Positions 1 through 64,000 of a DNA stretch of 64,000 nucleotides are shown here, piece after piece. The notes beneath the pieces are model-generated. The model saw only the letters and a program-made list of their open reading frames with translations. It did not search any database and was not told the DNA's origin. Position 1 is the stretch's first letter, and the number at the start of each line of letters is the position of its first letter. The position numbers and the translations under genes are program-made. Source of the DNA: an uncultured delta proteobacterium (GTDB lineage Bacteria; Desulfobacterota; RBG-13-43-22); assembly GCA_963843145.1 (NCBI GenBank), contig CAWJJC010000028.1, positions 672,001 through 736,000 of the forward strand, in the 5' to 3' direction.

Positions 1-522
1 TTTCAAACGGTCGAATTGTTTGGAAACATGACTGTTCTGGAAAACGTCATGGTGGGCTGCCATCCCCGTACCCGTTCCGGGATCTTGGCGGCTGGTCTCC
101 GTTGGCCTAAGATGAAAAAAGAGGAAGCCTGGACCAGAGAAGAGTCCCTGAAAAAACTGGACCTGGGGGGGTTGAAAGAGAAAGCGCATCTGCCTTCGAC
201 CAGCCTGCCGCTGGGTGAGCAAAAGACTTTGGAGGTCCTGCGGGCCCTGGCCACTCAGCCCAAGCTGATTCTGCTCGATGAACCGGCCGCCGGACTGAAT
301 GAATCGGAGACCCAGCAGATGTCCGCCTTGATTTATACCATACGGGAGAGCGGAATAACCATCCTGCTGGTTGAACACGATATGACCCTGGTAATGAAGG
401 TTTCCGATGAGATTGTGGTGATCAACTACGGTCAAAAGATCGCGGAAGGGACCCCCGAGGAGATACAAAGCAATCCCCTGGTGATCGAGGCCTACCTGGG
501 CGGAGATATTGACTATGCTTGA
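1..522 (+). CDS. livG: Branched-chain amino acid-type ABC transporter ATP-binding protein (5' truncated by window)
   Basis: Frame open from base 1 (FQTVELFGNMTVLENV); LLDEPAAG, LLVEHDM, VIEAYLG motifs. Confidence 0.9.
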   Translation, partial: FQTVELFGNMTVLENVMVGCHPRTRSGILAAGLRWPKMKKEEAWTREESLKKLDLGGLKEKAHLPSTSLPLGEQKTLEVLRALATQPKLILLDEPAAGLNESETQQMSALIYTIRESGITILLVEHDMTLVMKVSDEIVVINYGQKIAEGTPEEIQSNPLVIEAYLGGDIDYA

Positions 523-1228
523 TCTGCGCGGGATCAACGCCTACTATGGGAGCATCCAGGCCCTGAAAAATGTCTTCCTGAAGGTTTCGACCGGGGATAT
601 TGTGACGATAATCGGGGCCAACGGGGCCGGAAAGTCCACCCTGCTGAAAACGATCTCCGGGGTGATCCAGTCGAAAGGCGGGGCAGTCTGGTACGAGGAT
701 ACGGACATTACCCGTTTTTCACCGGTTAAAATAGTGGCCCTGGGAATTTCTCAGGTACCGGAAGGCCGGCAGCTCTTCGCTCATCTCCCCGTCCTGGATA
801 ACCTGCAACTGGGCGCCTATCTGTATCAAAACCGGAAATTCAAAAAGGAAATTCAAGAAAAGCTGGATTGGATTTATCAGGTATTCCCCATCCTGCGAAA
901 AAGGTCCAAGCAGTTAGCCGGGACCCTGAGCGGCGGAGAGCAGCAGATGGTGGCCATTGCCCGGGCCTTGATGTCCCGTCCGAAACTCCTGCTTCTCGAC
1001 GAACCCTCCATGGGGCTGGCCCCCTTGATTGTCCAGGAGATCTTCCGGGTAATCCGTCAATTGAATGATCAGGGCACCACCATTCTGCTGGTGGAACAAA
1101 ACGCCCGCGCCGCTCTGCAGATTGCCAATTACGGCTATGTCCTGGAGACCGGTTCCATTGCCCTTGAAGGGCCGGCCCATGATCTTTTGGCGGATGAGAA
1201 AGTGCGCCACGCTTACTTGGGCAAATAA
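515..1228 (+). CDS. livF: Branched-chain amino acid-type ABC transporter ATP-binding protein
   Basis: GANGAGKST, VPEGRQLF, LSGGEQQM, LLDEPSMGLAP, AYLG. Confidence 0.93.
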   Translation: MLDLRGINAYYGSIQALKNVFLKVSTGDIVTIIGANGAGKSTLLKTISGVIQSKGGAVWYEDTDITRFSPVKIVALGISQVPEGRQLFAHLPVLDNLQLGAYLYQNRKFKKEIQEKLDWIYQVFPILRKRSKQLAGTLSGGEQQMVAIARALMSRPKLLLLDEPSMGLAPLIVQEIFRVIRQLNDQGTTILLVEQNARAALQIANYGYVLETGSIALEGPAHDLLADEKVRHAYLGK

Positions 1229-1267
1229 GGTGGATCGGGCGGTATTCAGCCAAAGCCGTAGACTCCC

Positions 1268-4200
1268 ATGAACCACGAAGCAACCGCGAAAATCGGGGCC
1301 GTTCTGGTCGTTGGGGCCGGTATCTCCGGGATGCAGTCGGCCCTGGACCTGGCCAATGCCGGCTTCAAGGTCTATCTGGCGGACCGCAACGTGAGCATCG
1401 GCGGGGTCATGGCCCAGTTGGACAAGACCTTTCCCACCAACGACTGCTCCACCTGCATGATTTCTCCCAAACTGATCGAAGTGTCCGGCAATCCCAATAT
1501 CGAACTCATCACCCGGGCCCGCCTGGAACACCTTTCCGGGGAACCCGGAAATTTCAAGGCCGAGATTTACCAGGAACCTCGGTTCATCAAGGAGGAAGTC
1601 TGCACCGGCTGCGGGGAGTGCATCCAGGTCTGCCCCGTGGAAGTTCCGGCCGATTTCAACCTGGGATTGAATCGCCGCAAAGCGATCTATCGCCATTTCC
1701 CCCAGGCCGTGCCTTCCACCTTTGCCATCGATCGACGGGGGACTTCCCCCTGCAAAGCGGCCTGCCCGGCCCATATCAGCGTTCAGGGGTACGTGGCCCT
1801 GATCGCCCAGGGGAAGTTTGAGGAAGCCTTGGGATTGATCCGCCGGGAAAATCCGCTGCCTTTCGTCTGCGGGTACGTCTGCACCCACCCCTGTGAGGGG
1901 GTCTGTAAAAGAGCGGAAGTGGAAGAAGCTATCGCCATTCGGGACCTGAAAAGGTTCGTGGCCGACTATGAGGCGAAAACCGGACCGGTCAAACTTCCGG
2001 CCCCGGAGGAAAAGCATATCCAGCGGGTAGCCATAATCGGGTCCGGGCCGGCAGGGTTGACCTGCGCCTATTATCTGGCCCGGCAGGGATACCCGGTCAC
2101 TATTTTTGAAGCGCTGCCCAAAGCCGGCGGTATGCTGACCGTAGGAATCCCCAACTACCGCTTGCCTCAGCAGGTGGTCGACCGAGAGATCGAGGCCATC
2201 AAGAGCTTGGGCGTGTCCATCGAGTTGAACAGCCCCATCGGGTCGGAACGGACTCTGGAGCAACTTAAGGAAGAGGGGTTTGAGGCCGTTTTCACAGCCA
2301 TTGGGGCCCACCAGGGGATTCGACTGGGGGTGGCCGGGGAAGACCTGCCGGGGGTCATGGCCGGGGTGGACCTCCTGCGGCAGTCGGCCCTCGGACAGCC
2401 GGTCCAGGTTGGAAAACGGGTGGCCGTCATCGGGGGCGGAAACGTGGCTATCGATGCCGTACGGTCCGCCCTGCGGCTGGGGTCCGAGGAGGGTCTGGTG
2501 ATCTACCGGCGAACCCGGGAAGAAATGCCGGCTTATGCCGAGGAAATCGAAGAAGCCCTGGAAGAGGGGGTTCGGATCGAATATCTGACGGCCCCGGTTC
2601 GATTTTTGGGGGATGAAAAAGGCAAGCTGAGGGCCTTGGAATGCCTGAAGATGGAACTGGGGGAGCCCGATGAGTCGGGACGACGTCGGCCCGTACCGGT
2701 AGCCGGTTCGGAATTTGAGATACCGGTGGATACGGTGATCACAGCCATCAGCCAGCAGCCGGATTTGGCTAAAATTAAGGTCCCCCAGGGCGTAGCGGTT
2801 TCAAAAAACGGAACCTTTGAGGTGGATCCGATTACCCTGCAGTCCGCGCTTCCCTGGCTGTTTGCCGGCGGGGACGCGGTGCTGGGTCCCCGGACGGTCA
2901 TCGAGGCCATTGCCCAGGGCAAGGAAGCCGCGCTTTCCATAGACCGCTATTTACAGGGCGGGGACCTGTTCGCCGGCCGGGAAAAGGCTTTCGAGATTGC
3001 TGAACCGGAAATTACCGGTGTCCTGAAGGAACCGCGATTCCGACCGCGGCTGCGGGCTCCCGGGGAGCGGCGGCGGGACTTCAGGGAAGTGGTGGAGGTC
3101 ATGACGCCGGAAGAAGCCCGGGCGGAGGCCTCCCGCTGCCTGGCCTGCGGGATCTGCTCGGAATGCTACCAGTGTCTGGAGGCCTGCCAGGCCGGGGCCA
3201 TCGACCACGCCATGGTTGGCGAAAAAATCACCCTACAGGTCGGAGCGGTGATCGCTTCACCGGGGTTTGAGATCTTCGATGCCCGCCTGAAGGAAGAATA
3301 CGGGTACGGGCGCTATCCCAACGTGTTGACCAGCCTGGAATTCGAACGGGTCCTGTCCGCTTCGGGTCCCTTCGGGGGCCATGTCCAGCGGCCCTCCGAC
3401 GGCCGGGAGCCCAAGAGAGTGGCCTGGATACAATGCGTCGGGTCCCGGGATGCTTCAATCAACCGGGAATATTGTTCCTATGTCTGCTGCATGTACGCCA
3501 CCAAGCAGGCTATCATCGCCAAGGAGCATCTGGCGGGCCTGGAGCCCACCATATTTTTTATCGATATCCGGGCCCAGGGAAAGGGCTTTGACCGTTATTA
3601 TGAGCGGGCCAGAGGGGAGCACGGGGTCCGGTATGTCCGCAGTCTGATCTCCCGGGTGGCCCAAGACCCGCAAACCCGGGACCTGCAGATTTCTTATATC
3701 GATGAGGACAACCGGTTTCAGACTGAGGAATTCGACTTGGTCATTTTGTCCGTGGGACTGACTCCCCATTCGCAGTCGGGCCCGCTGGCCAAATGCCTGG
3801 AGATCCGGACGGATCGTTTCGGTTTTTGCGTGAACCCGCCTCTGGATACGGTGGGCACGACCCGACCGGGAATCTTTGTGGGCGGGGTGTTCCAGAACCC
3901 CAAGGACATCCCGGAGACCGTCACCCAGGCCAGCGGGGCCGCGGCGGCCGCTGCCGCCTTGCTGACCGAGGCGCGGGGTACTCAAATCAAAGAGGTTTTT
4001 TTCCCCGAGGAAAGGTCCGTTCAGGCGGAGGAAGCCCGCATCGGGGTCTTTATCTGCCATTGCGGGATCAACATCGCCGGGATTGTGGACGTAGCTCAGG
4101 TTTCCGAATACGCCCGGACGCTGCCCGGGGTGGTTTATACCGATCACCTGCTGTTCACCTGTTCCACCGACAGTCAGGAGCGGATGCTCCAGTTGATCAA

Positions 4201-5690
4201 GGAACAACGGGCTGAACCGGGTGGTGGTGGCCTCCTGCTCGCCGCGCACCCATGAAGGCCTCTTCCGGAATACCCTGCGGAAAGCGGGTTTGAACAAATA
4301 CCTGTTCGAGATGGCCAACATCCGGGATCAATGCTCCTGGGTCCACCAGGCCGATCCCGCTGTCGCCACAGAAAAGGCCGAGGACCTGGTGCGCATGGCC
4401 GTGGCCCGGGCCGGTTTACTGGAACCCTTGTACGAGATCCCCTATGAGGTGAATCAGCGGGCCCTGGTAGTGGGCGGCGGAATCGCCGGCATGACGGCCG
4501 CCCTGAACCTGGCCGATCAGGGTTTTGAGACCTTCCTGATCGAACGTGCCGCTCAATTGGGAGGCATAGCCCGACGTATCCACCGGACCTTGGAAGGGGT
4601 GGATGTCCAGCAGTATCTCCAAGAGACCATTCACCGAGTGGTCGGCCATCCCCGTATCCGGCTTTTTATCGACACCGAACTGCTGGAGACCACCGGGACC
4701 GTGGGTCAATTCAGCAGCGTCTTTTCCCACCGGGGGGAAAAGGGGACTTTGAAACACGGGGCCGTGGTGGTGGCCGCCGGCGGGTTGGAGTACCGGCCGA
4801 CGGAGTACCATTATGGCGACCATCCCCGGATCCTGACCCAACTGGAACTTCAGGAAAGACTGTTTGCCGATCCGGAGGGAATAGGGAAACCCGGGTCGGT
4901 GGTCATGATCCAGTGCGTCGGTTCCCGGGACGAGGACCACCCCTACTGCAGTCGGGTTTGTTGTTCCACGGCCGTCCATAACGCCTTACGGATCAAGGAA
5001 ATCAGTCCGCAGACCGAGGTGGTGGTTCTTTACCGGGATATCCGCACCTATGCGCAGAAGGAACTGTATTACAAACAGGCCCGGGAGGCCGGGGTACGCT
5101 TCGTCCGCTTTGAACCGGAAAAGCGGCCGGAAGTGGATCTGGTGGAGGGGAATCTCGAAGTCCGGGTCTTTGACCAGAACCTGAAGGCCGGACTGCGTCT
5201 GCGTCCCGAGTGGATCGCCCTGTCGGCGGCTATCCGGCCGGCGGTGGAAAGCCGGTCTTTGGCGCAGACGCTGAAGCTGCCTTTTGACGCCGACGGCTTT
5301 TTTCTGGAGGCCCACATCAAGTTGCGGCCCCTGGATTTCGCCAACGCCGGGATGTTCCTTTGCGGCCTGGGACACGGTCCGAAGTTCCTGGAAGAGAGCA
5401 TCGCCCAGGCCAAGGGAGCGGCGGCTCGGGCGGCCACGGTGCTGGCCCAGAAACAAACCATGGTGGGCGGGCCGGTGGCCGAAGTCAACGAAGAGCTGTG
5501 CGTCGCCTGTCTGACCTGCCTGCGGGTCTGCCCCTTCGGGGTACCCCGGATCAACGAACGGCATTTCGCCCAGATCGACCCGGCCGCCTGCCGGGGCTGC
5601 GGGAACTGCGCCAGCGCTTGCCCCCAGGGAGCGATCCAGGTCGGCCACTACCTGGACGATCAGTATGTGGCCCTGTTGGAGGCGTGTTAG
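1268..5690 (+). CDS. hdrA: Large HdrA-family flavoprotein (HdrL-type: HdrA with inserted GltD-like NAD(P)H domain plus second HdrA module), split by one extra base at ~4206-4211
   Basis: LDKTFPTNDCSTC, GSGPAG and GGGNVA Rossmann motifs, IQCVGSR...CSxVCC twice, ferredoxin motifs; ORFs 1268-4255 and 4221-5690 join as ...GLNRVVVASCSPRTHE if one base is removed. Confidence 0.88.
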
Positions 5691-5853
5691 GGCGCAAAGC
5701 GCAAAGCGTAAGGCGTGAGTCGTAAGGCGTAAGGGGTAAAGGCATTGAAAATAACGGATTACTAATACGATCGTTTTTGAAAGGGCTAAACCGGAAGGAG
5801 CAAAGCCGTCTGGTTTTTTAACGACTTGCGCCTTACGACTTGCGCCTCGCGAG
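5691..5853. repeat. Heptamer-periodic inverted-repeat element
   Basis: 7 units like GGCGTAA/GGCGCAA (5691-5739) and 5 reverse-complement units like TTGCGCC/TTACGAC (5819-5853). Confidence 0.8.
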
Positions 5854-5863
5854 TTTTCTTAGA

Positions 5864-6295
5864 TTGGAATCATTCGAACCCAAACTCATCGCCATGGTCT
5901 GCACTTATTGCACCTATACGGCTGCGGATATGGCCGGTTCCCTGCGGCTTCAATATCCGCACAACGTGCGGATCATTAAATACCTTTGCACCGGCAAGGT
6001 GGATATCCAGCATATGCTGAAGGCCTTTGAGGGTGGGGCCGATGCCCTGCTGGTGGGCGGCTGAGCCATCGGGGACTGCCATTTCCTGGAAGGAAATCTC
6101 AGAGCCAAGGAGCGGGTGGAGTACACCAAAACCCTGTTAACGGAAATCGGCCTGGAACCCGAACGGCTGGAAATGTTTCATATCGGGGCCTCCGATGCCC
6201 CGCAGTGGGCCCAGGCGGTGACCGAGATGACGGAGCGGGCCAGGGGGTTGGGTCCGAATCCATTGAAAAAGTTAAAAGTTCAAAATGCGGAGTAG
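5864..6295 (+). CDS. mvhD: MvhD/FlpD [2Fe-2S] subunit, selenocysteine-containing (TGA 6062-6064)
   Basis: FEPKLIAMVCTYC...CTGKVD...VGG-TGA-AIGDCHFLEGN...IGLEPERL...LGPNP; frame stays open to TAG 6293-6295; TGA occupies the Cys of the GCxxGDCH motif; TTG start inferred. Confidence 0.9.
6081..6097 (+). promoter_or_regulatory. Putative bacterial SECIS apical hairpin
   Basis: ATTTCCT-GGA-AGGAAAT perfect stem with G-containing loop, starting 17 nt after the in-frame TGA. Confidence 0.7.
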
Positions 6296-6355
6296 AGTCT
6301 TTTTGAAAGGAATGGTGACTCAAGCAAGGAGGAGTTCTTAAATGGGAATTATAAA

Positions 6356-7039
6356 ATGATCGTCGCCCAACGCAAACCCTTTGCTGAAATCAAAAGGGCT
6401 TTAGCCCCTTATACGAATATCCTGGTGGCCGGGTGCGGGACCTGTGTGGCGGTCTGCCTGGCCGGGGGGAAAAAAGAGGTGGGTCTCTTGGCCAGCCAGC
6501 TCCGGATGAGTTTCGGCCTGGAGAAGAAGGAAGTGAAGATCTCCGAAGTGACCCTGGAACGGCAGTGCGATCGGGAGTTCCTGGAGATGGCCGGGAAAGA
6601 AGTGGAAGAGGCCGAGGCCGTGCTCTCCCTGGCCTGCGGGGCCGGGATCCAGTTCCTGGCTGAAGTCTATCCCCAACGGCCCGTGTATCCGGGGGTGAAT
6701 ACCACCTTCATCGGCGTGGCTGAGGCCGCCGGTCTCTGGACCGAGCGTTGCCGGGCCTGCGGAGATTGCCTGCTGGCGGAGACCGGCGGGATCTGCCCGA
6801 GGACCATCTGCGCCAAGGGGCTCAATAACGGGCCCTGCGGGGGCATGCTGGACGGGAAATGCGAGGTGGATCCGGAACGCCCCTGTGCCTGGGTGCTGAT
6901 TCATGATCGGCTGAGCCGGGAGGGGCGTTTGGCAGACTTGGAAGCGGTCAGGCCCCCCACGGACTTTGCCCGGCAAACCCAGCCCGGGAAAGTGACTCAC
7001 GCGGCTTATTTGCGGAGGTATCATGGCGACTCCAAGTAA
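6356..7039 (+). CDS. metV: Methylenetetrahydrofolate reductase small (MetV-type) subunit
   Basis: GCGTCVAVC, ERQCD, ERCRACGDC, GGICP..CAKGLNNGPCGG, CEVD..CAW. Confidence 0.88.
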   Translation: MIVAQRKPFAEIKRALAPYTNILVAGCGTCVAVCLAGGKKEVGLLASQLRMSFGLEKKEVKISEVTLERQCDREFLEMAGKEVEEAEAVLSLACGAGIQFLAEVYPQRPVYPGVNTTFIGVAEAAGLWTERCRACGDCLLAETGGICPRTICAKGLNNGPCGGMLDGKCEVDPERPCAWVLIHDRLSREGRLADLEAVRPPTDFARQTQPGKVTHAAYLRRYHGDSK

Positions 7040-7901
7040 ATTTGCCCAAGACTTGGCCTCGGAGGAGTTCATCCTCACCGCTGAACTCGACCCTCCCAAG
7101 GGAGCGGACCCGGCGGTAGTTCAAAAAAAGATAGCCGCGCTTAAAGAGAAGGTCCAGGCCGTGGTGGTCTCGGATAACCACTCGGCCCGGATGCGCATGG
7201 CCCCGCTGGGTATCTGCCGAACCCTCCTTGATCAGGGACTGGAGCCGATCCTGACCCTGACCGGCCGGGACCGCAACCGTCTGGCCCTGCAATCCGATCT
7301 GCTGGCCGCCTTCAGTCTGGGAATTCAAAATGTATTGGCCGTAACCGGGGATCACACCTCCTGGGGGGACCATCCCCAGGCCAAGCCGGTGTATGATCTG
7401 GATTCGGTGCAACTTCTGAAGACCCTGAGCGCCTTGAATCGAGGCCAGGACCTTTCCGAAAATCCTTTGGAGGGCGCCCCGCCCCATTTTACGGTGGGAG
7501 CGGTAGTTCCCCTGGCGGCCAATCCCTTGGAACCGGTGATCATGAAGTTTCGCAAAAAAGCGGCCCAAGGCGTGGATTTTTTTATCAGTCACCCCCTTTT
7601 CGATTTAAAAAACGCGGATGAATTTTTTAAGCAGACCCCTGAGATCAAGACACCGCTTCTGGCTACCGTCTGTCTGCTGAAGTGGGATCAAATTGTCGGT
7701 TACCGCCCCGGGAACCTCCCGGGAATCTTTCTCCCCGAGGCGGTGTCGGAACAGTTTAAATCCTGGAAAGAGGAGACCTACGAGTCCAGGACCTGGGAGG
7801 TCGCCGGGAAGCTGATAGCAGCCGTGAAAAAAGACGGCCGGTTTCGAGGGGTGCATTTGATGCTGTCCGGAGAGGAAGAACGGGTAGGAGATCTGGTTTA
7901 G
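7023..7901 (+). CDS. metF: MetF-like methylenetetrahydrofolate reductase flavoprotein (divergent)
   Basis: TAELDPPKG, RDRNRLALQSDL, TGDH, VYDLDS; overlaps metV. Confidence 0.85.
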   Translation: MATPSKFAQDLASEEFILTAELDPPKGADPAVVQKKIAALKEKVQAVVVSDNHSARMRMAPLGICRTLLDQGLEPILTLTGRDRNRLALQSDLLAAFSLGIQNVLAVTGDHTSWGDHPQAKPVYDLDSVQLLKTLSALNRGQDLSENPLEGAPPHFTVGAVVPLAANPLEPVIMKFRKKAAQGVDFFISHPLFDLKNADEFFKQTPEIKTPLLATVCLLKWDQIVGYRPGNLPGIFLPEAVSEQFKSWKEETYESRTWEVAGKLIAAVKKDGRFRGVHLMLSGEEERVGDLV

Positions 7902-7963
7902 AATAGTGGATGTATTTTTATTCTTCACGGGTCACGCTCTGAACTTGGCGGTTCAATAACGAA

Positions 7964-9031
7964 ATGAACCTGCAGAATCCAAAAGTACTGATCCTTGGCG
8001 GCGGGATCGCCGGACTGACAGCGGCATTGGCCTTGAACCGGTTGGGCGTATCCCTGGAGCTGCTGGAGAAAACCGCCGTCCTGGGCGGCGCGGCCCGGAA
8101 TTTCTGCTGTAAAGCAACCGATGTCTGCCGCCAGTGCGGGGCCTGTCTGGTAAACGATGCCCTCCGGGCCCTGATGCCGGCCGCACTGGCCGAGGCGCCT
8201 TCGCTGAGGATCCGGTTGAGATCCGAATTAACGGAAATTAGCCGGGAGGCCAAGGAATTTCTCTATAGCTATCGCGGCCCTGAAGGGGCCGGGGAAGGCC
8301 GGGCCGAGGCGCTGCTTCTGGCCACCGGCTTCACCCCCTTCAGGGCGGAAGACAAACCTCAATACGGCTACGGCCGTCTGCCCAATGTCCTCACCGGTTT
8401 GGACCTGGAAAAACAAATCAAAGAAACCGGTGCGGTGGTAAGACCCTCCGACCTTCAGACTCCCCAGTCCATCGCCTTCATTCAATGCGTTGGTAGTCGT
8501 GACCTGCATCTGGGACACCCGTTCTGCTCCCAGGTTTGTTGCGGATACGCGCTGCGTCTGGCCGGCCTGATTCGCCACCGTACCCCTGGAACGGCGGTGA
8601 CGATTTTCTACATGGACATCCAGAACTTTGGGAAAGATTTTTCCCGGTTTCTGGATGAGGCTCGGCAGCAGATGCGTTTTATTCGCTCCATCCCGGGAGA
8701 TATTCAGGGAGGGGAAAACGATCGGCTCCTGCTGACCTATCAACAGGATGACGGCCTGCCGAGTCAAAAGGAAACCTTCGACCTGGTGGTCCTTTCGATC
8801 GGTTTAATGCCGGGAGCCGATTTGATCGGGCTTAGTCAAAAGATCAATCTTCCGCTGAACGCCGACGGGTTTTTAACAAAAGATGGAGACCGGTTTTCCC
8901 TTTCTCCGGCCGAAGGGGTATTTTTTGCAGGGACCGTTTCCGGTCCCAAAAGCATTTCCCGATCGGTTTCCCAGGCCCAACAAGCCTCCGAAGAGCTGGT
9001 CCAATTTTTGAAGGGGAGGGGCCTATCGTGA
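7964..9031 (+). CDS. Short HdrA/QmoA-like FAD and FeS subunit
   Basis: GGGIAG, CKATDVCRQCGAC, YGYG, IQCVGSRD...CSQVCC. Confidence 0.85.
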   Translation: MNLQNPKVLILGGGIAGLTAALALNRLGVSLELLEKTAVLGGAARNFCCKATDVCRQCGACLVNDALRALMPAALAEAPSLRIRLRSELTEISREAKEFLYSYRGPEGAGEGRAEALLLATGFTPFRAEDKPQYGYGRLPNVLTGLDLEKQIKETGAVVRPSDLQTPQSIAFIQCVGSRDLHLGHPFCSQVCCGYALRLAGLIRHRTPGTAVTIFYMDIQNFGKDFSRFLDEARQQMRFIRSIPGDIQGGENDRLLLTYQQDDGLPSQKETFDLVVLSIGLMPGADLIGLSQKINLPLNADGFLTKDGDRFSLSPAEGVFFAGTVSGPKSISRSVSQAQQASEELVQFLKGRGLS

Positions 9032-10764
9032 TTCCCCTCGCGGAATTTCAGAAAAGGCCCAGGGTTTTAGTCGTGGGGGGGGGATTGACGGCCCTGGAAG
9101 CCGCCAGCCGATTGATCGCTTTCGGGTATGAGGTGCTGGTCGCTTATCCGGAGGCGGAACTTCGGACGGTGAAATCCTTGCTCCCGGAAGACCGGAAAAT
9201 GCCGGGTTACGCGCGGGATCTGCTGGATAGAATGAAAACCCAAGAGCGGGTTTCTTTTTATCCGGAAACCCTGGTGGGGTCGATTTCCGGGTTTGCTGGG
9301 GATTTCGAGGTGCAAATCCAGTCGCCCCAAAAAGAATGGCTTGAGCCGGTGGGGGCGATCGTCCTGGCCCCGGAGTTGGTTTCAACCGGAACGTCTTTTC
9401 CCGATCCCTTGAGTTCTTCCGGGCAAATAGTCCTCCTGGATCAATTGGTGGAGGAATTAAGCGCACCTTCCGGTACCTCCCGGGGTATTTATTCGTTGAA
9501 TTCCGCTTCCTACGCGGCTTTTCTGATCGGGCTGAACGGCGCCGGGGGAACGGCCGCCATGGCCCAGGCCTTGGAGTCGGCGATCATCCTCCGGAAAAAA
9601 TTCGAGGTCCAGGTTTATTTTTTTACCGGAAATGTCAAGGTGGCCGAGGAGGGACTGGAGCGGCTCTACCTGGAAGCCCGTGACGCGGGGGTGGTTTTTT
9701 TTAAACTGGAGGCTGAAAAACTGGAATTTCTGAAAAAGGGCGACCAGGTTACGCTCCAGTTCATTGATCCCCTGCTGGGGCAGCCCTTTGAATTGCTGCC
9801 GGACCTGCTGGTCGTCGATTCGCGGCCGCTTCTTCCCGCCGACGTGCAGTCCCTGGCGCTATCGACCCAATTGGGATTGGATCCCGCCGGTTACCTGCAA
9901 TCGGGCAACGTGCACCTCTGGCCCCAGGGGTTGGACCGGACCGGCATCTTTGCCGCCGGTCCCGGGAAAGGCCCGTTGATGGTCGCAGCCGCCATCGAGG
10001 AAGGGCGGGGAGCGGCCTTGTCGGTCCACCAATTTTTCGAGGGGCGCCCTGCGGAACCCCTGGACCGCGAGGTGGTGGTCGATAAGGGCCTGTGCACCGT
10101 CTGCCTGACCTGTCTGCGCTTTTGCCCTCACCAGGCCATCGGCTGGACCCATCGGATATTCATCCACCCCCTGGCCTGCCGGCGCTGCGGCATCTGCGCC
10201 AGCGAGTGCCCTATGGATGCCATTCAGATCGCCGGGTACTCCGATTCGGAGGTGGAACAACGGCTGCTGGAAATCAGCCGGCAGTGGGAAGAGAGGAGGG
10301 CCGGGGATCCCCGGATCCTCGTTTTCGGCTGCCGACGGTCGGCCGGGATGGCCTGGGACGAAATGACGCAAGGCGCCAGTCGTAAGGCGCAAGGCGAAAA
10401 AAAAGAAATTCCGACAAGCTGTTCCTGGGATCAGGGATCGGTGGAATTTATCGGGTTGCCGTGCGCCGGGAAGCTGGACCCGGATTTTCTGCTGAAAGCT
10501 CTGTCCCTGGGCGCTGATGGGGTGCTGGTCCTGGCCTGTCCGGAAGAGAATTGCCGATCCAACCACGGCAACACCTATGCCCGAGATCGATTAGCGGAAG
10601 CCTCGGATTATTTGGAAGAAGCGGGCCTTGATCGCCGGCGCCTCCGGTTTGAGCATATTTCCAGCAACCGGGTATTTCTTTTGGATGAGGTCCTTCAAGA
10701 CCTTATTAAAGGTATAAAAGGGTTGGAGGGGAGGGCACCCGCGGAGCATGAAAATAAGGATTGA
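9028..10764 (+). CDS. Degenerate HdrA module fused to 2x[4Fe-4S] and MvhD domains (QmoB-like architecture)
   Basis: VVGGG; CTVCLTC..CP, CRRCGIC..CP; C-terminal PCAGKLD...GADGVLVLAC...C...GN; lacks the QCVGSR/CC cluster motif. Confidence 0.8.
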   Translation: MIPLAEFQKRPRVLVVGGGLTALEAASRLIAFGYEVLVAYPEAELRTVKSLLPEDRKMPGYARDLLDRMKTQERVSFYPETLVGSISGFAGDFEVQIQSPQKEWLEPVGAIVLAPELVSTGTSFPDPLSSSGQIVLLDQLVEELSAPSGTSRGIYSLNSASYAAFLIGLNGAGGTAAMAQALESAIILRKKFEVQVYFFTGNVKVAEEGLERLYLEARDAGVVFFKLEAEKLEFLKKGDQVTLQFIDPLLGQPFELLPDLLVVDSRPLLPADVQSLALSTQLGLDPAGYLQSGNVHLWPQGLDRTGIFAAGPGKGPLMVAAAIEEGRGAALSVHQFFEGRPAEPLDREVVVDKGLCTVCLTCLRFCPHQAIGWTHRIFIHPLACRRCGICASECPMDAIQIAGYSDSEVEQRLLEISRQWEERRAGDPRILVFGCRRSAGMAWDEMTQGASRKAQGEKKEIPTSCSWDQGSVEFIGLPCAGKLDPDFLLKALSLGADGVLVLACPEENCRSNHGNTYARDRLAEASDYLEEAGLDRRRLRFEHISSNRVFLLDEVLQDLIKGIKGLEGRAPAEHENKD

Positions 10765-10770
10765 CCAGGA

Positions 10771-10863
10771 TTCGTCATTCCGGACAAGCGAAGCGCGATC
10801 CGGAATCCAGCCTCGGATAAGCTCTGGAGGGCCTGGATACCGGATCAAGTCCGGTATGACGAA
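10771..10863. repeat. REP-like palindromic element
   Basis: TTCGTCATTCCGGAC ... GTCCGGTATGACGAA terminal inverted repeat with internal CCGGAATCCAG/CTGGATACCGG pair. Confidence 0.75.
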
Positions 10864-10907
10864 AAAAAGCCTGAAAAAGCGGTGATAGATTCTATTTTCG
10901 TACTAAT

Positions 10908-11384
10908 ATGGAACGTATTGATCTCAGAAAACTTGACCCGGATTTCAAGCATCGGCTGGCCCGGGAACTGGGCGGGGAGCATATCCGCAATTGCTATGCC
11001 TGCGGGGTCTGTTCGGCCCGGTGTCCCATCGAAAAGATCGAACCGGAATTCAACCCCCGGAAGATGATTCGGATGATTCTCCTGGGAATGGAGGAGGACC
11101 TGCTTAAACAGGATCTTCTCTGGCATTGCTCCAACTGCTACACCTGCCAGGAGAGCTGTCCGGAAAAAGTGAATTTCACCGAAGTGATTTTTGCTTTGAG
11201 AAATATGGCCGTTCGCCAGGGCCTGGCCCCCCCGGGTATGGGTGCGGCCCAGAACCTCCTCGGTCAGCAGGGGCGGATGTATGAAGTGGGCGAATTCGAA
11301 AATGAAAAGCGGCAGGAACTGGGGTTGCCGAAGATTAAGATGGATACCGTAAGCATTAGAAAAATATTGGAAGATAAAGAATAA
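10908..11384 (+). CDS. hdrC: Heterodisulfide reductase subunit C
   Basis: CYACGVCSARCP, FNPRKMIR, WHCSNCYTCQESCP. Confidence 0.92.
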   Translation: MERIDLRKLDPDFKHRLARELGGEHIRNCYACGVCSARCPIEKIEPEFNPRKMIRMILLGMEEDLLKQDLLWHCSNCYTCQESCPEKVNFTEVIFALRNMAVRQGLAPPGMGAAQNLLGQQGRMYEVGEFENEKRQELGLPKIKMDTVSIRKILEDKE

Positions 11385-11390
11385 CGGAGG

Positions 11391-11523
11391 TTAAACTCGA
11401 AACTCGAAATCCGAAACAAATTCAAATGACCAAATATCAAAATTCGAAACCTTCCCGTTTTAATCATTTGAATTTTGGAAATTCGTGCTTGTTTCGGATT
11501 TCGTGCTTCGAATTTCGGATTTA
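11391..11523. repeat. Palindromic miniature element (CGAAAT/TTTCG family), copy 1
   Basis: CGAAATCCGAAACAAATTCAAATGA ... TCATTTGAATTT...GCTTGTTTCGGATTTCG; same arms at 59488-59757. Confidence 0.85.
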
Positions 11524-11539
11524 GGGTTTTGCCATATTT

Positions 11540-12421
11540 ATGCGATACGCCTTTTTCCTGGGCTGCACCGTCCCGGTGCGCAACTTAAATTATGAATTGG
11601 CCTCTCGCCGGGTGGCTGAAAGGCTGGAGCTCGAGCTGGTGGACCTGGAAGAATTCCAGTGCTGCGGATTTCCCCTGAAGTCTATCAGTTTTATCGATTC
11701 CCTGGTCGTCGCCGCCCGCAATCTGGCCCTGGCCGAGCAGGCCGGACTCCCGGTCTGTACCCTCTGCAGCGCCTGCGGCGGGTCTTTGAGTGAGGCTCAT
11801 CATCTGCTGGAACAGCATCCGGAACTCAAGGCCCAGGTCAATGAGCGCTTGCGTGTCTTGGGTCTGGAATATAAGGGTTCTTCCGAGGTCAAGCATTTTG
11901 TCCGGGTTTTATATGAGGAAGTGGGCCTGGGAAAGATAGCCGAGAAAATCAGTCGCCCCCTGACCGGTTTTTCTTTTGCCCCCCATTACGGGTGCCATTA
12001 TATCAAACCGGCCGAAGCAACGGGGGGGCTGGACCCGGTGGAAGATCCGATCACCCTGACCCGGCTGATCGAGGTCACCGGGGCCTCCGCGACCGTGTAT
12101 CCTTCACTGCTTCAGTGCTGCGGTGGAGGCGTCCTAGGGGCCAAAGAGGACCTGGCCAACACCCTGGCAGGTGAAAAATTGGGGGAATTGAATCAGTTAG
12201 GCACTACCGGGCTGGTGGTGATCTGCCCCTTTTGCAACGTTATGTTTGAGGGACAGCAAAAGAAAATCGAGAAGAAACTGGATCAGAAACTGAAGGTGCC
12301 GGTACTCTATTACCCGCAACTGTTGGGTCTGGCTATGGGGTTCACCCCGGATCAACTGGGTTTCAAGTTGAACCGGGTTAAGGACAAGGAGTTCCTTAAA
12401 AAGATGGAGGCGGCTAAATGA
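11540..12421 (+). CDS. hdrB: Heterodisulfide reductase subunit B (two CCG domains)
   Basis: YAFFLGC, QCCG, CSAC, HYGCH, QCCG, CPFC, QLLGLAMG. Confidence 0.93.
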   Translation: MRYAFFLGCTVPVRNLNYELASRRVAERLELELVDLEEFQCCGFPLKSISFIDSLVVAARNLALAEQAGLPVCTLCSACGGSLSEAHHLLEQHPELKAQVNERLRVLGLEYKGSSEVKHFVRVLYEEVGLGKIAEKISRPLTGFSFAPHYGCHYIKPAEATGGLDPVEDPITLTRLIEVTGASATVYPSLLQCCGGGVLGAKEDLANTLAGEKLGELNQLGTTGLVVICPFCNVMFEGQQKKIEKKLDQKLKVPVLYYPQLLGLAMGFTPDQLGFKLNRVKDKEFLKKMEAAK

Positions 12422-12436
12422 AGGAGGGATTGCAAC

Positions 12437-12471
12437 AATAATTAATAATCAATTGTTAATTATTAATTATT
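12437..12471. repeat. AT-rich palindrome family, copy 1
   Basis: AATAATTAATAATCAATTGTTAATTATTAATTATT; relatives at 17085, 18027, 53022. Confidence 0.75.
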
Positions 12472-12584
12472 AAAATCATCAGGTTATGGCTTCAGCTCAT
12501 CCGTTTTAAATTCATTTATCGCGGGTGCCCACCCCGGGCAGCGCGGTTTAGCCAATAAATCCAGAGGAATAAAGGAGGAGCGTC

Positions 12585-13016
12585 ATGGAGATCGAAGGGT
12601 ATGATTTTCCCGATGAATTATGGTATGATAAGAACCACTTCTGGGCCCGGATCGAAGGGGATACGGTCGTCATGGGTACCACCGACTTTGCCCAGAAACT
12701 GGCCGGCGAAATCGGATATGTGGAACTGCCGGAAGCCGGACAAAAAGTGACCCAGGGCAAGCCTTTCGGTTCCATCGAATCCGGTAAATGGGTGGGACGG
12801 ATTTATGCGGTCCTTTCCGGTCAGGTGACGGAGGTCAACGAGGCCTTGGAGGACGAACCGGAATTGATTAATAACTCGGCGTATGATCAAGGCTGGATCT
12901 GCAAGCTTTCTCCTGAAAACCTGGACGCGGAAAAAGCCAACCTGATGACGGCCGCTGATCTGAAGCCCTTTATCGAAGCCGAGGTGGCTCGGGTGAAGGA
13001 ATTGATGAATAAATAA
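12585..13016 (+). CDS. Lipoyl-carrier protein, GcvH family (LbpA-like ESGKWVG motif)
   Basis: GcvH features (HFWAR, GTTDFAQ, EVNEAL..PELIN..Y..GW); lipoyl Lys in GSIESGKWVG; AAGGAGG RBS. Confidence 0.88.
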   Translation: MEIEGYDFPDELWYDKNHFWARIEGDTVVMGTTDFAQKLAGEIGYVELPEAGQKVTQGKPFGSIESGKWVGRIYAVLSGQVTEVNEALEDEPELINNSAYDQGWICKLSPENLDAEKANLMTAADLKPFIEAEVARVKELMNK

Positions 13017-13020
13017 AATC

Positions 13021-13118
13021 AAGAAAAAAGGTTAAAGGATAAAGGAAAAAGGATAGAGGACAAGCAGGGACCAACAAGGTTTGGGTGTTTTTTCTCGTTT
13101 CTCGATCCTCGATCCTTG
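13021..13118. repeat. Heptamer-periodic element (AAAGGAT / ATCCTCG family)
   Basis: AAAGGTT AAAGGAT AAAGGAA AAAGGAT AGAGGAC ... TCTCGTT TCTCGAT CCTCGAT CCT. Confidence 0.6.
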
Positions 13119-13132
13119 AGGAAGGAGTCTTT

Positions 13133-15715
13133 ATGGGTTATATTGATGAATTGAAACAGGTGCTGGGTCCGGAAAACGTCAATACCGGGGAAATCGATTG
13201 CTTTAGTGTTTCCCGGGATCTCTCGGTACACGAAGGGTTTCCGGAGGTCATCGTCTTTGCCCGCAGTACCGAGGAAGTGGTGGGCGTGGTCAAAGTCGCG
13301 GCAGCCCATAAAATCCCGGTGACGGCCCGGGGGGCTGGAACCAGCGCGACCGGGGCGGCCCTGGCCTCCAAGGGCGGTATTCTGCTCGATCTCTCCCACA
13401 TGAATAAGATCAAAGAATTGAATAAGAACGACCGGTACGTCAGCGTGGAACCGGGGATCATCTGCAACGCCTTGAACGCCCAGTTGGAACCGACCCATTT
13501 TTTCCCTCCGGACCCCGGCAGCGCTCCTATCTGCACTATCGGTGGGATGATTGCTTGCAACGCCAGCGGGGTCCGGGCCGTGAAATACGGGACCACCCGG
13601 GACTATGTCATGGGGTTGGAGGTAGTCCTGGCCGACGGCCGGCTTATTCATACCGGATCGCTGGCTCCCAAAACCGCGGCCGGATATGATCTGACGCACC
13701 TCTTCGCCTCATCGGAAGGGACCTTGGGCATTATTACCTCCGCCACGTTGAAGATTCTACCCAAACCTCCCTATATCGCTTTTGCCAAAGCTTCCTTCCC
13801 TTCCATCGAAACGGCCGGCCGAACCGTGGAAAAGATCCTCTCTTCCGGGATCCGCCTGTCTTCGTGTGAAATCCTGGACGATATGTCGATCGAGGTGGTC
13901 AAAAAGGCCATGAAGCTCGACTTTCCGCCCGAAGTGAAATGCGTCCTCTTCATGGAAATCGACGGCCACAAGCTGGAAGTCCAGGATTACATTTCCCGGA
14001 TCAACGCCCTCTGTAAAGAAATGGGGGGCATAGAAAACGAATGGTCGGACGACCCGGCCCAACGATTGGCCATGTGGTCGGCCCGACAAGGTCTGACTCC
14101 CGCCTTGTCCAGGATCAAACCGGGTTACCGGTTGATACCGATCGTGGAAGATTTCGGAATGCCCATCAGCCAAATCCCGGCCACGATCACCGCGATCCAG
14201 GACGTGGGGAAGCGGCATAATTTCCCGATCGCCACCTTCGGCCATATCGGGGATGGAAATTTACACGCCGTCATTGTCATGGATGTGCGCAAAAAGGAAG
14301 AGTGGGAAACCTTGCGCAAGATCGCTCAGGATTTCATCGACCTCACCCTCAAATTCCGCGGCACTTTGACGGCGGAACATGGCCTGGGTATGGCCAAGTC
14401 GCCCTATATTAAGGCCGAACTGGGAAACGCCCTGGAGGTCATGGAACAAATTAAGAAGACCCTGGATCCGGACAACATCTTCAATCCGGGGAAGATGGGC
14501 TTTGCGGACAGCCCCCAAGACATTCTGGGACAGTTCGCCTTCGCCTATCTTCTGGAACATCCGGAAGACCGCCAAAGCTTCGGGGAAAAGATTGATAACG
14601 AGCTCCTGGCTTGCATCCAGTGCGGGTTCTGCCGGGCTGGTTGTCCCACGTACACCCAGACCGGCCTGGAGTCCATGAATGCTCGAGGCCGGGTCCTGCT
14701 GGCTTTTAATTTGATGAGCGGTCGTCTTAAACCCTCGGCCGAAATGGCAACCCGACTCTACCAGTGCACCAACTGCCTGAACTGCAAATACACCTGCCCT
14801 TCCCGGGTGGAGGTGGCGGATATCGTCCAGGCCGCCCGTAAGCGTCTGGCGGAAAACGGCTTTTTGCCCGAGGTCTTTCAAGCCGGCAGTAAGAGTATTA
14901 TCCAGTACGGGAATCCTTTCGGAGAACCCCGGGAAAAGCGGACCGACACCTTCCCGACCGGATTTCAGCCGGCGCAAAAGGGGGCCGAGGTGCTGCTCTT
15001 TGGCGGCTGCGTGGGGTCCTATCAGGATGTCAACCTGATACCCAACCTGATGGCTATTTTAGACAAGGCCGGAATCTCCTATACGGCCCTGGGGCAGGAA
15101 GAGGACTGTTGCGGGTATCTGAGTTACCTGATCGGGCGGGAAGAGGATTTCCGGACTTGCGTGGCCGGTAATACCCGAAAATTTGCCGAGTTGGGCGTTA
15201 AAGAAATCGTTACCAGTTGCCCCGGCTGCTACCGGACTTTGAGTAAACTTTACCCCGCCTACGGGGGCAGTTCGGCGATCAAGGTCCATCATGTCACTAC
15301 CTTCCTGAACGACTTGCTGAGCCAGGGGAAAATCCCGCTGAAGGGCAACGGCGCTCAGAAGATTGCCTATCATGACCCCTGCGACCTGGGCCGCCACATG
15401 AACATCTTTGAGGAGCCGCGTAATGTGTTGAAAAGCCTGCCCGGCGTGGAGTTGACCGAGTTTAAACTCAACCGTCTGCTGGCCAAGTGCTGCGGCAGCG
15501 GGGGAGGAGTGAAAGGTTTTGACAACCCCCTCAGTCAGGACATCGCCTACCAGCGCGTCCTCCAGGCCCTGGAAGTGGGGGCCGAGGTGATCGTTTCCGC
15601 CTGCCCCTCCTGCAAGAGTAACCTGACCCAAGGGGCGGCCCGGGTACGGAAGGAAAAGAAAGGAAAGATCAAAGTCAAGGATATTACCGAGGTCGTGGCG
15701 GCGGCTTTGGCTTAA
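13133..15715 (+). CDS. FAD-linked 2-hydroxyacid dehydrogenase (GlcD/LdhD-like) fused to 2x[4Fe-4S] and two CCG domains (GlcF/HdrD-like)
   Basis: RGAGTS, PPDPGS, YGTTRDYV, SEGTLG, GHIGDGNLH, AEHGLG, NPGK; CIQCGFC..CP, CTNCLNC..CP, DCCG, YHDPC, KCCG, CPSC; AAGGAG RBS before ATG 13133. Confidence 0.9.
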   Translation: MGYIDELKQVLGPENVNTGEIDCFSVSRDLSVHEGFPEVIVFARSTEEVVGVVKVAAAHKIPVTARGAGTSATGAALASKGGILLDLSHMNKIKELNKNDRYVSVEPGIICNALNAQLEPTHFFPPDPGSAPICTIGGMIACNASGVRAVKYGTTRDYVMGLEVVLADGRLIHTGSLAPKTAAGYDLTHLFASSEGTLGIITSATLKILPKPPYIAFAKASFPSIETAGRTVEKILSSGIRLSSCEILDDMSIEVVKKAMKLDFPPEVKCVLFMEIDGHKLEVQDYISRINALCKEMGGIENEWSDDPAQRLAMWSARQGLTPALSRIKPGYRLIPIVEDFGMPISQIPATITAIQDVGKRHNFPIATFGHIGDGNLHAVIVMDVRKKEEWETLRKIAQDFIDLTLKFRGTLTAEHGLGMAKSPYIKAELGNALEVMEQIKKTLDPDNIFNPGKMGFADSPQDILGQFAFAYLLEHPEDRQSFGEKIDNELLACIQCGFCRAGCPTYTQTGLESMNARGRVLLAFNLMSGRLKPSAEMATRLYQCTNCLNCKYTCPSRVEVADIVQAARKRLAENGFLPEVFQAGSKSIIQYGNPFGEPREKRTDTFPTGFQPAQKGAEVLLFGGCVGSYQDVNLIPNLMAILDKAGISYTALGQEEDCCGYLSYLIGREEDFRTCVAGNTRKFAELGVKEIVTSCPGCYRTLSKLYPAYGGSSAIKVHHVTTFLNDLLSQGKIPLKGNGAQKIAYHDPCDLGRHMNIFEEPRNVLKSLPGVELTEFKLNRLLAKCCGSGGGVKGFDNPLSQDIAYQRVLQALEVGAEVIVSACPSCKSNLTQGAARVRKEKKGKIKVKDITEVVAAALA

Positions 15716-15746
15716 AGACAACTCGTAATGCCTAGAGGAACATAAG

Positions 15747-16967
15747 ATGAAGGCGATTCAGTCTGCCAAAATAATGAAAAAGATCATGGCCGATCACTTC
15801 CTGAATCTCGACCGGGCTGCCCGGGCGGGAAAACCCAAGGTGGCCTGGTGCACCAGCGTGGGACCGGCCGAACTGCTGCGGGGGATGGGTTTCCTGGTCT
15901 ATTTCCCCGAAAATCACGGGGCCATGCTGGGCGCCACCCGAATGGCCACGGAATTCATCCCCGTGGCCAATGCCAGGGGCTACTCGCCGGAGATCTGTTC
16001 TTACCTGACCAGCGATGTGGGATCCTACTTGAAAAAAACGACGCCTCTGACGAAAGCCTACGGGCTGGAGTCCGTTCCCCGGCCCGACGTGCTGGTCTTT
16101 AATACCAACCAGTGCCGGGATGTGAAGGATTGGTTTTCCTGGTACTCACGGGAACTGCAGGTGCCGGTGTTGGGAATCCATTCCTATCGCAATATCGGGA
16201 CCATCACCGAGCATGAAATACGGGATATTGCGGAACAGATCAAAGGCTTGATACCCACCCTGGAGGAGGTTAGCGGGGAAAAATTCGACCTGGACCGCTT
16301 CCGGGAGGCGGTGGGTCTCTCCCGGGATACCTCCCGGCTTTGGCGGGCCGTACTGGAGACCGCCGCCACCATTCCCTCTCCCTGGACCTTTTTTGACGCC
16401 ACCATTCATATGGGTCCGGCCGTGGTGGCCAGGGGCACCCGGGAGGCGGTGGATTACTATCGGATACTGCTAACGGAGCTCCAGCAACGGGTTAAAGACG
16501 GTGTGGCCGCCATCGAGGGGGAAAAGCACCGCCTGTACTGGGAGGGCATGCCCATCTGGGGGAAATTGCGTCCTTTGTCGGACCTACTGGAATCTCTCCG
16601 TACCTGTGTGGTGGCCTCCACCTACTGCAACAGTTGGATCTTCGATCAATTAGACCCCGACGATCCCTTCGATAGCATGGCCCGGGCCTATACCGAACTG
16701 TTTATCGTGCGGGATGAAAGCTACAAAGAGCAGTATATCCAGAATTGTTTTGAACGATTCAAATTTGACGGAATCCTCTTCCATGACGCCCGGACCTGCC
16801 CCAATAATTCCAACAGCCGCTATGGGATGCCGGAACGGCTGGCCCGCAAATTAGGGATATCCACGGTAACCATTAACGGGGATCTCAATGATTTGCGTTG
16901 TTACTCCGAAGAGCAGGCCAGGACCCAGATCGAAGCCTTTGTGGAACAGTTGGAGGAAAAGCGCTGA
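15747..16967 (+). CDS. 2-hydroxyacyl-CoA dehydratase / class I benzoyl-CoA reductase family subunit
   Basis: PAELL..MG...FPENH, GYSPEICSY, NQC, DGILFHDARTC, IEAFVE. Confidence 0.85.
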   Translation: MKAIQSAKIMKKIMADHFLNLDRAARAGKPKVAWCTSVGPAELLRGMGFLVYFPENHGAMLGATRMATEFIPVANARGYSPEICSYLTSDVGSYLKKTTPLTKAYGLESVPRPDVLVFNTNQCRDVKDWFSWYSRELQVPVLGIHSYRNIGTITEHEIRDIAEQIKGLIPTLEEVSGEKFDLDRFREAVGLSRDTSRLWRAVLETAATIPSPWTFFDATIHMGPAVVARGTREAVDYYRILLTELQQRVKDGVAAIEGEKHRLYWEGMPIWGKLRPLSDLLESLRTCVVASTYCNSWIFDQLDPDDPFDSMARAYTELFIVRDESYKEQYIQNCFERFKFDGILFHDARTCPNNSNSRYGMPERLARKLGISTVTINGDLNDLRCYSEEQARTQIEAFVEQLEEKR

Positions 16968-17084
16968 GCGCCCGGCGTATAGCGCCGAGCGCTAAATCCA
17001 AGACCAAAAGGGTTTAGGGAGTAAGCGTGCGGGTATGGGGGTTAGTACGTAAATAGACTCAATGAGTCTGCAACCCAGCGAAGC

Positions 17085-17127
17085 CAATAATCAATAATCA
17101 ATGGTTAATGATAAATTGATTATTAAT
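17085..17127. repeat. AT-rich heptamer palindrome, degenerate copy
   Basis: CAATAAT CAATAAT CAATGGT TAATGAT AAATTGA TTATTAA. Confidence 0.6.
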
Positions 17128-17231
17128 ATCATGCGGTTAGTAAGTTTCCGCATCCCTATTATTTTCATGCTTCGGGGTAACCCCCGGCGAGGCATGAGGG
17201 CTTAATACGAAAAGAACAAAACGAATATTAT

Positions 17232-18020
17232 ATGCCTAAAAACGAGATCTTCGCCGGTGTGGATGTAGGCTCATCGACTACCAAGGTGGTCTTGATCGAT
17301 GGGGAAAAGAATCTACTGGGTTGGGCGGTGCGAAAGTCGGGGACCGACCTGGCCAATATGGCTGAGCTTTGCCTCCGGGAGGCCCTGACCGCGGCCGGAA
17401 TCGAGGAGCGGCCCCATTACTTGAGGACGATCGCCACAGGGTATGGTCGAAAAAACGTCCCCTATCGGGAGGGGGACAAAACCGAGATCAGTTGCCACGC
17501 GAAAGGGTGCTATTTTTATTTTCCCGAGGCGATCACCGTGATTGATATCGGCGGGCAGGACAACAAGGTCATCCAACTGGATGAAAAAGGCCGGGGGATC
17601 AATTTTAAGATGAACCGGAAATGCGCGGCCGGGACCGGGGCCTTCTTAGAGGAAATGGCCCTGCGTCTGGATATCCCACTGGCCGAAATGAATCGATTGG
17701 CGGTTCAGTCCACCGACCTGGTGGAACTGGGAAGCTTCTGTACGGTTTTCTCGGCCACGGAAGTCCTGGAAAAGATCCGTCAGGGAAAGCTGGTCAGCGA
17801 TATCGTCAAGGGACTTTTTTTATCCGTGCTGAAAAGGGTTTTGGAAATGGACCTTTTGACCGAGCAGGTGGTCATGACCGGCGGGGTGGTGGCCTATAAC
17901 CCTTATTTGGTGGCCATGATGGCGGAATTAATCGAGCGGCCGATCAGGGTGCCGGAGCATCCCCAGCTCACCGGTGCCCTGGGGGCGGCCCTGTTTGCGG
18001 CGGAGGGGGCTTCAGCCTGA
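17232..18020 (+). CDS. ATP-dependent [4Fe-4S] activator (HgdC/BcrAD family, ASKHA ATPase)
   Basis: GVDVGSSTTK, ATGYGR, IDIGGQD, MNRKCAAGTG, SFCTVF, TGALGAA. Confidence 0.92.
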   Translation: MPKNEIFAGVDVGSSTTKVVLIDGEKNLLGWAVRKSGTDLANMAELCLREALTAAGIEERPHYLRTIATGYGRKNVPYREGDKTEISCHAKGCYFYFPEAITVIDIGGQDNKVIQLDEKGRGINFKMNRKCAAGTGAFLEEMALRLDIPLAEMNRLAVQSTDLVELGSFCTVFSATEVLEKIRQGKLVSDIVKGLFLSVLKRVLEMDLLTEQVVMTGGVVAYNPYLVAMMAELIERPIRVPEHPQLTGALGAALFAAEGASA

Positions 18021-18026
18021 AAAGAA

Positions 18027-18070
18027 TAACAATTAATAATCAACAATCAATTGTTAATTATTAATTGTTA
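18027..18070. repeat. AT-rich palindrome family copy
   Basis: TAACAATTAATAAT...ATTATTAATTGTTA; one extra heptamer relative to the 12437 copy. Confidence 0.75.
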
Positions 18071-18190
18071 AGGTAAGAACAACCGGTTCGAGGTCCCTCG
18101 CGGGGAGGGATGGGGTGAGGGAGCCAAGGTCAGTAAAAGCTATTTACCTACTACAGGTTTAGAACATTACATAAAGAGGAGGAAGCAAAC

Positions 18191-19774
18191 ATGCTGAAAA
18201 CCCGATGGATCCATATGGGGACGGCGCTGAAAATGAACGCCATCAATTATCCGGATAAACTGGGCTGGCAGGACAAAAGCAAGGAATTCACCTTTAAAGA
18301 GTGGAACGAGCGATCCTGCCGGATGGCCCATGCGCTACGGAAAATGGGCGTTAACTACAAGGACCGGTTCGCCATCCTGGCTTTCAACCGGGGGGAATGG
18401 ATGGACATCTATGCCGCCTGCGCCAAGGGCGGGCAGATTGCCGTGCCGCTCATGTTTCGCCTGGCTCCACCGGATATCGAGTATATTGTCAACCATTCGG
18501 GTTGTCAGGCTTTTATCGTGGAAGAATCTTTTGTCTCGATGATCAACGAGATTAAGAGCAAACTTCCCGTTCCCGCCGGAAATTATATCTATTTGGGCGA
18601 GGGCCCGGCGCCCGAGGGGTATATCGGCTATGAGGACTGGCTGGCCCAGGCCTCTCCGAACGAACAGGATTACCTGGTGGATGCCGCCGATCCCTGGACC
18701 TTCATGTACACCTCCGGGACCACCGGAAGGCCCAAGGGCGTGGTGCGTTCCCACGAGGCCAATATGTCCATGTATTATCTGAACAACATCAATATGGGCG
18801 TTCAACCCACGGACAAGGTCATGCTGGTCATGCCCATGTGTCATGTGAACTCTATTTTCTATTCCTTTCCCTATACCTTGGTCAGCGCGCCGGTCTTTGT
18901 CTATAATCTGGTTTCTTTTGATCCGGTGGATCTGCTCCAGACCATCGAAAAATACCAGATTACCTTTACCTCCCTGGTACCCACCCACTACATCATGATT
19001 CTGTCTTTGCCGGAAGAGGTGAAAAATACCTACGATGTTTCCGCCATGCGGCAACTGCTGATTTCTTCGGCCCCGGCCCGCAAGGACCTGAAACTGGCCA
19101 TCATGCAGTATTTCAAGAATGCCGAGCTCTGGGAGGCTTACGGCTCCACCGAAGGCGGTCTGGTGACGCTGCTGCGACCCGAGGATCAGTTCAAGAAGCT
19201 GGGTTCCATCGGCCGGGAAATTTTCGGGACCGACCGGATCAAGGTTTTGGATGAAAACCGGCAGCCCGTTCCGGATGGTCAGGTGGGCGAACTCTTTTAC
19301 CGGACTCCGCACCTCTTCACCGAGTACTGGCAGGCCCCGGAAAAGACCCTGGAGGCGTTTGAGGGAGAATGGTCCACGGCCGGAGATATGGTCCGACGGG
19401 ATGAAGACGGCTATTATGTGCTGGTGGACCGCAAGGCCAACATGATCATCACCGGCGGCGAGAATGTCTATCCTTCCGAGGTGGAGAATGTGGTCGGCGG
19501 CCATCCGGCGGTAAAGGATGTGGCCATCATCGGAATCCCCGACGCCAAATGGGGCGAGGCCATCAAGGCGATAGTCATCCTGAACGAAGGCTACCAGGCA
19601 TCTCCGGAATTGCAGAAGGATATCATGAATTTTTGCAGCGGGAAGATTGCCGGGTACAAAAAGCCCAAGACCATTGATTTTATCAAGGATGATGAGATGC
19701 CGCGGACGGGTACCGGGAAAATCCTGCACCGCATGCTCCGCGAAAAATACGGCACCTGGAGCGACCAGCGTTAA
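18191..19774 (+). CDS. AMP-forming acyl-CoA synthetase
   Basis: YTSGTTGRPKG, YGSTEG, TAGD, GGENVYPSEVE, PRTGTGKI. Confidence 0.92.
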   Translation: MLKTRWIHMGTALKMNAINYPDKLGWQDKSKEFTFKEWNERSCRMAHALRKMGVNYKDRFAILAFNRGEWMDIYAACAKGGQIAVPLMFRLAPPDIEYIVNHSGCQAFIVEESFVSMINEIKSKLPVPAGNYIYLGEGPAPEGYIGYEDWLAQASPNEQDYLVDAADPWTFMYTSGTTGRPKGVVRSHEANMSMYYLNNINMGVQPTDKVMLVMPMCHVNSIFYSFPYTLVSAPVFVYNLVSFDPVDLLQTIEKYQITFTSLVPTHYIMILSLPEEVKNTYDVSAMRQLLISSAPARKDLKLAIMQYFKNAELWEAYGSTEGGLVTLLRPEDQFKKLGSIGREIFGTDRIKVLDENRQPVPDGQVGELFYRTPHLFTEYWQAPEKTLEAFEGEWSTAGDMVRRDEDGYYVLVDRKANMIITGGENVYPSEVENVVGGHPAVKDVAIIGIPDAKWGEAIKAIVILNEGYQASPELQKDIMNFCSGKIAGYKKPKTIDFIKDDEMPRTGTGKILHRMLREKYGTWSDQR

Positions 19775-19830
19775 ATTCTGACCTCCATTGTTCTGAGAAT
19801 TTGTCTCTAACAATGGCGGTCAGAATTTAA
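19771..19830. terminator. Long hairpin between convergent genes (possible bidirectional terminator)
   Basis: 22-nt arms TTAAATTCTGACCTCCATTGTT / AACAATGGCGGTCAGAATTTAA, one mismatch. Confidence 0.6.
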
Positions 19831-19847
19831 AGAAAAAGACGTTTTGG

Positions 19848-21065
19848 CTAGATATATTTCGCCAAATTCAAAGCGCTTCGGGAAACGCCGAGTTGCACCT
19901 GGGGTTGGACCAGTTCCTGGGGGGTCCAAAAAAAAGGAATGAAAAGCAGGTCCGTCCGGCACCCTTCCGCCAGGGAGTCCGAAATCAGATCCGGAAGGGC
20001 CTCAGGATCCCTGGTCAGCGTGGACCAGATCAGGGGGACCACTTCACGGGCCTCTTCGGCCGGGAGCGTGACCGGGTGGAAAGAGCCCGGCAAGCGGGGG
20101 AGTTCAACGGGCAGGCCCGCGGTTTGGGCCTGAGACATTCTTTTTCCTAAAAGAAAAAAGAGCCGGGGGGCTATTTTGAAAGCCGGCAGCCAATAAACAG
20201 GGAAAGGGCCCCCCTGTTGCATAATCTTATAAGCCATCGTCCCGGGCAAGAGGGTGAACCTCCAGAAGGGTAAATAGAAAAGACCTTCGGGAATACCCGG
20301 GGCCTTGATGACCTCGTAGCCGATCTTCTTAAAGCCCTTTCCGCCGGGTTCCCAGGCCGAATCGCATTGAGGGCAGAAGAGGATACAGCTTTCATTTTCC
20401 GCCTCCAGATCCCATCCGCAATCGGGGCAGACCACCGGCAGAAAAGAGACCTTCCAGGAATAGTCACCATCGATGAGGGGCTGGGCAAAGAAGGGTTCCT
20501 TCTCTGCCGGTTGAATCGGTTGGTTCAAAACCGCATCGAACCAGTGGGACGACCTCCGGTAAAAAGGGGCGTAGATTACACTTTTCACCTCGCCGACATA
20601 GGCCCGGTCCTCAATAGCGGATGTCCGGGAAAAGGGTAGGGAAGAGGGTAGGGAAGATGATCCCGTCAGTACCGGAAAGCGTTGGAAGTCGAAAATATCC
20701 TGGTCGGCAGTCAGGCATCTTTCCCCTCGATTGAAGAGGGCCGGGCGCAGGTGCATTGCTTGGGGGCGCATTCCGAGTGAGCAGGGGAAAGGAATCTTCT
20801 TCAGGGCGAGAAAATTGTGGTCTATTACTTTGGAATCGACGGTCGGCCAGAGAAGATGGAAGAACATTCCTCGAAGTCGACCATAAGGCACAAAGAGAAT
20901 CTGGTCCGAGTCCGCTAAACGGGGATCCGGGGAAAGGCAGTAGCGAAAGTAGTCTTCCGGAACCAGGCAATTGCTGACCCGGCAGTAAGGGCAGGTCAAA
21001 ATCCGATCGGTTTCATTGATAACGGTCGGGGCGCCGCACTGGGGACAGGAATAGTCAATTTTCAT
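19848..21065 (-). CDS. Hypothetical protein with two zinc-ribbon modules
   Basis: CPQCGA..CPYC at N-terminus; CPDCGWDL..CPQC internally. Confidence 0.75.
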   Translation of the reverse strand: MKIDYSCPQCGAPTVINETDRILTCPYCRVSNCLVPEDYFRYCLSPDPRLADSDQILFVPYGRLRGMFFHLLWPTVDSKVIDHNFLALKKIPFPCSLGMRPQAMHLRPALFNRGERCLTADQDIFDFQRFPVLTGSSSLPSSLPFSRTSAIEDRAYVGEVKSVIYAPFYRRSSHWFDAVLNQPIQPAEKEPFFAQPLIDGDYSWKVSFLPVVCPDCGWDLEAENESCILFCPQCDSAWEPGGKGFKKIGYEVIKAPGIPEGLFYLPFWRFTLLPGTMAYKIMQQGGPFPVYWLPAFKIAPRLFFLLGKRMSQAQTAGLPVELPRLPGSFHPVTLPAEEAREVVPLIWSTLTRDPEALPDLISDSLAEGCRTDLLFIPFFWTPQELVQPQVQLGVSRSALNLAKYI

Positions 21066-21110
21066 TTGAATATCCAATATCCAAGTGGGATTCAGGTTCA
21101 GCTCCACTTT

Positions 21111-21311
21111 CTAAGGGTTTAGGGAAATTTTTTCCCCGCACTGATTGCAGTGAACGGATCCCGGTAGATTTTCAGCCTGACAATGGGGACATTTCAATGG
21201 CCCCGGGGGAGTATCGACCGGTTGGCCGCAGCGGGGACAAAAGCGGTCTTGGGGGGTCAAGTTCTTAAAGCAGTGCGGGCACTGCTGAAGGACCAACATT
21301 GGAGAATTCAT
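21111..21311 (-). CDS. Double zinc ribbon protein (possibly a C-terminal remnant)
   Basis: CPHC..FCPRCG..CPHC..CNQCG. Confidence 0.65.
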   Translation of the reverse strand: MNSPMLVLQQCPHCFKNLTPQDRFCPRCGQPVDTPPGPLKCPHCQAENLPGSVHCNQCGEKISLNP

Positions 21312-21644
21312 CGGTTTTAAGGGTCCAGGTCTTTAACGGTGGTTGCCTGAGGCGGTTCCCCCTAGGGGGCTTCTAGGGTCGGACTGGGAGGCATCAGCAT
21401 CTGAGGACTGTGGTATTGTTTTAAATAATATTAGCAAGTTAGGCTCGAATTCGAACTCCGGACCATCTTGGGAAAACCGGTCGCCGAGACCCGGCGGCCA
21501 GATCAGATTAGCGGGGATACCCATCCTAAAAGGGCGGACAACATTAATACGATATCGATCGCTCGCGGTCTTGACGTCGGTAATGAGGCGCTGGTGGGGG
21601 ACCATTAAATGTCCGCTGTTGCCGGACAGAAGATAAAAATAAAC

Positions 21645-21673
21645 TTGCCAAAAAAGTTATAATGACGTAAAAT
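21645..21673 (+). promoter_or_regulatory. sigma70-type promoter of the rpsB operon
   Basis: TTGCCA-17 nt-TAAAAT. Confidence 0.7.
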
Positions 21674-21693
21674 ATAAAATTTATTATATTTCT

Positions 21694-21775
21694 CACGCTT
21701 TTTCCCGCCCCGAGGGTGCTTAAAATAGGGGGAAAACCGGGAAAAGCGGCGGAAAAAACCCTAAAGGAGGAATCG
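21694..21775 (+). promoter_or_regulatory. Structured rpsB 5' leader (candidate S2 autoregulation site)
   Basis: CGCTTTTTCCCG/CGGGAAAAGCG stem enclosing GGGTGC, then AAGGAGG RBS. Confidence 0.6.
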
Positions 21776-22630
21776 ATGTCGTATCTGTCCATGAAGCAAT
21801 TGCTGGAGGCCGGGGTCCACTTTGGTCATCAAACCAAACGCTGGAACCCCAAGATGAAACCTTATATTTACGGGGCCCGGAATGGGATCTATATTATTGA
21901 TCTCCAAAAAACGGTCAACCTTTTTAAAACCGCCTATGAATTCATCGCGGATTGCGTGGCCCAGGGCGGGTCGGTTATTTTCGTCGGGACCAAGAAACAG
22001 GCGCAGGAATCGATTAAGGAGGAGACCGAGCGCTGCGCGATGTTTTATGTCAATCACCGCTGGTTGGGGGGCACCTTAACCAATTTTGTTACCATTCGCA
22101 AAGGGATCGAACGCTTGAAATACCTGGAAGGGATCATCGCCGACGGCAGCGTGCAGAAATTTACCAAAAAGGAAGCCTTGAACCTGGACCGGGAGCGGGA
22201 AAAACTGGAACGTAACTTGGGGGGCATCAAAGAGATGCAGGTCCTGCCTAAAGCCATGTTTGTCATCGATCCCCACAAGGAACGGATCGCGGTGCTGGAA
22301 GCTCGGAAATTAGGTATCCCTTTGGTGTCCATCGTGGATACCAACTGCGATCCCGATGAAATTGATTATATTATTCCGGGCAATGACGATGCCATTCGAG
22401 CGATTCGCCTGGTTACCGCCAAAATGGCCGATGCCTGTCTGGAAGGTAAGAAACGAATGGAAGAAAACCTCCAAGCCCAGATCGACAAGGAGGGTTTAGA
22501 GAAGGAGGAGTTACCTGAACCCGAGACGAAAATCCCGGAACCCGAAATCCGCAAGGAAGCCGGTGGTCCCGAGGTGATTATCATCCGCCGCTTGGAAGAG
22601 ACTACGAATCAGGGAGGTACGGAAAGTTGA
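21776..22630 (+). CDS. rpsB: 30S ribosomal protein S2
   Basis: [34 protein letters not shown]. Confidence 0.98.
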
Positions 22631-23226
22631 ACATTACACCAGAATTAGTCAAAACCCTGCGGGAGAAGACCCAGGCCGGGATCATGGACTGCAAAGCGGC
22701 CTTGAAGGAGGCCGAAGGCGATATGGAAAAAGCGGTGGAGCACCTGCGCAAGAAAGGTTTGGCCACCGCGCAGAAACGGGCCGGCCGGGCCACTTCCCAG
22801 GGGCAAATCGGCGCCTACATCCATGCCGGAGGGAAGATGGGGGTCATGGTGGAGGTGAACTGCGAAACCGATTTTGTGGGCCGCACCGACCAATTCGGTG
22901 AATTCGTGCATAACATCGCCATGCATATCGCCGCCGCCAACCCGGTTTGTGTCCGCCGGGAAGAAATGCCGTCTGCGGTAGTCGAAAAGGAAAAGGAAAT
23001 CTACCGAGCCCAAGCCCAGGAGACCGGCAAACCGGAGAAGGTGATTGAAAAGATCGTGGAGGGCAAGGTAGATAAATTTTTTAAGGACTCCTGTTTGCTG
23101 GAGCAGGCCTATGTCAAGAATCCGGATATTACCATTACGGATTACCTCAATGACACGATTGCCCAGACCGGTGAAAGTATCACCATCCGCCGCTTCGCCC
23201 GATTCGTTTTGGGGGAAGAAGCTTAA
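22627..23226 (+). CDS. tsf: Elongation factor Ts (short form)
   Basis: [23 protein letters not shown]; TTG start. Confidence 0.97.
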
Positions 23227-23229
23227 GGA

Positions 23230-23958
23230 GTGTCCATGGCCGGGACCCGGAAAAAATTTACACGAGTGCTTTTGAAGATGAGCGGTGAAGCCCTGGCCGG
23301 TGATCGGGGTTACGGACTTGACGTCCGGGTGGTGAATAAGATCGCGCAAGAGATCAAGGAAGTGACGGCTCTGGGGACCCGTTTAGGCATCGTGGTCGGC
23401 GGGGGAAATATCTTTCGGGGGGTGGCGGCCAGTGCCCGGGGGATGGATCGGATTCAGGCCGATTACCTGGGCATGCTGGCTACCCTCTTTAACGCGGTAG
23501 CCATCCGGGAGACATTGCTGACCTTTAAGGTGCCGGCGATCGTCCTGTCTTCTCTGCCCATCCCGGCCCTGGCCGAGACCTACTACCCTCAGGTTGGCCG
23601 GGCGGAATTGGATCAAGGCAAGGTTTTGCTGCTGGCCGCCGGAACGGGCAATCCTTATTTTACTACCGACACGGCAGCGGCCTTACGAGCGGCCGAATTG
23701 GGGGCTCAGGTCATCCTGAAAGCCACGCAGGTGGACGGTGTCTATGACGACGATCCCCGGATCAACCCCCAGGCCAAGCTGTATCAGGAAATGAATTATG
23801 ACCGGTATCTCCAGGGACGACTGGAGGTGATGGACGCTACGGCCGTTTCCCTGGCCCGTGAAAACCGGATACCCATAATCGTGTTTAACGGGATGGTCAA
23901 GGGAAACTTGAAAAAAATCATCACCGGCGCTAAAGTCGGGACCATCATCAAGGGGTGA
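23230..23958 (+). CDS. pyrH: UMP kinase
   Basis: LLKMSGEAL, GGGNIFRG, GNPYFTTD, VMDATA. Confidence 0.97.
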   Translation: MSMAGTRKKFTRVLLKMSGEALAGDRGYGLDVRVVNKIAQEIKEVTALGTRLGIVVGGGNIFRGVAASARGMDRIQADYLGMLATLFNAVAIRETLLTFKVPAIVLSSLPIPALAETYYPQVGRAELDQGKVLLLAAGTGNPYFTTDTAAALRAAELGAQVILKATQVDGVYDDDPRINPQAKLYQEMNYDRYLQGRLEVMDATAVSLARENRIPIIVFNGMVKGNLKKIITGAKVGTIIKG

Positions 23959-23962
23959 AGGC

Positions 23963-24127
23963 TGATGGACTCGCCAAGAGTCGGTCAGCAGCCCGAGCGC
24001 GAATGAGCGCCGGGCTGGGGTGGGGGTGGAACCATTTGAATTCACTTCCAATGGCGGGGGAGTCACGCCTTAGGCGTGATCCCCCGCCGAGCAGAAAGTC
24101 GTTTTTTGACTTTTTGCGAGGTTATCA
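23963..24127. mobile_element. MITE-like element between pyrH and frr
   Basis: Imperfect terminal IR TGATGGACTCGCCAAGAGTC / GACTTTTTGCGAGGTTATCA; internal hairpin 24053-24088. Confidence 0.65.
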
Positions 24128-24130
24128 AAT

Positions 24131-24688
24131 ATGATCGAAAAAGTATACCAAGAGACCAGGGATAAAATGGAAAAGGCCCTGGAGGCCCTGAAAAAAGAGT
24201 TAAACCGGGTTCGAACCGGCCGGGCCACACCGGCCATTTTGGATGGGATTCGGGTGGTCTATTACGGGAGCCCGGTTCCGCTGAATCAAGTGGCTTCCGT
24301 GGCGGTGCCGGACAGCCGTCAGATTACCATTCAGCCTTGGGACCTCAAGGCCATCGGGGATATTGAAAAAGCTATTCTCAAATCGGAGTTGGGGTTGAAC
24401 CCGATCAATGACGGTAAAATCATCCGGATCAATATCCCCAGTCTGACCGAGGAACGCCGGCGGGATCTGGTTAAAGTGACCAAAAAGATGACTGAAGAAG
24501 CCCGTGTGGTTTCGCGCAATATCCGGCGGGAGGCCAACGAAGCCCTAAAGTCCTTGAAGAAGGACAAGGCCATTTCTGAAGACGACCTTTTTAAGGCGCA
24601 GGATGAGGTGCAAAAAATCACCAAAGAAACTATTGAACGGGTCGATAAGATCGGGGAAGAGAAAGAAAAAGAGATCATGCAGTTTTAA
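24131..24688 (+). CDS. frr: Ribosome recycling factor
   Basis: RTGRA, YYG.., LTEERR, RNIRR. Confidence 0.98.
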
Positions 24689-24715
24689 TTTCTTTCCGAG
24701 TGGGGTGTTCCTTCC

Positions 24716-25477
24716 TTGCCAAAGATCGATCCGGAAAAATTGCCCAGACACATTGCCGTCATCATGGACGGTAATGGACGCTGGGCCCAACAACGTGCTC
24801 TGCCCAGGATAGCCGGCCACCGGGCCGGGGTGGAGGCCGTACGCCAGACCGTCGAGACCTGCCGGGAATTAGGTGTTTCGGTTTTGACCCTGTACGCTTT
24901 TTCCAGGGAAAACTGGCAGCGCCCCAAGTGGGAAGTCAAGGCCCTCATGGGACTCCTCTCTCAATACCTGCGTTCCGAAATAAAAAAACTGAAGCAAAAC
25001 GACATTTCTTTGAGGGCCATCGGGAATCTGAGCCAGCTTCCCGACAAGGTCCGCGAGCTCCTGGCCCGGGCGGGCGAGCAAACCGCGGCCTGTCGGACTA
25101 TGGTTTTGAATCTGGCCCTCAGTTACAGCGGGCGCTCGGAAATCATCCAGGCGGTCCGGAACCTGGTCCAGGATGTGCGGCTGGGAAAGGTGGATGCCGA
25201 GGAGATCGACGAAGTGCTATTTGAAAAGTACCTTTACACCCGGGGGTTGCCCGATCCGGACCTGTTGATCCGAACCAGCGGGGAATACCGACTCAGCGAT
25301 TTTCTGATCTATCAACTGGCCTATGCCGAAATTTACGTCACCAAAACCCTCTGGCCCGATTTCCGGAAAAAGGACCTGGTAGCCGCGATCAGCGAATACC
25401 AAAACCGGGAACGAAGATTCGGGTTGACCGGAGAACAAATTCGACGGCAGAATAATCTCTCCGCCATACGGTCCTGA
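24716..25477 (+). CDS. uppS: Undecaprenyl diphosphate synthase
   Basis: HIAVIMDGNGRWA, YAFSRENW, DLLIRTSGE, RRFG. Confidence 0.97.
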   Translation: MPKIDPEKLPRHIAVIMDGNGRWAQQRALPRIAGHRAGVEAVRQTVETCRELGVSVLTLYAFSRENWQRPKWEVKALMGLLSQYLRSEIKKLKQNDISLRAIGNLSQLPDKVRELLARAGEQTAACRTMVLNLALSYSGRSEIIQAVRNLVQDVRLGKVDAEEIDEVLFEKYLYTRGLPDPDLLIRTSGEYRLSDFLIYQLAYAEIYVTKTLWPDFRKKDLVAAISEYQNRERRFGLTGEQIRRQNNLSAIRS

Positions 25478-25487
25478 GGGAACGGTT

Positions 25488-26306
25488 TTGGGCGCCTCCC
25501 TTTCGTCCCACTTTCAGCGCTTTCTCACCGCTGCCATCATCATCCCTTTCCTCTTCGCCTATATCGTCTGGGGTGGACCGCTGCTTTTCGCCCTGCTGAT
25601 TTGGGTCGGCTTGCTGGTGGGGACCTATGAATACGTCCATCTGATGGGGGCGGGGTGGAAATACCGGGAGGTCGGCTTGCACGGGATCCTGGGAACTATC
25701 GCTTTGACAGGCGCCTATTTCCTCGGGTTGGAAGGTCTTTTCGGGGCCTTGATTTTCAATTTTATGGTCCTGATTATTTATCTCGTCCTGACTTTCAAGG
25801 AAAGCGATCTGTTTTTTGACCATCTGGGAAGACAGCTTTTCGCATTATGTTATCTGCCCCTCTTTCTTCCTTTCTTTATCCTCCTGCGAGGAGGCCCGCA
25901 GGGGATCCACTGGATTTTTTTTCTGCTGGCGGTGAATTATGCCGGTGATACGGCCGCCTATTACACGGGCCGGACCTTTGGCCGGAATAAATTGGCCCCG
26001 GCGGTCAGTCCCAAAAAAACCAGGGAAGGATCCATCGGCGGATTGGCTGCCAATGTTTTGGTGGCCTGGATTTTCCAGCAGACGCTTTTTAATTCGCTTC
26101 CCGCCGGAGAGATGATTCTGCTGGGCCTGACCGTGGGGATACTCAGCCAGTTCGGCGATTTGCTGGAATCCATGATCAAAAGGTCTTCCAGGGTCAAGGA
26201 CTCCGGAAATCTTTTTCCGGGGCATGGAGGGTTATTGGACCGAGTGGACAGCCTGCTCTTGCCGGCCCCCGTGATTTATTTTTTTCTTCGAGTCTGGCAC
26301 GGATGA
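25488..26306 (+). CDS. cdsA: Phosphatidate cytidylyltransferase
   Basis: SPKKT.EG, GDLLES, KDSG..PGHGG.LDR.D. Confidence 0.96.
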   Translation: MGASLSSHFQRFLTAAIIIPFLFAYIVWGGPLLFALLIWVGLLVGTYEYVHLMGAGWKYREVGLHGILGTIALTGAYFLGLEGLFGALIFNFMVLIIYLVLTFKESDLFFDHLGRQLFALCYLPLFLPFFILLRGGPQGIHWIFFLLAVNYAGDTAAYYTGRTFGRNKLAPAVSPKKTREGSIGGLAANVLVAWIFQQTLFNSLPAGEMILLGLTVGILSQFGDLLESMIKRSSRVKDSGNLFPGHGGLLDRVDSLLLPAPVIYFFLRVWHG

Positions 26307-27490
26307 GCTATCCGATGAACGCTCCCAAGATCATCGCCCTGTTAGGCAGCACCGGTTCTATCGGAACCCAAGCATTGGAATTGGTTAAACAATTTCCTGA
26401 AAGATTTTCGGTTTGCGGATTAGTGGCCGGGAGAAATGTCTCCCTGCTCCAAAAACAAATCGAAATCTTCAGACCCCGCTGGGTTTCGGTGGCCACCGAG
26501 GAGGAAGCCCTTGCCCTGCATCAGGGCCGGGACCTTGGCTACACCCCGGATCGGATTTTGTGGGGTTTGGAAGGACATGATCAAATCGCTTCCATGGAGG
26601 AGGCTGAATTGGTTGTGTCGGCCCTGGTAGGGTCCGTGGGCCTGCGGCCCACTCTGGCGGCTATTCAGGCCGGGAAGGACGTGGCCTTGGCCAACAAGGA
26701 AACCCTGGTCATGGCCGGTCCCCTGGTCATGGCCGAAGCGCGTCGACAGGGAGTCCGGATACTGCCGGTGGACAGTGAACACAGCGCGATTTTTCAGGTG
26801 CTCCAGGGGCAGCGGCGGGAATTGGTCAAGCGAATCATTTTGACGGCTTCCGGCGGTCCCTTTCGGGACCGTCCGCCGGAACAAATGGATCGGATCACCC
26901 GGGAAGAGGCCTTGCGGCATCCGAATTGGAAGATGGGGCCTAAAATTTCCATCGATTCGGCCACCCTGATGAACAAGGGACTGGAAGTCATGGAGGCCCA
27001 ATGGTTGTTCGGTGTTCCCTTGGAACAAGTGGCCATTACCATCCATCCCCAGAGCATCATTCACTCGCTGGTGGAGTTTCGGGATGGGTCGATTCTGGCC
27101 CAAATGGGACTTCCGAACATGCGGGTGCCGATCGCCTATGCCTTAGCCTATCCTGATCGATTGCCGCTAAACCAGGACTCGCTCGATATGACCCAACTGG
27201 CCGGTTTGACTTTTTTTGACCCGGACCCGGATAGATTTCCGTGCCTGGGACTGGCCCTCAGGGCGGCCAGGACCGGGCAAAGCCTGCCGATTGTCTTGAA
27301 TGCCGCCAACGAGGTGGCGGTGGAGGCCTTCCTGCGGGGGGAGTTGCCTTTTTCGGGGATCCCGGAAGTTATTCGCCGAATTATGGATGAGCATGTTATA
27401 ATTGCCCCGGAAGGGCTGGAAGAGATCTTAGCCGTCGATCTTCGGACTCGAGGGGAAACGGCCGCCTGTATTTCAAGCTTAAGAGAATAA
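26303..27490 (+). CDS. dxr: 1-deoxy-D-xylulose 5-phosphate reductoisomerase
   Basis: LGSTGSIG, LANKE, PVDSEH, MGPKISIDSATLMNKGLE. Confidence 0.98.
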   Translation: MSYPMNAPKIIALLGSTGSIGTQALELVKQFPERFSVCGLVAGRNVSLLQKQIEIFRPRWVSVATEEEALALHQGRDLGYTPDRILWGLEGHDQIASMEEAELVVSALVGSVGLRPTLAAIQAGKDVALANKETLVMAGPLVMAEARRQGVRILPVDSEHSAIFQVLQGQRRELVKRIILTASGGPFRDRPPEQMDRITREEALRHPNWKMGPKISIDSATLMNKGLEVMEAQWLFGVPLEQVAITIHPQSIIHSLVEFRDGSILAQMGLPNMRVPIAYALAYPDRLPLNQDSLDMTQLAGLTFFDPDPDRFPCLGLALRAARTGQSLPIVLNAANEVAVEAFLRGELPFSGIPEVIRRIMDEHVIIAPEGLEEILAVDLRTRGETAACISSLRE

Positions 27491-27508
27491 AATTCCTAGG
27501 AATCGAGA

Positions 27509-28666
27509 GTGGAGTTTATGGAATCTTTTTTAGTGTTTTTAAGTGGATCGGCATCCGTCCTGGCCGGCGCCGTGCCGGTGGCGGGATGGGGGCAGTCTTT
27601 CCTGTTGAAAATCATCCCCTTTATCATCGTCCTGGGTCTCCTCATTTTTTGCCATGAACTGGGTCATTTCCTGGCCGCCAAAGCATTTGGAGTCAAGGTG
27701 ATTCGTTTTTCCTTCGGCCTGGGCCCGCGGCTGGTGGGGTTTAAATGGGGCGAAACCGATTATTGCCTTTCCGCCTTTCCCTTGGGCGGATTCGTCAAGA
27801 TGGTCGGAGAGGGGACCGATGAGGAGGTTTCTCCGGAAGAAGAGGAGCGCTCCTTTGCTCAAAAACCGATCTGGCAGAGAATAATCATCGTCTTCTGCGG
27901 TCCGTTGTTTAATTTTCTATTTGCTTTCATGGTGTTCTTTCTGGTTTTTCTGGCTATGGGGCAGATGTCGTTGACCAATGAAATCGGTGAGGTCAAGAAA
28001 GGGTATCCCGCTGAGCAGGCCGGATTGCGCCCCGGGGACAAGATCGTTCAAATCGCCGGAAAGCCGATCAGCGGTTGGAAAGAACTGCCGGAAACGATTC
28101 GAAAACACCCCCAACAGCCCCTCGCGGTCGTTTATGAACGAGGAAATCAGCGGTTTGAAGTCACTGTCACCCCCATTAAAAGTCCGGTAAAAAATATTTT
28201 TGGCGAGGAGGTCCAGGAGGCGGTCATCGGGATAACCCCGGCCGGGAAAATGATTAACCAGCACTTGACGCTTTTCGAATCCCTCCGGGATGGCGGGATC
28301 CAAACCTGGAATATCTCCAAATTGACCGTTACCAGCCTGGTCATGCTGGTTCAGCGGCGATTGCCTTTGGAAACCCTGGGCGGGCCCATTTTCATTGCCC
28401 AGTTAGCCGGCCAACAGGCCCAGGAAGGTTGGGTCAATCTGATTTTTTTTACGGCCTTACTGAGTATCAATTTGGGGATTTTGAATCTGTTGCCTATTCC
28501 CATATTGGATGGCGGTCACATTTTCTTCTTTCTAGTGGAATCCATTCTTCGCCGGCCATTGAGCCTGAAGTCCAGGGAGGTCGCCCAGCAGGTGGGGATG
28601 TTCGTCTTGATCCTGCTCATGGTCTTCGTGTTCTATAATGACTTGATCCGTCTTTTTAATAAATGA
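27509..28666 (+). CDS. rseP: RIP metalloprotease RseP
   Basis: HELGH, PLGGFV, PDZ segment, NLLPIPILDGG. Confidence 0.96.
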   Translation: MEFMESFLVFLSGSASVLAGAVPVAGWGQSFLLKIIPFIIVLGLLIFCHELGHFLAAKAFGVKVIRFSFGLGPRLVGFKWGETDYCLSAFPLGGFVKMVGEGTDEEVSPEEEERSFAQKPIWQRIIIVFCGPLFNFLFAFMVFFLVFLAMGQMSLTNEIGEVKKGYPAEQAGLRPGDKIVQIAGKPISGWKELPETIRKHPQQPLAVVYERGNQRFEVTVTPIKSPVKNIFGEEVQEAVIGITPAGKMINQHLTLFESLRDGGIQTWNISKLTVTSLVMLVQRRLPLETLGGPIFIAQLAGQQAQEGWVNLIFFTALLSINLGILNLLPIPILDGGHIFFFLVESILRRPLSLKSREVAQQVGMFVLILLMVFVFYNDLIRLFNK

Positions 28667-29373
28667 GAGTTCTGGCCCTCGACACCGCCAGCGAAATGGG
28701 GGCGATCGCCCTGGTGAAAGAGGATAGGCTCTTGGCCGAGATCCGGCTTCGGGTCGAAAAGACCCATTCTCGAAACCTTTGGAGAACCATTCATTTTCTC
28801 TTGGCGGAAACCGGCTGGGGATTGGAGCAGGTTGACCTCTGGGCCGTTTCCACCGGACCGGGAAGTTTCACCGGGGTACGGATCGGTCTGGCGACCGTCA
28901 AGGGACTGGCCTGGGTAACCCAAAAACCGGTGATCGGGGTTTCGACCTTGGACGTCCTGGCTTGGTCCGCGACCCCTACCCCTTATTTGATCTGCCCGAT
29001 CCTGGATGCGCGCCGCCAGGAAGTATATTTTGCCTTTTATCGCGCTACTCCGACGGGAGCGGTACTGATGGTCCGGGAACCGGGGCATTTAAAGCCCCTG
29101 GCTTTGGTGCAGGAGATTCAGGAACCGACCGTTTTTTTAGGGAACGGGGTGCGGCGCTATCGGGAAATATTGAGAGAACACCTAGGACCTCGGGCCCGGC
29201 TGGCGGAGGTCTGGAGCCATCCTCGTTCCGGCTTTGCCCTGGCGGCGATCGCGCAAAGACGGTTCCTGGGGGGGGAAGGCCAAAGTGCCGGGGAAATCAC
29301 CCCTTTCTACCTTCGTTCCGCCGATGCGGTCTTGAAGCCCAAGGAATCGCCTGGTAAAAAACCATGCGTCTGA
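28663..29373 (+). CDS. tsaB: t6A biosynthesis protein TsaB
   Basis: LALDTA, GPGSFTGVRIG, DARR.EVY, PFYLR. Confidence 0.95.
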   Translation: MRVLALDTASEMGAIALVKEDRLLAEIRLRVEKTHSRNLWRTIHFLLAETGWGLEQVDLWAVSTGPGSFTGVRIGLATVKGLAWVTQKPVIGVSTLDVLAWSATPTPYLICPILDARRQEVYFAFYRATPTGAVLMVREPGHLKPLALVQEIQEPTVFLGNGVRRYREILREHLGPRARLAEVWSHPRSGFALAAIAQRRFLGGEGQSAGEITPFYLRSADAVLKPKESPGKKPCV

Positions 29374-31142
29374 AAGTCGGCCACAAGCTGATTCTGATCT
29401 ATTTAGTTTCCCTCTGTCTGGCCCTTTCGGCGGTCCTGATTACCGCCCAATCCATTATTTCTCAGCAAGTTCAACGGCGGCACCAAAAAAAATTAGACGC
29501 CCTGGCCCAAAGCGTTTTTTTTCGATTGGATAAAGAAAAGGACCAGATTCGGCTGCTGATCCGGGCCATCGCCCATCTGGGCCAAATGGGTTATTGGGTG
29601 GACCAGGCCGAAGTCAAGGAGATCAAGCGGTTGGTCTACCCGGTCTTTAAGGATTCCGCTCTGGATATACTGTACATCGTCAGCCATCAACGGGGCGTAT
29701 TGGTCCAGTTTCAATCGGACCGCTTCACGCGTCTGGGCCGGCAGGATATACCCTTGATCCGCAAAGCGATCCTGGGGGATTATCGGCTGCGGCTGAGTCG
29801 TTGGGAAGGGGGGATTTTTCTGACCGGAAGCGCCCCCATTTTTATTGAAGAAACCGGTATCGGTCAGGTCTACGCCGGGATCCTGTTGAACAGCGACTTT
29901 GTCAGGGAGTTGGCCAAAGATACCGATGCCTTCATGGCCATCATCAAAGAGGGCAACGTGATCGCCAGCACCTTTTCCCAAAAAGGTGGGGAATCGGAAG
30001 AACTGGAGTTTTCGGAGGAGTTGCTTCAGGATATCAAGGCCCTCAAAGGGCAAACGCTGCCGGTGGACGTGGAAGACAACTTATACACCCTGAAGTCTCT
30101 CCCCTTGCGGGACGAGGACGGAAACCTTTTGGGTCTCCTGGCGATCGGTCTATCCCGCAGTGAATTCAACCAGACCGCCAATTCGCTGACGCACAATATC
30201 CTGCTGATCGGGGCCGTGGCAGCCGGGTTCGGGGTCCTTTTAACCTTTCTCCTGACCCATGGTCTACGGAAACAGATCAATTATTTATCCCAGGGGACGG
30301 AACGGATCAGTACCGGGACCTTAACCGGGGATATACCCGTGATCAGCCATGACGAATTGGGAAACCTGGCCCAGTCCTTTAACCAGATGGTGGATACCCT
30401 GAAGGAACGGGACCGGGGTCTGGAAGAAGAAAAAGAGAAGATTTTGGGCAACGTGGATTTTTTGTCCATGATGGTCCACGATGTGAAAGCCCCGATTGCC
30501 GGCATTCGCTTGATGACGGATATCCTTTTGGAAGAAGAGCAGCCCGGGGAGATCAGACCTCGGCTCTTGGGAATGCGGGAAAGCATTGAAGAACTGCTGG
30601 CCCATCTGCAAAATGTCCTATCCATTTCTCAGATTGAAAAAGGTCCTTTTACCTTGATTAAGGAAGAGGTTTCATTGAATTCCACCACCGCTTTCATCCG
30701 TTCCCAATGTCAAATTATGGCCGAAAGCAAGGGGATTCATTGGTTGGAGGAATACGATTCCTCCCTGCCCGATATGCCGGCCGACGAGTTTTATCTGGAG
30801 CGACTCATCTATAATCTCTTGATCAATGCCCTGCATTGGGCCCCGCGGGGCGGCTGGGTCCGCATCCGGACCGGGCGGCTGGAGGCCTCGGGGACCGAGG
30901 GAGTTTATTTAGAGGTCAGCGATAACGGCCCCGGGGTTTCCCCGGAGCAGAAGCCGCAACTATTCCAAAAATACAACTTCCAGCGCGGCAAAGGGGACAG
31001 TGCGGCGGCCCATTCCGGATTGGGATTGTATATCGCTCAATTGATTGCCAAGGCGCACCAGGGGTGGATCGAAGAGCAGGGCCGGGCGGGAGAGGGCGCC
31101 CGCTTTATTTTTTCCTTCCCCTTCCAGCCCCGGGGGGAATAG
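29364..31142 (+). CDS. Membrane sensor histidine kinase (Cache-like, HAMP)
   Basis: Two TM segments, DELGNLAQSFNQM, HDVKAP, DNGPG, GLGL. Confidence 0.92.
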   Translation: MRLKVGHKLILIYLVSLCLALSAVLITAQSIISQQVQRRHQKKLDALAQSVFFRLDKEKDQIRLLIRAIAHLGQMGYWVDQAEVKEIKRLVYPVFKDSALDILYIVSHQRGVLVQFQSDRFTRLGRQDIPLIRKAILGDYRLRLSRWEGGIFLTGSAPIFIEETGIGQVYAGILLNSDFVRELAKDTDAFMAIIKEGNVIASTFSQKGGESEELEFSEELLQDIKALKGQTLPVDVEDNLYTLKSLPLRDEDGNLLGLLAIGLSRSEFNQTANSLTHNILLIGAVAAGFGVLLTFLLTHGLRKQINYLSQGTERISTGTLTGDIPVISHDELGNLAQSFNQMVDTLKERDRGLEEEKEKILGNVDFLSMMVHDVKAPIAGIRLMTDILLEEEQPGEIRPRLLGMRESIEELLAHLQNVLSISQIEKGPFTLIKEEVSLNSTTAFIRSQCQIMAESKGIHWLEEYDSSLPDMPADEFYLERLIYNLLINALHWAPRGGWVRIRTGRLEASGTEGVYLEVSDNGPGVSPEQKPQLFQKYNFQRGKGDSAAAHSGLGLYIAQLIAKAHQGWIEEQGRAGEGARFIFSFPFQPRGE

Positions 31143-31145
31143 ACG

Positions 31146-32495
31146 ATGGCCAGCATTCTGGTAGTGGATGATGATCTGAATACCTGTCAGGCCCTACAGT
31201 TGATGTTGGGCAAGGAGGGCCATGATCTCCTGGAAACCCATACCGGCAAGGAGGCCCTGGAAAGGATTCGGGGCGAAGCGGTGGATCTGGCCATCATCGA
31301 TTATAAGATGCCGGGAATGAACGGGCTGGAATTTTTTCAGGCCCTGAAGGCCCTCCGCCCGGAAGTCGTCGGGCTGATGATCTCCGCTCATGCCACGGTG
31401 GACCTGGCGGTCAGTGCCATCAAGGGCGGGGTTTTTGATTTTATCACCAAACCGTTTCGGATGGGGGATATCAAAAAGGCCATCGCCCGGGCCCTGGAGG
31501 CCCAGGCCTTGGTGATGGAAAACCGGCGCTTGCGTCAGGCCCTGAAAGAAAAGGCTTCTTTCTCCAGCATTGTCGGCAAAAGTCCGGCTTTTGTGCGGGT
31601 TATGGATCTAGTGGCCAAGATCGCACCGACCCGCAGTACCGTGCTGCTCACCGGAGAGAGCGGGACCGGGAAGGAGATTATCGCTGAGGCCCTTCATTTT
31701 GCAAGCACTCGGGAAGACCAGCCCCTGGTTAAGGTCAATTGCGGAGCACTTAATGAGAGTCTCTTGGAGTCCGAATTGTTTGGGCATGAAAAAGGGGCTT
31801 TCACCGGGGCCTTTCAACAACGCCTCGGCCGCTTTGAGTCGGCGGATAGAGGGACCATTTTTTTGGATGAAATCGGGGAAATGAGCCCGGGGATGCAGGT
31901 AAAAATGCTGCGGGTTCTCCAGGACGGGTTTCTGGAAAGGGTGGGCAGCAGCCGATCGATTGGAGTCGATGTACGGATCCTGGCCGCCACCAACCGGAAC
32001 CTGGAAGAGGAGGTCGAGGCCGGGCGGTTTCGGCGGGACCTTTTCTATCGTTTGAACGTAATTTCTATCGAAATTCCTCCGCTCCGCGAGCGGTTGGAAG
32101 ATATCCCGCTGCTAGCAAATTATTTTTTGAATAAATACGGAGAGTTGAACAATAAAAAAGTCCAAGGGTTTTCTCTTGAGGTCCATCGGGTGTTGAGCGG
32201 CTATCACTGGCCCGGCAACGTGCGGGAATTGGAGAATGTCATTGAACGGGCGGTATCGCTGTGTCAGACCGCGACCATTGAGCCCGCCGATCTCCCCCCC
32301 CGAATTATTTCCAGCCTGCCCGAGGCCGTGGAACAGGTCACCATTCCCATCGGATCTTCCTTGGAAGAGGCGGAACAGTTGGTTATCGAAAAGACCCTGA
32401 TAAAAAACAAGGGCGACAAGAAGTTGACGGCCCGAATGCTGGGGATCAGCTTGTCCAGCCTCTATACTAAGATTGGTCGAAATGCCCCGGTCTAG
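31146..32495 (+). CDS. sigma54-dependent response regulator (NtrC family)
   Basis: REC domain, GESGTGKE, GAFTGA, WPGNVRELEN, Fis-type HTH. Confidence 0.95.
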   Translation: MASILVVDDDLNTCQALQLMLGKEGHDLLETHTGKEALERIRGEAVDLAIIDYKMPGMNGLEFFQALKALRPEVVGLMISAHATVDLAVSAIKGGVFDFITKPFRMGDIKKAIARALEAQALVMENRRLRQALKEKASFSSIVGKSPAFVRVMDLVAKIAPTRSTVLLTGESGTGKEIIAEALHFASTREDQPLVKVNCGALNESLLESELFGHEKGAFTGAFQQRLGRFESADRGTIFLDEIGEMSPGMQVKMLRVLQDGFLERVGSSRSIGVDVRILAATNRNLEEEVEAGRFRRDLFYRLNVISIEIPPLRERLEDIPLLANYFLNKYGELNNKKVQGFSLEVHRVLSGYHWPGNVRELENVIERAVSLCQTATIEPADLPPRIISSLPEAVEQVTIPIGSSLEEAEQLVIEKTLIKNKGDKKLTARMLGISLSSLYTKIGRNAPV

Positions 32496-35400
32496 CCCGC
32501 AAAAATACCGTCCGGGCTCCTCCCGGTCAGGGAATCGAGCGATCGCCGGCCGGCTGTCGGACGGTCATCGTCTTTGTTTCCGGGATCTTTGGAACCACTA
32601 CCGGCCCTGGCTGATCGGGTTGGCCTTCAGCGGGGCCGTACTCCTTTATCCCCTGGGGAATACGGAGGCCCAGGGTCCTTCCACCAAGGCCCCCGGCTTC
32701 CGAGAGGTCCCGCCCGTTGAAACCAAGGTCAGACAGCTTCCGGGAGATGGATCGTATTCCGTGCCTTTATGGAAACAACACTGGGAGCGCGGTCGAAAAT
32801 TTGTATTTCAAAAGGAATACGGGCCGGCGGTTACCGCTTATAAACAAGCATTAGCGCTTAAGCCGAATTTGGACGAGGCCCGATTGGAGTTGGTTCGGTT
32901 GCTCGAAACCCTGCAGCGCTACGAAGAAGCGTCCCGGGAACTGGAACTCTTCGTCGAACACCAACCCAATCACCTCAAAGTGCAGCAGGAACTGGGAGAT
33001 CTTTTTTTGCTGCGGAAGGAATATCGTCGGGCGGCGGAATGGTATCAGCGGGTTCTGCTGAAGGATCCGGAAAACCTGAAGGTCCGTTTGTCGTTGGCCG
33101 GTGCTTTCTTTCAGATCGGAGAAATGGAGAAAGCCCTCTTGGAGTGGCGCCAGGTTCTCATCCGGGACCCGCAGAACCTGGAGGCGCGGATGAATTTGGC
33201 GGAGGGGTTGCGGGTTACCCGCCGGCTGGATGAAGCGATATCGATCTTCGAGGGCCTGGTCAAGTCGGTTCCCAAACAACCGGGTTTAAAAAAGAAATTA
33301 GCCCAGGCCCTGGTGGCGGCCCAACGAAATAAGGAAGCCCTTCCTTATCTGCAGGAAATTAACCGGTCCGACCCTAACGATCTGGAAGTCCAATTGTTAT
33401 TGGCCCGGGTTTTAGCGGCCGGAAAGAATTATGACCAATCGTTACCCTACCTGGAAACGTATTTGAAGAAAAAACCGGAAAACACGGCGGCCCTGCTGGA
33501 AAAAGCCCGAGTTCTATTAAACCAGGGACAAGTCAATCAGGCCCTGGATATCTTTCGACAGGTCAGGAAACTATCTCCCGATGACGTCAAAATCCAGCAA
33601 GAGATCGCCGAAGCCTATTTCGCGGCCGGCAAATATCCCGAGGCTCTGGAGGAGTTTCAGGCCCTAGGACGCCGGTTACCGGAAGATTATCAGGTCCAGG
33701 AAAAATTGGGCTATCTTTTTTTGCAGACGAAGCGCTATCCTCAGGCCGTTGCGGCTTATGAGGCCGTTCTGGCCCTGGAGCCGAATTATGTTTACGCCCA
33801 ACTGGGTCTGGCTCGGGCCTACAATCTTTCCGGCCAAAAAGAAAAGGCCGTTCCTTATTATCAACGCCTGTTGAAAAACAGGGAAAATCCGGAAATCAAA
33901 ATGGAACTGGCCTCCTTATTGATCGAAATGCAGCATTTTAAAGAGGCTTTTGAGATTTATGAGGGACTCCTCCGTGAAAATCCCAGCCTCTGGGAGGTCC
34001 GTTATCGCTGGGCGACGGCCCTCTATCGTTTGAAGGAGTTTCGACAGGCGAACGGCCAGTTGGAAAAATTGATTCAGGATCAACCGAATCACTCCGGCGT
34101 CTGGAGCTTGTACGGCGATAACGCCCTCGAGTGGGGAAACTATCGGGAAGCCCGGCGGGCGTTTCAGAAGGTATTATTGCTGGGTGAGGATGTGGGAAAC
34201 GTTTTGATCCGCCTGGGGGAAGTTTTCCGGCTGCAGGGACAGCCTTTTAAGGGGGCCAATTATTTGGATTGGGCCCTGACGCTGAAACCGGATGATCAGG
34301 AAATCCTAGTCCAAAAGGCTTTGGCCTTTATTGACGGCGGCAATTATGCTCAGGCTCAAAATCTGATTCGGCCCTTGTTGCTCAAAAATCCACGCTCGCT
34401 GTCCCTGAATCGGGTACAGGGGCGCTGGCTGATGGCCTTGGAGCGTAATGAGGAGTTTGAGCATCTTTCCCGTCATCTGGAGCAATCCTTTCCGGCGGAG
34501 CAGGCCCTTATTTTTCAAGACCGGGCCGATTACTTCGAGAGAAAAAAACAGGTGGGGCCGGCCCTGACCGCGCTGCGGGCCGCCCGGCTCCTAAAGCCCG
34601 ACGATCTGCAGATTCTTCGCCACCTGGGGCGTCTTTTGATCGAAAATCGGCGGTGGGCCGAAGCCGAAGGGTTTTATCAAGGCCTGATCACTGAAAAAAT
34701 CCTCTTGGCGGAAGCCCATCTCCGGCTGGCCTGGATTAAAAGGCATCAGGGAAAACCGGTTCAGGCCATTGAGCACTTATGGAGGGCGCTGGCCCAGGAT
34801 CCTGACTCGATCGAAGCCCGTTTTGGGTTGTGGCGCCTCCAGATTCGGAAGGAGGGGGGGGATGGTGCTTCCAAGATTGAAGAAAACCTTTGGGAATTTG
34901 CCAGGTCCCGAGAAAGGGGATTGCTGGAACTAGCCCAGCAGTTGGCGTCGGCGGAACAATGGGAGCCGGCCTTAGCCGCCTTTCGTGAAATCATCGAAAA
35001 AGGGGAGAAGGATGAAGTTATCCTGGCGGCCCTGAAGACGGCCGATTACCGGCTTTCCAGAGAAGAATATGAAACCGCCCAGGTCTTTCTGGATGCGGTT
35101 CAAAAAAGGTTTCCCCGAAATCAAAAAATTACCCGCAAGTTGATCCAGGCCGACAGCTTAAATAAATCGTTCGGCGAGGCCATTCAGGCGATTGATGGGT
35201 TATTGAGAACAGAGGATCCCCTGGACCCGGTGTTACATATTAGAAAAGCACGCCTTTTGGAAAAATGGAACAAACACAGCGCTTCCCAACGGACCTATGC
35301 CTTTTTACTTACCCCCCCGGTGGATCAACTTTTAAGGAAAAAAATCCACCAAGAGCAATGGCCGGAAGTCATTTCCGGGGCCGAATCGTTAAAGGCTTTA

Positions 35401-35694
35401 TTGGCAGAACCTCCTACCCAAACCATCTATCGATTTTACGAGGAATGGGTAAAAGGCCTGGAAACGGCAAACCTGGATTCCGGCCTGCTATCTCGAATCC
35501 GTGAATTTGTCGATGGCCTCCAAGCCAGGGCGTTGATCCAAAAAAAGGTTTTTTTGGAAATGGAAGGGAAAGACCGATTGCATCGGGGTCAATATCTGTC
35601 GGCCAGGGATATTCTGGGAACCCTCAAATTAATAGACCCGGAAAACGAAGAAGTGGACAGCGATCTGGATCGGAGTTACCGCCTTCAACCTTGA
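32473..35694 (+). CDS. Large TPR-repeat protein
   Basis: Many tandem TPR-like repeats over ~1000 aa; start uncertain. Confidence 0.85.
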   Translation: MVEMPRSSPQKYRPGSSRSGNRAIAGRLSDGHRLCFRDLWNHYRPWLIGLAFSGAVLLYPLGNTEAQGPSTKAPGFREVPPVETKVRQLPGDGSYSVPLWKQHWERGRKFVFQKEYGPAVTAYKQALALKPNLDEARLELVRLLETLQRYEEASRELELFVEHQPNHLKVQQELGDLFLLRKEYRRAAEWYQRVLLKDPENLKVRLSLAGAFFQIGEMEKALLEWRQVLIRDPQNLEARMNLAEGLRVTRRLDEAISIFEGLVKSVPKQPGLKKKLAQALVAAQRNKEALPYLQEINRSDPNDLEVQLLLARVLAAGKNYDQSLPYLETYLKKKPENTAALLEKARVLLNQGQVNQALDIFRQVRKLSPDDVKIQQEIAEAYFAAGKYPEALEEFQALGRRLPEDYQVQEKLGYLFLQTKRYPQAVAAYEAVLALEPNYVYAQLGLARAYNLSGQKEKAVPYYQRLLKNRENPEIKMELASLLIEMQHFKEAFEIYEGLLRENPSLWEVRYRWATALYRLKEFRQANGQLEKLIQDQPNHSGVWSLYGDNALEWGNYREARRAFQKVLLLGEDVGNVLIRLGEVFRLQGQPFKGANYLDWALTLKPDDQEILVQKALAFIDGGNYAQAQNLIRPLLLKNPRSLSLNRVQGRWLMALERNEEFEHLSRHLEQSFPAEQALIFQDRADYFERKKQVGPALTALRAARLLKPDDLQILRHLGRLLIENRRWAEAEGFYQGLITEKILLAEAHLRLAWIKRHQGKPVQAIEHLWRALAQDPDSIEARFGLWRLQIRKEGGDGASKIEENLWEFARSRERGLLELAQQLASAEQWEPALAAFREIIEKGEKDEVILAALKTADYRLSREEYETAQVFLDAVQKRFPRNQKITRKLIQADSLNKSFGEAIQAIDGLLRTEDPLDPVLHIRKARLLEKWNKHSASQRTYAFLLTPPVDQLLRKKIHQEQWPEVISGAESLKALLAEPPTQTIYRFYEEWVKGLETANLDSGLLSRIREFVDGLQARALIQKKVFLEMEGKDRLHRGQYLSARDILGTLKLIDPENEEVDSDLDRSYRLQP

Positions 35695-35774
35695 TCGCTT
35701 TTCTTATAGCTTGACAATCGGAAGGTTCTTGTTCTAATTTATTGGTCAAATCAGCAATAATTTAATGTGGTATT

Positions 35775-36173
35775 ATGGCCTATCTGGATTATCAGTCCTT
35801 GTTTACTGCGGAAGTTCTGCAGAAATTGTTGCCCCTCCAACGAGCGGATCAATTTTTTCAAGCCCTCTATGGGGGGCTGGAAGAAGGGGCCTACGATATT
35901 CGCCTGGTTTTTAAACGCCATGATCCCGGCCTCAATTCTCTGGAGTTCGAATTGGAACTCCAGGAGCGCCCCGGTAAGTGTCTGGCCTGCAATCTGACTT
36001 ACGGACTTCCCCAGGTATTTTCCCGCCATCCGGTACTCGATTTAAAGGGAGTGACCCGGGAGATAGAAAAAGTTCTCCAGGGAAAGGCTCGCTGTCGGAA
36101 CTGGTCGCTGGGCAAGACAAATCCGCGGACCCAAACGCTGCACGTCATCCCCTTTATTCTCACCTTAGAATAA
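35775..36173 (+). CDS. Hypothetical protein with CxxC motif
   Basis: RPGKCLACNLTYGLP; TTGACA upstream at 35711. Confidence 0.75.
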   Translation: MAYLDYQSLFTAEVLQKLLPLQRADQFFQALYGGLEEGAYDIRLVFKRHDPGLNSLEFELELQERPGKCLACNLTYGLPQVFSRHPVLDLKGVTREIEKVLQGKARCRNWSLGKTNPRTQTLHVIPFILTLE

Positions 36174-36294
36174 CAATTTTTTTTCCGGTCGGCCAATTTT
36201 TGTTAGGCGGCGGGTCTCCCCAGACCAGCTTGTTCTTTTCATCTTTATAACCTATTGAAATTAAAGTATTAAATAATTACCTCTTTGGGCGCCT

Positions 36295-36311
36295 TTGGTA
36301 TTGTTCTTGCT
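36295..36311 (+). promoter_or_regulatory. sigma54 (-24/-12) promoter
   Basis: TTGGTATTGTTCTTGCT: GG 36297-98 and GC 36309-10 at canonical spacing; AT-rich tract upstream. Confidence 0.7.
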
Positions 36312-36418
36312 GTATGTCCTAGAGAACACCTCAGGATTCTTGCAGGGCAGGAAAAATTATTTAAACCAGCAGGTTTATTTTTTTAAATTCATGCCGATAG
36401 AGGGGGATAGGAACTATA

Positions 36419-36961
36419 ATGATGGGTCAGGAGAATACCTTGGGATCCAGAAACACGGCAAGTTCGGAAAAAATAAGTATCGTCAGGAGAAGGCTGCAAA
36501 ATAATGATCCCGATGTCGGCTGGGGTAAAGGACTTCAAATCAAACTGGAAGATCGGACAGGAGTTAAGGAAATGGCTCTTAATCTCGATATAGCGCCGGG
36601 GGATTCCAAATTCATTCCGCTGGAAAACTTGGGGCAGGAACCCTTAAAGGTGCTGCAGGGTATCGCCGTGGAACGCCCGGTGATTGAAAACGGTAAGATC
36701 GTCTTTAATTTCCGGCTGAAAACCGACGATACCCTGAAAATGCTGACCATGACCCAGGTTGGGCAAATGCTGCAAATCAGCAAGAGTTTCTTGGTTCGAT
36801 TGGTGAAAGCCAAAAAAATAAGAAGCTACAAGTTTGGCCGCCTACGGCGATTTCTGCTAACCGACGTGATCGACTATTTGAGTTTCAGCCAAGATCAGGA
36901 CCTTTCGTCAAAAAAAATCAAACTCAACGGCAAGGGATATATTTCCAGGCTTGACCACTAA
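36419..36961 (+). CDS. Protein with C-terminal excisionase-like HTH
   Basis: MLTMTQVGQMLQISKSFLVRLVK..KI.SYKFGRLRRF. Confidence 0.75.
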   Translation: MMGQENTLGSRNTASSEKISIVRRRLQNNDPDVGWGKGLQIKLEDRTGVKEMALNLDIAPGDSKFIPLENLGQEPLKVLQGIAVERPVIENGKIVFNFRLKTDDTLKMLTMTQVGQMLQISKSFLVRLVKAKKIRSYKFGRLRRFLLTDVIDYLSFSQDQDLSSKKIKLNGKGYISRLDH

Positions 36962-36985
36962 AGCCCGGCCAAAAGGAGGAGCATT

Positions 36986-38386
36986 ATGTATTATGAATAT
37001 TGGGGCCTCAATAAACCACCCTTTGATAATGTCCCGGACCCTTCCATGTATGTGGATTGCCACCCGTCCATGGAAAGCGCACTGGCCGAATCCTTATTCG
37101 CCATTGAGGAGGGGAATGAGTGCCTGGCGGTGATTATCGGAGATGTGGGCTTGGGCAAGACCTTGTCGCTGCGAATGATCATCGACGCGCTGGATCAGGA
37201 GAAATATAAGATCGTTTTGGTTACCAACCCCAGCATCTCTTTCACCCAACTCATGCAGGAGTTGATCGGCCAGTTGACCGGGAGCCAATGTCTGGAAAAA
37301 AGAAAAGCCGTGCTCTTGGAGCGGTTCAACAAGATTATCTTTGAAACTATGGATGAGGGTAAAAAGGTGGTCTTGCTCATCGATGAAGCCAACGCCATGC
37401 CCTCCGCCAGTCTGGAGAATCTACGTCTCCTGACCAATATGCAGGACGATCAACGGAATCTGTTCACCATGGTTCTGGCCGGTCAGATGGAACTGGCCCG
37501 CCGATTGGAACACCCCAAAAGGCTTAATCTTTTCCAGCGGATTGGAACGTACAGCCATATCGAAAAGATTCAGACCGAAGAATTGGTCAAGGCCTACGTG
37601 GAGAAGCGGATAGCCCTGGCCGGTGGAACCCGGCCGGTCTTTTCAGAAGACGCCTTTCCTTTTATCTGGGAGCATTCCGCTCATGGTGTACCTCGGTTGA
37701 TCAATAAGATGTGCAAGCTGAGTATCAAGGCGGGGGAGACCAACGGCTTTGATCGTATCTCCGGGGAACTGATTCATCAAATCGGACAGCGGTTTGTCAG
37801 CATGACCGCTCCGGTGGCCCCGAAAAGAAAATCCAGAAAAAAAGCAGAGGAAAAAAAGACCGCCCCGAAGGAAAAGGCCGACCTCCGGTCTGCCGAGCCT
37901 GAATTGCTGAGCGGGGTGCCGGAGTTGGAGCAGGTGGCCGTCCCTCTAATGATTGGAACCACTGAGCCGGAGCAGGCTGCCGTTCCTCTGACGTTTGAAA
38001 CCAGTGAGCCGAAGCTAGAAGTAAAGAGCGCTCCGCCTCTGGAACTGATGACAGAACCCGCAGAAGCGGAGGTTGCTCACCCGGCGCCGGAATCTGAACC
38101 GAAACTGGAAGCGGAACCCGTCATCCCGGTCGAACCCCTTCCGGAAGAACTGGAAATCGGGGAGGTCAAAATCAGCCTGAACATCCATCCCGATTTACTC
38201 GCCGAAGCCAAGACGGGGACGGAGGAATTCCGGGTGAAGCTGGCGGGGGTACTGGCCGCCCAGGCGCTTAAAAAATATCCTGAATTAACCGCCTCTCCCG
38301 CGGTGGACCCGGTGAATATTTGGAGCGAAATCCGGGGGCATGTGCTGAAAAAGTTTGACCATCTCCATCAGCAGATCGCAGCTTAG
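36986..38386 (+). CDS. ExeA-like AAA ATPase with Pro/Glu-rich linker
   Basis: MYYEYWGL..PF, GDVGLGKT, LIDEA, LRLLTN, GVPRLIN. Confidence 0.88.
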   Translation: MYYEYWGLNKPPFDNVPDPSMYVDCHPSMESALAESLFAIEEGNECLAVIIGDVGLGKTLSLRMIIDALDQEKYKIVLVTNPSISFTQLMQELIGQLTGSQCLEKRKAVLLERFNKIIFETMDEGKKVVLLIDEANAMPSASLENLRLLTNMQDDQRNLFTMVLAGQMELARRLEHPKRLNLFQRIGTYSHIEKIQTEELVKAYVEKRIALAGGTRPVFSEDAFPFIWEHSAHGVPRLINKMCKLSIKAGETNGFDRISGELIHQIGQRFVSMTAPVAPKRKSRKKAEEKKTAPKEKADLRSAEPELLSGVPELEQVAVPLMIGTTEPEQAAVPLTFETSEPKLEVKSAPPLELMTEPAEAEVAHPAPESEPKLEAEPVIPVEPLPEELEIGEVKISLNIHPDLLAEAKTGTEEFRVKLAGVLAAQALKKYPELTASPAVDPVNIWSEIRGHVLKKFDHLHQQIAA

Positions 38387-38415
38387 AAGGAGGCTCTCCG
38401 TAAGACCGGAACTCC

Positions 38416-39099
38416 ATGGACCAAAACATTCTGGCTCAAGAATGGTTTAAAAAGGGTTGCCATTGCGATCGGGATCCTGAAAATGCCCGCCAGGCCGTGG
38501 CGGCCTTTGAACAATGTTTGCGTTTGGACAGCCGCTTCGTCCCGGCCTATGTGAACCTGGGATTCATTCACCTCGAACAGGAGGATTTTGAGGCGGCCCG
38601 GGATTGCTTTCAAAAAGTCGTTCAACTGAAACCGAACGAACCCGAAGGCTATAACAATCTGGGTTTTGTCTATGAAAAAATGTCTCTGCTGAACAGTGCC
38701 AAACAGATGTACGAACAAGCGTTGCAGTTAGAAGCCGGAAATACTGAAGCCCTGATTAATCTGGCCCAGGTCCTGGAAAAGGAAGGGGATTATCATCAGG
38801 CCGTCGCCTATTATCAACAGGCCATTCGACTCCATCCCCAGGCGGTGGCCCCTCATTTCTGTCTGGCCACCCTCTATGACCGGCACGATATGTTTGATGA
38901 AGCCGAGAAAGAATACCAGGAGGTCTTGAAGGGCGATCCTTTGCATATTAAAGGCTTGTACAACCTGGGAAATCTGTATATCCAACTCGGTCAAGGTGGA
39001 AAGGCCATCGAACTCTTTCAGCGTTTGCTGCGATTGGAATCGCTGGGCTACGAGGAAGTCGATCGATTCAGCGCCCGACATTATGAACCCGTGCGATAG
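38416..39099 (+). CDS. TPR protein
   Basis: AYVNLG, GYNNLG, ALINLA, LYNLG repeats. Confidence 0.85.
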   Translation: MDQNILAQEWFKKGCHCDRDPENARQAVAAFEQCLRLDSRFVPAYVNLGFIHLEQEDFEAARDCFQKVVQLKPNEPEGYNNLGFVYEKMSLLNSAKQMYEQALQLEAGNTEALINLAQVLEKEGDYHQAVAYYQQAIRLHPQAVAPHFCLATLYDRHDMFDEAEKEYQEVLKGDPLHIKGLYNLGNLYIQLGQGGKAIELFQRLLRLESLGYEEVDRFSARHYEPVR

Positions 39100-39528
39100 G
39101 ATTCGGACGGCCGAAGCTTGAAACCGGGTCAGCCGGATCAGCCTGGGCGGTATGGCTCGACTCACTCGTTAACACTATTAAATTGACCTTTTAGACCCGC
39201 TGCAGTTTTCTCCCTATCCCCTAGAAACGGAATATCTTTAAGCGCTTCGAATCAATTCAATCCGGGCATGGGGACCGCTTTTTCTTTCCCGGAATTCATC
39301 TTTCCTTTAAAGATTTCGGCAAAATCCTTTTTAATCGGCGGAGGGGCGGTTCGAATGCCGGGTTTATCCTGAGGGGTTGGAACGGCTCCGGCCGTGGAAG
39401 TGGCCGGTTGGAGAAGCAACGGCAGGCAGAGGGGCATCCCCATCCCCAATGGCGATAGACACCCGAAGGCAATACCTGCTATAATTTACTCTCCTTGGGA
39501 ATTAACACGGTACTTTAGGAGAATACCC

Positions 39529-40605
39529 ATGAACCAGAAAAAGATTTCGGAGCCTGCTCATTCCAGTCTTTGCCGTCGAACCTTCATGAAACTCCTCGCT
39601 CAAGGTGCCATCGGCTTGGGGTTTGGGGTCCTGGTGTTTGACCGGGGGCTTGCTTTTTCAGCCGCGGCAGATGAAGATGAAGCCCATCGCCTGCTAATGC
39701 AGGGAACAAAAGACTTTAAGGGGGTCAAGGTCGCCGAGATCACCCCCAACGACATGTTCTATCTCACCACCTATGATGGATATCCCGAGGTTCGGTTGGA
39801 TGGTTTTTCCCTTCAAATCGAAGGATTGGTAAAAAAGCCCCTGAACCTCACGATGGACGAGTTAAAAAAGATGTCGGACAAGACCGAGAGCGTAACCCTG
39901 GCCTGCATTGGCAACCCGGTGGGCGGTGATGCTATCGGAAACGCGGTTTGGGAAGGCGTCTCTCTAAAAAAAATCCTGGAACTGGCAGAACCAAAACCGG
40001 GTATCCTGAAGGCCGTTTTCTACGCCGCCGAAGGTTATACCGATAGCATTCCCTATGGGCTGGCTTCGGGCGGGGACGTCTTTCTGGCTTATAACATGAA
40101 TGGTGAGCCGTTACCCCAAAAGCACGGTTTTCCTCTCCGGGCGATTGTTCCCGGAATCTATGGAATGAAAAACGTGAAGTGGCTGCAAAAAATCGAACTG
40201 GTTAATTTTGATTTTCGAGGCTATTGGGAGAAACGGGGCTGGTCGGATACAGCGGAGATCCTGACCCTTTCCCAGATATTAATGCCCATGTCGGGTCAAA
40301 GCCTGCCGGCCGGAACACACATTTTAGGGGGGATTGCCTATGCCGGTACCCGGGGGGTGCAGCGGGTGGAAATCTCTACAGACAACGCCAAAACGTGGCA
40401 TCCTGCGGAGTTGAAGCCGCCTCTTTCGAATTTTGCCTGGACCATCTGGCGCTACGAATGGAAGGCCGTCCGAAAAGGCAGTTACAAATTGCGGGTGCGC
40501 GCCACTGACGGAAAGGGGCAGATCCAGGAATCCGCTGGTTTCTTCGCCCGTTCCTATCCCAGCGGTTCCAAGGGTATTCATGAAATCAAGGTCAGCTTAG
40601 TATGA
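39529..40605 (+). CDS. Tat-exported sulfite oxidase-family molybdoenzyme
   Basis: CRRTFMK Tat motif; LACIGN, MNGEPLP..HGFPLR, GMKNVKWL, GYWE.RGW, dimerisation domain. Confidence 0.9.
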   Translation: MNQKKISEPAHSSLCRRTFMKLLAQGAIGLGFGVLVFDRGLAFSAAADEDEAHRLLMQGTKDFKGVKVAEITPNDMFYLTTYDGYPEVRLDGFSLQIEGLVKKPLNLTMDELKKMSDKTESVTLACIGNPVGGDAIGNAVWEGVSLKKILELAEPKPGILKAVFYAAEGYTDSIPYGLASGGDVFLAYNMNGEPLPQKHGFPLRAIVPGIYGMKNVKWLQKIELVNFDFRGYWEKRGWSDTAEILTLSQILMPMSGQSLPAGTHILGGIAYAGTRGVQRVEISTDNAKTWHPAELKPPLSNFAWTIWRYEWKAVRKGSYKLRVRATDGKGQIQESAGFFARSYPSGSKGIHEIKVSLV

Positions 40606-40817
40606 ATTTTTTGACTGTAACGTTAAAGTTGGTCACTGCGCCGGCCTCGATGACCCGGCTGAGCGGCATGACCTCCAGGAAGGACAACTCGTCGGCCCCG
40701 ATGTCAGACAGGGCACCGGCTGGTATTTTGATCGGCAAAAATAGGTCTGAGGGGAGAAAGAGGCGGCGGCGATCGATATACCCAAAAAGATCAAACGCAG
40801 GACTTTGATTCGAGCGA

Positions 40818-41081
40818 TCATTCGGGTGAGTCGATTTCGTCCAGGGGAACCTCGAACCGGGCGTTCTTCTCAAACAGATCTTCCGCAATGGCCCGGGCCG
40901 CTTCCAGCGAGGCTTCATCCACCATGAGGGTGGCCCACCCCTTCTGGCCGATGAACAACCCGTCATAGGCCGTATCTTTATATTCCCGCAGGAGAAAAGG
41001 GATGCCCTCCTTCTCCAGGGAATCGGTCAACAGGTCGGCCTGAAAGCGGTTGTCCAAGGTGATCACTTTTTTCCAGTTCAT
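40818..41081 (-). CDS. DUF2007-like small protein
   Basis: NRFQADLL..SLEKEGIP...DTAYDG.F. Confidence 0.75.
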   Translation of the reverse strand: MNWKKVITLDNRFQADLLTDSLEKEGIPFLLREYKDTAYDGLFIGQKGWATLMVDEASLEAARAIAEDLFEKNARFEVPLDEIDSPE

Positions 41082-41532
41082 ACTAACCCCTCCATTGTTC
41101 ACACCTGCCTCTGAGCAACTAGGCTTGGTCCCTTGCCTGCCGTCACCCTGAGTGAAACGAAGGGTCTCGCTTTTCGGCCCAGGGTAGACTCTGCATTCAT
41201 TTCCGCAATTATATTACAACAAAGAAATTAACTTATCAAGGTCCCTGGAGAACGCGAATGAGGCTTCCCCCTTTGGGGTGGGGACCCCCTATCCGGTTTG
41301 GCCGCGGACCTGCGGAGAAAGAGTTTTTCACGGTACTCAGAACTTCATAGATGGCTAAAAAATCAATTGGCAGGAAGCTATTAATTCTTTATAATCAACA
41401 GAAATCATCGATTGGCAGTCCCCCAGCGATTACAATACAGGGCCTTTAATCCCAACACCCTGGCTCTTCCAGTCCACCGACGCGGGCGCGCAGACACCAG
41501 CCGTTGAGCTTCACTTTAGATGAGAACCTGAA

Positions 41533-42892
41533 ATGCGACGAACCATAGTAGAAGAATCGGTCCTCCTAGCCAGCGTCATCAAATGGATTGTGCTGGCTTC
41601 TTGCACCGGCGCGCTTGTCGGGCTGGGTACCACGGCCTTCCTCTTCCTCCTGGCTTTAGCCACGAATGCTTCCAACCAATACCGCTATATCTTTTTTCTC
41701 TTGCCGGTTGCCTTTTTTCTCAGTTCGCTGCTGATAAAATATCTGGCGCCCGACGCGGAAGGTCACGGCACGGAAAAAGTCATCGAAGCGATTCATAGGC
41801 GTGGAAGCCGTATTCCCCTGGCCGTGGTCCCGGTAAAACTTCTCGCCACCATAATTACGTTGGCGATTGGGGGCTCTGCCGGCAAGGAAGGACCGTGCGC
41901 TCAAATTGGGGCCGGCATTGCGGCATTTTTTGCCCGAGTGCTGAATCTTGAGGAGAACGATAGAAGAAAACTGGTGATCTGTGGAATCAGCGCCGGTTTT
42001 GCTACCGTTTTCGGCACACCTATTGCGGGGTCCATTTTCGGGGTAGAAGTCTTGTTCGTTGGCAGCCTTCTTTATGAGGTATTGTTACCTTCGTTCATTG
42101 CCGGGGTAACAGCCTATCAGGTGTCTACTTTCTTCGAAGTTCCGTATCTTCACACTCCGTCTATTCTTATAGCGAACATCAATGAGGCGCTTCTGTTGAA
42201 GGTGATTTTCTCCGGCATCATCTTCGGGGTTATTTCGGCGCTGCTGATTGTGGGTTTGCACCTGGGGCATAAACTTGCCGACAAATTTCGGGTCTGGACG
42301 CCAATCAAGGGACTTATCGGCGGTGGCTTCATCGTGCTCCTGGCTTTGGCTTTCGGAAATCAGTTTCTCGGCTTGGGTATGCAGACCATCAGTTCCTGCC
42401 TGAACGGTCAGCCGGCATCCTGGGATGCTCCGTTCCTCAAAATTGTCTTCACTTCCCTCACGCTCAGTTTCGGAGGAAGCGGAGGAATAGTCACCCCCAT
42501 ATTCTTCATCGGCAGCACCACGGGAGCACTGGTTGCACAGGTATTGCACATGGATTCCGCCATACTGGCCGCCATAGGTTTTGTGAGCCTTCTGGCGGGC
42601 GCCGCCAACACGCCCGATTGCCGCGAGCATCATGGCGGTAGAGATGTTCGGCCCTTCCGTAGGACCCTATGCGGCGGTGGCCTGCATCATCAGTTACCTG
42701 GTGACCGGCCATCGCAGCGTCTATCCCTCTCAGGTCTTGGCGGTAACGAAATCCTCGTCACTAAATGCGGAAATGGGGCAGGAAATGCACGCCGTTCATG
42801 CCTTGTATCAGAAAAGAAACAAAACCGTGACCGGTTTGCTCTTGACCCTACTGGACAAAGTGCATGACAAATGGAAAAGACGGGGGAAATGA
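41533..42892 (+). CDS. CLC-family chloride channel/antiporter, split by one extra base at ~42613-42616
   Basis: GHGTE, GKEGP, FGTP, GGIVTP; GAANTP|IAASIMAVEMFG restored by removing one base. Confidence 0.88.
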
Positions 42893-42948
42893 AAACAATC
42901 GGTTTAACCGGCCGTCGAAGGCGGAAACCCCGGCCACAAGTTCAGTTA

Positions 42949-43947
42949 CTAACTCCCTGAATCGGCGGGGGGGTCCGGCCTTTTATTCTTAAGAAGTTTT
43001 CTTTTCAAGACCCGGTGCCAGTCGGTGAAATCCGGTTCTCCCTGATCCTGTTCCAGGTGGTCGCTCATCATTTTCAGCTTTCCCTCAAGGTCATCCAGGA
43101 AATGGACTACCAGGGCTTCCCGGGTCTGAGGCAGAACCGGTGAGCCGAATTCCAACTGGCCGTGGTGGGCCAGAACGATATGTTCCAACTGGGTGAGCAG
43201 CCGGGGATCGTCCCAGCCGATCGTGCGGGCCGCCTCTCGAACCATCTCCCAGCCTAGGACGATATGACCCAGCAATTGACCCTCGAAACTGTTTTGGGCC
43301 GTTAATCCCTCCTCAATCTCTTTAATCTTGCCCAGATCATGGAGCATGGCCCCGGCCAGTAACAGGCCGCGGTTCAGGTCGGGGAAAATATCCGCCGTCA
43401 TCCGGGTCAGCCGGACCACCCGGTGGGTGTGTTCCATCAAACCGCCCCGGTAGGCGTGGTGGTATTGTTTGGCTGCCGGGCGGATAAGCCAGGCTTCTTT
43501 ATGGGTTTGAAGCAGGTTCAGGGTGAGGGTCTTCAGGTCAGGAGGATCGATTTCGGTTTCCACCCAATGGAGGATTTCATTCCAGAGTTCCAGAGGATCG
43601 AGAGGCGAGACGGGGACCAGCAAACCGGGGTCGAAATGGGAGGCTTCCAGTTGTTCGGGTGGGATCAGGTGGGTTCCCTTGATCCGCTCAATCGTCAACT
43701 GGCGTTCGTCCTGATAGGAGTCCACTTTTCCGGCCACCCCGGCGAACTGGCCGGCTTCAAAGAGGGGATCCAACTGTTCGAGGGACTCGTTCCAGATTTT
43801 AGCTCCCAGGTTTCCGGTTCGATCGGCCAGGGTGATATCCAGATATTCCTTGCCGCCCCGGGTGCGGCGCCGCTCTTTTTTCTTGACCAAAAAATACTGA
43901 TTGACCTTGCTGCCGGGTTTCAGTTCATTGATAAAAGTATGAGGCAT
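42949..43947 (-). CDS. yhaM: YhaM-family OB-fold + HD 3'-5' exoribonuclease
   Basis: N-terminal OB fold; PAAKQYHH..GGL.EH, LHDLGK, GHI, HHG..EFGSP. Confidence 0.9.
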   Translation of the reverse strand: MPHTFINELKPGSKVNQYFLVKKKERRRTRGGKEYLDITLADRTGNLGAKIWNESLEQLDPLFEAGQFAGVAGKVDSYQDERQLTIERIKGTHLIPPEQLEASHFDPGLLVPVSPLDPLELWNEILHWVETEIDPPDLKTLTLNLLQTHKEAWLIRPAAKQYHHAYRGGLMEHTHRVVRLTRMTADIFPDLNRGLLLAGAMLHDLGKIKEIEEGLTAQNSFEGQLLGHIVLGWEMVREAARTIGWDDPRLLTQLEHIVLAHHGQLEFGSPVLPQTREALVVHFLDDLEGKLKMMSDHLEQDQGEPDFTDWHRVLKRKLLKNKRPDPPADSGS

Positions 43948-43968
43948 GGGCGGAGAGTTTCTTGCCGG

Positions 43969-44346
43969 TTATGCCGCGTCCTTGAGCGTTCTGTACGGCT
44001 GAATCAGTACTTCTGCAGAAATACCCAAACCATTGTGAAGGTTTCTGATCATCTCCATAGTGAGCGGACGTTTTCGATTCAAGACTTCGGAAACGCGCGC
44101 ACGACTCCCAATAAAGGGCTCTAAGTCTCGGCGAGAGAGACCCCTACTTTCCATATGGTACAGAATGGCTTCAATAGGGTCAGGTAGAGGAATCGCGTAA
44201 TGCTTTTCCTCATAGACTTCCGTGAGGGTTGTCAGAACTTCAAGACGATCTGCTTCAGCCGTACCGGGCTTCGCGTCAAAGAGCCGCTCAATCTCTTTGA
44301 GTGCGGCCTCGTAATCGGCTTCTGTCCTTATTGGCTTTATTTTCAC
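43969..44346 (-). CDS. higA: HigA antitoxin (HTH)
   Basis: IKPIRTEADY..AL, PDPIEAI, RVSEVLNRKR.LT. Confidence 0.93.
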   Translation of the reverse strand: MKIKPIRTEADYEAALKEIERLFDAKPGTAEADRLEVLTTLTEVYEEKHYAIPLPDPIEAILYHMESRGLSRRDLEPFIGSRARVSEVLNRKRPLTMEMIRNLHNGLGISAEVLIQPYRTLKDAA

Positions 44347-44359
44347 GTCTGGGACCTCC

Positions 44360-44653
44360 TTAGACTTTCGCGGCTTCTATCCTGTCGTACTCTTGGTGCG
44401 TGCCGACAAACCTGATAAACACAATGCCGTACTCATAGCGTATAGCGACGACCAATCTATAGCGGTTGCCCTTAAGGTTAAAGACAACCCTGTCGTTTCC
44501 TACAAAACTGGCACTTCGATAGTCTGCCTTGATGTCCGCAGAGCTTTTCCATATAGCATGCTTGGCATCGTCATACCACGCCTGGAGCGGCTGTCGCACA
44601 TCAGGATGCTGCTCCCAAAATTTCTTGAGTTTCTTTCGGGATATGACCCTCAT
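44360..44653 (-). CDS. higB: HigB toxin (RelE fold)
   Basis: MRVIS..L..FW, RVVFNLKGN.YRL, FIRFVGTH.EYD. Confidence 0.93.
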   Translation of the reverse strand: MRVISRKKLKKFWEQHPDVRQPLQAWYDDAKHAIWKSSADIKADYRSASFVGNDRVVFNLKGNRYRLVVAIRYEYGIVFIRFVGTHQEYDRIEAAKV

Positions 44654-44724
44654 TAAAGATAGTATATCCTGTTCCCAAATAGGGAGCAACTAAAATTATC
44701 ACAGTTTTATAAGCGGTTCTATAG

Positions 44725-44788
44725 CCATAACGCTGGGCATGAGAGGCGCGCGGCTTTTTTCGCGTCCCGCTCAATGCGGTGGTTCGAA
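44725..44788 (-). repeat. attC site
   Basis: TTCGAAC-CACCGCATTGAGCGGGACGCGAAAAAAGCCGCGCGCCTCTCATGCCCAGC-GTTATGG. Confidence 0.85.
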
Positions 44789-44789
44789 A

Positions 44790-45042
44790 TTTTTAAGGGA
44801 TTCCAATAGTTCAACGTCGGCCAAATCCTTGGTCCTCCCCGAGGCCTTTTTATTGTGGATCAAATCGTCGATTGAAGGAATATGGACTTCAATCCCTTCG
44901 ATGATCACCGAAATTGAGTATCGATGTCCATAGTGGCCCGTGGATAACCGTGGGCCGCCAGCGCATAGGCGCCGACGAGGATGAATCTAACCTTCTCGTC
45001 GGACAAGGCATGTAATATGTCTCTATAGTCTTCGTTCAACAT
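44790..45042 (-). pseudogene. Minimal nucleotidyltransferase (DUF6036-like), internally deleted
   Basis: MLNEDYRD...VGAYALAAHGYPRATMDID joined out of frame to ...DLIHNKKASGRTKDLADVELL. Confidence 0.8.
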
Positions 45043-45178
45043 CGTGCTTTACGCTCAGAGATGCGATTTCTCGGGTTAATGGCCAGACGAGTCCAATGCG
45101 CTCTTCCGGTGTGCCGGGAACGTAATCGTCATTCCATTGGTCCGTCATTCTGTATATTGCTGTTTGTTTCCTGTCCAT
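44987..45178 (-). pseudogene. Small partner ORF of the nucleotidyltransferase, with internal TAG
   Basis: MDRKQT...TPEERIGLVWPLT...ERRL*RHITCLVRREG. Confidence 0.6.
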
Positions 45179-45273
45179 AAATTCAAAATACCATTTTACC
45201 CCTGCAAGATCAATCGGATACTTATTCCGAACAAGTTCTTATAGGCTTTAGGGGGTCGGACCCAATGCCGCCT

Positions 45274-45614
45274 GAAATGGGAGGCCTACCAGTTGCTCGG
45301 GAGGGATCAGGTGGGTTCCCTTGATCCGCTCAATCGTCAACTGGCGTTCGTCCTGATAGGAGTCCACTTTCCCGGCCACCCCGGCGAACTGGCCGGCTTC
45401 AAAGAGGGGATCCAACTGTTCGAGGGACTCGCTCCAGATTTTAGCCCCCAGGCTCCCGGTTCGATCGGCCAGGATGATATCCAGATAATCCTTGCCGCCC
45501 CGGGTGCGGCGTCGCTCTTTTTTCTTGATCAAAAAATACTGATTGACCTTGCTGCCGGGTTTCAGTTCATTGATAAAGATATGAGGCATGGGCGGAGAGA
45601 TTCTTACCGGTTAT
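45274..45614 (-). pseudogene. Duplicate of the yhaM 5' end plus 25 nt upstream
   Basis: Direct repeat of 43633-43972, about 95% identical by manual comparison. Confidence 0.92.
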
Positions 45615-45679
45615 AATTTAATGAGGTTTTCTCAAAATTCAACGTAATAAGTCGTTTGAACCCTCTAATGCCCCGCGTA

Positions 45680-45737
45680 GCGGAACGCAGGCATCAGCCG
45701 CGCTGTTTTTTGCTTAGGCGGGATACATTTGTTGGCT
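45680..45737 (-). repeat. attC site (degenerate)
   Basis: AGCCAAC-AAATGTATCCCGCCTAAGCAAAAAACAGCGCGGCTGATGCCTGC-GTTCCGC. Confidence 0.75.
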
Positions 45738-45888
45738 CTGGTTTCTTAAGAGTAAGACGGACAATCTTGTGCCCAGAGGCGGTTTGAATGGAACGGAGAT
45801 CAGCACATATTGCAGAAAGATCACCTCGAAATTTTTGAGTGTGTTCCATTCGATGCATACGGACTTCTTCAACAATAGGGTCTTTCAT
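45694..45888 (-). CDS. Small putative antitoxin downstream of PIN gene
   Basis: MKDPIVEEVR..R; starts 3 nt after PIN stop; stop lies inside attC. Confidence 0.75.
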   Translation of the reverse strand: MKDPIVEEVRMHRMEHTQKFRGDLSAICADLRSIQTASGHKIVRLTLKKPEPTNVSRLSKKQRG

Positions 45889-45891
45889 TTT

Positions 45892-46365
45892 TTAAGCCTC
45901 CAATAATTCGTCAGGTGAGCAGATTTCAGGGCAAAGATATCCTTCATTTTCGACGATTTGCCTTATCGCCCTACGGGTGAAGGGGTTGTTCAGATGAGCA
46001 AAATTCCATGTGACAACCACATCGATACTGTTCACCGCTGCTACTGCAATATGAAGGGCATCTTCCGGATAATTAGCCGGTATGCCCCTCCCCGAAATGA
46101 TATTTCCAGCAAGAGATCTAACCTCGTTATCAATGTCGAGCATTGGAAAAGGTTTAATGGCTACCAGCCGAATCTTGGCTTGGTCTGAATCGCCTTTGCT
46201 GGCCTCTTCATACACGAGTGCCGAGATGTATGTCTCATACTTGGTTGATAGTTCAGGCCAAAGATCCCGAGTGGCCTCCTGATGGCCGGCAATCATTAAA
46301 TCACGGCTTGGCCGAGCAGTGTAATAGCTCACTATAGTCGTTTCGATATATATTCGTTTCTTCAT
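45892..46365 (-). CDS. PIN-domain (VapC-like) toxin
   Basis: IYIETTIVSY, EDALHIA.A, TWNFAHL, PEICSPDEL. Confidence 0.9.
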   Translation of the reverse strand: MKKRIYIETTIVSYYTARPSRDLMIAGHQEATRDLWPELSTKYETYISALVYEEASKGDSDQAKIRLVAIKPFPMLDIDNEVRSLAGNIISGRGIPANYPEDALHIAVAAVNSIDVVVTWNFAHLNNPFTRRAIRQIVENEGYLCPEICSPDELLEA

Positions 46366-46404
46366 ATTTCAATCATAACATTTTTCAGCGCTGTTTTAAA
46401 TCAG

Positions 46405-46493
46405 AGCCAATGCGGCGTTCACCCGTGGCACGCAGCTTGCGGGCCGGAGGCCAGGCAAGCAAGTAACATCGGTGTCCAATGGCCTGGTTGGCG
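46405..46493 (-). repeat. attC site (core GTT mutated to ATT)
   Basis: CGCCAAC ... GCTTGC/GCAAGC central stem ... ATTGGCT. Confidence 0.65.
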
Positions 46494-46563
46494 ACGACTG
46501 TGTCGGAGTCGACCGGAACATGGTACCGAAGGGGCAACGCCGCATTGGCGACGGCGCAGTCGT

Positions 46564-46624
46564 CGCCAACGTCGCAAATCAGCCGCGAGGCTTTTTGCGT
46601 CGGCTGCATTTGCCTTGGCTAGGG
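46564..46624 (-). repeat. attC site
   Basis: CCCTAGC-CAAGGCAAATGCAGCCGACGCAAAAAGCCTCGCGGCTGATTTGCGAC-GTTGGCG. Confidence 0.85.
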
Positions 46625-47104
46625 CTCTTTTTCTGAAGCTTCTAAACAAAAAGGTTCAAGCTTTATAATCAATCGATTAGCTAGACGATCCAATACGTTG
46701 ATATCAGGCAGCGTACTTTGACTTTCAACAATGTTTTTGAGTTCGAAGTATTCAAATCCTTTTCTGACATACCATCTGTTGGCTTTAACGATATTGTCCT
46801 GCTCCTCATCGGATATTGAAACTATCGAAAACAATCCGAGGTTTTTTGATTTCGTTAGAATTTTATCTAAATCATGTCCAAGGATTCTTTCTTTCAAACG
46901 ATCCCGACTGACACCACTTGCAAGCAAGTACGCCTTCTAGAAAGTTCTAATGCCGTCAAATCAAATAATAAGCTGCTGGTGAAAAGGCATTTTTGAACTA
47001 TTGAAGTGATGCGCTTTAAAAATCTTTTAATATATGATGAACGCCAATGGGCTAAGAAAAACGCGAACTGGCGGGACATTAATTGTAATATTTTTGTTGT
47101 CCAT
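46619..47104 (-). pseudogene. HEPN-like cassette gene, multiply frameshifted
   Basis: Fragments FSPAAYYLI / ALELS|KAYLLASG / LGHDL in shifting frames. Confidence 0.6.
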
Positions 47105-47127
47105 ATCCAAATACCAATAATCTTAAG

Positions 47128-47185
47128 CCCTACCCCCAGGATGAGGAACGCGGCTTAGCGCGTCTGCTCTGTCCGTTTGATGGGC
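47128..47185 (-). repeat. attC site (degenerate)
   Basis: GCCCATC-AAACGGACAGAGCAGACGCGCTAAGCCGCGTTCCTCATCCTGGG-GGTAGGG. Confidence 0.6.
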
Positions 47186-47257
47186 CGGGGACCCGCAGGG
47201 CTAAAAACTTGTTGAGGGGGGCGCTCCGCAGCGAAAGTTGGGCGCTGCGCAAGAGCC

Positions 47258-47769
47258 TTACTTTGCTGGTGGCGACACCCATGGGTGAATGAGCTCACAC
47301 TTTCCAGAGCCCTCAGATGCTGGAACGATTTTGCTACGGTCCAAAGCGTAAACCAAAAGCCTATAGCGTCCCGTAGTCCAATTAATCATGTAGACGATTT
47401 TGCCATGAAAGGGAGAATCGTACTCTAGGCTCATTTTCCATCTGAATCTTTATCCACTTTCTCGTATAGCAATGGATCATCCGAAGCAACCCCCTTGAAA
47501 TAAGTTCTTACTACCAGATAGTCTCCCATAGGCGGCTCTGGCTTCGTGCCAGCCTTGTGGTTCGCGGCCCTCCTTTTCTCAATATCTGTAGTCTTGGCAA
47601 TAATGGCGAAACCGCCTTCGTCTTTATCAGGGAAGCATACATATTCGTCGGCATAATGATTAAAGGCGTTCGAGTCGCGCAGTTCGTTGTAATACTGGCG
47701 CGTGGTCTGGGCAATAGCTACGCCAGACACCGATATGAAAAGTAGCGCCAACAAAAACCGAATGTTCAT
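47258..47769 (-). pseudogene. Exported hypothetical cassette protein, one base missing near 47432
   Basis: Signal peptide MNIRFLLALLFISVSGVAIA; continues SLEYDSPFHGKIVYMINWTTGRY...PAK* in another frame. Confidence 0.7.
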
Positions 47770-47794
47770 TACATGCTTCGCACTGTGTTGTAAA

Positions 47795-47854
47795 GCCCAA
47801 CGCAGAGCTAACCGGCTCGCCGAAGGCGAGACCGATTTGAGCGCCGGGTTGGGT
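47795..47854 (-). repeat. attC site (60 bp, best preserved)
   Basis: ACCCAAC-CCGGCGCTCAAATCGGTCTCGCCTTCGGCGAGCCGGTTAGCTCTGC-GTTGGGC. Confidence 0.9.
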
Positions 47855-47864
47855 AGCTTAGACC

Positions 47865-48209
47865 TCATTTTTTTAATTCTAATGTTAGTTCCAAGACAGA
47901 TAACGCGAAGTTATCTAGTGGATTTTGTGAACAATGATTCTTCAGATACAACATCATAGAAGTTACATCCGTTGCCTTTCCCATATCCTGCCTTTTATAA
48001 ACACGGTGTAGGTTAATGGCTGATAGATATCCCTGCAACCACGTGACATAAAACCCGTAGTCATCATTCTGAAGTTCTTACGTTTTCAAAAATTGGCCGC
48101 ATGATCGAGTAGCAACTCCGAATAAGAGCAAATCTGTCTCAGGTGCGCCTTCCGCGAAAACATTATTCGTTTGTAACAGGATGACAAATAGAACGATGTA
48201 CTTGTACAT
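47865..48209 (-). pseudogene. Exported hypothetical cassette protein, frameshifted
   Basis: GGAGG RBS; MYKYIVLFVILL...RSCGQF / YVTWLQGYLSAIN / LKNHCSQNPLD in different frames; GTTGGGC core 21 nt upstream of ATG. Confidence 0.7.
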
Positions 48210-48360
48210 GTCACCTCCGAGTATGGAAAGCCCAACAATATATTGAATAGTTTCTTTTCAATATCAAAAAACTCTGATGCCGTCAAGGTCGGCAACAAAT
48301 TAATTTACCTATCACCGAAGGCCATTAATTTCGGAGTGCCAGTGTACCCCGAGAATAAGC

Positions 48361-48395
48361 CTGGATTCCCGCTCAGAAGCACTGCGGGAATGACG
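48361..48395. repeat. REP-like half element
   Basis: CTGGATTCCCGC...GCGGGAATGACG. Confidence 0.55.
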
Positions 48396-48400
48396 ATCTA

Positions 48401-49925
48401 TCAGGGGTTCTGATAATACTGCTGGATGGCTTCCACCAGGTCCGGAATGGTAAAGGATTCGGGAATGATTTGGACCGTTAAGCCGTTATCCCGGGCCGTC
48501 TGAGCGGTAATCGGACCAATGCAGGCAATGGCGACGTTTGTCAGCCGGGGCCTGATATCCTGCCCTTCAAATAGGCTCAAGAAATTAAGGACCGTCGAAG
48601 AACTGGTAAAGGTCAGGCAATCTACGGTCCCGGCCTTTAGTTTCTCCAACAGGGGAATTTTTTCAGAATCGTCCGGCAGGGTTTGATAGGCGGGGGCCAC
48701 TACTACCTGGGCGCCCAGGCCCCGCAACCCTTCGGGCAGGATATCCCGGGCCTGCTCGGCCCTGGGGATCAAGATTTTTTTGCCGGCCATCCCCCAGGGA
48801 GCCAAGGCTTCCAGGATATACTCGGCCTGGAATTTTTCCGGCAACAGGTCGGCGCGTAATTTCCACTCCTTGAGTGCCCCGGCGGTAGCCGGACCGATGG
48901 CCCCGATTTTAGGTCCTTTAAGGTCCCTCAGGTCAAGTCCCAGGGTCATCAGCCGATTGAAAAAGGCCCCCACACCGTTCGGGCTGGTGAAAAGGACCCA
49001 GGAAAAAGAAACCAGGGAATGGATGGCCTGATCCAGGCCCTCCCAACTGGAGGGGGGGGCCAGACGAATGGTTGGAAACTCGAGGCAGGTGGCTCCCAGG
49101 TTTTCCAGGCGGTGTACCAGGTCACTGGCCTGCTCCCGGGTCCGGGTAACGACAATTTGTTTTCCAAACAGAGGGCGCCGCTCAAACCAGGACAAATGCT
49201 CCCTCAATTCGACCACCGACCCCACGACCAGGATGGCCGGCGGCCCCAGACCGGCGGCCTCGGCCAGTGGGACGATATCGGCCAGGGTACCGGTGACCGT
49301 GACCTGCTCGGGGGTGGTTCCCCAGCGAATCAAGGCCGCCGGGGTCAGCGGGAGATCTCCCGTTTTCGATCAACCGCTCCACGATCCGGGGCAGATTCTT
49401 GAAACCCATCAGAAAAACGAGGGTTTCAACGCCGGTAGCCAATTTCCCCCAGTCCAACCCGGTTTGGTCTTTCTGGGGATCTTCATGGCCGGTTATAAAG
49501 GCGACACTGGAGTTGTAACGACGGTGGGTCAAGGGGATGCCGGCATAAGCCGGAACGGCGATGGCCGAGGTGATCCCCGGAACCACTTCAAAGGGAATCC
49601 CCGCCTGCACCAGTTCTTCGGCCTCTTCACCCCCCCGGCCGAAGATGAAAGGATCGCCCCCCTTGAGTCGGACTACGTTTTTCCCTGTCCGAGCCCGGTC
49701 AATAATCAGTTGGTTGATTTCGCCTTGAGGGAGGGTATGATCTCCGCCCTTTTTACCCACATAGATGGTTTCAGCCGCATGGGATATGAATTTCAGCAGG
49801 GAAGGGTGGGCCAGGAAATCATATATGACCACCTCCGCCTCACCCAGTAAGCGCCGTCCCTTGAGCGTCAACAATTCCGGGTCCCCGGGGCCCGCCCCGA
49901 CTAAATAGACCTTACCCTTCATCAC
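48401..49925 (-). CDS. cobA: Fused uroporphyrinogen-III methyltransferase/synthase (CobA-HemD), split by one extra base at ~49349-49352
   Basis: VGAGPGDP, VRLKGGDP.IFGRGGEE; then TPAALIRWGT, VVTR, FTSPNGV, FTSSSTV, IGPIT. Confidence 0.92.
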
Positions 49926-50859
49926 GGTTGCTCCCGTAAACCTGATCGAGAACCTCTCGGCCGCCCAACCCCAGCAGATGCTCGGCTAAAGCCGTCCCCA
50001 AGCCGTCGGGGTCCTGGATCGTCCCTTCCCGTTGATCCCTAAAAATAGTCTTCCCGTCCAGATCGGCGATTAATCCCGTCAGCCACAAACGCTCCCCCCG
50101 GACCCTGGCCAGGCCGGCCAAAGGGACCTGGCAACCCCCTTCCAATCGACGGAGAAAGGCCCGCTCGGCGCGGGCACAATGAGCGGATTCTTCATGATGC
50201 AAAAAGGCAATCCAATTTTCCAGACGAAAATCGTCGTCCCGAATTTCAAGGGCCAAAGCCCCTTGACCGACCGCCGGTAAGCAGACTTCGGGTTCCAGAT
50301 ACTCACTAATCAAATGGTTCCAGCCCAGGCGATGGAGTCCGGCCGCCGCCAGGACGATACCGGCCAATCCCTGGGTCTCCATCTTTCGAATCCGGGTGTC
50401 CAGGTTGCCCCTCAAGGGAAAAATTTCCAGGTCCGGCCGGTACCCCAGGAGTTGGGCCTTACGGCGTAGACTGCCGGTGCCGATCTTGGCCCGGGCCGGG
50501 ACCTGGGCCAGGGTGATTTTGAGCGGCGAAAGAAAAACGTCCCGGGGGTCTTCCCGAAGCGGAACGGCCCCGATCTTCAGCCCCTCCGGCAAGTCCCCCG
50601 GCATATCCTTCATGCTGTGGACGGCCAGATCGACTTTTTTAGTTAAAAGAGCTTCCTCGATCTCTTTGACGAAAAGCCCCTTCCCGCCCACCTGGGCCAG
50701 AGGGACATCCAGAATTTTATCCCCTTTGGTTTTGAGGGTGACCAACTCTACCTTCAGTTCCGGATGGTACTGCTCCAGACGATCCTTGACCCAATGGGCC
50801 TGCTGTAAGGCCAGGGGACTACCCCGGGTGCCGAGGCGAATAGCTTCCTCTTTGGTCAT
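49912..50859 (-). CDS. hemC: Hydroxymethylbilane synthase
   Basis: GTRGSPLAL, GGKGLFVKE, AVHSMKD, LRGN.DTR, LEGGCQVP. Confidence 0.97.
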   Translation of the reverse strand: MTKEEAIRLGTRGSPLALQQAHWVKDRLEQYHPELKVELVTLKTKGDKILDVPLAQVGGKGLFVKEIEEALLTKKVDLAVHSMKDMPGDLPEGLKIGAVPLREDPRDVFLSPLKITLAQVPARAKIGTGSLRRKAQLLGYRPDLEIFPLRGNLDTRIRKMETQGLAGIVLAAAGLHRLGWNHLISEYLEPEVCLPAVGQGALALEIRDDDFRLENWIAFLHHEESAHCARAERAFLRRLEGGCQVPLAGLARVRGERLWLTGLIADLDGKTIFRDQREGTIQDPDGLGTALAEHLLGLGGREVLDQVYGSNRDEG

Positions 50860-50924
50860 TTCTCGTTTCCCGGCAGGAGAAGGGAGAGAGTGGTACGCGA
50901 CTGGTCGAGCATCTCGAGAAGAGG

Positions 50925-51143
50925 TTAGTGGCAGGTGGAGCAATTATGGGAGGCGCAACTGCCACAACTGGAGGATGAACCGGTCCCGACAAAGCGTTCC
51001 GACCCCTTAAAGGCAAAAGTGGACATCTTCCGTTCCAAGTTTTCCTTCTGGCATTTTGGGCAACAGATTTTTTCGGAGGATCTAAATACCAGCGCCTCAA
51101 AATCGTTTCCGCAATCCAAACAAATATATTCATAAATAGGCAT
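50925..51143 (-). CDS. FmdB-family zinc ribbon protein
   Basis: MPIYEY.C..CG..FE...CPKC; Cys-rich tail. Confidence 0.9.
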   Translation of the reverse strand: MPIYEYICLDCGNDFEALVFRSSEKICCPKCQKENLERKMSTFAFKGSERFVGTGSSSSCGSCASHNCSTCH

Positions 51144-51294
51144 AAAAGGCTCCTTCTCGGCTATTTTTTTACATCTTTATAGATCTAATTTAATCACCAA
51201 ACCTGGTTTAGACAAGTTCAGGTTATTAACGGTCTCAAAATAATAATGACAGGATTCTTTAATGCCCCCTGGTCCCAGCCAAAGACAAAAGACG

Positions 51295-51392
51295 ATCTCT
51301 CACAGAGCACACAGAGCTCACAGAGAATAGTCAAAAGAAAAATTCGTCTTTCTTTGCGCCCTCTGCGAACTCGAGCGAAGCGGGCGAGAGAA
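51295..51392. repeat. 9-mer periodic palindromic element
   Basis: CTCACAGAG CACACAGAG CTCACAGAG ... CTTTGCGCC CTCTGCGAA CTC..GCGAGAG. Confidence 0.65.
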
Positions 51393-51436
51393 AAAGAGAA
51401 AACCCAGTGTAAGCACAATTATGAGACTATCAATAT

Positions 51437-52390
51437 TTAAGGGACCCAACCTTCCATCAAGGCGGCCGCCAACAGGGGGATCATCAGTTCATGATGCCCG
51501 ACCAGGTAAAATCCTTGTCCCCCCTCCAAGGTCGGTCTCCGAACCACGTTGGTAGCCGGCCGGTAATGGCGGACAAAATCAAAATTCACGGTAGTCAGGT
51601 TTTTTAAAGGCCAGCCCAGATTGCGCACCAGGGTGACTGCCTTGAGAAAGACTTCCGGAAGAATAACGGCGGAACCAATATTAATGAAGACCCCTCCCTC
51701 CAGGGTTCGGACCACGGAACAAAAGGTTTGAAAGTCCCGGTAGGAGGCCCGGCCGGTGGCCTCCGGATTCATCGAGGGATGGAGGTGGATAATATCGGTG
51801 CCGATGGCCACATGGACGGTCACCGGTATCTTTTTTTGGGCGGCCATGGCCAACAAACTACTCTGGAGATGAGGTGGGGAGGAATCGAGTAAGGCCTGAC
51901 CTACCGCTTCGCCCAGTCCTCTTCCTTCGCCGGCTCCCCGGGAAATGGCTTGGTTTAAGAACAGGGCCGTCTCCTTCGCCATCCCGAAAGTCCCTCGACC
52001 CAATTCCTGGTCCACGTCCTCCGAAGTCTGGCCGACCATGGCCAACTCGCTGTCGTGGATTATCCCGGCTCCGTTGAGGGCTAAGGCGGAAATGAATCCC
52101 TTTTCCATCAAGGCGATAAGCAGAGGATTTAATCCTACTTTGATGACATGGGCGCCCATGGCCCAAAAAATGGTCTTTTTGTTCTTTTTGGCTTGGGCAA
52201 TGGCGCGGACGACGGAGCGAAAATCCTGCCCGGCCAGAATGTGGGGCAGGGAGTCCAGAAAATACCGCAAAGAGTCCCCCGGATGCCAGGGGCGGGCGAA
52301 GTCATCCAATTTCACCTTGCTGGGGCGATTTTTCAGCGAATAGGTCTTCAAACGCTTCAAGGAGAGGTTGGGGTAAGGGCGTTTTTGCAT
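51437..52390 (-). CDS. Conserved protein, deoxyhypusine synthase-like fold (tentative)
   Basis: MGAHVIKVG, NGAGIIHD, TSEDV, GSAVILPEVFLKA, GHHE. Confidence 0.7.
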   Translation of the reverse strand: MQKRPYPNLSLKRLKTYSLKNRPSKVKLDDFARPWHPGDSLRYFLDSLPHILAGQDFRSVVRAIAQAKKNKKTIFWAMGAHVIKVGLNPLLIALMEKGFISALALNGAGIIHDSELAMVGQTSEDVDQELGRGTFGMAKETALFLNQAISRGAGEGRGLGEAVGQALLDSSPPHLQSSLLAMAAQKKIPVTVHVAIGTDIIHLHPSMNPEATGRASYRDFQTFCSVVRTLEGGVFINIGSAVILPEVFLKAVTLVRNLGWPLKNLTTVNFDFVRHYRPATNVVRRPTLEGGQGFYLVGHHELMIPLLAAALMEGWVP

Positions 52391-52982
52391 CTCGGGTCCT
52401 TAGTACTCTTTGCCCGGGAAAACACTCTGCTTCGACCATCTGGCAAAGCAGGTGTTCGATGACCAGGTGCGTTTCCTGGATGAGGGGGGTTTCCGTGGAA
52501 GGAACGATCAGCGCGTAATCGGACCACCGGACCATTTGCCCCCCGTCCTGGCCGGTGAGGGCCAGGGTTTGAATCCCTTTCTCTTGAGCCGCCTGCAGCC
52601 CCCGGAGAATATTCGGGGAGTTGCCGCTGGTGCTGATCGCTATCAGGATATCCCCGGGTAGACCCAGGGCCTGGATCTGCTTTTCAAAGATCTGGTCGAA
52701 GCCGAAGTCATTTCCGATACTGGTGATAACGGAAGTGTCGGTACTCAAGGCCAAGGCGGGCAGAGGGGAACGGTTGAGGAGAAAGCGGTTGACGAATTCC
52801 GCGGCCAAATGCTGGGCGTCGGCTGCGCTGCCCCCATTGCCCATCAGCAGGAGCTTCCTTCCCTGCTGAAAGGCCTGGCTGATCAGGCCGGCCCAATGGA
52901 CCAACCGCTCTCCCTGGGATTCAAAGAAAAGCGTTTGCAGGCGATGAAGGGCTTCCAGATGCTGTTGAATAGTCGTATGCAT
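52302..52982 (-). CDS. gmhA: D-sedoheptulose 7-phosphate isomerase (3' end probably extended by an extra base)
   Basis: GNGGSAADAQH.AAE, ISTSGNSPN, IQETH. Confidence 0.95.
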   Translation of the reverse strand: MHTTIQQHLEALHRLQTLFFESQGERLVHWAGLISQAFQQGRKLLLMGNGGSAADAQHLAAEFVNRFLLNRSPLPALALSTDTSVITSIGNDFGFDQIFEKQIQALGLPGDILIAISTSGNSPNILRGLQAAQEKGIQTLALTGQDGGQMVRWSDYALIVPSTETPLIQETHLVIEHLLCQMVEAECFPGQRVLRTRDAKTPLPQPLLEAFEDLFAEKSPQQGEIG

Positions 52983-53021
52983 GGGTATGAAAATAGAACT
53001 CGGCACCAGAAGGCATTTATT

Positions 53022-53056
53022 GATAGTTAATAATTAACAATTGATTATTAATTATT
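53022..53056. repeat. AT-rich palindrome family copy
   Basis: Reverse complement matches 12437-12471 at 33/35 positions. Confidence 0.75.
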
Positions 53057-53091
53057 ATTTTCAACTTTTCTATCCTATTCAGGAGTCCCTG

Positions 53092-55704
53092 TCAACCTCT
53101 TCCGCCCGACACGTTTCCCGAGGGGGCGTCGGCCGAAATCTGGAGCTTTTGACGGGCCTCTTCCATTCCCGGATCAAAGGACAGGGCTTTTTCCCACCAA
53201 AGGCGGGCCGCTTCCATCTGGTCCAATTTTTCCAAGGATAGTCCTAGAAAATAACAGAGCGTCCCGCTTCGTTCGCCCAATTCCCAGGCGGTTTCCAATT
53301 CTTTTTGGGCGTCCTGGTATTGTCTATTTTGATAGAGCGCTCGGCCCAGCCAGAACCTGAAATGGGGGTTTCCTTTTTCCAGGTCGACGCTGTAGCGGCA
53401 GAATGATAAAGCGATGGGCAAGTTGGCCTCGCGGACCAAATAGAGCGCCCCTAATTGGTGCAAGGAATAGGCATCCCGGGGATTCACCCTGACGGCGGCC
53501 TTAAAAGCGGAAAGGGCCTCATCCCAGTTGCCTTTTTTTACCCAGCACTCCCCCAGGTAGCGATGAATAAACGCCTTATCAGGATGCAGGCGGCCGGCTT
53601 GAAGAAAACAGGGAAGCGCCTGCTCTAAGAGGCCGGCGTCCCGGTAAAGCTTTCCCAATTGATACTGGGCCCCAAAATGAAGGGGATTAAGCGCAACGGC
53701 CATTTTTAAGGATTCTCGGGCCAACGAAGGGTCCTGAAGTCGGAGATAAATCAGGCCCAGATTGTAATGTCCCATGAAATCCTGAGGATCTTTCCGCAGG
53801 GCTGTTTCAAATTCCCTGATAGCCGATTCCAGATCTCCTTGTTCTCCGAAGCAGACGCCCAGGCTGTTTCGCAGGGTATTATTCTCCGGATTCACGCCGA
53901 GTCCCTTCCGGTACTCACTCAGAGCGGCAACAATTTTCCCCTGATCGAAAAGCTTATCCCCGCTGATATTCAAACTGGTGTCGTCGAAGAGCGCTATTTG
54001 GCCGTGACCCAACAGCAGGGCATGGTCTAAGGCCTTAAGGGCATTATCCAGAATATCTATTTTTTGATAATCGGTTTGGGGAAAACCCGCCGCTCCAATG
54101 GTTAGCCTCAGGTTCAATTTTTCTCGGGCTTCTTCCTGAATAGACTGGAGTCGGGGCAGGGCGGAAGGGAGGGGCTCCAGCAGTTGCACCAGGATGAGGG
54201 TGTCCGGGGAGTAGCGGGCCAGGAGTTCCGGGGTCGGACTCTGAGTCCTGATGAGCTGGGTTAGTTGCTGGAAAAGCAACCGGCGTTCCACCCGTCCCAG
54301 AAGCTCTCCTTTGAATTCCCAATCCTGAATTTGGAGCAGGGCCATCCAAAACAAACTCCAGCTCGAATGGCCCTGATGAAAAGAACGTAAAAAGTCAGGG
54401 AGCGTCAACAGCCCCTGGTTACCCCCGGCAAGAGGATAGTCTCGGTCTGGGGGTACCGGTTCCGGGTCATCTCCCTCTAACGGGGGGATTTTATCCAAAC
54501 GCGCGATCCGGTCGCCGACCGCTACTTTGTTTAGCGGGTCCCTGATCCAGCAGATCTCGGCCAGGGAGGTTTTCGGGTAGGCTTCATTGAGCGAAACGAT
54601 GGCTTTAAAGACCTCGATTTCCTGATCCCTTTCCAGGATTCCAAAAAACAAGGGGGGCAGAGCCTGGTGATAAGCGCCTAAATTAATTCTGACCCGGTTC
54701 ATCGGTAAGACTTCCAGTACTTGGCCTCTCAAGCGGATGATATCCGAAAAGCTGCAAAATGTTCCGGGTTCCATCGTTTCGGCTAATTCCCGGGCCTGTT
54801 CTGCTTTGTGTTGAATCAGTGGCGGCCCCTCCACGGACAGGTCCGGATCGGCCAATTGCGAGGATTCCGCCGCGGTAAAATGATCCGGGAAGACAGCGAA
54901 CCCCCCCCGAATATCCACTGAAACCGGACCATAATTTTTTTCAAGGTCCAGATTGGCGACCCGCAGGATTTCCTTAAGGACCAGCAAACGTTCTTTCACC
55001 GCCGCCTCATCCACCCCTTCCCAGAGGATGGATATGCCTTCCACTCCGCTGCGGCCCACTTCGCCCGGCCAGGGCAAGGTCGACTCCAAGGCCGAAGATA
55101 TTTTTTTGACCCAAAAGGTAAACCGTTCCTGAAGAAACGTCTCGGCCCCTTCTGCGGATTGGAGACCGAAGGGCTGGAAGGTAACCAGTCCCAGGCTGAA
55201 CCGGGACCCGGGTTCCGGTTCGATAGGCTTCAAATGAAGGTGGTGGGGAAACAATTTGCCCTGGCGCGAAGCGCCCGTCAATTTTTCCCTGACCAATCGG
55301 CAAAAATGGTCTTGATTAAGCAGGCCCGTCAGAGGGTCTTTCTTTTGGACGGAGAGCAGGAAAGCTTTTTCCAGGAGCAACTGGAGGACTTTGGTCAGAA
55401 AGGGGAAATCATGGGGCCGGGTTTCCTGCGAAAGGACCCCTTCCAAAATAAGTTCCAGCCATAAGTAATCCCCCTCCCCGATCGGGATCCGGATGGTTGA
55501 CATAAAGGGTTTGATTTCCGGGGTACCGCACCAGAATCGGGGAATGGGCTCCGCCTTTAAGAATAGACTTTTTTCCTGCGGAGGGGTGGACGAAGCCGGG
55601 ATTAAAAAAAGATCATTGAAGGGTAGCAACGGGCCGATTTCTTTCCGAACCAAGTCGCTGATTACCCACCAATTTTTTGGATTCGCTAGAAAAAAAGAGG
55701 CCAT
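53092..55704 (-). CDS. Protein with degenerate GGDEF-like domains and C-terminal TPRs
   Basis: DPLTGLLN, ARYSPD, TIGAA.FP; TPR repeats; no GGDEF motif. Confidence 0.75.
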   Translation of the reverse strand: MASFFLANPKNWWVISDLVRKEIGPLLPFNDLFLIPASSTPPQEKSLFLKAEPIPRFWCGTPEIKPFMSTIRIPIGEGDYLWLELILEGVLSQETRPHDFPFLTKVLQLLLEKAFLLSVQKKDPLTGLLNQDHFCRLVREKLTGASRQGKLFPHHLHLKPIEPEPGSRFSLGLVTFQPFGLQSAEGAETFLQERFTFWVKKISSALESTLPWPGEVGRSGVEGISILWEGVDEAAVKERLLVLKEILRVANLDLEKNYGPVSVDIRGGFAVFPDHFTAAESSQLADPDLSVEGPPLIQHKAEQARELAETMEPGTFCSFSDIIRLRGQVLEVLPMNRVRINLGAYHQALPPLFFGILERDQEIEVFKAIVSLNEAYPKTSLAEICWIRDPLNKVAVGDRIARLDKIPPLEGDDPEPVPPDRDYPLAGGNQGLLTLPDFLRSFHQGHSSWSLFWMALLQIQDWEFKGELLGRVERRLLFQQLTQLIRTQSPTPELLARYSPDTLILVQLLEPLPSALPRLQSIQEEAREKLNLRLTIGAAGFPQTDYQKIDILDNALKALDHALLLGHGQIALFDDTSLNISGDKLFDQGKIVAALSEYRKGLGVNPENNTLRNSLGVCFGEQGDLESAIREFETALRKDPQDFMGHYNLGLIYLRLQDPSLARESLKMAVALNPLHFGAQYQLGKLYRDAGLLEQALPCFLQAGRLHPDKAFIHRYLGECWVKKGNWDEALSAFKAAVRVNPRDAYSLHQLGALYLVREANLPIALSFCRYSVDLEKGNPHFRFWLGRALYQNRQYQDAQKELETAWELGERSGTLCYFLGLSLEKLDQMEAARLWWEKALSFDPGMEEARQKLQISADAPSGNVSGGRG

Positions 55705-55714
55705 AAGAAGAAGG

Positions 55715-57118
55715 TCAGGGTCGGGAGATCCATTCTTTCAACCCCTGAAGCAAGACGGGCCGATCGGCTTCCTGCAGGGTGCGCAGATCCAGCAAAAGGC
55801 GCTCTTTTTCGATTCTTCCGATGATCGGTATCTCCCGGGAACGTAGGTGTTTTTCCAGTTTGTCTATCGTCCCGGTCTGAGGAGTCAGGACCAGGGCATA
55901 GGAATCCGGTGTCGAAAGGGGTAACGCCCCCCCGCCGACCTGGGATTGGGTGAGCGTTAATTCAAAGCGGATCTCCGGACCAATAGTTTGGCGTAGTAGG
56001 CGCAACCAGCGCCTGGCCCGGCGAAGAAGGTCGGGCAGGGTGAAGCTTAACATCCGCAAGGTGGGAATTTCCCTCAGGGCCTGGTCCGTCCGGCGGTAGA
56101 GATGCAGGGTGGCTTCCAGGGCGGCTAAGGTCAGTTTGTCGATCCGCAGCGCCCGGGTGAAGGGATTCCGGCGCAGGAGTTGAATTATTTCTTGATGACC
56201 GACGATAATCCCGGCCTGGGGGCCTCCCAGGAGTTTATCTCCGCTGAAGGTGACCAAATCCGCTCCTGAACCTACGGCTTCCGGAACGGTCGGTTCTTTT
56301 TCCAGCCCGAAGGGGGAGAGATCCAGCAGGCTTCCGCTTCCCAAATCTTCCATTACCGGGATCTGCTGGGTCCGACCCAAGCCGACCAGTTGTTCCAGGG
56401 GGACCTCGGCGGTAAAGCCTAAGAGTCTAAAATTGCTGGTGTGGACCTTGAGCAGCAAGGCCGTCCGGTCGGACAGCGCGTTTTCATAATCCCGCAAATG
56501 GGTCTTGTTGGTGGTCCCTACCTCCCGGAGAATGGCTCCGCTGCGGGACATGATTTCCGGGATGCGGAAAGATCCGCCGATTTCGATCAGTTGACCCCGG
56601 GAGACCACCACCTCCCGGCCCCGGGCCAGGGTATCAAGGGCCAGCAGGACGGCGGCGGCGTTGTTGTTGACCACCAGGGCCGCCTCCGCACCGGTCAATT
56701 CCAGGAGCAGGTCCTCCACGTGGCTGTAACGACTGCCTCGTTCGCCCCGGTCAAGATCATATTCCAAATTGGAATAATGGCGGGCCACCGATTCCATCTG
56801 GGCAATGGCCTGAGGGGCCAGTAGCGACCGGCCCAGGTTGGTATGGATCACCACTCCGGTGCCGTTGACCACCCGGCGAAGATGATAGGCGGTCTTGGAT
56901 TTTAAATACTGGCCCGTTTCCCGCCAGAGGACCTCGGGGCTGAGATCCGGTTGGCGGCCATGGAGCAGCATTTCCCGTTTACGGGTTAACAGGTCCCGGA
57001 GAACCTGGAGAATCAACGCGCGGGGGTAATGGACCAGGTATTCCGAGAAGTGAGGAAAGGTCAACAAAAAGGTAACCGAAGGGATTTGCCGTAACGGTAG
57101 AGTGGATTCTTCGGGCAT
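55715..57118 (-). CDS. selA: L-seryl-tRNA(Sec) selenium transferase
   Basis: VNGTGVVIHTNLGR, VNNNAAA, EIGGSFRIP, EDLGSG, FSGDKLLGGPQAG. Confidence 0.97.
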   Translation of the reverse strand: MPEESTLPLRQIPSVTFLLTFPHFSEYLVHYPRALILQVLRDLLTRKREMLLHGRQPDLSPEVLWRETGQYLKSKTAYHLRRVVNGTGVVIHTNLGRSLLAPQAIAQMESVARHYSNLEYDLDRGERGSRYSHVEDLLLELTGAEAALVVNNNAAAVLLALDTLARGREVVVSRGQLIEIGGSFRIPEIMSRSGAILREVGTTNKTHLRDYENALSDRTALLLKVHTSNFRLLGFTAEVPLEQLVGLGRTQQIPVMEDLGSGSLLDLSPFGLEKEPTVPEAVGSGADLVTFSGDKLLGGPQAGIIVGHQEIIQLLRRNPFTRALRIDKLTLAALEATLHLYRRTDQALREIPTLRMLSFTLPDLLRRARRWLRLLRQTIGPEIRFELTLTQSQVGGGALPLSTPDSYALVLTPQTGTIDKLEKHLRSREIPIIGRIEKERLLLDLRTLQEADRPVLLQGLKEWISRP

Positions 57119-57203
57119 GAATAGATTTATACTGGAAGACGATTCGGTTGACAATGAAAAAAAACGCCATTACCTGTTGCCCCGTTGGAGGTTATGGGAT
57201 AGT

Positions 57204-58922
57204 ATGCCTTTTGATATGGAATGGCAATTTCTTTCTAGTAATCCGGAGGCCGCCCGGGAATTGGCCGAGGTCCTGGGGTTGTCCCCGCTGGTAGCTCAGC
57301 TTTTGCTTCATCGTGGTCTGGAGCAACTCGAATCGGCGCAGACCTTCCTCAACCCCACCCTGTCCGGGCTTTCTTCGCCTACCCTGATGAAAGACATGGA
57401 TCGGGCGGTGGCGCGAATCATTCAAGCCATTCGCCGGCAAGAGAAGATCGCCGTTTACGGAGATTACGACGCCGATGGTCTCACCGCCACCGCGGTGCTG
57501 GTGACCTTCCTGCGCCCTTTTTTCCCGGATATTTTGTACTATATCCCGCACCGTACCCGGGAGGGGTACGGGTTAAACCAGGGGAGCCTGACCCGCCTCC
57601 ATGAACAGGGAGCAACCCTGGTGATCACCGTGGATTGCGGCAGTTCCAACCATGACGAAATCGAGTGGGCCAAAGGCCTGGGTATAGAGGTTCTGGTGAC
57701 CGATCATCATCAAGTGGGCCTCCAAGGGGTTCCCCGGGCCGCGGCGGTTGTTAATCCGAAACAGGAAGGCTGCCGGTTTCCCTACAAGGAACTGGCCGGG
57801 GTCGGCGTGGCCTTTACCCTGGTGATCGCCTTGCGGCAGGCCCTGGAGGCGGAAGGGTTTTTTCAAGGGCCTAAACCCAATCTGCGATCCTATTTGGACT
57901 TGGTGGTACTCGGTACGGTGGCGGATATGGTGCCTCTGACCGGGGATAACCGGATTTACGCGGCCGACGGACTTCGGGTTTTGAACGATTCCACCCGGGA
58001 AGGGATTTTGGCCCTGAAGGCCGTCTCCGGGATTCTGCCTTCGGCGCGGATTTCCGCGGTGGATGTGGCCTTTCGTTTGGCCCCGCGCTTAAATGCCTTA
58101 GGCCGCCTGACCGAAGCCAAAGAGGGCATTGAATTGCTGATCACCGGGGAGCGGGAACGGGCTCGTTTGCTGGCCGAAACCATGGACCAGGAAAACCGCC
58201 GCCGCCAGGAAATCGAACAGCAGCTCCTGAAGGAAATCGACGAAACCATCAGCACCAATCCCGGACTCTATCAGCGGAAGTGCCTGGTGCTCTGGTCCGA
58301 AAAATGGCCCCGGGGCATCCTGGGATTGATCGCCTCCCGCCTGGTGGAACGGTGGTTTCGGCCGGTTTTTCTCTTTGGCCTGGAAGATGGGGTGGCCCAG
58401 GGGTCGGGTCGCAGTATCGGGGGGTTCCATCTGTTTAAGGCCCTGGAAGAATTGGCGCCTCGCCTGCTGCGGTTCGGCGGCCATGCGGCCGCGGCCGGGG
58501 CGGCCCTGAAGGCCGAAGACCTCCCGTTTTTTGAACAGGCCCTGGAGGCCCTGGTTGAAAAAACCCTGCCGCCGGAAAGTTTTATTCCCTCCCTGCAAGT
58601 GGAAGCGGAGGTGGACTTCAGCCTCCTGGGCAAATCCCTGGTCCCTTATTTGCCCCGGCTGGCCCCTTTCGGGCAAGGCAATCCGGAGCCGATTTTGGTA
58701 ACGCGGCAGGTCCGGGTCAAGACCCTGCGTCCGGTGGGCAACGGCCATTTGCGGATGACCTTGGAGAATAAAGGAATCACCCTGGATGGTTTCGGGTTCA
58801 ATCTGGGAGAATTGCCGCTGGTTCCGGGAAATTTCCTGGACTTGGCCTATACCATCGATCTGGATGCGCGCGGGGGGGGGGCGTTCTTAAAACTGAAAAT
58901 CAAAGATATCCAGTTGCCTTAG
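57204..58922 (+). CDS. recJ: ssDNA exonuclease RecJ
   Basis: YGDYDADG, ITVDCG, TDHH, PRLNA.GR, GSGRS, FGGH; start approximate. Confidence 0.96.
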   Translation: MPFDMEWQFLSSNPEAARELAEVLGLSPLVAQLLLHRGLEQLESAQTFLNPTLSGLSSPTLMKDMDRAVARIIQAIRRQEKIAVYGDYDADGLTATAVLVTFLRPFFPDILYYIPHRTREGYGLNQGSLTRLHEQGATLVITVDCGSSNHDEIEWAKGLGIEVLVTDHHQVGLQGVPRAAAVVNPKQEGCRFPYKELAGVGVAFTLVIALRQALEAEGFFQGPKPNLRSYLDLVVLGTVADMVPLTGDNRIYAADGLRVLNDSTREGILALKAVSGILPSARISAVDVAFRLAPRLNALGRLTEAKEGIELLITGERERARLLAETMDQENRRRQEIEQQLLKEIDETISTNPGLYQRKCLVLWSEKWPRGILGLIASRLVERWFRPVFLFGLEDGVAQGSGRSIGGFHLFKALEELAPRLLRFGGHAAAAGAALKAEDLPFFEQALEALVEKTLPPESFIPSLQVEAEVDFSLLGKSLVPYLPRLAPFGQGNPEPILVTRQVRVKTLRPVGNGHLRMTLENKGITLDGFGFNLGELPLVPGNFLDLAYTIDLDARGGGAFLKLKIKDIQLP

Positions 58923-59479
58923 GAAGAAGGGGGGAGTCCCTTCCCCTGGGCCCAGCGATACAATTCCTCGCAGGTGGGGCAGAGTTCGGTCCCTTTGCAG
59001 TCCGTTTCCCCGAGCAGACAGGAGGAATTCATGACACATAAGGGATCGCGGCAATGGGTCAGGCCGAAGGTATGGCCCAATTCATGAATCGCTTCCTTGG
59101 CGATCCGCTCCCAATACAACTTCCGATCCGGATCCAATCCATAGGATTCCGGACGCAAACGAAAAAGGGAGATGATTGCCCCTTTGCCGGACACCTGGGC
59201 CTCGCCGAAAATGTATTTCATGATGGGGATGAATAAATCCACCGGAGTGACGCCCAAAACCTTCAACGTGTCCCCGGGCAGTTGCCGCAGCATTTTCTTC
59301 AATAAGCCGGTGGAATAGTACTGGTCCCGGTGGGAGTTATAACAACTCAAGGGCAAATCCTGGGTGGGGAGGAGTCTGCTGGGTGTCCCGAAGGCCGGTT
59401 CCACCGCTGATCGGATATGGAGCAGAATCTCCTCGGGAACCGGGCCCAGGGGAAGGAGGTAGATGACCGGATCGGACAT
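58919..59479 (-). CDS. Archaemetzincin-family zinc metalloprotease
   Basis: HELGHTFGLTHC...CVM...D.K...CPTC. Confidence 0.92.
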   Translation of the reverse strand: MSDPVIYLLPLGPVPEEILLHIRSAVEPAFGTPSRLLPTQDLPLSCYNSHRDQYYSTGLLKKMLRQLPGDTLKVLGVTPVDLFIPIMKYIFGEAQVSGKGAIISLFRLRPESYGLDPDRKLYWERIAKEAIHELGHTFGLTHCRDPLCVMNSSCLLGETDCKGTELCPTCEELYRWAQGKGLPPSS

Positions 59480-59487
59480 GGCGCGGG

Positions 59488-59757
59488 TTAAATCCGAAAT
59501 CCGAAATCGACTCGGCTGAGCTCGTCGCAGGCCGAAATCCGAAACAAATTCAAATGACCCAATTTCGAAATTCGAAACATTTCCTCCCCTCGGTATTGAG
59601 GCTTAGAAAGCAGCGAATCATGCGGCGTGATGATCCGGGGATTCACCCTTCTCCAACTCCGCCGTAGGTGGGAGCAAGAGGGGGGAGATGTTTCGATCAT
59701 TTGAATTTTGAACATTCGTGCTTGTTTCGAATTTCGTGTTTCGAATTTCGGATTTAA
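59488..59757. repeat. Palindromic miniature element, copy 2, with larger central insert
   Basis: TTAAATCCGAAAT...ATTTCGGATTTAA ends; arms shared with 11391-11523. Confidence 0.85.
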
Positions 59758-59803
59758 TACTCCGGTCCCATTTTTGAAACCGGTAAAAGCTTATTACTCT
59801 CGC

Positions 59804-61156
59804 CTACGTCCCTCGTTCAAATCCGTATTTTTTTATTTTGTTGTACAGGGTAACCCGATCGATGCCCAGGTCAACGGCGGTTTTGGAAATATTCCAGTGG
59901 TTTTCTTCCAGGATACGGCGAATGTGTTGTTTCTCCAGTTCCTGGAGGTTCTTGGACGAGGGTTCATTCAAGACCCCGGGGTTCGGTTGGAGAAAGGTAA
60001 AATCCTTGTCCGTCAGTTCGTGCCCCGGGCTGATAACCACGGCCCGCTCAATGGCATTTTCCAATTCCCGTACGTTTCCCGGCCAGTTATACTCCATCAA
60101 CAGCTCCAGGGCCGAGGGGGTCAGGCGTTCGATCTTTTTATTGATTTCGATGGCATAGCGTCGAAGAAAATGCTTGGCCAGCAGCGGGATGTCCTCTCTC
60201 CTTTCCCGCAAGGAGGGGAGGTGCAGGCCGACTACATTAAGCCGGTAGAAAAGGTCTGATCGGAAAATCCCCTGGGTAATGGCCTGCGCCAGGTCCCGAT
60301 TGGTGGCTGAGATGATCCGCACATCGACCTTAATCAGTTCCGTCCCGCCTAAGCGGCGAAAGGACTTTTCCTGCAAGACCCGTAACAGATCAATCTGTGT
60401 TTTTAGGGAAATCTCACCAACTTCATCTAAGAATAGAGTCCCCCCGTCCGCCATTTCGAAGCGCCCCTTTTTGGTGTGGGCGGCCCCGGTGAAGGCCCCC
60501 TTCTCGTAGCCGAAGAGTTCACTTTCCAGGAGGGTATCCGGCAAGGCCCCGCAACTGAGGGCAATAAAAGGTTCATAACGACGGGGACTGATGGCGTGAA
60601 TGGCCTTGGCCGCCAGTTCCTTCCCGGTACCCGATTCGCCGGTGATCAGGACCGTGGCCTGGGTGGGGGCCACATTTCGAATCAGCTCGAAGACTTGCTG
60701 CATGGCAGCGCTTTTCCCGATCAAATCTTCAAATTCGTACTTATCCTCCAATTTTTGCCGGAGCAGGATGTTTTCCAAAATGAGATTTTTGTGCTCCAGG
60801 ATCTTTTTGATCAACAGGGCCACTTCCTCGGGGTCGAAAGGTTTGACGATATAATCATAGGCCCCGGATTTTATGGCCTCCACAGCGGTATTCACCGACC
60901 CATAGGCGGTCATGATTATGACTTCGATGTCCGGGAACTCTTTTTTTACCTCCAGCAATACCTGAAGGCCGTCCATCCCGGGCATTTTGAGGTCCAGGAG
61001 CACCACCTGGAAGGGGGCCTGTCTGATTTTTTTCAGGGCCTGGATCCCGTTTTCCGCGGCTTCCACCTGATAACTTTCCTCTTTCAACCAATTGGTTAGG
61101 GATTCCCGGACGATTTGTTCGTCATCGACGATGAGGATTCTGGGCTGTTCGGTCAT
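59804..61156 (-). CDS. sigma54-dependent response regulator (NtrC family)
   Basis: REC, GESGTGKE, GAFTGA, WPGNVRELEN, HTH. Confidence 0.95.
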   Translation of the reverse strand: MTEQPRILIVDDEQIVRESLTNWLKEESYQVEAAENGIQALKKIRQAPFQVVLLDLKMPGMDGLQVLLEVKKEFPDIEVIIMTAYGSVNTAVEAIKSGAYDYIVKPFDPEEVALLIKKILEHKNLILENILLRQKLEDKYEFEDLIGKSAAMQQVFELIRNVAPTQATVLITGESGTGKELAAKAIHAISPRRYEPFIALSCGALPDTLLESELFGYEKGAFTGAAHTKKGRFEMADGGTLFLDEVGEISLKTQIDLLRVLQEKSFRRLGGTELIKVDVRIISATNRDLAQAITQGIFRSDLFYRLNVVGLHLPSLRERREDIPLLAKHFLRRYAIEINKKIERLTPSALELLMEYNWPGNVRELENAIERAVVISPGHELTDKDFTFLQPNPGVLNEPSSKNLQELEKQHIRRILEENHWNISKTAVDLGIDRVTLYNKIKKYGFERGT

Positions 61157-61165
61157 ACCTCCTCC

Positions 61166-63610
61166 TTAGGGGGCCTCGATCTCTTGGACGGGGAGCTGAA
61201 CCCGAAAGGTGGTCCCCTGTCCCGGCGTACTATCTACCTTGATCAGTCCCTGGTGGTTATCGATAATGCCGTAGGAAACGGAGAGCCCCAACCCCACCCC
61301 CTTCCCCTCGGCCTTGGTGCTGAAAAAAGGTTCAAAGAGGTTGTCCAGGTGTTCCCGGGGGATGCCGATGCCGTTGTCCCGGATTTCCACCTCGATAAGT
61401 TTTCCTTTGGGCAGGAACCGGCTGGCGACGACCAGGGTACCCCCCTGGGGCATGGACTCCACCCCGTTGATGATGATATTCATCAGGGCCTGCTGAATCT
61501 GCTTGAAATCACAGGTAACCGGCGGCAGATCGGAGCCGAGCTGGCGAAGGAGCGTTACCCCCGAGATCTCAATTTTATGGGTCAGGATGCCCAAGGCCTG
61601 CTCGATAATATCGTTGATCGGAACCGGTTCTTTGCGTACCACCGAGGGCCGGGAAAAGGAGAGCAGGTTCTTGACGATCTCGCCGCAACGGGCGGTTTCC
61701 TTTTCCATAATGGTCAGGAAGCCTTTGATATCCTCCAGCCGTTCCGGGCTGGCCGGACCCTTGGCAAAAATCTTGATCAATAACTTGATATAATTCAAGA
61801 CCCCGGCGATGGGGTTATTGATTTCATGGGCGATGGTGGCCGCCAGTTTTCCCAGAGAGGCCAGTCGGGCCGACTGGATCAGTTGTTCCTGGGTGGATTT
61901 CAGTTCCTCATAGGCCTGTTCAATCTCTTGAATATTCCGGCGGATAACCCGTTCCGCCCGCCGCTGTTCGGTCACGTCCTGCAGGGTGGTGATGGCCGCC
62001 TGGATCCGCCCCTCGGGATCGCGGATCGGAGCGGCCAGGAAGAAGATTTCTCGCCCTCCCTGCCCCAGGGAGGGAAAGAAATCCTCGGCTTGGTAGGCTC
62101 CGGGGATTATGGGCGATTCCTTTAGCCCTTTATCTCCATAATACCGTTTCAAAATAGAGTAATCCTCTTCCAGGATGCCATCGGCCAGAATGGGGCGGGG
62201 TTCCGAATAGAAGGCCTGCCACTGGTTATTCGTGCCGATCAGCTCCCCGGTTTTCTTCCCGGTAAGCAGTTCACAGGCCTTGTTCCAGTGGATGATCCGG
62301 TGAGACCGGTCCACGACAAAAGTGGCTACGGGCGAACCTTCCAAGATCCCTTCAATGGTCTTTTTTTCTTTGACCAGCACCCGTTCGGCTTTTTTTTGTT
62401 CGGTAATATCCTTGATCAGCAACACATAGCCGATGACCTGGGATTGGGAATCCTTGAGCACATTTCCGGAAAGGAGGGCCTCTATCTCCGCCGCTCCTCT
62501 GACTTGTAACTGGGTTTCAAAATCCCGTACCAGGCCGAACTGGCGGATTTGATCCCGGACGGAAAACCAGTCCGAAGGAGAAATAAAAAGGGAAGCCACG
62601 TTAATCGATTCCAAGACCTCAATTTTGGAATTATGGCCGAGGAGCTTTATGCCTGCCAGATTGATATCCAGCAAGCGGCCGGAAGGGTTGGTCAGTAGAA
62701 TTCCATTTTGAGATTCTTGGAAAATAAGCCGGTATTTTTCTTCGGATTTTCGGAAATCATCGGTACGTTCCTCCACAATTTTTTCCAGGTCCTGCGTATA
62801 GCTAGATATGCGATCGCTCATTTCATTGCAGGCCCGGGCCAGGCTCCCGATTTCATCTTCGGTTTCTATCGGAATATAGGTCCTGGGGCCTTTGCCGCCT
62901 ATTTCGAGAGTCCCTTGAAGGAGCCGTTTAATCGGGCGATTCACAAAGAAGAGGATATATCCGATAATAATGGCCGTAATGAATAAAAACAGAACCAGGT
63001 CGAATAAAACGGTGTTAATGATGTTGCGGCGAATCTCCTGATCGATACGGAAGAGGGAGGTGGTTACTTCCAGGAGGCCCAATTTGCGTTCTTTGGGAGA
63101 ATGGGCGTGACAGGGGGCGGTGGAGCAACTGGTTTCATTAGGTAGGGGCGTGATGATGCTGAGCACATGCTCTTGCCCTGTTCCTCTTTCAAACCGAGCC
63201 CGCTGGGAGAGGGACAGTTTTTCCAACGGCACGGAGACCCCGTGGCAGACCGTGCAAGCCGAGTCCTGTTTCGTCAGCGCGGTTCCGATTTCACTGACCC
63301 GAGAGGAATACCTGACTACCCCTTTTTTGCTGAAAACCCGGATGTTTTCGATCCCCTCCTGGCTTCCGAGGGCCTCGACGATCTTGAGTACATGCGGCCG
63401 GTCGTTCAGCAGCATTCCGAAGCGGGTGGCCCGCTGGACGGTTTCACTGAATCGTTCGGCCCGCAGGATAAGCCGGGTGAGCAATTGTTGCCGTAAATCG
63501 CGGATATTAAAAAAGGTAAAGGACCCGATGGACAGGAGCAGGATGAGCCCCACCGAAAAGCCCATTTTCCAGGCCAGGCTTTTTCTAAGGCGTGACACCA
63601 CTGGGATCAA
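61166..63610 (-). CDS. Sensor histidine kinase with periplasmic heme-c motifs, HAMP and two PAS domains
   Basis: CTVCH and CSTAPCH between TM segments; AHEINNP, EPFFSTK, GLGL. Confidence 0.92.
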   Translation of the reverse strand: MIPVVSRLRKSLAWKMGFSVGLILLLSIGSFTFFNIRDLRQQLLTRLILRAERFSETVQRATRFGMLLNDRPHVLKIVEALGSQEGIENIRVFSKKGVVRYSSRVSEIGTALTKQDSACTVCHGVSVPLEKLSLSQRARFERGTGQEHVLSIITPLPNETSCSTAPCHAHSPKERKLGLLEVTTSLFRIDQEIRRNIINTVLFDLVLFLFITAIIIGYILFFVNRPIKRLLQGTLEIGGKGPRTYIPIETEDEIGSLARACNEMSDRISSYTQDLEKIVEERTDDFRKSEEKYRLIFQESQNGILLTNPSGRLLDINLAGIKLLGHNSKIEVLESINVASLFISPSDWFSVRDQIRQFGLVRDFETQLQVRGAAEIEALLSGNVLKDSQSQVIGYVLLIKDITEQKKAERVLVKEKKTIEGILEGSPVATFVVDRSHRIIHWNKACELLTGKKTGELIGTNNQWQAFYSEPRPILADGILEEDYSILKRYYGDKGLKESPIIPGAYQAEDFFPSLGQGGREIFFLAAPIRDPEGRIQAAITTLQDVTEQRRAERVIRRNIQEIEQAYEELKSTQEQLIQSARLASLGKLAATIAHEINNPIAGVLNYIKLLIKIFAKGPASPERLEDIKGFLTIMEKETARCGEIVKNLLSFSRPSVVRKEPVPINDIIEQALGILTHKIEISGVTLLRQLGSDLPPVTCDFKQIQQALMNIIINGVESMPQGGTLVVASRFLPKGKLIEVEIRDNGIGIPREHLDNLFEPFFSTKAEGKGVGLGLSVSYGIIDNHQGLIKVDSTPGQGTTFRVQLPVQEIEAP

Positions 63611-63706
63611 ATCAGCCTCCCTTGAGGCAGGGTCCGGGGAGATTCGACTGGTTATAAAAAGGGTGGTGGAAGCGGTCTCTAGCCCTTATCTTCTGAGGGC
63701 CTCCCT

Positions 63707-64000
63707 CTAAGTGAACTTCAGGCGGACAGCTCCGGCGGGAAATCCCTCCACAGACAAGATGGGGGACCCGGGATGGTCCGGCCGCGGACAAGGCCACTGC
63801 AGACCGCCTTGTTCCAATCGAGACACGGATAATCCGGCCCAGGCTGGGAGGTTCCGGGCGATTTCATCCAGGGTTTGTTCGGGGGTCAGTCGGGGCCAGG
63901 GGGTCCCCAAGCTGGCGGCCAAGCGGTGCAGAAGATCTCCGGTCCATAACGTTCCCGGTGAGGGCGGGATAGAGGGCTTCAGGAGTTGCACCCGTCTTTC
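63707..64000 (-). CDS. C-terminus of a formate dehydrogenase alpha-like molybdopterin protein (truncated by window)
   Basis: EIA...P.WAGLS..RL...GLQWPCP..DHPGSP.L. Confidence 0.65.
   Translation of the reverse strand, partial: ERRVQLLKPSIPPSPGTLWTGDLLHRLAASLGTPWPRLTPEQTLDEIARNLPAWAGLSVSRLEQGGLQWPCPRPDHPGSPILSVEGFPAGAVRLKFT

Follow-up and report, generated by a model that had tools for sequence, protein, structure and literature searches.

The cluster described here has its closest described counterparts in the HdrABC-MvhAGD complex of methanogens and the HdrCBA-MvhD-MetVF methylene-THF reductase of Moorella thermoacetica, and one of its enzymes in the D-2-hydroxyacid dehydrogenases with fused FAD, FeS and CCG domains, Dld-II of Shewanella and YdiJ of Escherichia coli. 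To our knowledge, the physiological disulfide of HdrB, HdrD and other CCG enzymes outside methanogens is mostly unknown, with DsrC as the exception, and CoM and CoB are absent from bacteria. The missing disulfide substrate stands in the way of understanding how syntrophs, complete oxidisers and acetogens carry out flavin-based electron bifurcation, and this applies to the Moorella-type Hdr-MetVF complex as well. The M. thermoacetica methylene-THF reductase has been assigned to the HdrA-containing six-subunit type (PMC8515935).

A further point of reference is LbpA of the sHdr system, in which the lipoyl-lysine is reported to be strictly conserved (Cao et al. 2018, PMC6067878) and whose surface is described as less acidic than that of GcvH, with basic regions (Kümpel et al. 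2026, preprint 10.64898/2026.10.01.755906). Its maturation is reported to be served by genes in the layout lipS1-slpl(AB)-lipT-lipS2, and the same source gives sHdr in only 42% of the bacteria that contain LipS1/S2 (Tanabe et al. 2023, PMC10332631). A full-text search of the literature returned no description of a GcvH- or LbpA-like carrier together with HdrABC or GlcD-CCG proteins in anaerobic Desulfobacterota; tables S2-S5 of PMC10332631, which give LipS1/S2 by genome, lay outside its scope and may list such lineages. Here we analyse a gene from this phylum that very probably encodes a dedicated lipoyl carrier linked with CCG enzymes.

Gene content of the cluster

The window is the whole 64-kb stretch of DNA that was analysed. 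Within it, Pfam and NCBIfam delimit one co-directional string of genes on the + strand (1268-19774), in the order hdrL, mvhD, metV, metF, hdrA2, hdrA3::mvhD, hdrC, hdrB, a GcvH-family gene, a GlcD-FeS-CCG fusion, a HadB-like gene, an activase and an acyl-CoA ligase (Table 1). A preliminary description of this DNA had drawn a cluster at 1268-15715, with the Hdr-MvhD-MetVF genes followed by the GcvH-family gene and the dehydrogenase-CCG fusion; all of these were confirmed on the + strand, but the string continues beyond that end through the HadB-like, activase and AMP-ligase genes. Also the hdrA-type gene (HdrL) that had been named as a single gene is present, but here it occupies two ORFs owing to a 1-nt frame break near 4208-4220, which leaves the halves 13 nt apart and in different frames; in 21 of 22 relatives they lie 12 nt apart in a single frame. 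The relative L037 has a single ORF of 1503 aa, and the first part is collinear with its residues 13-991; the score of this part against the NCBIfam HdrA2 model (531.9 bits) is below the cut-off.

Table 1. Coordinates of the features of the cluster (positions in the window) and the matches by which they were recognised
Feature	Position	Strand	Basis
hdrL part 1: HdrA-type FAD/FeS domains, GltD-like NAD(P)H-binding module inserted	1268..4255	+	Pfam; NCBIfam NF009410 565.7 bits (cut-off 516)
hdrL part 2: HdrA-type FAD domain, 2x[4Fe-4S] ferredoxin domain	4221..5690	+	aligns to residues 995-1485 of the L037 ORF
mvhD	5840..6295	+	in-frame TGA at 6062-6064; read-through gives GGU-AIGDCH
metV, zinc/FeS subunit of methylene-THF reductase	6356..7039	+	PF12225, 2.9e-35
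metF, methylene-THF reductase	7023..7901	+	PF02219, 3.9e-18
hdrA2, HdrA-type FAD-binding part	7964..9031	+	Pfam; NCBIfam HdrA2 217.5 bits, below cut-off
hdrA3::mvhD fusion: HdrA C-terminal part, 2x[4Fe-4S], MvhD/FlpD domain	9028..10764	+	PF02662, 6.8e-24, residues 471-566
hdrC	10908..11384	+	Fer4_8 (Pfam); TIGR03290 102.2 bits, below cut-off
hdrB, both CCG motifs	11540..12421	+	PF02754 in two stretches; TIGR03288 260.5 bits (cut-off 345, not reached)
AT-rich palindromic block in the hdrB-carrier spacer, putative operator or promoter	12428..12477		inverted repeats I1-I8
Hdr-linked predicted lipoyl carrier, 143 aa, H-protein fold, single Cys C106	12585..13016	+	PF01597 (GCV_H), 2.3e-39
FAD-dependent D-2-hydroxyacid (D-lactate-type) dehydrogenase-2x[4Fe-4S]-two CCG fusion	13085..15715	+	Pfam FAD_binding_4, FAD-oxidase_C, Fer4_8, 2 CCG
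Single HadB/HgdB-like protein (2-hydroxyacyl-CoA dehydratase / benzoyl-CoA reductase superfamily)	15747..16967	+	PF06050, 3.3e-64; 3o3m_A 191.3 bits
ATP-dependent activase, BcrAD/BadFG family	17232..18020	+	TIGR00241 197 bits, above cut-off
Acyl-CoA ligase, ANL family	18191..19774	+	PF00501, 1.1e-74

The reading frame of mvhD is open only when its in-frame TGA is read through. This TGA is found in 11 of 11 copies of the window's family, Cys stands at the same position in 14 copies of other clades, and the codon probably specifies selenocysteine. HdrB has two CCG motifs with ten Cys residues (C9, C41, C42, C76, C79, C152, C193, C194, C229, C232), all invariant in 26 orthologues, which corresponds to two predicted non-cubane [4Fe-4S] clusters; the count of Cys per CCG motif reportedly goes back to Wagner et al. 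2017. With hdrA, hdrB, hdrC, mvhD, metV and metF in a single string, the cluster is of the Moorella type in its gene content.

In the dehydrogenase, FAD_binding_4, FAD-oxidase_C, 2x[4Fe-4S] and two CCG domains are joined in one predicted chain of Dld-II/YdiJ-type domain composition, and Pfam thus agrees with the earlier reading of this gene as a FAD 2-hydroxyacid dehydrogenase with a CCG fusion. Its likely start is ATG 13124, behind GGAAGGAG, rather than GTG 13085. The nearest solved chains are the D-lactate dehydrogenase 8jdc (289.9 bits) and LctD (7qh2_C, 250 bits), and the protein scores below both the YdiJ equivalog cut-off (208.6 vs 1350 bits) and that of GlcD.

The palindromic block ahead of the carrier gene is possibly a regulatory element, and in several relatives the gap from hdrB to the carrier is only 12-15 nt. 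Scans for promoters and terminators gave counts no higher than in shuffled sequence. Eight DNA runs (0.05-0.19 of words) and no RNA run are listed among the sequencing runs that match 10900-16000. As had been stated in the preliminary description, genes for glycine-cleavage partners are absent from the 64 kb: tblastn with the genome's own gcvT, gcvPA and lpd as queries found none.

The carrier among H proteins and LbpA

The predicted lipoyl-lysine of the carrier, K68 in the motif ESGKW (context GSIESGKWVG), is the same in all 26 aligned members of the clade, as expected from the conserved lipoyl-lysine of LbpA. ESGKW had been put forward as the LbpA-type motif and ESVK as that of GcvH. This was borne out, since ESVK occurs in the genome's canonical GcvH and ESGKW in 107 of 121 LbpA-type proteins, a set that consists of the plasmid copy of Acidithiobacillus ferrooxidans and 120 database relatives among the matches listed, and that was assigned by hallmarks (Cys7, C-terminal Cys, ESGKW) and hosts, not by sHdr context. 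The A. ferrooxidans plasmid gene lies among hemerythrin, thioredoxin, HdrD-like and globin genes, outside any shdr operon. A plasmid gcvH of Aliiroseovarius was rejected as a source of LbpA-type sequence, being an ordinary gcvT-gcvH-gcvP copy.

By fold and model score the carrier is an H protein. It exceeds the NCBI GcvH cut-offs (NF002270, 140.9 bits, cut-off 117; TIGR00527, 121.6 bits, cut-off 115.85), and true H proteins are the closest relatives of solved structure, with Thermus GcvH (1onl, 105 bits) the best; the PDB sequence search returned 14 H proteins, and none of the entries bears the name LbpA. The two hallmark Cys residues, found in 120/121 (N-terminal) and 121/121 (C-terminal) of the LbpA-type set, occur in 0/121 and 2/121 of the Hdr-linked clade. 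Net charge, taken as charge only and not as surface, is -14 for the carrier, with medians of -13 in its clade and -6 in the LbpA-type set, and -16 for the genome's canonical GcvH.

The genome contains seven GCV_H matches, among them a canonical gcvT-gcvH(ESVK)-gcvPA operon on contig C19 that is duplicated on C18; the carrier as the genome's only H protein can therefore be dismissed. In a tree of 84 rows, from which the DsbD-linked and FDH-fusion groups and ten other long-branch rows were left out, a split with 100/100 support places the Hdr-linked and LbpA-type proteins opposite the gcvTP-linked, Lpd-linked and Sir2/Lgt-linked ones, and the same separation of carrier and canonical GcvH was obtained in other trees (starred values of 95 and 98). 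The LbpA-type rows, which sample one LbpA subfamily only, on a long branch, form a 100/100 clade of their own (branch length 2.0); the carrier falls outside it on the same side of the GcvH split, and the Hdr-linked group is not resolved as a single clade against LbpA. In 21 related genomes, 9/9 carrier-scoring copies have HdrB or GlcD-CCG within 4 kb, compared with 0/57 of the other extracted copies; L133 was classed as a carrier by 165.4 profile bits, and the GCV_H matches G003:C27, G002:C28, G016:C15 and the second match of G018 lie outside the extracted set.

The carrier is thus neither encoded with P and T proteins nor grouped with canonical GcvH, and its earlier description as a dedicated carrier outside glycine cleavage stands. 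The label LbpA-like needs a narrower reading. As ESGKW and the side of the tree are common to both, but the two hallmark Cys are absent, we regard the protein as LbpA-like and not as a member of the LbpA family, outside whose clade it falls. The sHdr-type arrangement hdrC1B1A-hyp-hdrC2B2, by which an LbpA cluster is recognised, is absent from the string, which has one hdrC, one hdrB, HdrA/HdrL/MvhD parts and metVF, and among the genes at 509-22630 Pfam detects neither TusA nor DsrE nor a rhodanese. Genome pipelines label such carriers "glycine cleavage system protein GcvH", which can mislead pathway reconstruction, for example that of the reductive glycine pathway.

Neighbourhood and lipoate maturation in relatives

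Among species-representative genomes, 219 relatives were found; 80 loci were kept, of which 42 have at least 6 kb on both sides ("full" loci). Their hosts are anaerobic Desulfobacterota, by record titles of Syntrophaceae, Desulfarculia, Desulfomonile and Syntrophorhabdus lineages. Within 6 kb of the carrier, HdrB is present in 34 full loci, GlcD-CCG in 22, any CCG protein in 39 and the AMP-ligase in 28, and each of the 42 has one or more of these. In L054, one of the three full loci that lack a CCG gene in this range, a CCG protein is encoded at +6.7 kb. The genome carries 41 CCG-domain matches in about 24 genes over 5.35 Mb; by this arithmetic only about 6% of random genes would have a CCG gene within 6 kb, so that the adjacency is beyond chance. 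It persists through at least four gene orders: hdrCB-carrier-glcD (A), ligase<-|carrier-hdrCB-hdrL (B), glcD<-|carrier-hdrD-like-qmoC-like-ligase (C) and carrier-lplA-glcD (D). The HadB-like gene is within 6 kb in 18/80 loci.

Of the anticipated hdrCB-carrier-glcDF-metVF synteny, the adjacency to hdrB and GlcD-CCG therefore holds in several Desulfobacterota lineages and orders, but the metVF part does not. MetF lies within 6 kb in 9/42 full loci and 10/80 overall, every one of them from the closest relatives (L014-L026). The link to MetVF is lineage-specific, and MetVF coupling as a general feature was discarded. This distribution matters for the idea that the carrier is an extra H protein of glycine cleavage or the reductive glycine pathway, kept near metVF by their common methylene-THF, as argued for gcvH/lpdA in clostridial Wood-Ljungdahl clusters. 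Such an H protein would fit the scores above the GcvH cut-offs, the metVF genes in the same string and the gcvH and lpdA genes reported in acetogen Wood-Ljungdahl clusters (PMC4600107, PMC8515935). With a canonical operon elsewhere, the fully supported tree split, an adjacency that tracks HdrB and GlcD-CCG but not MetF, and the co-variation with lipS1 given below, we consider it highly improbable.

The genome also holds, side by side on C28 (228.7-233.3 kb), a lipS1-like gene, an lpl(AB) ligase, a geranylgeranyl-reductase-family FAD protein (lipT-like) and a lipS2-like gene, and thus the gene content of the sLpl(AB)-LipS1/LipS2(-LipT) pathway, although LipS1-like (215.7 bits, cut-off 230) and LipS2-like (164.3 bits, cut-off 270) are below their equivalog cut-offs. 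As far as gene content can tell, this pathway probably matures the carrier. Across 201 genomes of the phylum, the carrier, called at profile scores of at least 155 bits, is present in 36, lipS1 in 39 and both in 34; lipS1 thus accompanies 34/36 carriers vs 5/165 other genomes. In the window's own family, four of six genomes have both and two have neither. This co-occurrence across the phylum and the LbpA-type maturation layout in a carrier genome are new here.

Carrier and lipS1 are 2.5-8.4 kb apart in six genomes, in L087 a lipoate-protein ligase gene lies directly between carrier and glcD-CCG, and in the lipS1-only genomes G014, G059 and G038 a divergent H-family gene adjoins lipS1. All three observations would suit a lipoyl relay or maturation hub, in which the carrier is octanoylated and lipoylated first and then hands the cofactor on, like Bacillus GcvH, its vicinity to CCG genes being incidental. 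However, a CCG gene is nearby far more often than chance would have it, and the clusters scanned showed neither an amidotransferase nor an E2 acceptor gene; we judge this role very unlikely.

The AMP-ligase is the most constant non-CCG neighbour of the carrier. Its orthologues (57-95% identity) are within 6 kb in 50/80 loci overall, and identity is 66-69% in distant Syntrophaceae-type layouts; since the ligase also adjoins secD in Syntrophaceae-type loci, the linkage may partly be inherited backbone. Together with the LbpA-like motif, tree position and maturation gene set, this constancy is what speaks for a carrier that holds a covalent substrate, either a sulfane-sulfur or thiol adduct shown to HdrB, as proposed for LbpA, or an acyl group loaded on the dihydrolipoyl thiol by the ANL ligase. 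Against it stand the lack of sulfurtransferase genes among the neighbours scanned, the lack of the two LbpA Cys and the likeness of the ligase to common acyl-CoA ligases of the fatty/aryl kind (FadD5, 286 bits), and we regard a covalent load as unlikely.

Proposed role and comparison with described systems

The explanation that we prefer as a whole is an LbpA-related, lipoylated carrier outside glycine cleavage that would cycle between disulfide and dithiol at the CCG sites of its neighbours, and we see it as evenly balanced between right and wrong. Most likely, the neighbours' active sites with their non-cubane [4Fe-4S] clusters (CCG) would switch the lipoyl arm between the two states, and the carrier would be the counterpart in these bacteria of CoM-S-S-CoB for methanogen Hdr. 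Through the GlcD-FeS-CCG dehydrogenase, the carrier may exchange electrons with a D-2-hydroxyacid/2-oxoacid pair, and through HdrB/HdrC with the HdrA/HdrL flavins and from there with NAD(P)H, ferredoxin and, in the window's lineage, MetVF. For the core of this scheme, the carrier disulfide as a substrate of CCG enzymes, we think the chances are equal either way, and a full circuit from lactate via carrier and Hdr to NAD(P)H, ferredoxin and MetVF appears doubtful. With potentials of about -290 mV for lipoamide and about -190 mV for lactate/pyruvate, electrons could travel in the oxidative sense, with electron confurcation, or in the reductive one. Lipoate bound to protein has about the same potential as NAD(P)H and therefore would be a poor high-potential acceptor for NADH-driven bifurcation. 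Dld-II and YdiJ are not known to need such a carrier, which counts against the shuttle role. With one carrier of the Hdr-linked type for some two dozen CCG-domain genes in the genome, it cannot be a general partner of CCG enzymes. A predicted complex of HdrB and carrier scored 0.00 in two runs without controls and counts neither way.

In sulfate reducers, DsrC is the accepted "bacterial heterodisulfide", and the acceptor of HdrB and the CCG fusion might likewise be DsrC, or else menaquinone or a disulfide of low molecular weight. The carrier would then have an unrelated role; it might, for instance, donate thiols to peroxidases, which has been proposed for some GcvH-like proteins with OsmC/Ohr. 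A GcvH-like protein has been proposed as an OsmC donor (2026 preprint 10.64898/2026.10.01.755906), and the hemerythrin, thioredoxin and globin genes around the A. ferrooxidans plasmid gene would suit such a role. Yet no peroxidase gene was present in the clusters scanned, and the tie to three kinds of CCG protein across shifting gene orders is hard to account for otherwise; we find another acceptor quite unlikely.

The position between two CCG enzymes, the company kept across lineages and the co-variation with a lipoate assembly pathway make the carrier, which is small and expressible, a concrete and testable candidate substrate for assays of Hdr-type enzymes. If this is true, the sLpl(AB)-LipS1/S2 pathway would have a purpose in the majority of LipS1/S2 bacteria, those without sHdr, and the carrier also hints at the origin of LbpA. 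A wider view, tentative and rather improbable, would make protein-bound lipoate the "heterodisulfide" of an Hdr network that is widespread among anaerobic bacteria. One LipS1/LipS2-matured carrier would cycle among soluble bifurcating HdrABC-type complexes, membrane HdrDE-like modules and CCG-fused dehydrogenases, and LbpA/sHdr of aerobic sulfur oxidisers would have branched off later from this more ancient carrier of anaerobes.

Compared with canonical GcvH, the carrier has the same fold, length and lipoyl-lysine hairpin and passes the same cut-offs; it differs in its motif, its neighbours, its tree position and the presence of a separate canonical copy. With sHdr-LbpA of Hyphomicrobium denitrificans and Thioalkalivibrio, as described in PMC6067878, PMC10332631 and 10.64898/2026.10.01.755906, it has in common a GcvH-fold lipoate-binding protein beside Hdr-type CCG proteins, the motif, the maturation genes and the tree side away from GcvH. 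Unlike LbpA, it lacks the conserved Cys pair, has a net charge like that of GcvH and has as partners a single hdrCB with bifurcating-type HdrA/HdrL and MvhD, GlcD-CCG, or HdrD-like proteins with a membrane module. The dehydrogenase resembles Dld-II, YdiJ and LctD of the Ldh-Etf complex (PDB 7qh2) in GlcD-type FAD domains close to D-lactate dehydrogenases, and the first two also in the fused [4Fe-4S] and CCG domains, but it adjoins a dedicated lipoyl carrier and Hdr genes. The methanogen and Moorella systems share with the cluster the HdrA, HdrB, HdrC and MvhD modules, the intact CCG motifs and the presence of metVF in the string; in the window, HdrA is spread over several genes, one of them (HdrL) with a GltD-like NAD(P)H module, and CoM/CoB chemistry gives way to protein-bound lipoate as the candidate disulfide.

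Gene string and conserved neighbourhood of the carrier

The gene string was established by ORF listing together with Pfam and NCBIfam scans, all of which bear out the preliminary description, in which Hdr, MvhD and MetVF genes are followed by the carrier and by GlcD-CCG, a FAD 2-hydroxyacid dehydrogenase fused to iron-sulfur and CCG domains. The string runs on beyond 15715 with genes for a HadB/HgdB-like protein, an activase and an ANL acyl-CoA ligase. The gcvP/T/L genes, described before as lacking, are indeed absent, as no gcvT, gcvPA or lpd was found within the 64-kb window.

Genes of the carrier string (window coordinates) and of the second lipoate gene set (coordinates of contig C28)
Feature	Position	Strand	Remarks
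hdrL	1268-4255	+	HdrA-type domains with GltD-like NAD(P)H module; NF009410 565.7 bits, above cut-off
second HdrA-type ORF	4221-5690	+	
mvhD	5840-6295	+	
metV	6356-7039	+	
metF	7023-7901	+	
hdrA2	7964-9031	+	
hdrA3::mvhD	9028-10764	+	
hdrC	10908-11384	+	
hdrB	11540-12421	+	
carrier	12585-13016	+	143-aa GCV_H protein; contains GSIESGKWVG
GlcD-CCG	13085-15715	+	876-aa fusion; FAD_binding_4, FAD-oxidase_C, 2x[4Fe-4S] domain, two CCG domains
HadB/HgdB-like protein	15747-16967	+	single
activase	17232-18020	+	ATP-dependent
acyl-CoA ligase	18191-19774	+	ANL family
lipS1-like	within 228754-233287		NF053742 215.7 bits, cut-off 230
lpl(AB) ligase	within 228754-233287		546 aa; C-terminal extension of ~190 aa
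FAD protein	within 228754-233287		geranylgeranyl-reductase family
lipS2-like	within 228754-233287		NF053743 164.3 bits, cut-off 270

Judged from sequence, the ORFs at 1268-4255 and 4221-5690 are parts of a single hdrL gene that is interrupted by a 1-nt frame break (4208-4220). Both are collinear with a single 1503-aa ORF at the Syntrophaceae locus L037, and the halves lie 13 nt apart in different frames in the window and 12 nt apart in the same frame in 21 of 22 relatives. The break may come from an indel in the assembly or be a real lesion; the related locus L023 shows one as well. In mvhD, an in-frame TGA (6062-6064) takes the position of the first Cys in the G-C-x-x-G-D-C-H of other clades. 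All 11 mvhD copies of the window's family carry TGA here and 14 from other clades encode Cys; such a pattern would be expected of selenocysteine and suggests that MvhD contains this residue. In hdrB, all ten cysteines of the two CCG motifs are intact in 26 orthologues, and the nearest solved relatives of the GlcD-CCG dehydrogenase are LDHD (8jdc) and LctD (7qh2). Between hdrB and the carrier lies an AT-rich, multiply palindromic block of 50 nt (12428-12477; the genome has ~55% G+C) that is not present in several relatives with an hdrB-carrier spacing of 12-15 nt, and which may be an operator or promoter insert.

The motif GSIESGKWVG occurs in 98 of the 121 proteins of the carrier's clade (the query and the closest 120 database relatives listed), with close variants besides. 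A scan with one genome per species gave 219 loci encoding relatives of the carrier, of which 80 were kept, from the Syntrophaceae, Syntrophobacterales, Syntrophorhabdus, Desulfarculia, Desulfomonile and Desulfocarbo indianensis lineages, among others; 42 of these extend at least 6 kb on both sides of the carrier (full loci). Neighbours were scored by tblastn of the window's proteins against the 80 loci. The preliminary description had asked whether the adjacency to hdrB and GlcD-CCG is conserved, and it is: within 6 kb of the carrier, 34 of the 42 full loci have HdrB, 22 have a GlcD-CCG fusion of at least 45% identity and 39 have a CCG protein of any kind, with the acyl-CoA ligase in 28 and at least one of HdrB, GlcD-CCG, another CCG protein or the ligase in all 42. 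Of the three full loci without a CCG gene in this range, one (L054) encodes a CCG protein slightly farther off, at +6.7 kb. As the window's genome contains 41 CCG-domain matches in ~24 genes, the chance that a randomly chosen gene has a CCG gene within 6 kb is, by our own arithmetic, about 6%. Counting only genes no more than 400 nt from the carrier, the 80 loci hold HdrB 32 times, GlcD-CCG 35 times, an HdrD-like protein 11 times, the ligase 19 times and HdrC 11 times.

The order of these genes varies. In the window and in Desulfarculia it is hdrA..hdrC-hdrB-carrier-glcD::CCG, in Syntrophaceae the carrier is followed by hdrC-hdrB-hdrL-mvhD with the ligase diverging on the other side, and in a further arrangement a diverging glcD::CCG is combined with carrier-hdrD-like-qmoC-like membrane protein-ligase. 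At locus L087, a diverging ligase precedes carrier-lipoate ligase-glcD::CCG. The cultured Desulfocarbo indianensis SCBM (L059) carries hdrA-hdrCB-carrier-glcD::CCG, and a MAG assigned to Desulfomonile tiedjei (L084) carries hdrCB-carrier. Synteny with metVF across Desulfobacterota, as envisaged before, was not recovered: MetF lies near the carrier in 9 of 42 full loci (10 of all 80), all of them among the window's closest relatives (L014-L026), so that the MetVF link is a trait of the window's lineage and not of the system. At two loci, L033 (10824-19224) and L054 (10516-18598), hdrCB does not adjoin the carrier, and a molybdopterin oxidoreductase follows it. The oxidoreductase is accompanied in L033 by a NiFe large subunit, a Mrp-type antiporter and HycI, a set like that of formate hydrogenlyase, and in L054 by NrfD and a 609-aa CCG protein. 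Since the acyl-CoA ligase adjoins secD in the Syntrophaceae-type loci L033, L037, L054 and L069, the ligase-carrier linkage may in part reflect inherited backbone. The ligase of the window's family instead closes the hdr-carrier-glcD string.

H-family paralogues and kinship with LbpA

The window's genome (5.35 Mb, 32 contigs) contains seven GCV_H matches, including a canonical gcvT-gcvH-gcvPA operon with the motif ESVK on C19 and a near-duplicate on C18. The carrier is thus not the genome's only H protein for a gcvPT locus, and the earlier reading of it as a dedicated lipoyl carrier stands. Among the others, an ESSKV copy (G000:C22:234258-234662; L010:10259-10630) adjoins an Lpd-like flavoprotein, FmdE and an FDH-like operon, and a copy fused to a Cys-rich N-terminal domain (G000:C9:24675-25649; L012:9676-10623) adjoins a 1290-aa FDH/GltD fusion; in the tree, each of these two falls into a conserved group of its own. 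DsbD is the neighbour of a further copy, which belongs to NCBIfam 'GcvH_rel_desulf'. Another copy (G000:C22:337706-338149; L011:9719-10150) has no lipoyl-lysine (…IEAQLSV…) and carries a poly-Glu acidic tail. It adjoins a Sir2-family gene (L011:10160-10975) and lgt, a pairing kept in 12 related genomes that we take to resemble the GcvH-L/SirTM pairs of Firmicutes.

A further 60 GCV_H genes with 4 kb on each side were extracted from 18 of the 20 related genomes searched, labelled by their neighbours and then placed in trees. HdrB or GlcD-CCG lies within 4 kb of all nine carrier-scoring copies, among which locus L133 was entered on its profile score, and of none of the 57 other extracted copies. 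Quick trees group the Hdr-linked copies in one clade with starred values of 95 and 98, and a careful tree of 84 rows separates Hdr-linked plus LbpA-type rows from gcvTP-linked, Lpd-linked and Sir2/Lgt-linked rows with a support of 100/100.

LbpA, the lipoate-binding protein of sHdr sulfur oxidation, is defined by its describers on the basis of a conserved lipoyl-lysine, a pair of conserved cysteines close to the termini and a clade of its own, and they note that its recognition by the ligase is set by surface charge and not by the cysteines (Cao et al. 2018 PMC6067878; 2026 preprint of the same laboratory, 10.64898/2026.10.01.755906). A PDB sequence search with the carrier gave no entry named LbpA, and LbpA-type sequences were therefore taken from an Acidithiobacillus ferrooxidans plasmid, whose protein (Cys7, Cys142/145, LESGKW) and the 120 relatives listed for it (n = 121) come from Acidithiobacillus, Thermithiobacillus, Acidihalobacter, Acidiferrobacteraceae and others. 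Of the 121 proteins in this set, 107 have ESGKW, 120 have the N-terminal Cys and all have the C-terminal one. The Hdr-linked clade shares the motif, but has the N-terminal Cys in none and the C-terminal Cys in two of its 121 proteins, and its median net charge is -13 versus -6; its position Cys106 is Cys in 104 of 121 and Phe in 14. In the careful tree the LbpA-type rows group together at 100/100, and their long branch (length 2.0) attaches to the Hdr-linked and not the canonical group; the Hdr-linked rows do not separate from it as one resolved clade. The likeness to LbpA noted earlier is therefore real as to the ESGKW motif and the kinship, whereas membership in LbpA fails because the defining cysteines are missing. 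If the tree is rooted within the canonical H proteins, LbpA would come out beside the Hdr-linked group as its sister, or inside it, subject to a long-branch caveat and to the sampling of a single LbpA subfamily.

The A. ferrooxidans plasmid itself (NZ_CP082239.1, 47 kb; L154, 12059-18104) carries its LbpA-type gene (Cys7, C-terminal Cys pair, ESGKW) among genes for a globin, a FAD oxidoreductase, a thioredoxin, two hemerythrins and an HdrD-like 'heterodisulfide reductase-related' protein, and not within an shdr operon. This is another pairing of a lipoyl carrier with a CCG protein, in an aerobic host.

Lipoate maturation genes

The window's genome has lipB/M-lipA on C22. The window's own contig has a second lipoate gene set, four adjacent genes (L160:6754-11287) that lie 440 kb upstream of the window. 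As shown by Tanabe et al. 2023 (PMC10332631), a lipS1-slpl(AB)-lipT-lipS2 arrangement matures LbpA; the same four-gene arrangement is present here in an anaerobe that also has lipB/M-lipA. The same study reports sHdr in only 42% of LipS1/S2-containing bacteria (PMC10332631).

Co-occurrence was counted across 201 genomes sampled evenly from the phylum. The carrier (full-length profile matches of at least 155 bits; other H proteins reach at most 142 bits) was found in 36 genomes from 11 families and lipS1 (E <=1e-30) in 39 genomes from 13 families, with both together in 34; these figures are counts and not a test, as related genomes are not independent, and the pattern is near all-or-none at the family level. 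Two genomes have the carrier without lipS1, G143 (830 contigs) and G061 (67% complete). Five have lipS1 without the carrier: in G014, G059 and G038 a divergent H-family gene directly adjoins lipS1, and G097 and G130 are 61-62% complete. Of the six genomes from the window's own family, four contain both genes and two contain neither, and in six genomes (G126, G029, G056, G089, G093 and G044) the two lie 2.5-8.4 kb apart. A LipS1/S2-type maturation pathway is probably dedicated to the carrier, a point that goes beyond the preliminary description.

Proposed function and known systems

We think that the carrier is probably lipoylated on K68 via the LipS1/S2 route and probably offers its protein-bound dithiol/disulfide to three kinds of CCG active site, which would be those of HdrB in soluble HdrA-containing complexes, of the CCG domains on a D-lactate-type dehydrogenase, and of HdrD-like proteins that have a partner in the membrane. 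In the window it would join 2-hydroxyacid/2-oxoacid chemistry to the flavins of HdrA/HdrL, and thence to NAD(P)H, ferredoxin and MetVF. The gene content suggests that the HadB-like protein, activase and ligase form a 2-hydroxyacyl-CoA branch, their roles being guesses. The potentials of lipoamide (about -290 mV), lactate/pyruvate (about -190 mV) and NAD(P)H (-320 mV) would make the carrier a poor high-potential acceptor for NADH; it could work if H2, formate or ferredoxin were the donor, or if it were held far from equilibrium.

Full-text searches of the literature turned up no account of an anaerobe in which a carrier of this kind is paired with HdrABC or GlcD-CCG. The gcvH/lpdA genes in clostridial Wood-Ljungdahl clusters are a known, unexplained case of neighbours (PMC4600107), and lpdA has been tested with MetFV with a negative result (PMC8515935). 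The precedent is the sHdr-LbpA system, in which a lipoate-binding protein works together with Hdr-type enzymes (PMC6067878; PMC10332631), and what is added here is the co-occurrence of LipS1/S2 with the carrier and the terminal-cysteine test against LbpA. By analogy, the partner set proposed for the carrier would mirror the modules that handle CoM-S-S-CoB in methanogens.
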